64,000 nucleotides of DNA from Monocercomonoides exilis PA203 (GCA_001643675.2 LSRY02000056.1:501390-565389); one strand, 5' to 3'. Positions 1 through 64,000 are shown, numbered from the stretch's first letter. Notes: generated by a model from the letters alone, not told the origin. Translations and numbers: made by a program.

Positions 1-94
1 CACTTATCTGTGTTCGTTTCGAATATTCAAGATAATACTATGAAACCGAAATTTTTGTTGGTAAAAATATGATTTGGGGCAGAATTCTTTCATT

Positions 95-386
95 TATGAA
101 AAAAACAGCAATTTGTTCCAAACTTTTTCCACAATCTTATCATGATAAGTCTTTCATTCTCGTGTCAAAAAAACTTTAAAAAAATTTTTCAAAATTAAGA
201 AATTAATAAAATGTGCTGAATGGAACGAAATTCATTAGGCAAAAAATTTCGTCCCATTTCTAAAATGATCACCCATATTGAAAATATTTCTTTGATCCAA
301 AAAATGTGATGGAGAAATTTGACACATATTTTGTAAGAATTCATGGAAAAATTGCAAGAATTTAACGAATCTGTAAGTTTTTCATC
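95..386. repeat. decayed long palindrome (foldback element remnant)
   Basis: Inner arms aatggaacgaaatt (219-232) and aatttcgtcccatt (245-258) are 13/14 complementary. Outer blocks (gtgtcaaa/tttgacac, tttttcca/tggaaaaa, atgaaaaa..acag/ctgt..tttttcat) are roughly symmetric about ~240. Confidence 0.5.
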
Positions 387-398
387 TGCAACTTTTCG

Positions 399-437
<39 letters not shown>

Positions 438-450
438 AAAAAAAAAAAAA
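399..450. repeat. poly(A) tract (~52 nt, one interruption)
   Basis: Directly visible homopolymer. Confidence 0.95.
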
Positions 451-869
451 CACGCCAATGTCTTGAAAACATCATTTGGGTGATTTTTTTTGATATCATA
501 AAAAATTCCGACGTTTGATCAAAAAATTTTTTCATTAAGGGTTGGGTTGAAAAGGAAAATTTAATTCGAAATTACATTAAAATAAAGTTTTATATATTAT
601 TGTTATTAGTTATTTGTTGCTTTTAATTTGATTTTAATTATTTTTATAACAAATTTTGAAAAAAAAAACATAAAAAAGCATTTGATAATTTCGAAAATTC
701 AATAAACAGAATAACACTTAAGTTTACTGGTTTGAAAAACATGACAACAATGATCACAATAACGATATAAATCAATTTCTTACGCAAATATTTGTTATTT
801 GAGTTATTGCAAAGAAATTGAATAAATTATTAAGAAGATCTATAAACATTTGTTTTTTACAAATAAATT

Positions 870-1800
870 ATAACGGTTTTAACAACTCATTCACCTTCAT
901 CCTTTCCAGATGTTATTTTCCCACCAAATGCATCGATTTTCCTTCCTTCTGAAAACAAAATATTCTTGCTTTCCGCTCAATTCCTTCTTTCTCAATTCAA
1001 GGCGCTCTGTATTTCTTCAAAGAATATCATCTCCAATTTCCTTCCCAATCCCTTCATCCTGGGCACTTTCCATATGTATTCGCTCTCCCAACTCGGTGGT
1101 CAGCCTACACAACGAGATATCCCGCTTTTATTCATTTTCATTCATTTCCGCTTTTTTCCCTGAAAGAAACACAAAAACAGTCAACAGACAAAATTTCAGA
1201 TATACATATATATATATTAATACCAAACTGCCCTGCGACTGTTTTTTGCCAAACAGCTTCATTTCCACAGCCATCATCATTACAAAAATCAATCTCATCG
1301 TTTCAGCCTCAGAATGGTCAAAATGCAACAAAGAATACATCTCTTCAAAAAGCATTGTATATCTACTGGAGGGTCTTTTCAGCCCGTACACATTGTGGTG
1401 GATGTGCAGAGGTGTTTTTTCTTTTCGGCCATGATCATCTCCTTTAATAATATTCTCAAACACCAAAAGAAGTATTTGATGTTAATCTCATCAACACCAG
1501 GCACAGGAGATATATGGGGCAGAGAAGAGATAGAAGAGGATTATTTGTGGGAGAGGGTGAGAGTTGAGTGTTTTTTTGAATGTTTATATTTCAAGAGGGG
1601 CTTTTGAAAGGAAGAAATTCTGAGACAGAGGAATGTGGAAGAGCAAGTGGAGATTTGGAGAAAATAATAAAGTTTAAATATAGAGAGAAAGTTGGGGATG
1701 ATGAAGAAGGACTTATTGATGATTGGAGAAATGTATTTTGAAAAGAAAGAAAAGAGGGCAAAAGCGGGAAAGAAGAGGAATATAATGAAGTGTTCAATTG
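870..1800 (-). pseudogene. decayed protein-coding fragment of unknown family with a remnant intron
   Basis: Coding-like composition with broken ORFs (1128-1466 and neighbours). A GT..TTTCAG intron-like segment lies at about 1160-1222 on the minus strand. Multiple stops. Confidence 0.3.
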
Positions 1801-2195
1801 GAAGAGGGGTATTTTTTATGAGTGGAGAAGTATGTTTTATGGAAGAGAATGGGAAAGATGAAGAAAATGAATGGATTGATATTTTCTGATGATTTTGTTA
1901 GCTGAATGGAAGAGGAAAAATGGAAATGAAAAGAAAATTGAGAGATATTTTCATTTTCTATTTTTGAGGGGAAAGGAGAGGGCATTTCAAAAAGAAAGTG
2001 AATTGACTTTGGAAAAGAACAGCTTTATTGATTTCCACAATCTGTTCGTAACTTGTTTTGTGATTATGTTATTCTTATCAAAGAGAAGTTCACTCATTGA
2101 ATTCGATATTTGGTCCAATCAATGATTTCAAACAAATAGTTCTCAACATCGTACATGTCGTTCGTCTGATTTCGCATTTCTCAACCATTTCCTCT

Positions 2196-2545
2196 ACTTC
2201 TTCTTCTTCTTCCTCTTCTTCCTCTTCTTCCTCATCTTCCTCATCTTCTTCTTCTTCCTCTTCTTCTTCCTCTTCTTCTTCTTCTTCTTCCTTCTCCTCC
2301 TCGTAATTTCTTTCATCATCTCCTTCTTTACCTTATCCAAATTCTTTAATTTCTTTGTCTTCATCTTTTTGTTCTTCTTCTCCTCCTTCTTCTTCGTCTT
2401 CGTCTTTATCATCTAACTCATCATCGTCAATATCAAAACAAGCAAAACAATCTTCTTCTTCTTCTTCAACATCTTCTTCACCTTATTTCTCATCTTCCTC
2501 ATCATTTCCTTCTTCTTCACCTTCTCCAAATTCTTCACCTTCTTG
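2196..2545. repeat. (TCT/TCC)n trinucleotide low-complexity tract
   Basis: Directly visible. Reads as poly-Ser on plus or poly-Glu/Lys on minus. Confidence 0.9.
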
Positions 2546-2599
2546 ACCTTCTTTTTTGGTTCCTCTTTTCACTTTGTGTTGCATCACATTCAACCTTCA

Positions 2600-4454
2600 G
2601 ATGTTTGTAAGCTGTTCGACCAGCATCACGAGTTTGCCTTCCAAAAAGAATCTCAATAACTATTCTTCCTCTCAACAGTATCTTCGTCGCTGTATATGCC
2701 TTCTGTGAGATAACGAAATGTGCTTTTGAACTATTTTCTTCTTCCGAAGAGGAACATTCAGCTCTGCTTCAGCGATTCGAATAGCATCAATTCGCAAGCT
2801 GTGCAGAATGAGATGAAAGGAGTCAATGGACATCGAATGAGAAATTGCAGTGGGAGATGGAAGGAGCTTCAAGGTACATTGCGTTCATCCGCTCGCTTTA
2901 TGACACCGCCAAGAAGCGAAGAGAAAGGAGAGTGCGAGCTCAAATGGAAGAAGCAAAGAAGGTGGATATCAGAAGCAAATTGAGAACAGAGCAGAGGAAA
3001 GGAAGAAAGCAGGAAGAGCCAAAAGCGAAGAAGAAGACGAACGAGAAAGACGAGTTTTGCCCATAACAAGTTGACGCTTTCGACACAAGGTTTGCACAGG
3101 CAGCAACGGAAAGAAATAAAAGGAGATGTTATTGAAGATGAATAACAGAAAATTTTCTCGTTCAAGAGCACACTCAATGAATCACAGCCTCCTCAACATT
3201 TGCAACTCCTTCTTTTTTCTTTTTTCTTCCTCTTCTTCTTCTTCCTCCTCTTCTTTCTCCTCCTCCTCTTCTTCTTCTTCTTCCAATCAACCAAATGAAA
3301 TTCCAGCTGTTTTTCAGTATTGAACCGTAGACAAACAGAAAAGAATAGTCGAAATGGCAATTTTGTGGGGGAAAAGAGAAAAAGAAAAAGAGGAAAAGAA
3401 GAGAAAAGAAGAAGAAAGAAAAAATGTGTTAAGAAACGATAAATCGGAAGAATTAGAAGAAAGAAAGAGAATATGAGACGAAGAAGAAATAATAAAATGG
3501 ATAGAGAAGAAGAAGGAGAAGGAGAAGAGAGAGAATGAAAAAGAGAAGGAGAGGAAGAATAAGGAGAGTAAGGATTTGGTAGTGAAAAAAGGAAAAGAAG
3601 GAGAAAAAGGAGGAAAGGGAAGAAAGGGAATGAAAACAAGAAGAAGAAGAAAGAAGAAAAGAAGAAGAAAATACAGATGGAGACTATCAAGATGAACTTT
3701 CTCTTTTGAAGCTAACTTCTCTTTTCACTCAGCGAAGACTGAAAGAAATCGAAGAGAAGAAGCAATTGACAAAAATGCTGGCTTTGAGAAAAGAAGAAGA
3801 AGATGATGATGATGTTGGGTTTAATTTTGCTGGCAAAAATAATTCGAAAAAACAAGGCGAAACGGGGAATTTATAAGGAGAAAATAAAAATAAAAATAAA
3901 AATGATGAAAAGAAAGACAAAAAGAAAGAATACCAAAAAAAGAAGCGGGAAATCCAAAATAAAAAAGAAATTTCACCTTCGCCGCTAATTCTCCGGTTGT
4001 ATTTTCACGATATAAACACGCAAGCGGAATGTTTAGCAGCAGAAGAAGCGAAAAAGACGAAGGAAAACGAGAAAGAATTGACATTTCATCCGATTATTTA
4101 CAAAGAGACAGATTGGATTGTTAGAGAGAAGAAAAAAAAACGAAAAAAAGAAAAAAAATATATAGAAAAAATAGAAAAAAGAAAACATTAAAACTTTATC
4201 TTCTAAGCCAACACACCATCAACCAATCTTTTCAAATCTTCTGGGAACAAATAAGGCATTCCGTCTTTTGTTATTCTCTTCTTCCAAAACAAAAAGAAGT
4301 TGATTTCTTCATTGGACTTGTTGTGAATGGAGCTGATTGAAGAGATGGATTTGGTGGGAGGATAAAGAAGAAGAAGAAGAAGAAGAAGAAGAGGAAGAAA
4401 AAGAAAAAGAAGAAGAGGAAGTGGAAGTGGAAGTGGAAGTGGAAGAAAAAGAAA

Positions 4455-4485
<31 letters not shown>

Positions 4486-5260
4486 GAGGAAGCAAAAGCA
4501 GAACTTCTCTTTAAAGTGAGTGTTTCGCTTCTGAGCAATCCAGCCTCTTTTCGTGTTTTTGAAGGGGACTGTTTGGAAGAGGATGTGAAACAGTTTTGCG
4601 AGAGGTATTTTTTGAGTGAAGAGAAAGAGAGGAGGATAAAATAGGTGGTGGAGAACGCATTGGAAGGGAGAGAGAGAGGGAAGAGAAGAAGGAAGAGAAG
4701 AAGGAACAATGGAAGAAAGAGAAAGAGAAAAGAAAGAAAACTGTGCTGTGAGAGACAAGCATTCTAATCAATCACTTCATCCTTCTTCTTCATCATCGTC
4801 ATCGTCGTCATTTTCTTCTTCTTCTTCTCATTCTTCTTCATTTTTTTATTTTTATTTTTATTTTAATTTCTTCTTCTTCTTCTTCTTCTTCCTCCTCCTC
4901 GAATTATGGATCAACCTCCTCTTCTTCCTCCTCCTCCTTTGCTCACCTCATCGCTGACACAGCGGCCAATGAACTGAGTGTGAAGACAAATTTATTTCAA
5001 AAAAAAATTAACAAGCAATTGGAGTCATCAAGGAACACAACGAGAAGAGTGACACAGAAAGTGCTGGAGAGAAATCAAACAACTTCAGAGACATTTTCAA
5101 AAAGAGAATTTTTAAGAGGCAGAGTAGAAATGCAACGAAGATGAGAGAGGATGGAGAAGGAATAGGGAAGGACAAGTGATGAGAAGAATAAAGAGAGAAA
5201 AGAGAGTTCGAATCAGCTTTATTCATTGATTATTGATTTTCTCGTATTTCATTCAACGTT
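2600..5260 (+). pseudogene. decayed charged coiled-coil gene with a TFxP-type motif
   Basis: Fragments such as RSLYDTAKKRRERRVRAQMEEAKK and EEAKKTKENEKELTFHPIIY, with Glu/Lys tracts and many stops and frameshifts. Confidence 0.35.
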
Positions 5261-5818
5261 TGATGAAGCAACTGAATCGAAAAGAAAGGACTGATATATT
5301 GTAATGATATTTCCGTCGAAGAAATAGATAAAGTCAAGAAAACAAATTGGTTTTAAAAGTTTGAAGTTAAATAATACTTTATTGAAGCAAATTTATAGCA
5401 AACTATTTCAATTGTATTTTTCAAAGTATTTTTTATTTATTAGGATAGTTTAGTGAGTTGAGAAACTTGACATTTTCCTTTTGCAGTTTTATTTTTATTA
5501 TACACATTTTTTTTTTTTGATCTTGATCAATAAGAACTTATTAATTTTAAAAAAGGTATGACATATTGTATTCATGAATAAAACAAACATATAAAATAAT
5601 TTGAAAGCTAAATGCTGAAGAAAAATCAATTTGATTTTTTGATCAGTAAAACCACCATAGATATTATTTTTTCGATTTTTGATCTTTTTTTATGATGTCA
5701 AAAAAAATCACCCATTTCTATAAATATTCAATTTAATTTATTACGAAGAATAAGTTGAATGAATATGAGTAATTGGTTCTCAGATATTGAATAAATTGCT
5801 TGTAATATTTGAAAAATA

Positions 5819-6214
5819 CGGTTAGTGCAAAAAATATAGTGACATCGCAAAAAATACGGGATAAGATCGATTTCACAATAACCGCAAAAGGAAAAATTCT
5901 GTAAATTTTCCTCGAAATATATCTCATCAATACAACCTCAATTGATAAACAAAACCTTCAAAACAGCTTCATTTGTGCTCAGAGAAAATTATTTTTTATA
6001 TCTCAGAGAAATCGGATTTTGAGTTTATCCGAGATTTTAAAAATAATTTTTACTGAGCACAAATGAAGCTGTCCCGAAAGTCCCGTGTATCAATTGAGTT
6101 TGTATTGATGAGATATATTTTGAGGAAAATTGTCAGTATTATTCCTCTTGCGGTTTTGAGAAATCGATCTTGTCCAAAATTTTGTGCGATGTCCGGTATT
6201 TTTTTCACTAACTG
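5819..6214. mobile_element. foldback MITE of Tc1/mariner/pogo type, 396 bp, TA target-site duplication
   Basis: TA|cggttagtg ... cactaactg|TA. The arms of ~190 bp are complementary along their whole length (e.g. acagcttcatttgtgctcag / ctgagcacaaatgaagctgt is 20/20), with a loop of ~12 nt near 6012-6023. Confidence 0.85.
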
Positions 6215-6434
6215 TAAATGGCGTGCTAAGATTATTCAAAAAAAGTGATGAAAAAATTGAAAACAAAAATTGCACATACAGGGTCTCTTTTTTGTTTGAT
6301 CCTATTTTTTTTTAAAATTGGGGATAAATATCAGTCACTCACAATTCATGTTAATTGTTAAATGTTAGCAACAATGATTCTTAAATTATTATGGTTGCTT
6401 CGGTTAAACATATTTGTCTATCTTTATACTGGAA

Positions 6435-7841
6435 ATGCCTTCAACATTACCGACTTTTTCTATATCTTCATTTGAAACAACATTAACAGGATTCATTCCA
6501 AAACTAGACCTCCACTTCATTTCATCCTTCTTGTCTCGAAAACCTTCAAAAACAAAATTTTCATTAATTCGTTCATTCTTCGACGCATGCAAAATAAGAA
6601 AAGCAAAAATACCTTCAAACGTGCGTATTGCAAAGGCATTCAACTGCACACCGAGCCTTGTCTGCCAGATTCGAACTGGATATATAAGAAAAAAGGTGAT
6701 TGAGAAAAAGAACATGTTGATGACTCGAAAGCAAGAAAAACGAGTCATGGAAATACTGAAAAATTTGAGAGATAAAAGAAAGCAAATCACGCCGAAAACG
6801 CTAAGAGCCGTTGTTGCGAAAGTTTGTCATAAAACGCCTTCTCACAATTTTCATTCTTCATTCATAAAAAGGCATAGCGAGGAATTGATGATTGTTCCAT
6901 CAAGCGTGAGAGACGAAAAAAGAATGAAAATTTCGGAACAAAGTCTTATAACCTGGAAAAATTACTTGACTCAATATGTGAATGGAAAATATTCTTCAAT
7001 GATCTTTTGTGCTGATGAATCAGGTTATCATGCGCATGAAGATGCAAGAAAGGTGAACTTAATCGTTGGAACAAATGAAAATCTTGAAATGAATCACACG
7101 CCTGTTGACAGAGGAGAGAAAAGGATTTCATTGCTCCACTGCATTTCACTTGATGGAACTTTTGTTCCTCCTTGTTTTCTTGTACAAAAATCATTCAACA
7201 TTAGATCCCTTCAATCTTTTGGCTATCAAATCGGAATTCATGGTTGTGTGAAAATCGGAAATTCGTCAAATTTCACAAAAGAGTTGTTTGAAAACTGGAT
7301 TGAGAAAGTTTTCATTCCTCATGTCAACATTAAAAGAATGATTTTGCCAGATATACATGCACAAGCGGTGTTGATGCTTGATGGCTGCAGAATACACCTG
7401 TCGGACAACGTATTGACTCGACTTGCTAATGAAAATATATTGCTTTTGGTTTTTCCTCCAAATACCACACATTTGTTGCAGTCATTGGATTTGTCAATTT
7501 TCTCTCTCTGGAAGCTTCAAATTCAACAGGTTAGGTCGGGTTCAACGCACGACAGCGTGGAACAACTTTTGTGGGTTGCAGTGAATGCTATTCTGCAAGT
7601 TTCTTCGTCGATTAACATTTTTTCTGCTTTTAAAGAAAGTGGACTTGTGAATGATTTTCACAGAGCTCCTTCAACAGCGCAGATCTTCGAAGAAAGCTTC
7701 CAAAAAGTGATTGAAATTGTCAAATTGGACAACAAGTCATTGCCACTGTCATGCACAAGACAAACAAGACAAACAAAAGGAGGAGAGTGGGGAATAATGA
7801 ACATTGACAAGATGCCAGTTTATTTTGGACTTCCGCAATAA
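6435..7841 (+). CDS. pogo/Tigger-like DDE superfamily transposase (DD35D), intact ORF
   Basis: Motifs IFCADESG, VLMLDGCRIH and FPPNTTHLLQSLDLSIF, with 35 residues between D2 and D3. N-terminal HTH-like regions (IAKAFNCTPSLVCQI; FHSSFIKRH). First ATG at 6435. Confidence 0.92.
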   Translation: MPSTLPTFSISSFETTLTGFIPKLDLHFISSFLSRKPSKTKFSLIRSFFDACKIRKAKIPSNVRIAKAFNCTPSLVCQIRTGYIRKKVIEKKNMLMTRKQEKRVMEILKNLRDKRKQITPKTLRAVVAKVCHKTPSHNFHSSFIKRHSEELMIVPSSVRDEKRMKISEQSLITWKNYLTQYVNGKYSSMIFCADESGYHAHEDARKVNLIVGTNENLEMNHTPVDRGEKRISLLHCISLDGTFVPPCFLVQKSFNIRSLQSFGYQIGIHGCVKIGNSSNFTKELFENWIEKVFIPHVNIKRMILPDIHAQAVLMLDGCRIHLSDNVLTRLANENILLLVFPPNTTHLLQSLDLSIFSLWKLQIQQVRSGSTHDSVEQLLWVAVNAILQVSSSINIFSAFKESGLVNDFHRAPSTAQIFEESFQKVIEIVKLDNKSLPLSCTRQTRQTKGGEWGIMNIDKMPVYFGLPQ

Positions 7842-8104
7842 ACAACACTTGGTGAACAATTGATATGTTTTAGAGTTTTTTTCATTCAAATTTCATGGAG
7901 CATTTCAAAAAAAAACATGATAAAATAAACGAAATATTCATCAAATCTTTGTTTTTTTTAATTTCAATAATACAAAAAGAATTAACAATTAACAAGAACA
8001 GTGAATATCTGATGTCCTTTCAAGCATTTTATGCACGACATATTGATAAAATTTTTATTGCATATTTGCACGGAGTTCACAAAGTTGCACAAAATAATTT
8101 GTAT

Positions 8105-8231
8105 TTTTCGAGTGGCTCATTCTTCGTTCAAATGTTGTTGAACATTAAAAAAATTTGATCATTTCCCACAAAAAGTCAAAAATTTGATTTTTTTCAAAAT
8201 ACGATGAAAAATAAAAAATCCACTCTTGAAA
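8105..8231. repeat. decayed palindrome downstream of the transposase
   Basis: gagtgg(8110)/ccactc(8220), ttcttcgt(8120)/acgatgaa(8201) and aaatttga/tcaaaaattt are symmetric about ~8166. Confidence 0.4.
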
Positions 8232-8719
8232 TGTATTTTTATGCTTTTGATTATCACAAAAAAGATTCAAAAAGTTTAGAAATTTTAAAATGATACCAAA
8301 ATGAATAATTAGTGGGCAATAATCTCTCAAAGAATATTATCTAATAGCCTACGTACCAATAGGGAAAACAAAATGATGGAATGCACAACAAGATAAAAGT
8401 CAATTTTTATTAAAATGAGCAGTGAGCGCAATAGCAGCATTATACGCTTCGGAGATTGATTTATTCGTTTTATAATCATTTGATTCATGTGGTGTTAGCA
8501 CTGAACGGTAATTCCTTTATTATCATAGTCAGTATCTAATAATTATTATTCTTCTTATTGAATTTTTTTTAGAAGAAACCGTTCAATTCATTTCACGACA
8601 CCCAGAAATAGCGAGCTTTCAAAATTGGTTGGCCTTTCGTATCCAAATTTGGATATGAAGATTGAACTTCAGATGAAGCTGCAATTTAATGCGAATTCCT
8701 TTTAAAAAAAACTTTGCAG

Positions 8720-11100
8720 TCTTCGGCATTTGTCAGTCTTCTCCTCTCTTTGAATTTTCGTCCTCATCATTTTCTACAATTGGAGCAGCACACCTATCTG
8801 CTTCGCCATTCTGGTGGAGGAGAAACGAAGAGAAGAAAGCAACAGGGGATTAGCAGTTATCTTCAGTATTTTCATCAGCACCTACAATTGACCCTTCAGA
8901 CGCCTCGGATGCGGCGATATCATACACTTTGACTGCAGTGATGAACAACATCGAGAGGCGGCTGGGGAGTTTGTAAATCATAAGAATTCGTTTCTGAAGG
9001 AGCTACAGGCCCTTCAAGGAATATGTTGTGGTGCTAAGGGCGGTGCTGCATGGGAGTGGTGTGTGCCTCCTATGAGGCTCTTTTGGTGATTCTTTCGGTT
9101 CCGCTGGTGGGGCCGCTTCCGTCGCTTGCCACATCGAAGGTGATCACGAAGTCGGGGAGCAAGCGGATCTTTGCAGCGGCAGATGTGAATGCGCTCCCGT
9201 CGATCTTCGATCTGTTTGACCCGTCGCTGCAGATATAGCGATTGTCTCAGTTAAAATAGTTGGTGGTGAAGCTGGATGACGAAATGATGTGGTGAGGGGT
9301 TGCAGTGTGTGAAGTCTGGGAGATTGTGGAAAAAGGGCTGTCGACAGCGGGGGTGAGGAAGGAGGATGTTGTTCTGTCTCATGCAGCGATTGCGCGGCGG
9401 TTCTGGAGGAGCGCGAAAAGGCAGAGGAAGGAGGAGGAAATGAAGTGAAAGGTGGGTATCCGGCAGCGCACAGAGAGTTTGTGGAGAGAATCAAAGAGAA
9501 CCAGGGGAAGCTAGAAGAAGCGATGGCTCTGCTGGTTGTGGAGGCGCTTGGGCTGAGTGGGCTGAGGTTTGTGAAGGTGGGGGCAGAAGCAGACGATCAG
9601 CATTCAATAGAAAGTGAATTGTGCAGTTCTTCTCCATCTGATGACATTCAACAGGAGAACAGGAGAGCAGAGGAAGAAGAAGCAGATAGGACTTTTTCTA
9701 ATAACTTCAGATAGAAATTCATATGGAGCGGGGAAAGATATAGAACAGGTGCAAATGTTTACGAATGGTTTGGTGATGAATGAGGAACAAGGGGGAAATG
9801 GCAGCTCGATTTCCTTAGAAAAGAAGGAAGGGCAGATTCTGGATGTTGAATTGCTGCATTTGAGGTTTTTGAGGATTGTAAACGAGAGTGGGTATGTGGC
9901 TGGCGGTACTTTCAGGTGACGATGACGGTGACGGGGGCGCTGGTGGAGCTGTGTGCGGAGCGGGAGCGGATTGTGGGGAAGCCGGTTGTGGAAGGGATGA
10001 TACAGCCGGACGGGACGATGAGCATCACGTTTATTGGGGAGAGGCTGCTTTAGAGGAGAGAGAAGAGAAGGGAAAGAGGTGGAAGTGGGTGTTTGATATC
10101 AGATGGAAAATTATTGTATTTTTATACGGACAGGCAGAGAGACGATGGACGAGTTTGTTGCGATTGGGACTGTTGTGCCTCAGGAAAGTGATAAATTGAT
10201 AGCGCTGCGGGATGCGACGTATGCGATCGGGCAAGTGTGCCACGGGAAAGGGATGATTGGTGTGTTTTGTGTTTCGTATTGTGTTTGCGGACGAGTGGGA
10301 GTCACTGCGGATGTGTGCGATGGATCTTTCGGTGGGTCCGCTGGCAGCATCGTCGGCGTTCAGGTGGATGTCGTATCTGCTGCATGGGGGCATCGAGACC
10401 GCGTCTGGAAACTACCTCCTTCCGTGCAGCACAGCACAGCAATTTGCATGCGCCCGCGTTCTCTCTTCTGATTCTGTGCATTATGCATCTGCTCGGCCTC
10501 AGGGCTCTTCGAGCGGAGCACACAGATCTGCCTCTCCGCGCCAGGTGGCAGGTGTGCAGAGAGTGTCTCCTCTGCCGGCATCAGGCTCAGTTCTTGCCTC
10601 TGCACAGGCGTGTGCCTGTCTCTCTCCGGCTGCGGCACGATGCTTTGTGATTGTGCAGCCGTTCTACCAGCCGGAGCTGTCTCTTGTGCCGCACGGGCAG
10701 TTCTTTTAGAACTGCCGTGAGCACAACATCACGTTTGACTTTGAGGGGAATTGCGGTGTTCTGTTCCAACTGGCCGGGCATCTCATTGCGGGGGTTGTGG
10801 AGTTTGTTGCGTGCGAGCGGTCGGAGGAGCTTGCAGCGCGGGCAGCAGCGCAAGCACTGGAGACGGTTGCTGTGCAGATGCTGCACTGTGCGTTTGTTTC
10901 TGCGCTGAGCTGGGAAGAGAAGAAAAGGATGGAAAAGAGAATGCATGGAGAGAATGCGGCTGTGGCAAGAGGGATGGCGCTGGGGAGGCTAGCTGGGCTT
11001 GGGGGTGGGATTGTGAAAAGCGCGCGAGAGAAAGGAGACTCTGCAAAAGTTGGCTTTAATAACCGGTCGCGCATTGGCGCTGCAGTTCCTCTGAAAGATT
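8720..11100 (+). pseudogene. IQCH: IQCH-like (IQ motif containing H, ATP-grasp-like region) unprocessed pseudogene
   Basis: Collinear IQCH-like blocks across frames: LSVPLVGPLP..TKSGSKRIFAAADV; WRYFQVTMTVTGALVE; GKPVVEGMIQPDGTMSIT; AIGQVCHGKGMIG; LRMCAMDL; QPELSLVPHGQFF*NCREHNITFD. Has in-frame stops and frameshifts, and a remnant intron at about 10029-10133. Confidence 0.75.
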
Positions 11101-11334
11101 CAGTTAGGTCAGCTTCAAGTTTGCTTTATTTTCTATCTGTCTTTCTATCTTTCATTCTTTCTTTTTCGATTCATTTACGGATTTTTTTTTTTTTTGAATA
11201 ATTGTTTTGATTCTGTTTATGTTTTATTTTTCAATCGAAATATCAATTAAAGGAATTCAAATTATATTTTTTATTTAGCAAATATATTAATGAATCAGAA
11301 AGAGATGCATGTACATGGAGCATAAGAAGTTGAA

Positions 11335-11990
11335 ATGAGCGAGGATGCAGTTGAATGCAAAAGTCAAAATGGAACAGTGGCATTGGAAGGCAACGAATTC
11401 AATGAGTGCTTGTGTGGCGATAGCTCGGAGAGAATAGTTTGTGACTTCTTGAAGAAAACTTTTCTTTGGATGGCCTTTGAAAGGATTGTGGATGCAGACA
11501 AAAAAGCACAGAGCAGTATCAATCTGAGGAACTGGGAATCTCTGAAGCTGTGCGGAAAGGAAAGAAAAAAGGAATATTACCGTAATTCATCAATGCCGGA
11601 GACAAATTGGCAATGTGCCATGATGTCCAATGGTTCGGATGGAATTTTGCTTTTTTTTCTGGATGCGTCAAGGATTATGCGCCAGTCGTTTTTAAGTTCT
11701 TGCAGCTGAATTTCTCGATTTTTGGTGCGGTTCAGAGAATCTTTCTGGAGACAGCTGCTAGTATTTGGCATGTTGCATTAGTACAGATATTGGAGAGGAA
11801 GGCAGAAGTGATGAAAATATTGTTGAAGTGCATGAAAGTTTTCATTTGCAGCATCGTACTGGATTTGGACATCCAACAGAAGGTCAGCCTGGAGTTGGAC
11901 AAGCCTGCTGCGGGGTTGGTAGAAATAGCGTTTTAATGGGTATCAGTCAGGCTGGGTACGATATAGGGCGTTCAGTTGAAGTGTGAATTC
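11335..11990 (-). pseudogene. decayed coding remnant, family unknown
   Basis: A minus-strand frame reads KRYFYQPRSRLVQLQADLLLDVQIQYD...IQLQELKNDWRIILD with stops. GC content is higher than in the flanks. Confidence 0.25.
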
Positions 11991-14369
11991 ATATTTGCTC
12001 ATAATTTATTTGTTATATTTATTTATATTTAATTTTATTTTTTTAGTGGTATGTTCCGCCATCTTCTTTTTCACAGAAAAACATTTTTGAAGCAGGCCGT
12101 GATATTCTTTTGGAGTGCCAAATTCAATGTAGAATGAGATTCTTGAAAGCAAGTGCAAATGGACAACTAATTCTTGGATTCTGTTTAGAAGGATATGTGC
12201 TGCAAGAGGAAAAGATATAACACATCGAAAAATTATTCAAGTAATTTCAACTAATGATGCACATATGTTCACATATTGAATTTTCCACCGAATAACACTG
12301 ATGGATCTTCAACGAAGCACACTGAAGAATTTTTGCATTTGAACAAAATTAAGAAGACTAATATAAATAATCAGTAATTAACACTACAATTTTATTCATA
12401 TGATCTTATAATGGAGAGGGAAATGAGAGGAGGAGGAGGAGGGACGGAGGGGTTGGAATACTGATCGAGAGGCGAAAGAGGATAATTGTGAAGGTGAGTG
12501 CGGAGACTGTAAGGGAGCTTTGGGTTTGGATGAAGAAGACAGAGGATGTATATAGGACTTGTGATGGTGATGAAGACGAAAAGAAGAAGAGAAAGAAGAA
12601 ATGTGAATGTTGATGACACTGCCGTTGAATTCGCTTGATCAGTTATTTGCATATTTTTCAACAAAGATAATCAGATCATTTCGATTTTCTGTATTTTTAT
12701 TTCACAACGGGAAATAATCGCATTTTTTGTATTGCATGCACAAAAGCATCAAAAGAGAGAAGAAACAAACGTTTGATAGAAAATCCACAATTTTATTATT
12801 ATGTTTTCGACTCATCTCATTCAAAAAACATTTTGATCAAAATTGATGGATTATTGGCTTATAAAAAAATTGAGAACGCCAAATGCTCAAGAAGTCAAAT
12901 GCAAAATAAACAGTACATAATATTGAATGAACTTTTAAGTGTTGTAAATTTAATACTGAAAAAGCTGAACCAATGAAGATACAGAGCATGAGAATTTTAA
13001 AGAATTGAAAAGGAGAGTGAAATGGTGAGAAATGAAAAAGGAGTAATAAAAATATCGTTTTGAGCAAAACTCTTTGTGATAAAAAATTTACAGGTAGTCC
13101 TTATTAAATTGCAACATCAGAATCATAGTGTCTAATATTGCCAGTATTCAGAAAAGTTCAGATCTTTCTCTTTAATGAATCATTGGAAGTGTTTTTTCTT
13201 TAGTTAAAAAACACATATATAATCTTTCTATTTCAATCCACAGTGTTTTAATTCTTTCTATCTTCCTTATTGTTATAAGTTTTTAAAATATTCCTTCTTC
13301 TTATCTTCATCCGCTTCTGTAAAGAGTTTTGTTGAAGAATATTTCTATCTTATCATTTTGCGATCAATCCGCGATGCAAATATTGTTGTTAATAGGATCA
13401 AATGCGAAAAAACGTTTTGTTCTCATCGCTTCATCCACACAGCCTATTATTCTATGATGAAATTCTCTTTTATTTTATCACAATCCTCACGCAAAAAATT
13501 ACAAAACAAAATCCATAAATAAAAAACTGCTAAGATGATGAAACGTTAAAAATTAAATTCAATTTCTTTTAACTGGTTTTTAATTCCGAAATAACTGTTT
13601 TCATTGTTGAATTTCAATTGCCAATGTCTATTTTATTGACATTTTCATTTCTTCGCAACAATTAAATAAATGCTTCGAGTATTTCATTGGTTTGTTGAAT
13701 TTTATAATTATCTAAAAGAATATAAGAAAAGAGAATAACAAATTTTTTTTAAGTCCCTTTATAGCACCAAAAAAGTTTTTTTCATAACTTATATGAAACG
13801 ATCATTTTTCAAGATGATTATCTTAACCACATGTCATGTTAAAGTTATGTTTGTTCATTTTTTTGATGAAGTTTTTACAGAATCTTGGTTTTAAACATAT
13901 TTCTCTTCATTTTTCAAAAAAATCATAAAAAAACTTCAATAATGAGTATTTTTTATTTTAAACTCAATATTATCTATTAAATACGTCGAAGGAACTTATG
14001 TCTCATGTTCATTAGGCTTTTTTTTTTCAGTTGCAAATTTATTCGCTGAAAACGCTTGTTGTGCCGTATTTTCCCCCAATTAATTAATGAGCCACACACA
14101 TTTCGATTAATTAGTAGTTTTTTTGGTATTTTGAAAAATATTATCAACTGAATAAATACATTTGAATGCATAACCTGTTTCTAATGGGGGGGAAAATGGG
14201 GTGTTCAAAGCCTCCCGTTGAAATTCCATCAGTTTCAGGTTGGTTCCAATGAATTAAATTCAAAAAAATATTCATTAAATGTTCAAAAAAGAAAATTTCA
14301 ATGAAAGTTGAAATTTATAAAAAAAAATTAAATAAATTAGCTAAATGATCATTATCCAAATAATAAAAA

Positions 14370-15959
14370 ATGAAAAAGGAAGTTGCAAGGAAAATTACTG
14401 CGGGACAGCTGAAGCTGCGGGAGGTGATGCAATCATTTTAACATCTGAAATTTCGGAATCCGCTAGAGCGAATGGCGCATAGAGTTAATGATGGAGCTGT
14501 GCGTATGGTGGATGCAAACAACAGCAAAAAATTCAGCAAAATTCGAATCAAGCGTGCGGTGAAGGCTGTTCGGCAAGGCAGACTTGTTTCATAAATTGGG
14601 AGACCTGCTGTAGTCATTGGCGAAAAAGAGCAAACAGTGCTGGACGAAATTAAAAAAAAATCACTGTCTGGAGCAAGCTTCACCATCAAGAAAATGCGTG
14701 AACTGGTTTGCATAAATATTCTTTGAAATGTATAAATTAATATTAATTTGATTGAAAATGTTGTTAATGATTAAACACCAGAGAACACGCCAGATGTTAA
14801 AGTTTTTGCGTCAGTTGCCAACGATTTCATCAAACGACATCCAGAGCTGAAGACATCAAAGCCGAAAATTGTTGATGCAAATAATCTTGCGGTGTCATGC
14901 CAACAAGTTCTGAATCCCTGGATTGATATGCTAAATGGATAACATCATTACAATAATAACGACAATGCACTTCTATTTAATGTGGATGAGTCATCACACA
15001 GAATCCAAGATAGCTCCAATCTGTATGTTTTGCATCCATTAAATGCAAAACCCAGATACGCTAAATCTGCAGCGCGAATGGCGAATTCGACACTGATTGC
15101 GGCAGTTGCGGCTGGTTGCTTAACACTTCCTTCAGTGATTCTGTGCCCGAGTCTCAAACTTTCTGATGACTTGAAGCCTCTTCAATCTTCAAAACTCGAA
15201 ATTCGGCAGAACATATGCAAATGCATGGAATCTTCAACGTTCAGAAAATATGAGCTAACAATTCATCTCCCTTTCATCAAAGGAAAAAGACAACTCATGT
15301 CTCTTGACGAATTTCATTGCTTGCTTTAAACTGACTCCATCATTTCTCATGCAAATTTGACAATCTGTCAAGAGTTAATAAAAAATGAAGACGAATTAAT
15401 TGACGTCGATCACAGCACACACATCTACCATCCACTGGACCTAGGGGTTTTTGGAGTTCTGAAGTCTGAAATGAGTTCACAGAACGAAGTACATTTATCA
15501 TCATCTTTCACTGTGAAGAAAACAGCTCTTGTTGAAGCTCACCAGCAATTTATACATTCGGTACTATCTCCTTCGGTCATCAAAAGAGCTTTCAAATGCA
15601 GCGGAGTGCTGAAAGACTCGTCTGGGCCAGTTCTGAAAAAGCTTCCTCAATCATCGACTTATCCTCTTCCTTCACATAAAAATCGATTTGACTTCTACGG
15701 TAAAGAAATAACAGAAGAAAAGGTGCTAAATGAGTGGGATGATTATTTGAAAAAGAAAAGCGAAATGGAAAATGAAAAAGAAAACATTTCGGATGAAGAA
15801 AATGATGAATCAATGAATTTCACAAAAAAGCCGAAAAGACAGTTTAAAATACTTCAAGATGAGAACGACATTGATAAAGAATCATCTGATGAAATTGAAA
15901 GAGGAAAGGGAAAAAGAAAAGTCATACGCAAATTAGATTCGAGTTTTGTATTTTTTTGA
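14370..15959 (+). pseudogene. decayed pogo-like DDE transposase with a remnant intron
   Basis: Motifs IGRP, FIKRHPEL, LFNVDES, LL*TDSIISH, HSTHIYHPLDLGVFGVLK and IKRAFKCSG. Five in-frame TAA stops. A GTTTGC donor at 14706 opens an AT-rich intron-like spacer whose acceptor appears damaged. Confidence 0.85.
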
Positions 15960-16487
15960 ATTTTTTATAAAATTTTTCATTTCGAAAAATTTGTGCACCA
16001 ATTAAAAATCGGACTATTAAAAAATATGACTCTGTTGGTGCATTTTTATTTTTATTCCATAGATATTTGCTTTATGGTTGACTAAACTTCATGAAAAAAA
16101 TGAAATGTTCCACAAAATGTTGCAAACAAAACATCAATAATTTCAATAATAACATTGCGTTTTATCGTAAGATTGATTTTGAATAGTTATTTGTGGAGAA
16201 ACAAAATCCAATAAACGAAACCAAAATGGAATGAATAGAAGAAAGTTGTCAAGATTGAGTAAAATATTATGTGGTGTCTTTCACAAATGCTGAGTATAAA
16301 ATGTTATGTTTCATAAAATAGGATTATTTGTTCTTTTGCAACGTATAGAATAAAACAATTTAATAGTTTATAAAAAATGACAATAATCATCATTTGATCC
16401 AAATAAATGTATTATAAAAAAATAAATTTGATTCAATATTTCGCAATTATCGTTTTTTTGTGAATATAAGCACGACGAAACAACTTA

Positions 16488-19400
16488 ATGCTTTTATCAT
16501 TGCTTATTCTAGTTGCAGGTTTTCGGAGAATCGTTGGTAAATTGGAAAAGGAGCCATTTACTGAAGATATCATTAATTCTTTCATTGATAAAAGTATTTG
16601 GCAATATGATGATAATGACGCCATTGTAATGACTGATATGATGGCAAGCAAAAAAAGTTGTTTGCATCATTTGAAGCAGAATTTCGATGATTATTTTTTG
16701 TACAAAGACACAAAAAATACTAGAAATTATGAAAATGTATTTTTTGGAAAGAAACTTGACAGGTGTGACGTTTTATTTCTTATTTTCCATGATCTATTAA
16801 ACATTTTTGGTGCATATGCTATTCGAGTTTGCAATTTTCGCAGAAAAAAATTGAGTCACAGTTCATGAGCAGAATTGATTCACAAGTTGTCGCAAAGAAT
16901 TCTTCGCTTTCTGTGGTTCTTGTACAGATTCGCTGCCCACAGAAATCTGCTGCATCTTTGAATTGCATTCCGCATTTGACTGTAATAGGGTCATTGCTGG
17001 AGATGAAGGACTGCCAGGTGATACTTTCGTCGTGCGAGAATAATTCTCCATTTGCGTGCACCGGAGGCTCTTTGGGACTGTGCAATTTAACGCTGGGGAT
17101 TGATGATCCAAAGCATTTTGTTGAATCTCTGGTCTGCCCAATTCCCTCTTCTTTATTACCCGGTGGGTCGATTTCCATTGGTTTCAGCTCTTTTGAATCG
17201 TTTTTCGTGGGATCATCAGCTCCTTTTGTTGGCGGTGCATATTTTTCGGAAATCATAATTGAAGACTGCTTCTTCTGTAACATGTCTTCTGTCGCAATTC
17301 GAAAGAAGCCCCGCCTTTTTGAACTTGAACCAAATTCTAATTTTCTTGAAGGTTGTGAATTTACAGATTGCGAGCAGCCATTTTATGGAGTAATTGTTGG
17401 AGGATTGCCTGAAAAATCGTTTTTATTTCGAAATTCATCTTTTATCAAATCACGTGAAATTTTTACGAACCAAAATTATTCGGTTAGTGGAAAATCATTT
17501 TCCAATGACAATATCACATTTGTTGATTGCAATTTTACAAAATGTTGTTCCGTTCATGGAGGCGCAATAACTGTGAGCGGAAACTCAAAGTTAAACGTGG
17601 CAAGCTGCAACTTTGCTGAATGTTATGATACATTCAACCAAAACTATGGATATGGAGGGGCAATTTACTGCAGCGGAAGTGACTGTGAACTCAGAAGTTC
17701 AACTTTCAACAAATGTTCCGGAAAGGGTCAATCGTCAATTGGAGGAGCTTTGACACACGTTACATCAGGGTTTAGTACAATTATTAAATGTTCGTTTAAC
17801 AGTTGTTCTGCTGCTTATGGAGGAGCAGTTGCTTGGTACATGGGAGGAAGTGGATCTGTTTATGATTCAGATTTCGAAGGAAGCAAAGCCACTTTGAAAT
17901 ATGCAGGAACCTTAATGATGATAAATGTGAAAACGACGATGAAGATATCCAATTGTTCTATTGCTGGGGGAACATCTCAATTAGGTGCAGGTGGAATTGA
18001 CGCTGGAATGAATGGATACTATGCATCATTCAGTTTTGCATATTGCCTGTTTCAGAGAAACTCGGTTAACTATGTATACCATGCTGCGGATGTTTTTTTT
18101 GGGAAATATTTCTCAGCAGCATCAGCACAAAATTCCCTTCAATTCTGCTTTTCATTATCAACTTTTAAGAATAGAGTTGTATTATGTAATGAATATGCAG
18201 AGGATTGTGGCTATGGTGCCCCATACAATCAATGGTTGCCTCATGCTTTGGAAAACATTTTTGTGAAAAATGCTGGAAGTGACAAAGTTGCTTGCGGAGG
18301 GATAGGAAATGAATGCAAGACTGTGAAATATGGAATAACAAGTTGGAACTATTATATGAATAATTCAGTGATTGTTGCGGGAGAGTTATTTGAGGAAGAA
18401 GCGCTTGACATAGAATGGAAGAAGATCAGAGTCAGCGGCTCTGAAGATGGTTCAACGATACTGAAATGTCTATATTCGTCGACAAAAGAAGGATGGATCA
18501 ATATTGGAAATGGCACGCTTGAACTGAGCAAAGCATCAGTGGTGTGTGTGAGCAATCGTTCGGCAGCAATTGTTGGAAAGGATGGTTCACTTGTGCTGGA
18601 GCAGTGTTCAATTGCAAAGGATTCTGAATGCCAAAATCCATCGATGCGATCACTTCTGAAAATCGAAGGGGGGTTTTTGGGAATCAAATCTACGAACATC
18701 ACAGGATTTACATTTTCAGAAGGATGCGCAGTGGAAGTTATTGATGGAAAAGTCGTGAGATTTGAGGGAACAAATTTTTCATCAGTTACAAGTGAAGCGA
18801 ACGGTGGATGTGTGAGTGTTGTGTGGGAGAAGGAAATGAACGGTCAATGTGAAGTGTATTTTGTTGATTGTAATTTTACTGAATGCAGCACAAATGGCAC
18901 TGACACTTGTGGTGGGGCGCTGTATGTGCGTTTGCAAGAAAGAGGTGGGCTGATTATGAACCAAACAGCGTTTTGTGGGTGCATGGCAGGAGTTGAAGAA
19001 GAGAAGAAAGGGAAAGGAGGAGGAATATTTGTTGATTGCAGAAAAACAGATTCATTTGTATTTTCCGATTTGAAATTTGAGAGCTGTGACGCATTTGCAG
19101 GGAAAAACATGTTTATGTTTTCGAATGATTTGAATCAGTCTGTTTGTGCAGATCGTTTTGTATTTGACGTTCGAGAAACAGAAAAGGAGAAGAATTTATT
19201 TGTTGGGAATGACACAACCAAAACAGACTTCGATTTGAGACGATTTTTGATTTTTTATGACAATGAAACGATTTATGTGAGCAGCAGTGGATGGGATGTT
19301 CTTCGGTGTGGCAGCGAAGAAGAGCCGTGCATGAACTTGTATTATGGCAAAATGCATTTCCCATCCAAACAGGAGGTTCCAGATGGTGAGACGAGAACAT

Positions 19401-22400
19401 TTCAGATTATTGGCGAGGTGATGATAAACTGCGAGGCAGACGTTTCAGATATTGCAATTGTGGGATCGTTGGGTGAGGAGCGAAGCGCGTTGATGAGGTT
19501 TTGCGCAGTGGTTGAAGCCAAAGCGGGGAAGACAGAGAAAGGGGAATCTGTTTTTGTGAACGAGAAGGTGAGCGTATTTGGAGGCATGGAAATATGCTGT
19601 GAGTTTGGTTCTGAATGGAGTCAGACCAAGCTTATATGCACACGTGGAGAACGCTTTGAGATTAACGATTGCTCTTTTGTTAGGAGTTCGAGTGATGAGC
19701 TTGTTTATTCGATTGTTGAGTGTCTGTCGGGGAAATGCGAACTGATAGATTGCTCTATGAAACTTCAAAAATGCAGAGAGTGGGTTGTTTCTTTTGCAGA
19801 AGGGAGCCAAATGGTTCTGAGCAATGTTTCTATGGCAGATATTGAGTTGCTTGGAAAGAGTGCATTTGCAGTTGTGGCACAGACAAGAGAGGTGGGCAAC
19901 AATGAAGAAGAGACAGGAAGTTTAATGATGGAAAAATGCATTTTTAATAAAGTTCATCAGAATGGCGGAACAGAATCGTCTGTTTTGATGAGTGTGGGAA
20001 GTGCTGTGGCAATTGTATCAGTGTTAAACACGAGTATGAAAGGCTGCGGAAATACAGACAGTGAAAGAGGAGGAGCGATGCTGATTAGGATGAATGAAAG
20101 GGTGGAATTTTCATGTTGTTTTTCGAAGATAACAGAATGCTTCTGCTCAGAAAGTGGGAGAGGAGGAGGGGTGTATCTGGACTGTGAATCAGCAGCTGAT
20201 GCCTTGCTTCCATTTTTGTTTGAGAACGTCACACTTCAAGGAAACAGGGGATATCGAGGGAGGGATGTGTATGTTAAGTGCCAGGATCTGGATCAACAAA
20301 TTGGGGAGAAGCAGTTCAAACTCGACTTCCGAGCACCATTTGAAAAGGATCTGGCGATATGGGGTTGCACAAAGGAAAACGATGAAGACGAGGAAGATTT
20401 ATTGCTTCGGGTGATGACTTGGCAGAGCGAAACGATTTTTGTGGCAGCAGAGGCAGCAAACAGCTCAGACTCTCAGCAATGTGGCACGACAGATGAGCCC
20501 TGCATTTCGCTGAATATTGGGTTGGCACATATTGTGCCATCTGTGTTCAGCAATCTTCTTGTTGACAAAGAGTGCAAAATAACGGGAGAAGGATCGGCAA
20601 CAGATGTGACGATAAAATCGATGGAACCAGATGGGGAAAGGAGTGTTGTTTTGGTGAACCAAAGTGTTGAAAGAGCAGAAAGCTGTTTGCTGATCTGTTC
20701 TTCAAGGGTGAAGATCGAATATTTGGCATTTGTGATCGGAAGGATGTTTTCGTCAGAGCACCAGAGTTTGATCTGCCTGAAAGATGGAGTGTTGAGTGTT
20801 GTTGATATTTCGTTTGCTGGAGAAGAGAAGTTCGAAGGAGAGGAGGCAATTTCGATGAAGTGTTCGATGGTGAAAGTGAACAAGGGAAAGTTGGTAATGA
20901 GTGATTGCAGCATATCGTCTCTTGTGATTTGTTCGTCTGTCTTTGTTTCAGACCAGGGCAGTGGGATCAATTTGCGGAATGTGAGTTGTTCGAGCATCGA
21001 GTCCATGCAGCTGATGCGATTGAATGATGTTGAAAAGGTGGCATTGCAGGATATGAACGTGTCAAATTGTATTTTTGATGAATGTTTGGCGGAAATGTGT
21101 TGTTGTGCTTCGTGTGAAGCTGAGAGGATTTCTGTTGCAAAAGTGGAATGCAAGAAAGGGATGATTTCTCTCAAAGCGTCTGAAGCTGGAAGTAAATCGC
21201 AAATATCAATACGCTTCTGGACGGTGACTGACGTTGAGGTTGACGAAGGATCGTTGATTTCTGTGGACGAGGAGTGGTCTGGAGTTGAAATCGGAGATAT
21301 GCATGCAACAAATGTGATTTTGTCAAATGGGTGTGGAATCGATATTGTTGCAACGGATGTTGAGCTTATGGTGAAGCAAACTTCATTTATGAACGTGAGC
21401 AGAACATCAGCTGGCCCGTGCTTCCTTTCATCTGGAAGGCCTGCTAAGTCAGCAGTGATTGAACTTTGCTCATTCGTTGGCTGTGAATCACCATCTGTTC
21501 AAGGAAGTATTATCGATGTTTATGAAGCAAAAGAACTCAGGATTGTTTCGTCTGTGTTTGGTGCGAGTGAAATAAAGAAAAATGATTGTGAATCTGGAAA
21601 CAAAGGAGAAGAAGTGTGCCAATGGAACGGATCAGTGCTGCAATTCTCCAACTGCTCGTCAGAGATGAAAGACACAACAGTTGCAAACTCCTCGAAAGGA
21701 GGTGTGACGATCTCTGGAGGATCGATGAAAATGGAAGAAGGGAAGTTTGTTGGAAACAATCCGTTGATCGATAAATACCCATCTGCAAGAAGAAACATGA
21801 TATGTGAGGGCTTTGCGGAGCTGAACATTGTGAGTCTGAAGGGAGGGGATGGTTTGGAAAGGAATTCATCGATGTGGATATTGGATAAAGACTGCAAAAC
21901 GACAGGAATAGCAGATGAGAGAGACTCACTGCTATTCATTCCAAAGCTTGAAGCGATAGAAACAAAGAAAAATGGAGAGAAGATGCAACTAACGTTCAAA
22001 GGATTGCTATTTCTTCCCTGCAATCTTTCGTTCAGTGTTTGTTCATCTGTTGGTGATGTTGAGATTAAGGATTCGTTTCAGTTTGAGGATGACGATTTCA
22101 TTTCGGAGAATGAAGTGCAAGGAGTGATATCAGAAACGATCATCAATGATGCAGCAGACGATGCTGAGGTTTCTGTTTCAATTCTTTTTGGAAATTCAAG
22201 AAATCCAGCGTCAACCGATTTGTTTATTTTGAAGAACAAGAGCAAAGTTCAGACAGATGGAAATGATAATCTTGCCAAAAGTGGAAAGGATGGAAAATCA
22301 TCATGGGCATTGATTGGCTGTATTGTGATAGTTGTCATTCTATTTATATTATTGATAGTATTTGTTGTTCGGTGGAGAAAACAAAAGAGAAGAACAAAAG

Positions 22401-23626
22401 AATTGGAAGTTATTGTGAATGATACTGTTAGAAAAGATCCAAAGTTGATTGAGATGGCGACAATGGAGATGTCTCCTGAAGAGCAGTGGAGGAGAGCTGA
22501 AAGAGAAGCGGAGAAGAAGAACGAAGAGAAGATAAAGAAAAGGGTGTATGAGAAAAGCTTGGGGCACTCGGAGTCGTCAGAGCATTTGTTGAGTGAAAGT
22601 GACTCGACTGAATACATTCTGGGAAGAGATTCAGACAAGATCCCAGAATGGATGTTAGAAAAGGTTGAGAAAGAAGAAGAAGAAGAAGTGAGAAAGGGAT
22701 CACCATCTCCGTCAATTTCATCCACTTCAACAACTGATTCAGATTCCACATTTGTTCGAGGAGAGGATCTGTGCCCAACCACCTCATCAATGTCGAATCT
22801 GGTGGATGCAATGGCATGTTCATCGCCTCACGAAAAGCTCATTGTGGATCTGAGGGATTCGATGTTCATGCTGCTTCACGGGAGGAACAAGACAAAGGAG
22901 ATGGCAATTGGAACTCTGCAGGAAAGAGAGCAAACAGCTGCTCAGATCCTGTTCTGGGTGGCAAATCTCGCTCTTCACTCCTTCGACGAAATGAACAACC
23001 CGCTCCAATCGTTGGCTAATCTGAGTCCGCACATTGTGCTGTTCTCGGAGCACATGGTCATCTGCATTGCGCTCCACTCCGACTGCTCCTCAGATGATTC
23101 TGACTCTTCGTCCATCTCTTCATCTTCCACTATTGTGACATCCTCCTCTGATTGCTCGTGTACGAATAAGAACTGCAGAGACTCACCTCCACCCTCATCG
23201 GCGTTTGAAGACGATGACGACAACAGGAAGGAGTGCATGAGATGGAAGGCGCCAGAACTGATGATGAATAAGAATATGGGAGCAACAAAGGAATCTGTTG
23301 CCTTCTCCATTGGGATAATGCTTTGGGAGTGCTTGACGTTGCAGATTCCGTTTGGTGAGTACGAGGCAGAAGTGGCAGGAAAGAAGATTGTTAATGGTGA
23401 GAGGCCAGAGATGGGGATGGCTGAGGAGTCAACACTGGGAGGGGTTTTGAAGAATTGCATGCTCCAAACGCCTTCAGAGCGTCCATCGTTGGTGATACTG
23501 AAGCGAGAGTTCATTCAGCGGTTTCCAGCAGGTGCGGTTGTGATGACTGTTTCTGATGCAGTGGACATTGATGATGAGACAGGGGACTGTGAAGAGAGCA
23601 ATTTCAGCAGCTTGATTGAGCAGTGA
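16488..23626 (+). CDS. giant type-I membrane protein: signal peptide, Cys-rich Pmp/pectin-lyase-like beta-helix ectodomain, TM helix, truncated TKL-like pseudokinase
   Basis: 2265-aa ORF with GGA(I/L/V) repeats, three CG..(P/E)C modules, TM WALIGCIVIVVILFILLIVFVV, then RWKAPEL and AFSIGIMLWECLTLQIPF. The signal-peptide ORF at 16488 joins in frame through a putative phase-0 GT-AG intron at 16770-16843. Confidence 0.85.
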
Positions 23627-26600
23627 GGATCGAGTGGGTGTTGACGGAATTGGAATGGAAACGATTGAATTGCTGCTCAGTCAAGAGAACAGCAACAGAA
23701 TTGAGTGTGGCAGAGATGAGAATTTGCTGAATACTTTTTTAATGGCTTTGGAGATGAACAATGATCAAAGTTGATGTTCCAAGCAAGATGAATAGATGAA
23801 GATGGAACGAGTGTGCATGTGTGAGTGTCTGTCTCAAATATGGATGGATACGTGGATTTATAAAACCTTTTTCTACGATTTTCAGTCAACTTGTTTGTGT
23901 TAAATTCATAATATTAAAATTCCTTCAAGAATTTATTGTTTTTATTTGATAGTTGAAAAAGAGCTGCACTTCGTTTGATTGCCGAGGAGTTTTTTATTTT
24001 TGTTTCTCAAATGAGAGAAAGTTGACTTTTTTCGTTCACAACAACATTTTCAATTTTATAGATGTTTTCGTTGTCTGTATTCATGTAATTCACATTATTG
24101 TGTTTCACTTATTTCGTTCAAACATTTTTATTCATCATTTCAACCAACACCTTCGATTTTGTTAATTGTTCCAAATTAATAATGTGCAAGATATTGCATT
24201 CACAAATATCAATTATTTGATGAAGTTGAATTTATAAGAAAATGAAAAAATTTTTTTCAAGCTTGGCAGGAAAAACAACAAACTTGAATAAATTGTTCAG
24301 TTTCTTCAATCATGTGCGAAACCATATTTTCATTGAACTCATAATGAGTATGAAATTTTTGTTGTTTTGATCCATAATTTCTCTTGCTTTATTTTCGAAA
24401 ACAATTGGAGAATCTTATCAAAAGATAAAAAATTATTCATAAAAATGAGCACAAAAAGAACAACTGCCTTTTTTAATACAAATTCACAAAATAAGAAATC
24501 GAATTGCTAAGAAATATTCTAAGTCATCAAATTTTTCTTTTTCATAAACCACAACAAATCATCATCAGATATCATCTACAAAATCGAAGCCCAAGAGTCT
24601 CCATATTTTTTTCTTTCGTTTTTTTAATAAAAATAAATAGTGCATTATATCAATGTTATGCAATTGTTGTGAATGAAATAAGGGTTTGATTTTTTTTGAA
24701 ATGAAAAATTGTTTTTTTTTTTCTTATTCTTTCTTTTTTTTTTGAGGGGATATTTACCTTTTCTTTTTCATCAACATGATCATTATCAGAAGATACTTCA
24801 GATGATATATCTTCTGTTTCAGTTTCACTCCAATCATCAAATCCTTCGGATTTTTCGGATTCATCTTTGCAGAATTTGATTGGAGTACATATTTTCAGTT
24901 TTTAACATCTTTATGAAAAATTAAGCACTTTTGTCTTTCGATAATTCAATTGATTATCGTTTTGAAAAAGAATATTTTTCAAAAAAATATTTGATAGACG
25001 TGAAGAAATAACTGATTTTCATGCTTTTTTTGGACAAATCAAAAAATTTATTGTTTCACTCATTTATTTCAGAAATTTCCTCAGTTATCATAATTAATTG
25101 GTTTTTCATATCTGTTAACATGCTTCATTTCGTAGCAGCATTATTTTGTGCAACATAATTTGAATATGAAAAAATGAACACGTTATGTTCAAAAAAACTG
25201 TTTTCAAAAGATACATCCAAAGTACATAATTATTCAATGAAAAAGCTTTGTATTTCTATATTTCCCATTATTACATATGTATATTTACGTTGAATGTATA
25301 TATTTGTGATTTCAATTACAATATATTATAAATTGGTGACGAATTATAGCTATTATTTTTTTTTTGAACCACCTTTTATTCCAAAGTTTTTTTCCAAGCC
25401 CATCACAATAAGTCTTGTATACTAATGTGAAAGAATGCTAAAAAATATATAAAATAGCCAGAAAGAATCAAAGTTGCAACATGAAACAAAATTCATAAAT
25501 CAAAAAAAATTCTTCCATATTTTCAAATAAAAAATTTCACATTTCTGCTCAAAATTGTGTTTTTGTTTTGTTTTATTAATAACCAGGGAAATTGCATACT
25601 ATTTTGAATATAAAAAATGTTGTATTTAGGGCATTATTAATAAATGCAAAAAAAATAATTCAATGAAATTTATGAAAAACTGTTTAAATTTTTAATTGTT
25701 TATTTATTTATTTTTATTAGACCTATTTTCGTTCGTTTAAATCATTTGGTTTCAGCTTAAGCGAAGCCACAAAGTTGAACAAAATTTTAACAAGTGCTTA
25801 TCCCTTTAAAAAATATTGAGTCATTGGGAATTGATTTTCTTCTGGGTTTATGATCATTGTTTTTGACAGTTTTTTCTTTTCAAATTTTTTATAAATTTTG
25901 CAAAATTTTTTTCATTCCAAGAATATTTGAATCATTGTTATTTCGATTTAGCTGAAAAATGCGAAATATACATGAATAAATTTTCGAAAAATTCAAAACC
26001 AATCATTAATAATTGTTCAAACAATTAAAACGTTAAATAGTTGGCTGAATCTCATTCTTTTGATTTTTCTTAACTGAATTGAAGTTTCACAATGGAATGA
26101 TTACAACAGATAAAATAAATAAAAATCAAGATAATAAAGCCAAAAAAATTCATTTGAATAATATAAATGCGCTGTATCATTCAAAATTTTGCTTTTTCCA
26201 TAAGTATTTTGTTTTTATTGAACAGAAATAACAAACAAAAACTGCTTGTCATAGAAAAAACAAATCAAAAACCAAAAAAGAATTGTTTGAACATTTTTCA
26301 TAAGTTAATGAAAATAATGAAGGAATATGAGTGGACCAAACATTGCTAGTTGTAAAATACAGCACAATATTCGCTGGGCATTGTTAAAAGCGATTAAAAC
26401 ATAAAAACCAATTCCAAAAAATCTGGACCTATTTTCATTGATAGATTAAAAACAGATAGAGAATGTATTGAAAATGAAAGAATAAACAGTATACTTAAAA
26501 ATAGATAAAAACATACAATTTGTTCACTAGAGACAGAGCAAACTCAGAAGTTTCATGATCATAGTTGGTATATAACCTTTTTTAAATTGAACAAAAAAAT

Positions 26601-27620
26601 GATTGACTTAATTACAAAATGATTGAGTCATTTGCAATAAGTTGAATAAAATTCAAAATGATCACTTCATTTCGAAATGACAAAATAATTCTCAAATAGG
26701 TCTATTTTTAGAAATCATTGTGAAGTCAGATTTTTTATTGTTGCTATATACATCTGTCTCGAAAAGAAAATATTAACTTGTTGAAATCGAAATCAATTTC
26801 GAATGAGTTTATATAAGATTGTTTGGGAGACAATATTTGAAATATTGGTTTTTTTTTTTTTGTGAAAAAATGATTTTCCTTCTTCAATTGATGATCACAT
26901 TTTGTTAGGTATTTTTTTATTCAACGAATAGAAATTATTTGTATTTTAAAAATTTTGAGTTGATGAAGATTGATCAACATTTTCATCATTTGAAAGCAAA
27001 TTGGCATCGATGTGCATGGGAGATTATTTTTGTATTATAACTTTTTTCGAAGTGTTTTCTTCAAAGGTTGTTTATCAATAAGAAGAAATATCACATTTCC
27101 TTGTTAAAAGTGTAAAAACTGCCTTATAAACAAATGTTTCAGCTGAAATATAGACGAAGACATCAAAAATAAGCTTTTTCATTTTTCAGTGTTCTTTTGT
27201 TGGATTCAATGAATATTTTTCATTCCTAAATTTTGAATGAAATAAAACAATATTAATGATAATCACTAACATTAACAAATGCCAATGAGAAAACACCAAA
27301 CAAAAAATAAAAATAAAATAATGTAAAATAAAGTAAAATAAAATAAAATTCAAAAAAAAAAAAAAAATGGAGTTATTCTTTTCAGATTTATTAAATTTCA
27401 AAATAACAACTAATGCAAAAGAAACAAGAATTTCTTTCATGCTTAAAAATCGATTTTTTCTGAAAAGAATGATAGAGGATTTCTGTCTTAAAATTTGCAA
27501 TTATTTTTAACACACGCAAGAAAAAAAAAGAAGTGAATAAAACGAAAAACCATAGTTTGTATTTCCAAAAATTTTTTCCATTTATCTATATCATATGAAT
27601 ATGTTCTCAAAATTCAAGTT

Positions 27621-28963
27621 TTAGAGCTCCAATGTAAAGTCGTATTCGTCGTCTTCCGATTTCTTTGATTTCTTTTTCGTTTTCTCCTTCTCTTTCGGCT
27701 TTTCAGCACTTCTAATAGTGTCCAGATGTGCTTGTTCAGGTTCATAAACATCCTCATATCTTTTAATTGGATCCCATATTTCATGAACAAAAGCTCTGTA
27801 TGCTGGCAAGTCATCACCCACAAAAAAGTTATCAAAAATAGATCCAGCAGTTGGCTGATAAACTTCAATTCCAACATATCTAACTCTCTTAAATGCACTT
27901 TTTATCAAACTATTTTCCCAATTCGGATTTTTAATTGGTGGTGGTGACCATTCACCTTTGTAAGCAGGGTTTTTAATAATAGGAGGCATCCATGTTCCCT
28001 TATATGCTGGATTTGGCACAACCGGAGGCTCCCATTCTCCATCCTTTTCGTCATCCCAATCGTCAGGCTTTTTCGCATTAGGAACAGGCAGAACAAGAGG
28101 TTGATCCCAGTTTTTCGGCTTTTCAGCTCGAGGGTCTGGAATTTCAGGAAGGTCGCACCAGTCTTGCGGCTTTGTAGCATTGGGATCAGGAATAAACTCG
28201 GGTTCAAATGCATCAGGAAAGTCATCATACATCTTCCCTTCACGCACAACGAAATCATCAATTAGAACTTCGTATCCCAAATCAGGATAAATAACAATCG
28301 CAAACATATGCGTTCGCGCATCATGTTTAAGAGATATAGGCTCTCGATGATGATATTCCTTCTTTCCTTTTCGAATAATTAGTTGAACCATATCTGGATG
28401 AGTTTTATCTTGATCTTGTCCAAACATAATATAGTAAGGAGAGGAACCACTAAATGCAGTTTGATTTAATTTGTCTGGTAAAAGTTTAACATAAGATCCT
28501 CCAATATATCCGCTTTGCTCATTTTTAACTGTGTATGAAAATATAAAAGTGCTATTGTATGATGAAATTGTTTTCCCAACATCAGCTGATATTTTATGAT
28601 ATCCACCATCTGTAGTCGTTTTTAGTCCTTTGCATTTCTCTTTTTGATGGCATTTTCGCGGTATATCATATGTCCATTCTCCTTTTTTCTTTCGATCATT
28701 ATGTTCTGGAATTACCCATCGATCCTCCCAAGAATCTACAAATAATAAATAAATTCACACAAGCATATTATTTAAATATCCATATAGAAGGCATTTGATT
28801 GAATAATACAATGGACACAAAAAAATTCAAATATTTATAATAGTTCAATTATTTGCAAAATTGGATGAATTCGCCAAAGAATTTTGGACAAACTATCAAA
28901 CTCTTCTTTCCAAAAATAGGAGAAATTTTCTAATATCAAAAAAACGACTAATAAAAGGGTCAT
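27621..28963 (-). CDS. CALR: calreticulin family ER lectin chaperone (divergent)
   Basis: Exon 1 (28963-28894) reads MTLLLVVFLILENFSYFWKEEFD. Phase-1 intron 28893-28736. Exon 2 has GGSYVKLL, YYIMFG, P-domain repeats (IPDPNATKPQDW, KKPDDWDDEKDGEWEPP, NPAYKGEW), GSIFDNF and C-terminal TLEL. Confidence 0.93.
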
Positions 28964-29057
28964 TTTTAAGATAATAAAAAGATCCAAAAATCTGTAATTT
29001 GTTTTAAAATATTTCTTAAAAAAATCAAATAAAATTACAAATTAATTATAAAATGCA

Positions 29058-31747
29058 TTATATTATATTTTCATTGTCTCCATCGATTCTTATAAATTGA
29101 GCCTCGACATCAATAAGAAATAAATTGTAAATTTGAAAAGCAAGCAGCCTAACTTCATCATTTTTTGAAGTAAATAACCTCTTCACATTTCCTATTTGTC
29201 TTATTTCAAAAGCGTGAAGAGCTTCATTATACGGAAACAATTCGCCATTTTCAAATGAATCATGTTCATAGAAATTGTCATCCTCAGAAAATGGTGAATA
29301 TTCTTCGTCATCATCTGTACCTCTAACAAATTCACTTTGTAATTTTTCACTCGTTTCAATTTCCATTTTTGACTCAATTGCATTTAGACTATCGCCATCG
29401 CTCTTTGCAATCTCGCCTTTCAATTCTTCTCTCATTTTTTGAGTTACATTTAGAACAGAACTTAAATGCCTTTGATGGAGCCTCTTCTGCTTTAAAAGCC
29501 ATTGAGCTGCATCTTCATTGCCTGCTTTAAGCATCATCAAGATAATCTTCAGAAGTCGTATCTGAAATTTACTGTTTGGAATATAAAGCCCTTCTGTTAA
29601 AAGAGCTGCAACATGCGCATTAATAAACACAGAAAGTGGAATGATTGATGCTTCCACTAAGACACACAACAAAGTGCACAATTCGTGAATTGTTTGAGTC
29701 GTTGAGATTGAACGGGGCAATCCATGTTGGCCTGAAGAAGAGGAATTTGAAGAAGGCAATCTTGCAGAAGCTGGAAAAGTTTCTGCAAACGCTAACTTTC
29801 GCAGCTCTGAAGTCAATGTGGATATGCAATCAAAACAAATATGCTTTTTCAATTCAGCTTCAGCATTTGCTTCAAATTGCAAAGATTCATCTTTTTGCTC
29901 ATTTTTAAAATCAGAAGACGATTCTTCCACATCCATTTTTATCTGACTTTCGCTGAGAGATGCTTTTTCCACTTCTTCTTTTTCATCCATCTTCATTGAC
30001 ATCAACACAATCACACAATCCTCCAGCCCAATGGCACAAATGCGCTTCAGCCGATATTGGTCTCTTTGAATGTTTGCGAGGAAAAAATCGAATGCTCCAT
30101 TACAAATTGCAGCCTATATATATATCATTAAAAGCATATATCAAAGTTATATCAAAAAGAATGAAAAGGGGAAAAATAATTTATCAAAAAATTTGTATTT
30201 TCAATTAAGTAATTGCAATTAAAGTCTGTAAAATGAAAAGGATATCATAATAAAAATTTAATAAAAAACGAATTATTTTTTTATGAGGGATATTATTTTT
30301 TCCATTAACATACCATTTCAACATCCTTATCTTCAGATATTAGCATATCTATAAGAATGAGTCCAACATATGAGTAAGTCACATCAGAATCAATGCATGT
30401 TGAAGCTTTCATCATTAGTTGAAGCGCTTGCAATTTCAAAAATGGATCCTGGAAGATCAAACAAAAAACGGATGATCGATTAATTAGCAAAGAAAAAAAA
30501 GAGATAAAATGCAAGAAGGCAAATATTCAAAGAATCTATCATAAAACAGTTCAAAAAAGAGTAATAGAAGCAAACTTTTATTTGGTCAGCATTAAAAAAT
30601 TGGAAAAGAAATGAAAGACAGCAAATAACGTCTCCAGAAAGCATATTGTCATTTATCTTCAGCAACTTGCACATCAAAGAATAATAAGGAAATAATTGTT
30701 CTGCTATTTGTCCTCGTTTTTCTGTGTTCTTCGCCTCAGCCTTCTCATCTAGAGAAGAATTCGCTGGTTCAAGCTTCTTTACAGTTAGTGATATTATAAA
30801 AAAAATACTTTTGATCAATTCAATTTCATCTGAAGATGCATTTTCGAAATTTATCGATCCAAGCATTCCAAGTATAAGAGAAAACAATTGGTTGCTATCA
30901 AACGCTTCCCACATTTCACTAACGTCTATTAATAAATTACCCAATGATAGAAGAGCCTGAAAGGAAAAAGTAATAAAAAAAAATATTTTTTGCAAAAGTA
31001 CTTCTCAACAATTCAAATTTCAAACTGCTGTTTTAACAGGAATGTACCCAGAATCTTTTATTGCCCATAAAATGTCCGTTAATGCACCGCTGTGTGCTAT
31101 CACTTGACTTTCTTTCGGAGTCATCCTTCGAACTTAAGTTGACGAAAAAAACTGAAATCGCAATATTAACCGGAAAAAATTGCAAACACATCAAATTCAA
31201 AACTCGAAATGCTTGCTCAAGTAATTCATTATTATTATGATTTTTTAGAAGTGCAACTACATTCAGAACAACTGAAAGATTTATTGGCTCAATGTACTTA
31301 TCTTAGAACATTTTTCTCTCCATATCATAAAGAAAGATTCATACCATTCATAAAAACGCTACGAAGCATTACAATTGATGAGTATATCTCAGAAGGATTT
31401 TGCGAAGTTAAACTATGACTTATTTCAGAAACAGAGAATAACTTTTCAAATGAGAAAAACATTTCACAATAATTAAAAAATAAATATTAAATCATTTACA
31501 TTAATAATAACACGTATCAAAAATGATAAACTTTTCCTTCGCACGTGTCTGAATCAGAACTCGTATCACTTACAGTTCTTCGCTTATTTAAAAATCCACT
31601 TCTAATATTCTGTCGAAGCTGTGTTGTTTCATAAAATTGCATGTCATTTGTTGCATTTTCAAATGCAGTATTTTCAAATGAAGAAAAACGTCTTTCAGTT
31701 CGCTGATTTTTGTTCCAAGGGAAATTAATTTTTTCTTCTGTTTTCAT
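29058..31747 (-). CDS. divergent importin-alpha-like ARM-repeat protein (multi-exon)
   Basis: N-terminal IBB-like QLRQNIRSGFLNKRR, ARM-like helices (ALLSLGNLLID, DVICCLSFL) and C-terminal LFTSKNDEVRLLAFQIYNLF. At least 5 GT-AG introns. Confidence 0.6.
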
Positions 31748-31849
31748 AAGTTTATTGTGGGTAAAAAAAAATTTCAAAAACAAATATTACAAAAGCAAAA
31801 TCTTTTATTTTCCTAATTCAATGAATGCGGAAAAAAAAAAAAAGAAAAA

Positions 31850-32895
31850 TTAGCCAAACGATTCAACTAATTTTTTAATTTTTCTTTCTGCTGTTCTGTT
31901 TCGTTTCTTTTTATCAGTAAACCGTGGAAAGATTTCCTCTCTGGAAAAACCACTTTCAAATCTCATTGATTGCGCTTGCATTTTTGAGTTCGAAGACGGA
32001 GCAGAGAAAACAGTCGGGAAAGAAGTTTTAACACGATTCCAAGATCGTTTTTGAGAACATTTATCATCAGTTTTTGATGTTTCTAACTGAGATGCTGGCA
32101 TATTCTGCTCTAAAATAGCTGGTTGTATTTGAGTTAAGAGTTGACTTGGAGGAATAACGGGAGACGGAATTGGAAATGAATTCAGTGGAAAAAGAGAAGG
32201 TGGAAGAAATGCTGAAGGTGATAATAATGAAGAATGTGAAGGGAATAATTGAACACAAGAAAGTGGTTGATTTGTTGCCTTAAAATCGTTCTGTGTCTTT
32301 TGCTCCAATAAACTACTATGAGGTGATGATTTAACTTTTGAATTAGCGAGAGGCTGTTGAGTTGTCATCGGTTCCTCCACAAAACAGTCAATTTCTTCTT
32401 CAAAGTCATCATCTGATTCTACTCCCTCATAAAAAGTGGTCTGTTCATGCTCATCTTCTTCAACCTCATCATCTTCATCTTCCATTATGATACTTCCATG
32501 CTCTAATTGATCATGAAGTGTGGCAATATCTGTTTGCTTTGAAGATCTTTTTAATTTTTCTGAATAAAACGACACAAATTGAACTATATCATCGCTCGAT
32601 AGATCTTCCATAAACGGTGCATCAATGACACTTGCTTGCCCAGGTGTTTGTTCTGTTATTTTCTGTTCGTTAATGTACCTTGAAATTATATGAAACGATT
32701 TATTTAATTTCTGTTGATTACAAACTTATTTATCTCCTTTACAAGCTCTTCAGGTGAATGAAAATTGTCAGATTTATCATTTTTTTCTGTTTTCATTTCG
32801 CTATAAAATTGTGAGGGCTTCTCGTTCTGATTTATAAATTTAAATTCTATTTGTAATTTTTGTTTTGTAGAAGGCTGCTTTTGTCGGGGGCACAT
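31850..32895 (-). CDS. hypothetical protein (acidic and Pro/Ser-rich), two exons
   Basis: 253-aa ORF that extends upstream to a short intron at about 32682-32717 and an upstream exon beginning MCPRQKQ. Confidence 0.6.
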
Positions 32896-33058
32896 GAACA
32901 ATCTATAAATAAATTAAAAATAAATGTATAAAACAATATTTAAACGGAAATATACTTAAAAGGGAAGAATAAGCAAAATTATTTCATTTTGACTGATCAA
33001 AAGAAGATAAATAAAGGAGCAAGTCGTTTTTTTTTCTGTTTTAAAAAAAAAACCAAAA

Positions 33059-36000
33059 CTAAGATGATTGTAATTTATTCATAATTTCATAGAATTTATT
33101 TATTTGCTGTTCTGTCTGCTCAGAAAAATTTCCTTTTCCAGCACTGGAAGATCGATGATGAGATGGAGATGATGGCCGTTGTGAAGAATCAGCGAAGAGG
33201 CGAGGAGAAGAAGGGCGAGATGAATATGACGAAGAAGTGGATGAAGTGACTGCGCTGTGGGATGGTGTTGCCTGTGTCATTGCTGCTGCTGTTGATGACG
33301 ACGAAGAAGAAGACGATGACGATGTTGTGGGATTTGAAAGGGAAGGAGCAGAGGAAAACGACGAAGTGCGTCTGAGAGAGTGGTGGAATGGAGAAGATTG
33401 AGTTGAAAATGGCTGGCTTGACTGAGATGAAGCCTGAGGCGACAAAACTGCAGATTGCACGGATTGTGCAGACTGTGAAGAAGACCCAAAAGGAGAAGCA
33501 GAAGCGCTGAGTGAAGGCGAAGATGAGGAAGATGTCATTGAAGAAGCAATGAAAGGGCGCGACTTCGGCGGAGGCGGAAGAAGCGATGCCCGCCCAGCAG
33601 AAGGCGAGCGGTTGGGGGCAGACGGAGACGAGGCTGAAGTTGAAGCAGAAGCAGGCGCATACGTCCCGTCGCTTTTCGGCCTCTTCTCTCTGCCTCCTTC
33701 TCTCAAACTGTCTCTGGAACTCGCCTTCATCTCGTTCGCACTCCTCTTCCTTTCTTCTTCAGAACCATTAAAGGAAGATCGAAGAATCGCCTCTCTTTCG
33801 TTTCTCCTCTCTCTTTCTCTTTCTCTTTTCCCATTAGCACTGGAATACTTCTCTCTCCCTTCTTCCTCCCTCGCCCTTCCGCTGCTGCCACTGCCACTAT
33901 TTCTACTATTGCTGTTGTTGTTGCTTCTTACCCCGCTCTTCCTCGTCTCCGCCTCCTGTGCAATCTCCCACCACGTGTTGAAATCCTCCTCAATCCTCTT
34001 TTTGATGCTGCCTCTCACAGCTGTCATTTCTTCCAGCTCATTCCGCAGGTCCCTCAGCTCGCCGTGTAGCACCCGCACCTGCTCGATCTTCGCCTTCAGC
34101 TCAGCCACTTTCGCCGTCATCGCTTTGACTGTGCGGTCCTCCGGGTTCTCCTCCTCGCTCACGCCTTGCATCGCCATCTCAATCCGCAGCTGCTCAATCG
34201 CATCCCTCAGCGCATACACCTCCCGCTGCCCTCGCTGAATCGCCTCTCCTTTCTGCTTGGCTGTCTTCACGGCGCTCTGAATGCGCTGCGTCTGCTGCTG
34301 GTAGGACTCGGTCAGGCGGTGGTTGTGGCGGAACCAGTCGAAGGCGTCCTGCGCAGAGAGGAAGCTCGAAGGTGCAGGGTGAGGAGAAGAGGAGGAGGAG
34401 GAGGAAGAGGAGGAAGAGGGGAGGAGGAAGTCGAAGTTGGGGAGGTCGAGAGAGGATGTGAGGGAGAAGGGGGAAGGAGAACTTGAAGAAGAAGAGGAGG
34501 AGGAGGAAGAGGAAGAAGAAGATGATGAAGATGACTTCATCACACCAGATGAAGATAGCAAAGCACCCTTTTCCTCTCCTCTCTCTTCTCTCCTTCTGGA
34601 TGCTGCACTTCTCTCTCTCACATTCTCCATCTCATTCCCACCAGCCATTTCTCTCTCTCTTTCTCTTTCTCTTTCTCTCTCATTCCACACACCCCCACCT
34701 GTCTGTGTCCAGGCATTCCCCGTTGGTGGCTTAGCTTCCTTGATCATCTGCAGAAGCACTTCCACTTCCTTCTGTGCTTTCTCCTGTTCACGCTCGGCTT
34801 TGGCCACTTTCTTCTGCAGCTCTTCTATTATTGCACTGGCGGAAGGATCAGGTGAAGAAGAGGATGAAGATGAAGAGGAAGAAGCAGAAGAACTTGTAGA
34901 ATCCAGTGCTAAAGAAGAGTTACGTTGTATTGTTCTCGTCTTTTCCATATTCCCTCCTCTTCCTCCTCCTCCACCCCCTCCTCTTATCATCTCCCTCATC
35001 ACCTCAAAGAACTCCTTCACCATCACTGTCTCTTCGATCGGCAGCTGCACCTCTCCTGTCTCATCGCCCACATACTTCTCCACCATCTCCCGCGCCTTCT
35101 CCTTTTCGCTCTGTGTGATAGGCCCTCTCCCCGATGACGAGGACTTGAAGAACGCAAGCTCCTCTTTCAGTGCTCGGATTTCTGCCTTCAGCCGCTTGTT
35201 CTGTGTGTACACATCGACCTCTTCATTGACACTCGCTTTGTTCTCAATCAAAGTGATTCTCTGTGCAAAGCGGCACGTTGAGAGCGTCTCCCAGATGTTG
35301 TCGTCTTCAACTGATACGTTCGCCACCATCGACGTTAGACAGTTCGACATCAGCGAATCTCGCAGGATTGTTGTGATCATCGTGTTTCTGAACGGCACAT
35401 GAGACGCATTTTCGCCGATGGCCTTGATGCAGAGCTCGAGATAGTGCAGCGAAAGGTTGATGGAGATGGCTTCTTCCAGCTCTTTTCCCACTGCGCCTGT
35501 ACGGGAAACGGGCTCAGAACCAGCAAGATCGACTAAGGTTAACTTTGACTTACGAGTCAGGTCTGTTCCAGCGCGGTTTGCGACTAGCTCAACAGTGAAT
35601 ACACAATGCGAACGAGATGACGTGGCGTTCATTGCAGTTGATGCGTAGACTCGCGCATTCTCACCGAGAAACAGCAAAGTGAGCGCATCTTCCAAAGTAG
35701 GTGCTCGATAAGTGTTCAATCCTTTCAGGATGAACTGTCCATCTTTTTCGAAAGGTTGAACCCTCGTCTTCTCTTCTCCCTTTGAAAGAAGATCAAGTCC
35801 ATCTCCATAATACACTTCCATATAGCTGATTTGTACTTGCCACGCATATTCAGTTCTCTGGGAAACGAAAATAATTTAAATTATAATTTATCAAAAAAAT
35901 ATTAAAGAAACCAGTTCAATTTCCGAATAAATAGATTCAAGACATCTTGGAATCAACCCTTTTTCATTGTCCCAATCATGAATTCCTCCAAAAATTGTAT

Positions 36001-36468
36001 ATGTTTTCCCACTTCCAGTCTACACGATGAAAAAAACGAAAGACTCTCTTCACAAAGACAATAATTTTTGAACAAAAATATACCTGACCATAGGCAAACA
36101 AAGTTGAATTAAATCCATCCAGAACGCTAAATTATTTTTTCCAGTTAAATTATAAATACATTAATTAAAATGCAAACTTGTTTACAAGTTTCCTTCCGAC
36201 TCTTTCAAACAGTTCATCTTGATGACAATTTTTATCGAATATTTCTTCAATAAAATTCACATTTCAAATTTTAAGAATAAAATATCGAAATAAATTATTT
36301 TTTACCATTAAACATAAACGAGTCTTTAATTTGTTTTGCATTTTGAGCATCAGAATCGCCATGTTCAATAGATATTTTCTTATCCAATACATTCAAATCT
36401 ATGTGAGATGACTCATTTACAGTAGGTCTGGTTCTCAAGTATGTTTGTATCCGTCTTGTAAGAGACAT
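33059..36468 (-). CDS. kinesin-9 family (KIF6/KIF9-like) motor protein
   Basis: IQTYLRTRP, FAYGQ|TGSGKTYT (P-loop split by an intron), NATSSRSH, LVDLAGSE, INLSL and HVPFR. The tail has AFDWFR and IEEDFNTWW, typical of KIF6/9. Four introns in the N-terminal part. Confidence 0.93.
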
Positions 36469-36575
36469 CAATACAAGACGTACAAAATTTTATTCTTTAA
36501 AACAATCTCAAAATGAATAATAATGGCTTCCAATAAAAAACTTAGGGATAATTTGATCCAGATTAATTGTGTGAA

Positions 36576-39122
36576 ATGTCTATTTTAATACAGGGTGGTC
36601 TGTTGGTTTGCGATGGTGAATCACAGCCAATGGTTGGAGATTTACTAATTAAAGGTGAATTGATTTCTGCAATTGGACCACATATCGAACCACCCGAAGA
36701 TTGCAAAGTTTATCAGATATTTTTTTGTTTTCAAATTTTATGGTTATAAATTAAAATCAATTCAGATTATTGATGCATGTGGAAAAATTGTAATGCCTGG
36801 AGCAATTGATCCACATGTACATTTTCATTATCCACAAGGTTCATTATAATTTTTATCATATAAATATTTGAATTTCAATTTACACATAAGGCGCAAATCA
36901 GATCTGGTCTGCAGATGATTGGAGAAGCGGACCAGTTGCTGCTGCTATGGGAGGTACAACTACTGTAATTGACTTTATTGAAGCAAAGCCAGGGTTTGCA
37001 TAAAGCTTTCAATATTGTGTTAATATTCAATTGACTCTGAAATAGTGAAACGTTAATGCACGCGCTACAGGACAGAAATGCAGATGCAAACGGAAAGTCT
37101 ATTTTAGATTATTCTTTTCACATGGTATGCCAGCTATTTTATGTTTCTGCTTTAGAAAAATAAAATTCGGTAGTCAATCACACGCACTGATGACGAAACA
37201 ATTTCAGAAGTGCCAAAGGTTGTAAATGAAGGTATTACGTCATTCAAGATCTACACAGCATACAATGGCATTCGTCTCACCTACGAACAGTTACCAATTG
37301 CTCTTTCAGCTGTATCAAAATCAAAGGGTATTTCTATCATACACTCAGAGGATCATGAAATAATGTTTGCCCAACTTTTCTCCTAGATACATAAGTTATA
37401 TGTTCTAAAATTCAATATTTGATTTTTCAATGTTTCTTAAAACATTTGATGTTATTTGCTTTGTTATTCATTTTTTCTGATGTGAGTGTTAAACGTTTAG
37501 CTGAATGTGCAGAGAAAGGCAGAACCGAATGCAAATGGCATCCGTACTGCCATCCGATCGAGGGCGAGTTCGCAAGCAACAAAAAGATTGTTGAGATTGT
37601 CAAAAAACTGAAGCAAGAAGATCCGAATTACGGGAGAATACACATTGTGCATGTCTCAACGGCAGATGGAGGGCATCTCATAAGGCAAACAAGAGAGAGT
37701 GGAATTGACATCACAGGCGAAGTCTGCCCGCAGCACCTCGTGTTAGATGAAAGCTTGTATTCTGATAGGCCTGACGATGAAGAGAAAGCATCATCATCTT
37801 CCTCCTCCTCCTCTTCTACTTCTTCTGCAACAGCTGCTTCTTCTACTTCTGTTGCATTAACCACACAACAACAGGAGATTCCGTCGGCTGCCCCGTCTGC
37901 ATTCCGCTGTGTGTCGCTTGTGCCACTCACAAAACAGCCTCCGCCAGCTGCATTTGTGATGGCGCCTCCTCTTCGCCCTCAGTCAGAAAGAATGGTTTGT
38001 TTGAGTATTAGAAAATATTATCTTTGCTTTGAAGATATCGTTTTTTCTATTTTATTTATTTTGATAAAAAATATTTGAAAATCACAATAATCATTCTTAT
38101 TTATTTATAATTATTAATATTGTCTTGTTAACTACAATAATATCACTTTCTTTTCGACTTCTCTTTCATTTCTGCTCAGAATCTCATGCAAGCTGTAGAG
38201 AAAGGCGATGCTCTTCCATTCATCACATCTGATCACTGCCCGTTTTCCTCAATGCAGAAATACGGCCAAAGAAGACACCCAGAAAAGATGCTGGCTGCAG
38301 ACGGCTCTGTTGTTGATGGCGTTCCTTCGACTGCTTGGTGGGATAAAGAAGGATGTATGCACTTTTCTTTCTTCTTTCTTTTTTTGATTCCTCCATTTTT
38401 TGTAATATTCTTGAAATACTGTTATCTTTCTTTTCACACTTTTTCTTCCTTCTCATTTTACATTTTTTTTTCCTTCTCCTTTTCTTTCTCATGCTTCTAT
38501 TTCAATTCCTTTCTGACTATGCTTTTATTTTATTTTTTTTTTAAAAAAAAATCTTTTCCATTGTTTTTCATCCAGCGCCTCCATTTTCCGCCATGCCAGG
38601 TGGTGGAGCAGGTGTCGAGGTGCGTGTGATGGTTGCCTATTCATATTGCGTCGTGGAGCGTTCCTGGTCTCTTCCTCAGTTCGTCTCCTTTGTCTCAACA
38701 GCAGCAGCAAAGAGATTCGATCTGTATCCAAAGAAGGGCGTGTTGAAAGTCGGATCAGATGCTGGTTTGTCTTGTGGTGTTTATTGATTTTCAATGGACA
38801 TGTGATGATTTTGGATTATTATGATTATTTTTTCTAAATTCATAATAATTATCATTCTGCTATTTTTATTGTATTGATCAAAACTTTAACATCCCCATTT
38901 CTTCTTTCAGATGTTGTTGTGTGGGATCCCAATGCCACATGCACACTGACACAGAGCAATATGCACATGATGACTGATCTGTTTCCGTATGAGGGATTTC
39001 AAATTAGAGGCCGCCCAGAAAAAGTGATAGTGAGAGGAAGGATGATAAAAGACTCGGTTGATGGTGGGTGCTTGTCGTATGAGCCGAGAGGGAAATTGCT
39101 GAGAAGAACGCCTGCTATGTGA
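36576..39122 (+). CDS. dihydropyrimidinase / D-hydantoinase (amidohydrolase), 9 exons
   Basis: VMPGAIDPHVH, AAAMGGTTTVIDF, DYSFH, ITSFKIY, IHSED, IVHVS, GEVCPQHL, FVMAPPLR, TSDHCPF and KKGVLKVGSDADVVVWDP. Eight GT-AG introns restore the frame. Confidence 0.92.
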
Positions 39123-39807
39123 GTGAGGAAATAAATGGGAAAGAGAGAGGAAGAGAAAGAAAAAGAGGAAGAGGAGGAGAGAGAAAGTGGAAAGAGAGTT
39201 TGAGAAGAAAATAAATGATTTATGAGAAAATAATGTAGTATTTAAAAGATAAACAGAAAGTTGATGTAAGATGAACAAAAAAATAAAGAAATGATGTTTT
39301 AAACTTGTCTCAACTGTTTATTTTTATTTTTTACAAAGAAAAATTTTTCAGCATATTTGAAATGACTGGGAGTGAAGCGATATATTTTATCTCAATTCAA
39401 ACATTTTTCATTCAACATTTTATCTTTAATTGTCATTTTCATTCGAGTAAAGCCTGTTTTTAGCTATGTAAAGATTTTTTTTGTTTTCAATGAAAAAAAA
39501 AAATCTTTGGCATCTTTTGAAAATGCCAAAGACCGTTCATCATCCAATCAACCGAAATAAATTAATTTGTTAATAAATAAATAAGATTAGATTAGATAAG
39601 AAAAAACGGGAAAGCAATGAACACGCAACGCAACAATTAACACTAACCCAACAAAATCAAAAAGCAGAAAGCAGAAACAGCTCAAAAAACACTTCTTCTT
39701 CTCTTCTTCTTCTTCCCATAGCCTCAAAAGAAATACGATGAATACAAACAACAAAAAGCCATAAAAACATGGAAGCGAATTGGAATGTGATACAATCATC
39801 ATCATCA

Positions 39808-42591
39808 TCAATCCCTGTGGTGCTTGTGAAATGAGTGTTTGCCGTGTGCTCTGCTGCTGCTTCGCTCTCTCGTCCTGTCTTTGCTTTCCTCCCTTCCTCT
39901 GGAATACTCTTTGTCTCTCTCCCACTCTCGCTCTTTCTCTCTCCCTCGTTCCCTTTCTTTCTCTTTCTCTTTTTCCTTCTCTCTGTCTCTCTTTCGGTCT
40001 TTTTCTCTTTCTTTTGCTTTAGCTTTTTCCCTTTCTCTATCCCTTTCTCTATCCCTTTCTCTTTCTTCACTCGCACCTGCTTCATAATTATGTTCATGAT
40101 GCTTCCTTTTCTCTTTCTCTCTTTCTCTTCTCCTCTCCTCGTCTCTGTGTCTGTGCCTTTCTTTCTCTTTCTCTTTCTCCTTCTCTCTTTCTCTCTCTCT
40201 TTCCGCCCGTCTTTCTCCGCTCCTCTCATTCTCTCTGTCTTTCGAATTGACGCTTTCGCTGTCGCTTTCCTTGCCATATGACTTGCTGTATCTTTTAACT
40301 CCTCCTTCCTTTTCACTCTCATTTTGCTCATCAGGCAAACGCCGCTCAGTTTCCCTTCCTCTTTCCTTCCCCTTTCTCTCTTTGTACATTTGCTGCTCTC
40401 CCTCTTTCTCTTTCATTATCTCTTTCTCATTCTCTGTTTCATTCCCACTTTCGCTCGATATTTTTTGATTCGCAAATTCGTCTTTCTCCTTTCTAACCAT
40501 ATTTTCTTGTGTGTTTCCTTCCAATTGCATTGTTTCTTGCTGATTTATTAATGTTTCGAAATGATGCGATGATTTCAAGGATGATGAAAAGTGCATTGAA
40601 GAAGAAGAAGAAGAAGAAGAAGAAGATGATGATGATGATGTCGTAGCAGACACGAAAGGCGAGGCAGAGGAATTTGAAGGCTTGGAAGATGAAGATGAAG
40701 ACGAAGAGGTGATGTGCAAAGAAGCAGAAGAAAAATCTGATGTGGATGAGAGTGAAGAAGTTATTTGTGTACTCAGCATCTGAGATGCTGAAGAAGAAGA
40801 AGAAGAGGATAAAGATGTAGAAGAAAGGGTATTTTGAATAGAAGATCTGGAGCTTTGCGAAGCAGAGGCAGAACCTGCTGATAGATTAGATGATGTGTAC
40901 TGTGCTGCCGCAGCTGATCCTTGTTGTCCAGTCATCCTCTGCTGTGCCTGACCGATGAATGGATGCATCTGCTGTTGTTGCTGAAGCTGATGCTGTTGAG
41001 GCAGAGGCTGCATCGGCAGCATGGCAGAGAACGGAGTTTGAAGTGGCAGATGATGCAGAGGTTGCTGCTGCTGTTGCTGTTGTTGCTGTTGTATTGCCTG
41101 GTAGGCAAATACTGGCTGCTGATAAGGAGCCATTCCCGAAGCCGCAACGACTGGAATCACACCCCCTGACATCGCCTGAGGCATCATCAAAGCTTGTGGC
41201 TGTTGTTGCTGAAGAGCCTGCTGCTGCTGCTGCTGGATGAGCGAAGGCTGGGGCTGAATTATTTGGCCGATGGAGTGAACAGACGGAGGATACAAAGATG
41301 ACATTTGTGAAGGAGCTTGGAGTGATTGCTGCTGTTGTTGTTGGAGTTGAAGAGAGAAACTTGTAGATGACGTTGTATATCCAGGCTGCGAATATTGTGC
41401 GTTGAAAGAGAGTGAAGTGCGAAGTTGAGACGGTTGGAGGAGATTTCTATCGTCCATTTGTTGTTGTTGTTGCTGCTGCTGTTGCTGTTGGGGAAGCAGT
41501 TGATTTTGAGGATATATCATTCCACGTGGTCCAGATGCAGGTTGCAAAGAGAAAGGAGACTCAGGAGACGGAAGACGAGGTACATATTCTGGTGTGGGAG
41601 AAAAGAAAATATGGAATTTTCTGTCAGACTCAGAAAATGTGAACGGAAGGAATGGGTTGCTGTAAGGAGAAGAAGACGTTGTTGGCGCAAGTGATCGGCC
41701 AAATTCAAGGCAATCTTTAAACGTGCAAATACAAGAACGAATATCTTCCAATTGTATCTGAGAATTTGTCCGCTTTATCATTTCTGTAACGTTTATTGGA
41801 TTATGTGTAATTGCACTTGCTAAACTTAACATCGCACAACCAATTATTAATGGAGTATACAAAAGAGTGATTGGATGATGCAATGACTCTTCATATAATG
41901 ACCAAGCAACTTCAATTGTTTTTTTGTCGTTTCCAACGCAGTGACCCAGTTTTATTAAATGAGGATATGTGTGATTAAAATAAAAATCAAAATCCAAAAA
42001 ATTCATCAAAATGATTTCATAGTTAAAAACAGTCTCTTTGATTTGATGGTATTCCTATAAAATCATAAACAATTTTCAATTTTCAGTGATAAAAATTTTG
42101 GAGAAAATACTTCTGAACTTTCATCAAAATGTTTTGCATTATCACCATATCGAGCGTAATTGTATGACCTGAGAACATTTTGAATCCTTTTAAAATGTTC
42201 TTCTATCTTTCCTGACAAAAAAATAGATGCGACAGCAACTATCTAGAACGTTACAAAGAAAAAAACGAGGAAAATGATTTGAATCGTGAAGCATTATTAA
42301 TACCTCACAGTCAAATTTTCGCATTGAGTTAAGCGTAAAAAATCGTTGATAAATATGGCATGCTGTAGCAGCAGGTGCAGTTAACCTGAATAAAATGCAC
42401 AACAATAATATTTCACTTGTTTATTTCGATTCAAACATTCCCAATTCTTTTGCCATTGTTTGGATCAAAAGACATCCACGATGACGCATTTCATGTTCAT
42501 CTCTCTCACTTACATTATCTTTCCGCGAAGGCGATTGCTGGATGTCAGAATGAGAGAAAAGTTTGCTATTGATCATTAGTGAATGGGTCAT
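39808..42591 (-). CDS. transcriptional cyclin (cyclin K/T/L family) with Gln-, Ser- and RE-rich tail
   Basis: SPSRKD..EHEMRHRGCLLIQ, ATACHIYQRFF, VAVASIFLSGKIEE, YEIILMNFLDFDF..HTY. Three introns. Confidence 0.88.
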
Positions 42592-42663
42592 GATCAAATT
42601 TTTAGCATTGTTACTCAATAATTCAGAATCTTAATGTTGAAGATATTATTTGATATAGAAAAA

Positions 42664-43182
42664 TTACTCTTTTGAAAATATGTCCTTGTTTGACAAGATT
42701 ATTTGCGAGGCAAGTTCAGAAGTTTCTTCTGGATATTCTCCATCAGCAAACTCTTTCATCTAAAAAAAATTTTTTCCACAAAACAAAATTAATAAATAAA
42801 TAATAAAATGAATTCCTCAAACCAATGTTAAAATATCTTCTTGTTTGTATCTCGGCTTCGTAAGGTATCGATACTCAGAGTTGTGAAGAAGACTATCCAA
42901 GCACATAAGAAGCGTAAATGCCTATTTAAAAAAAAATTAGAATAATATGATAATAAATAAAAATGAATATGGAATAAACATCATAACATGAAATTTAATT
43001 AGAAATATTAGAAAACAAATAAACATGAAAAATGAAAAATCGAAGAGAAATGGAAAGAGAAACAGATTGCAATCGCAATTATAAAAATAATAAAAATAAA
43101 AATAGAAATAAAAACAGAAATCAAAGGATAGAGATGTTAAGGCAGATGGAAACAAAAAGGATTGCTATGAATTTCTTTACGA

Positions 43183-43245
<63 letters not shown>

Positions 43246-44605
43246 ATTTATCACCTCTTCGTTTGCTGTGTCCATCTGCTCGACAAGCCGCAACAAAATG
43301 TCTATTGTCACAATTAAGCTGTTTCCAAAGCAGAACGAAGTGCAAAGCTCGCCAATAGACAAAATATGCAGGAAAAACGATGCTATCAATGAAAAAGTGC
43401 CTTTTGGATGAATAACTCGATTATTTCTCTCTGGATGTTCTTCATCGCTTTTCTTGCTTTTTGAATTTTCTTCTCCTTTTCCTCCTCCTTCTTCTCCTTC
43501 CTCTCCTTCTTCTTCATCAAACAAATCCTTCAATTTTTCTTTGAGACGCTTTCGCTGTTCTTCTGTTTCTTCCTCTTCATCGTCAAACTCTTCCATTTGC
43601 TTCTTCCTTTTGGCAATTTCTTCTTCACGTTGCTTACGTTTTCTCTCTTCCTCTTCTTTTTCTTTCTTCAGTCTTTCTTCTTCTCTCTTTTTTTCTTCCT
43701 CTTTTCTTCTTTCTTCCCTATCAAATTCTTCTTCTTCAGCTGGTTTTCCATCGTTCAAAACAGTCAGAAATGCGTCAATAAATGCTCTATGGCACGTATG
43801 GGTTATAATTACCGCAACAATAGGATCAATTGAGCTCATAGGGAAATGCATGGTTAATGCCACTAGACAGAGCACTGCCTCACGTGTCACATCTCCGTTC
43901 TCTAATTCTGTGAGATCCATTAAACATAAAGGCAAATCACACACTCCAAAAGTTGAAGCAACTGCAGAAGAGGAAGAAGAGGAAGAAGGGGTTGTAGATG
44001 CTGCAGAATGCGATTTCACAAAATACTGTTCAATAATTTCATTACTTAAAAGATGATTATTAATAAGTTGAAAAAGAATACGAAGTCCAGAAATTAAAAT
44101 ATCAGGCGAAGCTTAACATGTACATTATTATATGTTTAAAGCTATAAAGAAATGCAATTTCAAACTTCTTTCTTTTTCAACAATCTCCTTTACGAACATA
44201 AAAAAATCGCGACTTTTCAAAATATCCATCACAATTTCCGGAATTCCGAATGTTGAAAGAATAATATTGATTATTTTTGCTGTATTGCTTGGAATAGGAG
44301 GGGGATATGGAGGAATCTTCAAAACAAAAATCACAGCATATTCAATCAAAATCCACGAATTCAAGAGTTAAAAATAAAAAGCAAACCGATACTGACCACA
44401 AAAATATCTTTTTCACATCAATATCTTCAATTGTTTCAATCTCTTCAGCTTTCATTAAAAGATTGAAAACAACATTTCATAAAGCAAATTTTTGTTTTAA
44501 CATGTTAAATTTAAATACTATTTTCAAGCTAATGAAATAAAAATTAGCATACAGACCATCAAATTGTTCAAGAATTAAACAAGTTTCCTCTTCGATTTTG
44601 CTCAT
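42664..44605 (-). CDS. SPIN90/NCKIPSD/Ldb17-like (WDS family) armadillo protein, candidate Arp2/3 activator
   Basis: LCLVALTMHF..DPIVAVI..AFIDAFLTVLNDG, FCFGNSLIVTIDILLRLV and LLMCLDSLLHNSEY..RYKQEDI parallel the SPIN90 C-terminal domain. Multi-exon, with a charged insertion. Confidence 0.6.
43183..43243. repeat. (AC)n microsatellite fused to poly(A), intronic
   Basis: Directly visible. Confidence 0.95.
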
Positions 44606-44769
44606 TAAATGAAAACGTGAGTATTTTGATCTCAACATATTATCTTGTAATTATCTCGAAAAGATTTAGCTGAAATTTGAATGTTCAACCAATTTTTGAC
44701 AAGCAAAACGTGTGAAATTCAATTAATTTTTGTCTGTCATTCAAACTGATGACCCCTTAATTAATAATC

Positions 44770-45186
44770 ATGTCTGAAGAAGAAAGTGAACAAATTGGTA
44801 CACCTCGTATCAATGCATCCATGTTTCCTGCAATGATTGGAAAAACCGTTCGAATTGTTGGAAAATACGAAGGCCAATTTTCTGAAGATGGATCTGAAGG
44901 AATCATCATCACCACATCTGATGGGAAAAAAGTGAATGTAATTCAAGATCCTGGAGATTCTGCACCAACAAATCAGTATATTGAAGTTCTTGGAAACGTT
45001 ATCAATGAAAATTCCATTCAAGAAGTTTTTCTAGTGGATTTTGGAGATTCATTTGGTTTGAAAATTTAAATTGAGATTTTTGTTCATTTTATTAATTATC
45101 GTAAATAAACATTTTCGTTAGATCTTGGATTGTATGATCAATGCGTTAAATTAATTAACGGGCCTTTCAAATCTCTTTTCATGTGA
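44770..45186 (+). CDS. RPA3: replication protein A 14 kDa subunit
   Basis: TPRINASMF..IGKTVRIVGK, YIEVLGNV, DFGDSF|DLGLYDQCVKL. One intron at about 45056-45121. Confidence 0.9.
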
Positions 45187-45435
45187 ATATTTCATTTCTC
45201 ACCTCATTTTCAATCCACCTTCTTTCTTTGCATAATTTTAAATCTTCTTTTCAATATCACTTAAAATTTATACAAAAAATCTTCAATAAAAACATCAAAG
45301 TTAAAATATATATTTGATTATTTGTTTTTTCAACTTAAAAAGCATTCAAAACTAAAACTTCAAAAATAAAAAAAACATAACGAACTTAAAATCTAAAATA
45401 AAAACCAATAATTATAAAATGTCATAAAAAATTCC

Positions 45436-46558
45436 TTAATACCAATAAATTTCATATTTAAGAAAGATAAAAATCCACAAGTCCAGGTATTTTATTTTTT
45501 ATTAGTTCCTTTAATGAATAACCCATCTTCTCCATTTCAGGATCAGATACCTTCGCCTTTTCGTCTCGAGAAGGTGCAGTGACTTTGATAGAACAAATGC
45601 AGTTATAGATTTGTTCATAGTTATCTTTTGTACAAAAGAAAAGATATCGATTGCATTATCAAAAATGTGAAAAAGCGATTCATACTGAATATAGTATCAC
45701 AAATCCTAAGATAAAGCAGTGAATTCAACGATAAATCCTCGCTCCATTCGTCTGGACGAATTGTGCAAGGTAATATAATTTTCAACATCGAGGAAATTGC
45801 AGAAAGAAAAGAGTACGCAAAATATAAAACACTTTCAACGCGTTGCCAATCCTCTTTTGTAAAAGAAGTTGTCTGAGAAATAACTTGGACAATAACACTT
45901 TCTTCGCTCGTTATCTCAGAAGAATCAGGGAACTTTAACGTATCTATACTTAGAACTTTTAAGTTATTTTGATACATCCACTGCATAAAACTTAAGCGCC
46001 TGAGAAGTTCAAAATCTTTTTTTGAAAATTTAATAACAAAGATAGACATTGATATAATGTCATTCCTCAAGCTAAAGCAAAGGCAAACCTTTTGATGGAG
46101 AAATTTCCTGCTTTTCACAACCCGAATCTTGATTAGTTTTCGATTTCAAAATCAATTTTGAAGTATCAAGAACTTCATCTTTGAGTTTATTCCTCAGTTG
46201 CTCCACTAAAACATTCATACGTACAAACAAAAAAATATTTTGTAAAAAATAAAACAATACAGCAACACAAAAAATACATTTTTCCCCTTCCGCTTTTTTT
46301 TGCGCAATTAATGAATCAATCTGGCCAATTTGCTGAATGAGTTCTAAAATGGAGATAAATTTTTGAACAAAAATTATAGTGATCAAGATAAACTTATTTT
46401 TTTCTCGTCATTTGCGGTTATCTGATTTGTTGAATCTTAAATAAAAAAAGATTGTGAAAATTCATTCCATCTCATAAAATGATAAAAAATCAACTTTCTG
46501 GTGCGCATTTCCTGCAAACAAGAAAAATAGACGAGTTTTCACATTTTGAGCATTTCAT
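45436..46558 (-). CDS. candidate Atg14/UVRAG/Vps38-family subunit of the class III PI3K complex
   Basis: N-terminal MKCSKC..LVCRKC, then a coiled coil, then VESVLYFAYSFLSAISSMLKIILPCTI resembling the (S)AALG(Y)xxxLVxxxxxYLxxxLPYxI helix. Multi-exon; the 3' end is uncertain. Confidence 0.5.
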
Positions 46559-46674
46559 TACTTCCAAAATTGAAAATATTGAAGCAAATTAAAATTTCGA
46601 TCAAAGCTAAATATTTACCCAATATATATTTATTCATCAATTAATTAATTTATAATGGCACATCATTTTAGAAA

Positions 46675-47172
46675 ATGAAAATAGTTCAGTTTATTATTCC
46701 AATTCCTTTGACTTTAGAAGAATACGAAATCGGACATTTGTGTGTTTTTTTATTTGTAAAGAAAGAGGAAAGTATTTGCTTATATTTTTTAAGGTATATG
46801 GTTGCAAAATCTTCAAGACAAAACAGCGCAAAGGGCGATGGAGTTGAAGTTATAAAAAATGAACCGTACAATAAAGATGGTGTACATGGGCAGTATACAC
46901 TTAAGGTTTTCAAAATTTCATTTATTCATGAAAGTATTTGTTTTTTTCCTATGATATTGCGCAATTTGAAAGAGAATGTATATATCATCTAGGATTCCTA
47001 AGTTTTTGAGTATGATTTTACCAAGCGATGCACTTACCCTTGAGGAGGAATCATGGAATGCGTTTCCTTATACAAAGACAGTTTATAAGAATTTGTGGAT
47101 GAAAGATTCATTTTCTTTAACGATTGAATCAATGCACATTGAAGGAGCAGACATACCTGAAAATGTTAGAAA

Positions 47173-47259
<87 letters not shown>

Positions 47260-48261
47260 CGATTTTAAACAAACTTCTTTTTTTCATTCTTTCAACTTTG
47301 TGTTTTTTTAAGCCAGTAAACCTTTCAGACGAAGAATTGAAATCTTGTTCTGTAGAGACTCTTGATATTGGAGAACCAGTTGTTTGGGACTGTTGTTTTT
47401 TTAATTGCTTTCTTGTTCACATGTCATATTTTTTTTTTTTTTTGAAAAAAAAATGTACACTTTTAACAGGAACGCAAAATTACACGCGAGTACAATTGCA
47501 ACGAAGATCCAACAATTTACAAGTCAATGAAGACAGAGCGCGGCCCTCTGTTCCCTGGCTGGTGGAGGACAGCCAAAAAGAAAGGGTGGCCGCTGACGGT
47601 CGCGTGCAAAGTGATGAAGATTGACTTCCAGTGGTTTGGGCTGCAGACGATTGCGGAGAGCTACGCAGTGTCTCTCTGCCGGTCGATCTTTGCGGATGCG
47701 CACCGGCAGCAGTTCTGCTGGCTGGATGAGTACTTTGGGTTGACGATGTACGACGTGCGGATATTCGAGAAGAGAGAGCTCGAGGCTGCGAAGAGGGCAC
47801 TGGAAGGAGTGAATGAGGGGGAGGAGGAGGAAGAGGAAGAAGAAGATAATGTTGGAGGTAACAAAGAAGATGAAGAAGTGGAAGAAGATGGAGAGAAAGC
47901 AAGCGATGAAGAAGGATATGATGGTGAAAAGGAAGAGAAAGCGAATAAGGAAGAAAATGACACTTGCGATTGTTCCTGTAGGCTGCCGTGGGAGAAGAAA
48001 GACACAGAGAAAGAAAAAGATATCTTCATAGACGAGAACGAGAAATTGGAAGGGCTGCCAAAGTATATTGATACAAACGAACTTTTATACAAAGAGGAGA
48101 TTGAAAAAGCCAAAGATACAAATGTGGGGGACGAAAATGTGTGTTCCACTCATTCTTCTATATTACCCGAAACACATTCAGACTCCTCCACTTCAGCAAC
48201 TTCGCATTCAACCATTGCTCCTTCATCTGCTGTTCCTGAATCAGAAGATCACCAAAGCCAG

Positions 48262-48292
<31 letters not shown>

Positions 48293-48405
48293 CTACCCAG
48301 CCAGTTTCTTCGGATGTTCCGATAAACCAATCAAACTTAGCATCTACTTCTACTGCAGCGCCTTCTCAAGTGGATTCTTCTGTGCAAGGACCTCAGAAAG
48401 AGTAA
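46675..48405 (+). CDS. phosphatidylinositol transfer protein (PITP, START-like IP_trans) with acidic/Ser-rich tail
   Basis: PLTLEEYEIGHLYMVAK, GDGVEVIKNEPY, GQYTLK, EESWNAFPYTKT, KTERGPL, WFGLQT and HRQQFCWLDEYFGLTMYDVR. Four introns. Confidence 0.95.
47174..47259. repeat. (ATT)n microsatellite (~28 units) in PITP intron 3
   Basis: Directly visible perfect repeat. Confidence 0.97.
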
Positions 48406-49028
48406 CTGTTGTTATTTTTGGCTGGCTTATAGATTGTGCTTCATATGCTAAATTGATTTATTGTTATTTTTTGTTGGATGAATTTCACTTTGCTTGTCTA
48501 TTTCTTTTCTTTTCTTTTTTTTATAAACCCATCAAAAACAAAAATTTCATGGTTTTCACTCATGCTTGTTTAGATTATTATTTATGTGTATTTTATCTTG
48601 CGTTTTGTTTCAGTTATTTGGTGGATGTGTTATTGTGATAATTATTTTTTCCCCCTTCTTTTTTGACACAAGACGATTTGGTATGCATATCAGCAGTCTT
48701 ATCGTTTTGAAATGGTTAATTTTTAATTTTTGAGAAGCTTTAATCTTGAATAACAGTTTTGCCTTTTCATTTTTTTGATTTTTAAAAAGATATTTATCTT
48801 GAAGATTGTTTTAGTGAAAACATATTTCTTTTTGTTTGAAAAAAGCGTTTTTCTTTTTTTTCTGAGAAAGAATCTTGAAGAGCAATAAATTTTAGAAAGA
48901 AGAAAATCAAAAAAAAACCTGTTGCAGTAAATAAAATTGCTCACCGGCTTTATAAAAATCCCAGAAAGAACAATATCTTTGAAAAAATTCATTCAAAACA
49001 AAAAAAAATTCAAACAAATAATTTTCAT

Positions 49029-51353
49029 CTATTTATTGTAATTCTGTGCATCAGCTTCTTTGCTCATCCTTCTCAAAATACGAGTGCGCCTTCCTGGGTT
49101 CTTCATCCTCTTCTTTTTCTCCTTTTTGCTCTGGTCAACGCTTCCTCTAACGAAAGCTGGAACAAACGGCCAGTAATGTTTGTCTTCTGTTATACACATT
49201 TGAAATGTTTCTATTAAAATCTCCAGTTTCTTTTCGCAAAATGAGCAATATGTTGTCTCCTTGTGATTATTCGAAAGGCAATAACTCGTTTGCGACGAAG
49301 TGAAAGACGAAAGAGGTTGCAATGACGGTTGCAATGATGAAAAGAAAGGAATACAATTGCCCATCTCTTCATTCTTCTGCACCATTTCATTAAAAGAACT
49401 AAAAGAAGAAGACGAATAAGCTCCTCTAAAAAGTGTCTTCAAATAGAATGGTGTCACAATAACTTCTTCATTTTCGTATTTCTGCTCTTCTTTGTTCGAG
49501 GCATCATGCAAATCACATCGAGAGAGAGATAATTCTCGTCCATCTGGTGCAGAGTTAGGTGAATGTGGAGGAGCATCGCATTTATTGATGCTATTAAAGG
49601 GATGCGATAGCAAAAAAGATGCAGGCGTTTGTGAAGATGAAGCAGTATGAGTTTTTGAAGAAGGAAAATAACGTGAACAATCTGATTGCACAAAGCGCTC
49701 TTTGGTGAAATGCCTGTCATTGTGAAACTGATGTCTGACTTGTGGTTGTTCAAACGGGTAAGCATTTGATTCCTCATTCTCAAATGATGTTTGAGCAGCC
49801 ACTTTATAACCATGCGACGCTGTTCTATAAAAAGGCAATGCGTGCGATGAATCTCGATTAGAAGTGAGCGTTGAAGAAAGCCGAGAGGAAATTTCAGGCT
49901 TTTCAGAAGCAGCCGAATCAGAAAGAGAACATATAGAGTCGTATGAGTCTGAAGACCTAATGCGTTTCGAGTCATATCCACCGGGAAAAGAATCAAAAGA
50001 ATGTATTTGAGTACAAACAGAAGAGTATTGATTGGAAAAGCCTGTATAGTGTTCAAGAAGGTTATCAAGTTGCGGCTCCTCTTTGCTTTCTTTCTTTTGT
50101 TCTTTGTTTGAAATTTCAGTTTCTCCTTTCTGTTTCCTTTCTGACAAATCTTCGCTATCCAAATTGTCATCCACAACTTTCTCATCTTCTTTAATTCCAA
50201 ACACATTCGAGCGAACAACCATTTCCTTCACAGTTTCAGATTCCTCTTCTCTCTTTCGCTCTTTCTTTTCTTTCTTTTCAATCATTTGCAGCAGCTCTCC
50301 TCTTTCGTCCTCTTCCATTTCGCTTCCTTCAAACAGCAGTCTATTTCGCAGCTCTTCGAGCGTGACTATGCTTCTTTCTTGCTCTTCATACACCAATTTT
50401 TCTTTTGACTCTTCGTCTTTCTCTCTTGAAAGCATTTCTGCTTTGTCCCACAGCTGCTTCTCCTCTGCGCAGATGCCCCAGTCTTTGGACAGCCAAATTC
50501 CGTATCTCTTAAAATGCTTCTTTGCATCTTCTATTTGATGCTCAACAAGCCTTCGCTTTTTCTCGTCAAAGCAAAGCAGCTCATCTTCTTCATTGGTATC
50601 TTCGTCTTCAAAAGACTTGACATCTTTCACGTTCAAATCAAGGAATTTGGAACACGAACTTTTATATTTTTCATCTGGATTTTCCGTTCTTTTATATTTA
50701 TCAGATGCACTTTTTATGTATGAAAGATCCTTTACAGCTTTAAATTTGTGCTTCATGTCTTCATTTCTCCATTTTGTGAGTAATTCTCTGCTATCATATA
50801 ACTGATTAACTTTAACTTGAATTGTTTCTGATGTATATTTGATGTGACTCGGTAAAATTTGCGTTACGGATAGATTTCTCCATGTTAAATTTGGAATATC
50901 AGAAAATCTTGAGTCCAACAATTGCAAAGGTTCATGATCATTTTTTTTCGGATGTAAATTCAAATTAATAGAATTTGTTTCATGTTGCTGATTAAAAGTA
51001 CCAAGCGTCTTGTTCAAACCCTCTGAAGAAGATGATGTTCTTGAATAAAATTGTGTTTCTTCAATTGACGCACGTTGCAGCTTCATTCCAATATTTTGAC
51101 TTTTGTTTTGCACAAAAGCAAAATGTTTTATTGCATTTTCGTTGTGTACATATGCTGCATTCGAGAATTTTGAATTATCACTAAAGCTCCATTGATTTTT
51201 ACACAAAGACGAAGCAAACGGGGATGAAGAAGCAAAAGAAGAATGATATGCTTCGGGGCTTTGGTGCCTTTTTGATGAATATGAAATCGAAAATCCTTCA
51301 TTTTCTTCACCAAAAATTACACAACAATGCCAAGCAAAAATTAATATAGACAA
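49029..51353 (-). CDS. hypothetical protein (charged coiled coil and Ser-rich regions), true start uncertain
   Basis: 774-codon open frame. The 5' end looks intronic, so an upstream exon near 51450-51540 is probable. Confidence 0.65.
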   Translation of the reverse strand: MSILIFAWHCCVIFGEENEGFSISYSSKRHQSPEAYHSSFASSSPFASSLCKNQWSFSDNSKFSNAAYVHNENAIKHFAFVQNKSQNIGMKLQRASIEETQFYSRTSSSSEGLNKTLGTFNQQHETNSINLNLHPKKNDHEPLQLLDSRFSDIPNLTWRNLSVTQILPSHIKYTSETIQVKVNQLYDSRELLTKWRNEDMKHKFKAVKDLSYIKSASDKYKRTENPDEKYKSSCSKFLDLNVKDVKSFEDEDTNEEDELLCFDEKKRRLVEHQIEDAKKHFKRYGIWLSKDWGICAEEKQLWDKAEMLSREKDEESKEKLVYEEQERSIVTLEELRNRLLFEGSEMEEDERGELLQMIEKKEKKERKREEESETVKEMVVRSNVFGIKEDEKVVDDNLDSEDLSERKQKGETEISNKEQKKESKEEPQLDNLLEHYTGFSNQYSSVCTQIHSFDSFPGGYDSKRIRSSDSYDSICSLSDSAASEKPEISSRLSSTLTSNRDSSHALPFYRTASHGYKVAAQTSFENEESNAYPFEQPQVRHQFHNDRHFTKERFVQSDCSRYFPSSKTHTASSSQTPASFLLSHPFNSINKCDAPPHSPNSAPDGRELSLSRCDLHDASNKEEQKYENEEVIVTPFYLKTLFRGAYSSSSFSSFNEMVQKNEEMGNCIPFFSSLQPSLQPLSSFTSSQTSYCLSNNHKETTYCSFCEKKLEILIETFQMCITEDKHYWPFVPAFVRGSVDQSKKEKKKRMKNPGRRTRILRRMSKEADAQNYNK

Positions 51354-52840
51354 ACAAAAAACTTTCTCACACCATATGGTAATTTCGTTTGAAAATATAA
51401 TAAATTCATAGTATGTTAATTATTCTTTCGAAAGTTAAAAAAATCCAACCATTTATTGAAAATTTTTATTATGCATTGGGTTGTCTCATTTGTTTTAAAA
51501 GCAAATATCGATTCACCATTAACTTGTTTTTTTCATGTTTTTGCGTTTCTGGAAAATATTAACCTTTATTTTCTATTTTTCGCTATCAATTTTTTTTTCT
51601 TCCAAATAATTCGAGGAAAAAGCAAAAATTAACAAAAAATTCTTATTCACCATCTACAAAAAAAGAATTACTTGAAAAACACAAGCTTCATGGGAATGGA
51701 ATGTTCGAAATTAGATGGAATACAATAATAGCTCAGAGTTTTGAAAACTGAATGAAAAATATTCTGAATTCCGAGAAATAATCGAAAAGTTCGATGTTCA
51801 TTATGCGAGCTTGTGGGAATCGGGAAAATCTTCAAAATGAGACACTTTTTTACGAAAAATGCTTGAACTTCAAAACAAAGGGCAAAAAAATACAAGAAAA
51901 GGGCAGCCGCTGAAATTTATTCTCCTCCATTTACATTTATTCATATGCTTTTTTGTGTGGGATATCGTTTCAACTCAGGCGGGAGAATGCAACCGTTACA
52001 ACTTTCAAATGTTTTATAAAATTTATTACAATGGAATGTCTTCAAGGAATTATCGAAGAAAGTGGCTAAAATTGATGAAGCAAAGCTGCCTAGAAAAATA
52101 GTGGTTTTGGAAAAGTGCGTTGTGAAAGCATAAAATTCACGTTTATCGGAAAAGAAGATAAGCACGCGAGCCAATTTAGAGTTGAATGAAATCTTGAAGA
52201 AAGGAATCGATTTGAGAGTTTTCTGATGATCGAAATAGGAAAAGAAAGGCGAACGGAACAAGAAGAAAAATAGAAAGAAGAATGAAAAGCACTTATCTTC
52301 ACGAACAATACTGAAGCATCAATAAGATTTGTATCATTTCAGATCACCAAAAACTGTCCAGACTTTCAAAAAAGACAATTTCACATAACTGATGCTTTAT
52401 TTAAAAAAAACCGAAAAAAATATCAGAGAATAAAAATATACACGAAATCTGAAGCCGATGCATTGAAACATAAAAAAAAATCAATGAACATTCATTATTT
52501 CGAAGCACGACAATTATTTGGAAAAGGACTATCAATGTCAACTTATCATTCAGTATTTTTATCTAAAGTTCATCACGAAATATTATTTTATTTATTTTTA
52601 TTCGGCTTTGGCTTTGAACGGAACTTGTGAATGAATTTTTGGATTGATTCAACTGAGATTAATGAATAACACTCAAAATGGTCATTGTCCTCATTTTCCC
52701 GCATCTGAAGGAAAATTGAAGATCAATTGAATTATTTGTTTTTGAACGCAATTCAGTTATCAATAATGGGCGGAACGAAAGATCGAAGAAGCAAACACTT
52801 TCTCGTTTTTAAAATTGAGTTTTTGCTGGGAGAAAATCAA

Positions 52841-55800
52841 ATGACACATGGAGCAAGTTTTTTGACTTTGTGCATATGTGTGCTTTGCATCATCGCAGGT
52901 GCTGCAAACAAAGAGAATTATGAGACGAAGATTACGAAGAAAGAAGAAAAGGGAATTATTTTGGAAGGCATCAGGAAGAACAATGATTTTTGCTTCACAA
53001 ATAGAAGAAACAATAAATGTTCAAAAAATTATGAGAATTCAGGCAGAAGAAATGAAGAAACAGAAGCAAGCGAACAAGATTTTGTAAAAATGAAAAGGAA
53101 AAACAAGGGAAATATTGTCAAAGAATGGCAAGTTATTTTTTTCGAACCAAAATGTTATACTAACGAATTGAAAGATGAAATAAGTGGAAACAAACTCTAC
53201 GAAAGTGAGATTCTTGGATACTTGCTGTTTTCAAATTCAACAGTTATTCTTCAAAGTTTGGCATTTGCAGAGTGTTCAAACGGACGAGTTTTCTGTGCTG
53301 AATGTGAAAGCACAATGGTGCTCAGCGCATGCAGAATATGCACAAAAATCACTGCATCTCCAATTGAGTTAAGTTGCAGCGATGCAATGTTAACAAATGT
53401 TACGCTGCATTCCATGAATCCATCTTCGTTTCAACAAGCCCCACTAATTTTGGGGAAATCGTGCATTTCAATTTCTCCAAAATTGGGAAACGTGCTCGTG
53501 AGTTCTTCTTTCTTTTCTTCGTTCACTGTTTCTTCTGCACCATTTTTGTCTTCAAAATTCATTGAAAAAGCCACACTTTCCAATTTGGAGTTCTTCAATA
53601 TTTCCTCAACATTCAAATCAAAACAGAGCATTTCTAAGGATGTGAAAGAATGCAGCACGATCATAAGCTGCTGTTTGTTTTCGTCTGTTTGTGATGCACT
53701 TGATGGAGGAATTGTTCGATCGATCAATGCTCCATCGTCATCTCTTTTGGCAACAAACACATCATTTGTTGGATGCTATCGTACAACAAATGCTGAATTC
53801 ATTGGAAACGAAAGCAACCCTTCAAAACCAGGGAGGCAAAATTCGACAAGTGAAGTAATAAACACATTTATCTGGTGCGAATGGAATGGATCAAAGGCAA
53901 ATGGAACTGGAGAGTTCAAAGAAGACGGAACATCCAGCGGAGGTGCAATTTGGATGAGTAATTTGCCATCAGGTTCTCTTTCCGCTTTTCATTGTTCTTT
54001 CAATGACTGTTCTGCCCATGGATGTGGAGGTGGAATTGTGTGCTTTGATATTAATTCAGTGAAGGTTGCAAATTGTTCGTTCATAGCATGTGTTGCTAAA
54101 GAAAATTATGGAGGAGGGATGTATTTGATAAATATTTATTATTGCATTCTTGTTGCGGATTGTGCATTCAGAGAATGTTCCTCTAACCACCTTGGTGGAG
54201 GTTTAAATCTTGGAGCGTTCAACATGTCAGGCGGAAAATGCATTGAAGATGAAAGTGGAGAAACAGATAGCGCATGGCTGAAAAACTGTTCATTTATTCG
54301 ATGCACAATAGAAAATATAAAGGGAGGTGGATTCTGTTGCTACAGCATCCCAGCAGAGTTTAAAATGAAAGAAATAGTTTTTATTTCCTGTTTTGCAAGG
54401 GCCTTTGGAGGAGGAATGAGGCTGGAACATTATGAGGAAACGCATCCCAATGATGACAAATACTGTTATTTCCTTTTCTTTCATGATTGCGCATGCTCTG
54501 AATCTATTCCTTATGGTCATGATGTTTTTATTATAGATAGATGCAATTTGATGCAATCAACAAATCCATTTTTTGAATGTTATTCAACTAATATGGATGA
54601 TAGAAGAGTGTGCTATGGATATTCATCAGACAATGAGATCTTTGAGCAAACGAAAATGAAGAATTGGCTCAAAGACGGAGTGATTGATCGATTTGTTGGA
54701 ATTGATGGAATGGATTCAGGAGAATGGTGTGGATTAAGTCAATTCACAAGATGCAAAACAATTGGCTTTGCAGTTGAAAATAGCCTGAATCAGTTGAAAT
54801 CAAGAATAGTTATTCTTGAAGGGAAGCATGCAAGTGAAATACACACAATTGATGTGTGCGAAAAGAGTATTGATATTGTCGGAAAAGGGAAAGATCAAAG
54901 CTCAATTAGTACAGAGTCACTAAACTCTTCTGCTTCATTCCTTTTCAGTGTGTTAAATGGAAACCTTTATGGTGCACATTTTTGCATATTCCTAAGTTTT
55001 TCAAGTCATCTTTCTCAAAGTGTATTTGTCGTTGCATCTGAAAGTGGAGCTCTTTCATTGGAAGAAGTCAAAATCACTTCAGAAACTGAAAAAGAAGTTT
55101 CTTTATCAACATCAATATTTAAATTACCTCTTTCACAATTATCGATGTGTGTTGTTGAGATTGAAATGATATCTGGATCATTACCACTATTTTCAGAGCC
55201 CCATTCCTCAACTATAGAGTCAAAAGAAAGCATTTTGTCAAATGTGACAATCCGAAATGTGAATCGGACAACAGGTGATGGAGTGGTGATGGCAAAAAGC
55301 GTGAAGGGAGGAGAAACATTTGTGGTGCGAAATGTAACGATGGATGGATGTAAGTGCCTGGATGGATGCGGTGGAGGAATCAAAGTTGAATTAGAGGAAT
55401 CATCAAGTAAAGCTTGCATTGGAACAACATCTTCACAAGATGGAGGAACAACAACATTTGATCAATGCAGTTGCGGAGGATATGGAGGAGGGGTGATGCT
55501 ATTTCTGGCAGATAATTCATTTGACTTTGAGATTTCATCGGTGAGTTTTATTGGTTGCAGTGCAACATTGGGAGGGAAAGATGTGTTTGTGAATGGGAGC
55601 AAGCTGGTGAGCGGGACAATAACAATTGCAAAGCTGAATGTTGGACACAATGGATCTGTTTATGATGAGCTGATGGGATATGACAGGAATGAGGGAGGGA
55701 TGGGAATATTCCCATTGAATGTGTTTTTTGATGCATTTTCAGGAGCAGCACATGTGGGGAAGGGGGTAAATGGGTATGGAGGATATGACTCGTGGTTTTG

Positions 55801-58800
55801 TGGGTTTGGGTATTTTCCATGTTCCACAATCGAGTTTGCTTCACAGAACAGATTCAGTTCGTCAAAGAAGAACATTGTGCTGGATTCAGAGTTTGAGCTG
55901 GGAGAAGTTGTGTCGATGGCAGGGTCATATGAATGGGAGGTGTATTGTGGGATTAACAAGACGGATGTGAATGTGAGGGTGCCGAGTGGAATGACATCTT
56001 CGTATTTGATAAATGTTCAGAGTGCAAGCTCAATAAAGAACATTGCGTTCCAAATTCCATTTCTGTTGTCAAGTGCAACATCGCTCATTGGTTTGACCAG
56101 CTCATCACTCACACTCATAGACTGTTCAGTTGCTCATTTGTCAGAGAGCACATCGAGTGTGGCCTTTGGATACAGTTTTGTGAATGCGCAGAGCGGGAGT
56201 CTAAATATGGAACGATTTGTGATTGGTGGAGCACTTGTGTTTGGAGCTCATTCAGCGATTGAATTTTCTGAAGGAATGGCGAGTGTGATTTGTTCAGGAT
56301 GCAATATTAGTGGAGTTGTGAAAAATTGTGGAGATGGAGGATGGATAAAAGGAACAGTTGGAGGAAGTGGAACGTTGACAGTTGATGGATGCAATGTGAA
56401 TGGGTGCAGTTGTGTTGGAGGAAAGGGAGGAGGAATATATGTTGGATTGAAGGAAAACGGGAAAGTAGTTATGAATGGAACATTGATATTTGAGGGATGT
56501 TGTGCAGGAAGTCTTGAGGAAAAGGGGAGAGGAGGAGGGTTGTTCATAAATGTTGATTCGACTGAATCGGATTTCACCATTTATGAATCTGTGATATTTT
56601 CTGAAGAAAACCCAAACAAAGCTTTTCATGGAAGTGATGTGTTTGTTCAGTGTGGAAGCGGGCTTTTGTTGGAAGAGATAGTTAATCAAGCATCCTTTGG
56701 ATTCTTCAAAGATGGAAACTGCATGAATAATGAAGAGAAGTTGTGTGGATGCGAGGATGGGACATCGTTGCCAGTTATTCCACTGTGTGTGTATTTGTGT
56801 GATTTTGAATCTCCCATATCAGTTGACGAAAGGAGTGGTGCAGATCATTCGCATTGTGGATATTCCGTTTTCTGCTGTTCAACAATCGACTTCTGTGTTC
56901 GTGAGCGAGTGAATGAGCTTGTGAATGCGATGGAAGTGATATCATCAGCATCGATCAAGAATCCGTTTGTTGTGCCTTTGTTTCAAACATCTCAAATATC
57001 AATTTCTTCTTCATCTGCATCATCTTCTTCGAGCCAATATCCCTTGGTGAATGTTGGCTTGACTGACAATATCTCCACTGACTGCCACAATGTTATTCAG
57101 TGCTCTGGCAGCTTTTCTCTGTCTTTTCTCTCTTTTGCTCTTCCTCGTGTTCTTCCTTCCTCAATATCTTCGATTATTCAGTCATCAATCTTTCTCTCTT
57201 TGAGCAATATTTCGATTGTATTTTCAGCTGACACTCTTGCGAGCTCTGTGGCATTTTCGTTAATTCATGTGAGTGGAGGTGAATTGGAGCTCACAGGATT
57301 GGTTGTTTCTGAGGATATCACTTTCGCTGCGCTTCCGCCAATCAATGTGAACGGAGAATCACGAGTGGCAGTTGAGGGATGCACATTGACAGAGATGGCA
57401 AACGAGGGAGGAAGTGGAGGATGCGTGAAAGTGGAAACGAGTGGTGGAGGAACCATATCGATCAAGAACACGAACATATCATCAAAGTGCAAAAACGAAG
57501 AAGGACTGAGAGGAGGAGGGATGATGATATTAATTGGAAGTGGAGGGAGTTTGGAAATGAAAAATGTGAATTTGTCTGAATGTGAAGTTCCGTCAGTGGA
57601 TATTGAGGATGGAGGAAAGGGAATGGGAGGAGGAATGTTTGTTGCATTGCCAGAGGAAATAGAGAAATTTGTGATGGAAGGAATGACATTTGAGGGATGC
57701 AATGCCTGGAAAGGGAAGAATCTGTTTGTTTCAGGATGGGATTTGAGGGAAGTTGTGAACAAGGATCATTTGAAATGGGAGATGAGTTCAGAGGAGTTGG
57801 AATCACTGGATGAGTTGTGTGGATGGGAAGGGATGACAACAGGAGAAGAATATGAGATCCCGCTTGTTGTGTATTTGTGGTCAAATTGGAGTGGGAAAGG
57901 GTTTGTTTCGAAAGAGAAAGGAGGAGGCTTCAGTGGATGTGGATATTCAGAAGCGCCATGCTCCTCGATCGACCACATGATCAAAATGCGATTCTCTCCA
58001 GTTGGTTTGGAGAAATCGATCATCAAAGTGGAAGGATCAGCTTCACTCAAACATTCAGTATCCTTGCTGCCTTCCAAACCGTCTGATGAAAACCGGCCTT
58101 TGATTTCAGTTGAAGGAGGTGATGAGGCTGTGCACTTGTTCGTATCTGGTGATGGAGATTCCTCGGATGATGGCTCGCTGATCTCCAACTCGGTGAATGC
58201 TTCCTTTTCAAACCTAATAATCGATCTTCCGAGCAGATGTGAGTTCCACAAATCATTCATCCGCTCTGTGTATTCGGTGTCTTTCTCTCTTTGCAGGTTC
58301 ATTCCATCTGACACCTTGTCTCCTTCTTCTTCTTCCTTGTGTGTGCTTGACATTGCGGAAGGGGATGTCTCCCTGGAGCACTGTGCACTTGCGACTTTGT
58401 CTCTGGCAAATCCTTTTCTGCGACTGTCAGCCAATTTCCATTCAGCGCACATGCACAACACATCGTTCATCAATTCGTCTGTTTCTTCTGACAGTTTCAT
58501 ATCAGTTTTCCCCACTGGACTCCATTCAAATCAGTTGGCTTTAGGAGATTCACCCGATTTGCCAGTGGATTGCCCATCAATGAACATGACATCTGTCACA
58601 GTCGAGAATGTGTCGAGAACTGAGGAAGGATCAGTGTTTTTGGGTGTGGATGAGTTTGCTGGATTGAAGTGTGGAATGGAGAACTGCACGTTCTGGAACT
58701 GCCTCAGCCGGCAAAGCAACAGAGGAGGAGGGCTGATGATGCACATGAAGAATGAGGAGTCGAGCCTGGGAGTGAAAAACTGCACATTTGTGTTGTGTGC

Positions 58801-61800
58801 TTGTTCTGAGAGCACAGGGAGAGGAGGCGGGATGATGCTGGACTTTTGCGATCCAGATGCTCCCTTTCAAACCCCTTCCAAACCGCTCCTTCTTCACATT
58901 GCGGGTGTTCAATTCATGATGAACAGTGCATTCATGGGGAAGGATGTGTTTATCAACTGCCATTCGATCGGTGAGCAGATCAACGAAACACTTTTCGCTC
59001 TTGACTTTTCGCAGCCCTCGCTGCGCATGAACACATCGATCTGTGGGAGCGACTCAGCACATTCAGACATCGATCTCATCCCGCTGATCACATTTCTGTA
59101 CACGCCGCAGGTGTTTGTGTCGATGGAGTCTGAAGACAGCAACCAGTGTGGGAAGCAGGACAATCCTTGTCGAAGCGTGTCACACGGAGTGAGGCATGTG
59201 CAGGCTGGGCTGTTCAATGCGATATGTGTTGACTCATCGAGTGTGGTGGCTGAGCCGACAGTCGTCAGCGATCTCACGCTGAAGTCGATCACCAAACACC
59301 AATCAGCAATTCATTTCAATTCATCGATTGAAGAGGAGTCTGAGGGATCGTGGATCATGTTGTTTGAAAACGAGTGTTTGGTCGAAGACTGCTTGTTTTC
59401 GTTTGACGAGCATTTCTCAGCAGAGCACACAGCGATTATGAAGCAATTGAATGGATCGTTGGCATTTTCAGGCTGCACTCTGCAGTCATCATCTGTTGAG
59501 TCTACTCTCAATTCGAGTGTTATTGTGGTTGAAGGAGGAGTGTTTGAGATGGAGAAGAGCTCGATATGTGTGATGGGCACAGCTCAGCCATTGTTCCTCT
59601 TCAAGGGTGGGTCAGCTGCCACTCTGAACCAGATCGAGATATCCACAATAAAAACAACTGCAACTGCAATGATTGTTGAGTCGAGTGCATCAGTGAACAT
59701 CATGCAGCTGGCTGCATCTGACATTCGGCTGTGTGGGGAAAACTTTATTTCTCTGGCAAAGGGGAAGAATCAGCATGTGAATGAGAAAGATGCTGGAGAA
59801 AGGGTTGTTCTGCAGATGGGCATATCATCGTTCTCAAACATCACCAGCAGCAGCAGCAATTCCCATGTGGTTGAGTCGGCGTGTGAAAAAACAAGAAGCC
59901 AATTGTTGAATTGTTCGTTTGAAAGATGCTTCACACCTTCAGAGAAAGGGAGCTTGGTGGAAATATCATCTGGGGCATCTCTGTCTCTGCAGTCATGCGA
60001 ACTGATTGGATGTGAGGATGAGCATCAGAGCGAAAAGAATGGAGCAGATGAGGATGTGTGCAAATGGACTGGATCGGTTGTTGATGTGTGTGAAGGGTTG
60101 CTGGAGATGAAGGACACATCGATCACAAACTCTTCAAAAGGCGGGCTGTCGATCAGTGGTGGAAGTGCTGTTATCGAAAGCTGCTTGTTTGAGAATAACA
60201 GCAAAAGAATCGAAAGATACAGGTCTGCAAGAAGAAATGTATTCTGCACAGGCAGCGGAACACTCAATGTTGTTGATTTGAAAGGAGGAGATGGATGGGA
60301 AAGAAATACTTCACTTTGGATTTTGAATGAAGGATGCAAGCTGTTGGGGATTGCTGCTGAAAGATCATCCGAGTTCTTCATTCCAACGCTGAAGTCAGTT
60401 GAAACAACTCAAAAAGAAGATACTGTTGAACTGACTTTCAGAGGGACGCTTCTTCTGCCATGCAATCTGGGATTCCAGATTGTGTCAAAAATAAACAATG
60501 TCAGCTCAATCGAGACTCACGCTTTTGCGGAAGATGAGTTTGTTTCTGAGGAAGAAGTCCAGGGCAAGATAGGTTCGTCTTTGGTAAGCCCTGCTCCAAC
60601 AGAAGCAGAAGTGGCTGTGTGCATATTGTTTGGAAATGTTTCTAATCCATCTTCCACAGAATCTTTTGTTCTGAAGAACAAAAGTGAATCTGAACCAAAA
60701 GGAGATGAAAAGATTGTTGAAGGAGGAAAGAAAGAAAAATCTATATGGCCGATTATTGTTATTGTGCTTGTGGTTATATTGTTGATTGTTCTTATCATTG
60801 CAGTTGCATTTATTGTTCGATGGAGAAAGGTCAAGAATGAAGCGAAAGATCTGAGGGAGATTGTGAATGATACAGTGAGAAAAGATCCGAAATTGATTGA
60901 GATGGTGACAATGGAGATGTCGCCTGAAGAGCAGTGGAGGAGAGCTGAGAGAGAGGCAGAGAAGAAGAATGAAGAAAGGATAAAAAGAGGGTGTATGAAA
61001 AAGCTTGGGACACTCGGAGTCATCAGAGCACCTTCTTTCTGAGAGTGGATCAACTGAATATATTTTGGGAAGGGATTCAGACAAGATTCCTCAATGGATG
61101 TTGGAAAAGGTGGATGAGAAAGAAGAGGAGGAGGAAGAGACCAGAAAGCGAACACCATCACCATCCATTTCATCCACTTCAACCACAGACACTTCAGACA
61201 CTGAATCCACTTTTGTTCGGGGAGAGGATCTGTGCCCCACCACCTCGTCGATGTCGAATCTGGTGGATGCAATGGCCTGTTCATCGCCTCACGAAAAGCT
61301 GATTGTGGATCTGAGGGATTCGATGTTCATGCTGCTTCACGGGAGGAACAAGACAAAGGAGATGGCAATTGGAACTCTGCAGGAAAGAGAGCAAACAGCT
61401 GCTCAGATCCTGTTCTGGGTGGCAAATCTTGCGCTCCACTCCTTCGACGAAATGAACAACCCGCTCCAATCGTTGGCCAATCTGAGTCCGCACATTGTGC
61501 TGTTCTCGGAACACATGGTCATCTGCATTGCGCTCCACTCCGACTGCTCCTCAGATGATTCTGACTCTTCGTCCATCTCATCAACCACAACTATTGCCAC
61601 CTCTTCCTCTGATTGCTCGTGTGCGAATGGGAACGGCAGAGGATCGCCTCCGCCCTCATCGGCGTTTGAGGATGAAGATGATTTCAGGAAGGAGTGCATG
61701 CGGTGGAAGGCGCCGGAGCTGCTGAGCGGCGCAAAGGGGCACGCAACAAAGAAGACGGTGGTGTTTTCGATCGGGATGATGGTGTGGGAGTGCCTGACGC

Positions 61801-62105
61801 TGCAGATCCCGTTTGGGGAATACGAAGCAGAAGCTGCCGGGCAGAAGATTGCGAACGGGGAGAGGCCAACACTGTGCAGCTGCGAGGGCATTTCGCTCGG
61901 CCAGACAGCATGCGCCGCAATGTCGCAGCAGCCCCACAGCAGGCCCACGCTCCAGGAGCTCAAGAAAGCGTTCATCGCGCTGTTTCCGCCTGCCTCTGCC
62001 ATGCTCACAGCCTCTGACGCAATCGACCTCGTCGATGCCACAGGCATCCCCCCTCCCTCCGCTTTGCCTGCTTCCGCTGTCTCAGAGACGCTCACCTCGT
62101 TTTGA
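52841..62105 (+). CDS. second giant Pmp-like beta-helix / TM / truncated pseudokinase receptor, apparent frameshift at ~60985-61002
   Basis: Signal peptide MTHGASFLTLCICVLCIIAGAA, five CG..C modules, TM IWPIIVIVLVVILLIVLIIAVAFIV. The tail ORF 61005-62105 is paralogous to 22560-23626. Two single-A deficits in A-runs relative to the paralogue. Confidence 0.85.
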
Positions 62106-63495
62106 CTGGCTCCCTCCAGCATTTGAGCCTGTGTGTCTGTGTGCCTGTGCACCACCCACCATCTGGCTTGCATCGCGCAATGAAGAAAAAAGGGGAGAAA
62201 GAAAAAAAAGAAAGAAATATCAATGACAATTGCTTTTGCAGCATTCTCAGTGATGCGAGTTTTTGGTGTTTGTGTTGCGTTTCCAAGCCAGCAGCATTGC
62301 CACTTCGCTTCTGCGCACCTCCATCCAAGCAATGTGTGATCTCACAATCACCGTGCCTTTTCGTATGTTTTGTAATCTTGTTTTGCTGGCCAGACTTTCG
62401 TTTTTGATCGGGTGCAGCTGCGCAGATGCTGCAAAAATATTTATTATTTTATTTTATTTTATTTTTTTATTCATGGCAATCAACAAATACGCAGAATTCT
62501 TTCCATTTCTCTCCTTTCTTTTCTTTTCTTTTCACCAGTTCTTTGACAGAAGCTTCGATCCATTTCAAGGCTGTTGTGAAAATAATAAATAGCTTTAATG
62601 TGCATGTGCCTTCAAAGACCCGAAGAAATGGAATCTGTTCCAAAATCTCGATTCAAAGAGCAATATGCTTCCAGCTCCAACAAGCGCATCTCGCTTGATG
62701 GCAGCGTTCTCATCACAGAAGCATTCTTTCACCCACCCCCACCCCTGAATCCTTCGCCTCTCCAGACAGCAATAAAATCAGAAACCCAGACGATGCCTAT
62801 CTGCTCTTGTTTGTGCTCCAACTCGGAAAACGGGCGCTTTGGAGAGTGCACACGCTTTCCTTATTTTGTGCATGCCAAATGCGAGGACAATCTGTTTTGA
62901 TTTATCGACAAAGATGTTGCAAGGACACAAATGCCTGCTGATCACAATAACAAAAAGTGATAATCTGTCCAGAAGATGCACATGTGTCGAGTGAAAAAGA
63001 ATATCGTCAGCATATTTTCTTTTTGTCTTTTCACAACAAGAATGCTTTCATTTGCCCATTTTTAGTCCCAGCAATGGGCCTATTTTCATGTCTTGTTTTT
63101 CAGATAGCGGGGGTTTCCATATTTCAATTGTTTAAAAAAGAAAAGAAAAGAAATGAAATGAAATCACAAAGCAAAAGGAAAAAACAAACTCTGGAAAGTG
63201 AATAATTACCATTTTTATTTTTATGTTTTGGGGAGGAAAATCATGAGATTTTTTAAAAACCGAATATTCAAAGCATTTTCCCGGTTTGAAGATATCGCAG
63301 CTTCTCGTATTCCATGCTACCAATAAAGACATCACCCTAATTGCTCTTTACGAGGCACTTCTGAATGAATGATGAACATCAACTCTTCTATCGCACCAAA
63401 TTGGTCTTTTCTGAATTCTTTATAAAAATTAATGGAATAACGGTTCGTGATTGATTCAAATTATTTATCAGTCAAACAGATGGTTCCTTCTCTAA

Positions 63496-63664
63496 TTTCA
63501 AAAATTACTCCAAAAGATTTTTAAAAATTTCAAAGTTTAATTCAAACTAATTATTAAAATTTACAAAAGGAAATGTTTTGTTCGTTATCGAATTACTTGA
63601 ATTTTTGTAGAAATTTTTTCTATTCAATTTAAAGTGGATTATATATTGGTGATTATTTTTGAAA
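63496..63664. repeat. decayed palindrome
   Basis: tttcaaaaattactccaa / ttggtgattatttttgaaa and aaaatttacaaaa / tttttgtagaaattt are symmetric about ~63583. Confidence 0.4.
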
Positions 63665-63919
63665 TCACATTTTTTCGGGATGTTAATTTTTCAAAGTTTT
63701 TTGTCATTTGGGGAGTGGTTTTATTTTGAAATAGTTAATTCATCTCTTCTGTTTCAAAAACAAATATCTTGCTTGAATAAGCATGTGGATGTCTCTGATA
63801 AGCCTTATCATTTTTCGGTGTTCATTTGTTATTATTCGAGTGTCAAAATTTTTTGAAAAGTTTCTTTTGTTTAATTTTCAAATAAAATAAAAATTTCATA
63901 TTTCGATCAAATTTCTGTT

Positions 63920-64000
63920 CCAACGAACGAAACTTTTCTAGAATGGAAATATAATCTTAACAATGTTATTATTTCCATTTTTGAAGGTTTCGTTCGTTGG
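63920..64000. repeat. palindrome/hairpin running off the window end
   Basis: ccaacgaacgaaac (63920-63933) is the exact reverse complement of 63987-64000. Inner aatggaaata/tatttccatt also pair. Confidence 0.8.

Follow-up and report, generated by a model that had tools for sequence, protein, structure and literature searches.

The identity at silent sites between the cytoplasmic tails of two genes of Monocercomonoides exilis PA203, gene A (MONOS_10033) and gene B, is very probably the result of ectopic gene conversion from the B lineage, within a family of about 860 copies encoding receptor-like proteins with a predicted beta-helix ectodomain. Both genes lie on contig C54 of the ONT assembly, in the window of 64 000 nucleotides that we analysed and to which all positions refer; their features are on the plus strand. 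Gene A is a mosaic: its synonymous divergence from its relatives contrasts between the core of the tail and the rest of the gene, and the corresponding trees conflict. The conversion itself is an ordinary, textbook event, and it is the family context that holds more value.

Gene A begins with a 5′ ORF (16488-16868) that opens on a signal-peptide-like sequence, MLLSLLILVAGF, and continues in a main ORF of 2265 codons (16829-23626), encoding ectodomain, transmembrane helix and cytoplasmic tail, to which the annotated protein MONOS_10033 corresponds with 0 mismatches. Since the two ORFs are in different frames, a short 5′ GT..AG intron is implied; the two-frame layout is conserved in A2 and A3, two other members of the A subfamily, and in A3 a 1-nt indel lies inside the putative intron. 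The architecture proposed for A and B in an earlier reading of the sequence alone, i.e. Cys-rich GGA(I/L/V) modules, one transmembrane helix and a kinase remnant, was recovered in both genes, the modules as Cys-rich clusters of GG[AG][ILVM] motifs, as was the difference in ectodomain module number, three in A (by motif count) and five in B (as read from the translation). The A ectodomain carries eight GG[AG][ILVM] motifs in three clusters. One module of it (18746-20428) was modelled by AF2 as a right-handed parallel beta-helix (pLDDT 90.6, pTM 0.85), for which the top Foldseek matches were pectin methylesterase, PL6 lyases, tailspikes and autotransporter passengers; structure prediction shows the family ectodomain as a giant right-handed beta-helix. 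The Chlam_PMP profile (PF02415) gave no match to the A and B ectodomains at E <= 0.1. Beyond the ectodomain come a single transmembrane helix (WALIGCIVIVVILFILLIVFVV, 22304-22369) and a cytoplasmic tail of 420 aa, without a C-terminal autotransporter barrel.

The tail consists of a conserved juxtamembrane region (22370-22744), ending in a Ser/Thr-rich linker of variable length, a conserved core block (22745-23105) and a kinase C-lobe remnant (23213-23506) that aligns with positions 160-256 of the 258 in PF07714. In the A and B tails this profile is matched at positions ~160-257 only (E = 1e-9 and 7e-8, respectively, both above the gathering score). The C-lobe is present from the APE motif, of which RWKAPEL is the equivalent in gene A, to helix I, and matches TAK1 and ILK. 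Matches to Pfam and PDB profiles begin at profile position ~157-164 in A, in B and in 10 out of 10 other members, and none of these gave a profile alignment for an N-lobe with its Gly-rich loop and VAIK lysine; nor was there a profile alignment for the HRD catalytic loop and DFG, both absent from the family consensus. A PDB profile search of the tail did not extend the kinase match, and an ESM Atlas search with the core gave no lead. An alignment of the core by eye to kinase helix E, catalytic loop and DFG was dropped, being unsupported by AF2 (pLDDT ~30-50), and when the full-length tail was modelled by AF2 together with 40 paralogues, the mean pLDDT of 49.6 made the model unusable for telling whether the core represents a degenerate kinase centre. 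Judged from its sequence, the tail is non-catalytic and comprises the juxtamembrane region, a core of ~120 aa and the C-terminal ~100 residues of a kinase domain of TKL type.

Within the core, A 22841-22968 and B 61302-61429 are identical over 128 nt, silent sites included, and this exact run, already seen in the sequence-only reading, cannot be extended. A and B are 97% identical over A 22750-23105, as compared to 79% in the transmembrane and juxtamembrane part, 76% in the kinase-lobe region, 54% at the C-end and ~55% in the ectodomain. The cytoplasmic segment of ~125 aa said to be identical in protein corresponds to a dN of 0 in the 121 codons of 22745-23105, and divergence does resume after RWKAPEL in the A-B comparison. 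Across an alignment of 40 tails the core protein hardly varies, a family-wide feature attributable to purifying selection. The earlier proposal that silent-site identity goes beyond such selection, and stems from a conversion tract, is borne out by the dS contrast, by a run test and by incongruent trees. Synonymous divergence is not uniform along the gene: dS is 0.06-0.19 in the core of ~121 codons versus 1.2-1.5 in the flanking coding sequence. For A and the B-group copy B3 it amounts to 0.19 in the tract and 0.06 in 23030-23105, versus 1.49 in the transmembrane and juxtamembrane part, 1.18 in the C-lobe and more than 2 in the ectodomain. For A and A2, recent duplicates that are otherwise 98-99% identical with a background pS of 0.016, dS is 0.90 in the tract versus 0.048 over the ectodomain. 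A local drop in dS with the B lineage, together with a reciprocal rise against A2, the true sister of A, is the pattern by which gene conversion is recognised.

In the run test, with A as child and A2 and B as parents, the maximum descent, that is the net count of B-like informative sites, was 44 (p < 5e-5, 20 000 permutations) and the tract was delimited to 22745-23029, where the informative sites of A change from A2-like to B-like. Since 23030-23105 is much the same in A, A2 and B, the tract may reach 23105. Seven of the 12 differences between the A and B cores fall in the left part, 22745-22840, so that the conversion may have been a composite one, or may be of greater age than it seems. 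The trees disagree on the placement of A: that of the core puts it with B, B3 and B4 (80/91), inside a B-group clade (98/98), while that of the flanks puts it with A2 (100/99). For the flanks, the AU test rejected a grouping of A with B (p = 5e-11); for the 361-column core alone, it did not reject a grouping of A with A2 (p = 0.26). Among 1128 pairs of copies, A with B, B3 and B4 were the only ones to combine a core identity of at least 95% with less than 88% in both flanks.

The dS between A and A2 in the tract, the run of sites going from A2-like to B-like and the tree disagreement thus indicate that A received a tract from the B lineage. A appears to be the recipient because the A2 core is without a close relative (its best match elsewhere reaches only 88%) and the B-group cores are coherent among themselves. 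In the scenario that we favour, A and A2 would have duplicated first; afterwards a copy of the B lineage, 38 kb from A along their common chromosome, would have served as template and ~285-360 nt of A would have been overwritten, the limits of the tract being set by two Ser-rich, indel-prone linkers where homology falls. The mechanism would be homology-limited heteroduplex repair, and the process presumably a passive rather than a programmed one.

Another conceivable reason for the silent-site identity is constraint on the nucleotide sequence of the core, exerted by codon bias, by RNA structure or by an element embedded in it or antisense to it. Long minus-strand ORFs do run across the tails (22975-23514 in A, 61403-62332 in B), and third-codon-position diversity, which ranges from 0.27 to 0.54 family-wide in the tail, dips to its minimum of 0.27-0.28 at 22751-22870. 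However, it goes up to 0.40-0.54 within the core, whose median nucleotide identity (0.82) is about the same as that of the juxtamembrane region (0.81; C-lobe, 0.75; 1128 pairs from 48 copies), and the high tract dS of the otherwise near-identical A and A2 contradicts such a constraint, to which we attach practically no probability.

Gene B, as assembled, is spread over more than one ORF. Its first reading frame (52841-61042) has a candidate start Met upstream of the signal-peptide-like MTHGASFLTLCICVLCIIAG; two deletions of 1 nt, both in A-runs (60981 and 60997), disrupt it, and the remaining tail frame of 366 codons (61005-62105) is intact up to the family-typical stop. This frameshift probably reflects a homopolymer error that polishing left in the assembly. 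The core block of B (61206-61566), counterpart of A 22745-23105 at an offset of +38461, is identical in B3 and B4. From 56460, within the ectodomain coding sequence, to 63933 extends an inverted repeat arm common to the 3′ end of contig C16, where the corresponding copy, B3, is 99.4% identical; 63934-64000 holds the palindrome centre (a loop of ~54 nt) and the first bases of the other arm, and there is a 78-nt overlap between the end of C54 and that of C16 in reverse complement. A double assembly of a single locus, which would make B and the C16 copy one and the same, was ruled out: the sequences upstream of 56460 differ and the ends of the two contigs overlap in opposite orientation, so that B and B3 make up the two arms of one palindrome. 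The end of C54 is a palindrome centre and not a telomere, and the two contigs can be joined, an illustration of how the reference assembly was fragmented and impaired by repeats and palindromes. Gene B is itself composite, a foreign 5′ ectodomain part being joined to a B-group body at 56460, a GGxI module boundary.

The mosaic rests on one assembly, obtained with ONT reads and Pilon, and Logan contigs break inside the repeated core so that none bridges the tract. It could be argued that the consensus step, or Pilon with multi-mapping reads, put a B-like core into A, given a highly repetitive family, an assembly made by Canu from ONT reads followed by Nanopolish and 10 Pilon rounds, and a nearby contig end, that of B, with uncorrected homopolymer errors. 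But the A core differs from that of B at 12 sites and hence is no straight copy, the artefact would have had to alter ~44-60 sites well inside a gene that 9-kb reads span, and equivalent mosaics are found in many copies on many contigs. Moreover, B having been left unpolished suggests that ambiguous reads were unused in polishing, not misused. We therefore consider an artefact very improbable.

A count of RWKAPEL-coding sites, 859 versus 0 in the control, gives a family of about 860 copies, which encode type-I membrane proteins, and the protein matches (131 and 180) all came from M. exilis. At ~9 kb per copy, the family would make up roughly 9% of the genome. A GC-rich stretch at 8-12 kb of the window was considered as a decayed copy and discarded, being without protein-level similarity. 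Within this family of hundreds of copies, A, A2 and A3 form one subfamily and B, B3-B7 and B29 another; A and B, singled out at the outset as a pair, are thus nothing special, each belonging to its own subfamily. Eight of the ten copies of the two subfamilies have intact ORFs (2277-2644 codons), B and A3 being broken as assembled. Conversion-like patches are spread over the whole gene length, ectodomain included. The differences between A and A2 are mostly concentrated in 17 patches with a pS of 0.09-0.65 (0.25-0.53 for the larger ones). Diversifying selection as their source was rejected since synonymous divergence is raised in them, up to ~40-fold over background (patch pN/pS ~0.06-0.8). For the A2 ectodomain patches no donor above 71-80% identity was found in the assembly, and extant donors thus do not explain every patch. 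Further mosaic copies are B5, B6, B7 and B29; in the last of these the ectodomain is of B type, and the C-terminus and 3′ flank are of A type.

These observations bear on the idea of a diversity-generating receptor system, in which the tail or its core would be a selected recombination anchor for the shuffling of ectodomains onto tails, perhaps combined with exclusive expression in the manner of antigenic variation. Chimeras of the predicted type do exist and keep open frames, B29 being joined in the tail and B at the GGxI boundary. The large share of intact ORFs is also in line with it, as is an A-A2 ectodomain pN/pS of ~0.5, above the tail value. However, homogenisation of the core is, family-wide, no greater than that of the juxtamembrane region, and between A and A2 the core is highly divergent at silent sites, so the image of a constant, homogenised anchor does not hold. 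Patches occur everywhere along the gene, the tract ends have no special sequence except low-complexity linkers, and programmed switching is not indicated. Switching of the antigenic-variation type is further disfavoured by the neighbours of A and B, which are housekeeping genes (kinesin, calreticulin, PITP), by the fact that neither expression site nor telomere features were seen around the two genes, and by the description of M. exilis as a commensal (PMC6759080). RNA contigs match the A 3′ end (23330-24000) without differences, in a stretch largely common to A2 and B29 (100% over 23423-23611, 92-100% beyond), and none falls on 22000-22400. On balance such a system seems unlikely to us. Somewhat less doubtful, but still improbable, is that the ~860 copies are a selected repertoire of beta-helix surface receptors, diversified by recombination in a commensal protist that lacks mitochondria, with conserved blocks as crossovers at which new combinations of head, body and tail stay in frame, and palindromic pairs promoting exchange; the blocks would be the tail core and the GGxI clusters, and B/B3 an example of such a pair.

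Beyond the conversion, for which a passive process in a large family is our preferred reading, the family context matters for this model amitochondriate. Its largest gene family has been given as "protein tyrosine kinases" (PMC6759080), with a literature count of 332 genes, and overlaps unclassified repeats (PMC8767320). It is in fact a family of ~860 copies of giant receptor-like proteins with a predicted beta-helix, whose genes are patchworks and in which the catalytic kinase half is missing from every tail tested, which bears on how the M. exilis kinome is read. One may also ask why a protist living as a commensal in the gut keeps so large a surface repertoire.

As regards known systems, the best PDB sequence matches of the tail are the TKL pseudokinases ILK and MLKL (C-lobe from APE to helix I, E about 1e-7). 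Those are non-catalytic scaffolds with a complete bilobal fold, whereas in the M. exilis tails no kinase sequence can be recognised ahead of APE, either by profile or in the low-confidence model. For the transmembrane kinases (TMKs) of Entamoeba histolytica, PMC7762796 (citing Beck et al. 2005, PMC1087818) gives about 90 genes with CXXC-rich ectodomains related to the Igl lectin. These too are type-I membrane proteins forming a large family in a protist, in which Cys-rich, highly variable ectodomains are coupled to a cytoplasmic tail of kinase type, and they have been discussed as a repertoire for sensing or variation; their ectodomain, however, is CXXC/furin-like instead of a right-handed beta-helix. 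The M. exilis family has ~10 times as many copies, retains only the last ~100 kinase residues (A, B and 10/10 others) and has no detected sequence relationship to them. With chlamydial Pmp and trichomonad Pmp-like proteins (PMC10715098, PMC11166332, PMC6701047), whose beta-helix repeats are of the GGA(I,L,V)/FxxN kind, it shares surface exposure, expansion and the recurrence of GGA[ILV]-type motifs on predicted parallel beta-helix coils; unlike chlamydial Pmp, it is eukaryotic and has a transmembrane helix and cytoplasmic tail in place of an autotransporter barrel. Finally, in comparison with the mosaic gene conversion of Plasmodium var, Trypanosoma VSG, Giardia VSP and Pneumocystis MSG, and with massively duplicated Trichomonas families such as the transmembrane cyclases (PMC2914791), the M. 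exilis tract lies in the cytoplasmic and not the exposed part, and no expression site or telomeric location was seen, but short donor patches with discordant phylogenies along the gene are common to all of them, and so are birth-and-death evolution and pseudogenes.

The two receptor-like genes A and B, on the plus strand, have large open reading frames (ORFs) where the sequence-only reading had placed them: A at 16829-23626, its signal peptide being in an ORF of its own (16488-16868), and B at 52727-62105 in two frames (52727-61042, then 61005-62105). The 128 nt it had reported as identical between them (A 22841-22968, B 61302-61429) proved exactly so when checked by script. They lie in a tail block of about 121 codons, the core (A 22745-23105, B 61206-61566), in which the alignment of the two genes shows 12 differences. 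A and B are most alike in the core (97% identity); the figure is 79% for the transmembrane/juxtamembrane (TM/JM) part, 76% for the kinase-lobe part, ∼55% for the membrane-proximal ectodomain and 54% for the C-end.

The silent-site identity had been attributed to gene conversion, and the comparison with other copies supports this by three routes: synonymous divergence, a run test and conflicting trees. A copy of A's own subfamily, A2 (C54:352500-362499, minus strand; annotated protein MONOS_9539, a near-twin of A), is 97-99% identical to A across the whole 8-kb unit, flanks included, and a second, A3 on contig C63, is ∼94% identical; both are absent from the best 40 matches to A's core. Divergence along the gene is far from uniform. 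Between A and A2, dS is 0.048 in the ectodomain, 0.30 in TM/JM, 0.90 in the tract 22745-23029, 0.06 in 23030-23105, 0.11 in the C-lobe and 0.00 at the C-end. Between A and B3, an intact copy that hardly differs from B here, it is saturated in the ectodomain (2.9), 1.49 in TM/JM, only 0.19 in the tract, 0.06 in 23030-23105, 1.18 in the C-lobe and again saturated at the C-end (2.7). A run test of the 3SEQ type, taking A as the child of A2 and B, delimited the same B-like stretch, 22745-23029, with a maximum descent of 44 (net informative sites) that was never exceeded in 20 000 permutations (p < 5e-5). Maximum-likelihood trees of core and flanks disagree on the placement of A: in the core it groups with B/B3/B4 (support 80/91) inside the B-group clade (98/98), with A2 placed elsewhere, and in the flanks it groups with A2 (100/99). 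The AU test rejected A with B/B3/B4 on the flanks (p = 5e-11); on the core alone (361 columns) it did not reject A with A2 (p = 0.26). Since the nearest relative of A2's core anywhere is only 88% identical, and the cores of the B group are mutually coherent, A is the likelier recipient. The tract is flanked on both sides by Ser-rich linkers of variable length, the likely stopping points for a tract that depends on homology.

The assembly was made with Canu, Nanopolish and ten Pilon rounds (PMC8767320), and one may ask whether polishing wrote a B-like core into A. This is unlikely: the core of A carries 12 differences of its own, the artefact would need 44-60 changed sites, long reads span the gene, and like mosaics are found on many contigs. 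In the read data, consulted as Logan contigs, the words of the core occur at 10-100 times the depth of the flanks and no contig spans the tract. RNA libraries contain the A-type 3′ sequence 23330-24000 without differences, a stretch largely common to A2 and B29.

B29, a B-group copy on contig C16, has a B-type ectodomain (98%), a tail that goes back and forth between B-like and A2-like blocks, and a 3′ part made of an A-type C-lobe and C-terminus followed by ∼340 nt of A-type 3′ flank. Mosaicism is general in the family. A and A2 themselves differ at 294 positions, mostly within 17 patches of 14-291 nt, whose synonymous divergence is 0.09-0.65 (0.25-0.53 in the larger patches), compared with 0.016 in the background. 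Diversifying selection was rejected as the cause because of this high synonymous divergence and a pN/pS of ∼0.06-0.8; the patches are best read as imported sequence. Clustered ectodomain and TM differences from A, with high synonymous divergence, lie at positions 8340-8600 and 3740-3900 of the extracted A2 stretch (L031). For A2's ectodomain patches and the cluster at the TM, no donor above 71-80% identity was found in the assembly. The donors may have been lost or left out of the assembly; alternatively, the patches may be remnant islands of an older A2 almost wholly overwritten by A.

The sequence-only reading went further, and saw in the constant tail a possible anchor for shuffling variable ectodomains, as in antigenic variation. 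Chimeras do exist, but the rest finds no support; the core is not specially homogenised. In 16 copies picked by similarity to A's membrane-proximal ectodomain, and therefore unbiased for the tail, diversity in the tail is 0.27-0.54 at codon position 3 versus 0.05-0.26 at positions 1 and 2, and third-position diversity in the core is not below that of the JM region, save for a dip at 22751-22870. Median identity over the 1128 pairs of 48 copies is 0.81 in JM, 0.82 in the core and 0.75 in the C-lobe, and only A with B/B3/B4 combine a core of at least 95% with both flanks below 88%. In the B group the discordance of the JM region even exceeds that of the core: for B-B5 and B-B7, identity is 76-80% in JM versus 93-99% in its flanks. 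Given that the core is no more homogenised family-wide and that the pairing of A and B is unique among the pairs compared, their silent identity is best explained by one specific event, and the identity of the core protein by purifying selection across the family.

B is itself composite. Its homology to the B group begins abruptly at 56460, within a GGxI cluster, and what lies upstream is foreign to that group. The 1.57 kb at 52400-53973 (signal peptide and first ∼400 codons, promoter-proximal) are 98% identical to C16:1194926-1196499, a separate, truncated 'head-only' ORF of 429 codons upstream of B29, and 55241-56545 is a 1.3-kb ectodomain module with more than 40 copies at 81-88% on C42, C2, C41, C31, C58 and other contigs, which would belong to another subfamily than the rest of B. 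From 56460 to the window end, B and the 3′ end of C16 share 99.4% identity, and the final 78 nt of B's own contig, C54, reappear in reverse complement as the final 78 nt of C16 (end stretch C16:1405900-1407046), spanning a centre of ∼54 nt. The near-identical arms and this overlap make B and B3 the two converging halves of a palindrome of 2 × 7.5 kb (∼15 kb). C54 and C16 therefore abut and can be joined tail to tail, the assembly having broken at the palindrome centre, which places A, A2 and all of the B cluster on the same chromosome. B3-B7 and B29, all on C16, have intact ORFs of 2627-2644 codons. The frame-breaking deletions of B (60981 and 60997) are both in A-runs, and at 63108-63848 B differs from B3 by ten further single-base homopolymer deletions (two adjacent runs at 63522) and one extra base, a T at 63707. 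The frameshift is probably no sign of pseudogenisation but ONT error left unpolished at the end of a contig. Convergent family pairs (plus, then minus) recur on C1 (2704/7149, 75999/80426, 189973/194395), with ∼4.4 kb between APE motifs, a distance that matches the one predicted from B/B3. Pairs on C10 and C36 (L008/L009, L010/L011, L012/L015) are separated by 3 to 17 kb, with 100% identity over the tail segments of ∼1 kb that were compared (JM, core, C-lobe). It seems common for members of the family to be arranged in tail-to-tail palindromes.

As claimed, the two ectodomains differ in module number, with three GG[AG][ILVM] clusters in A by motif count and five in B as read off the translation. 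Residues 640-1200 of A (18746-20428), modelled with AlphaFold on 71 family segments, are predicted with confidence (pLDDT 90.6, pTM 0.85) to consist of short beta-strands throughout, and the Foldseek neighbours of the model are right-handed parallel beta-helix proteins: pectin methylesterases, PL6 lyases, phage tailspikes and autotransporter passengers. Pfam Chlam_PMP gave no match in either ectodomain. MONOS_10033, the annotated protein of A, has no mismatches to the ORF. Its model cuts out 72 codons (18674-18889) as an intron, through which the ORF runs uninterrupted; as the family alignment and the confident beta-helix model cover this stretch from 18746, the intron is probably spurious. 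In A3 (C63:89000-98999) a frameshift splits the gene into 1894 and 350 codons, annotated as MONOS_12513 and MONOS_12514. Positions 8000-12000 are GC-rich (43-48%), with strong GC skew and, on either strand, many short ORFs that overlap; a search there for similarity to the receptor family at the protein level found none.

The tails of A and B match Pfam PK_Tyr_Ser-Thr only at positions ∼160-257 of 258, and all ten further, more distant members likewise have the half-kinase (∼160-258) only. The closest PDB sequence relatives are TAK1, ILK, CTR1 and MLKL, matched in the C-lobe alone. The JM stretch, the ∼120-aa core and the kinase remnant from APE to helix I are all nearly invariant in 40 aligned tails. 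The AlphaFold model of the tail is poor (pLDDT 49.6), and an Atlas search gave no lead to the fold of the core. We describe the tail, on its predicted features, as non-catalytic, with a conserved block outside the recognised kinase part.

All proteins similar to A's tail (131) and to its ectodomain (180) come from Monocercomonoides exilis; most are named 'uncharacterized' and a few 'putative protein tyrosine and serine/threonine kinase'. The largest gene family of this organism is that of 'protein tyrosine kinases', with 332 genes, 320 of them TKL (PMC6759080), and these overlap unclassified repeats (PMC8767320). In the ONT assembly of strain PA203 (82.3 Mb, 101 contigs), a degenerate pattern for RWKAPEL, the APE-motif peptide, has 859 matches versus none for the reversed control, and versus the 332 published genes; DNA searches gave 983 (core) and 743 (C-lobe) first-look candidates. 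Since the catalytic half is missing from all 12 tails tested, the published kinome figure would count mainly non-catalytic receptor-like genes. We found no description of the family's architecture or mosaicism in PMC6759080, PMC8767320 or the Preaxostyla comparison. The tract in A is a clear and well-delimited case of a known process, in a gene family that is large and poorly described.
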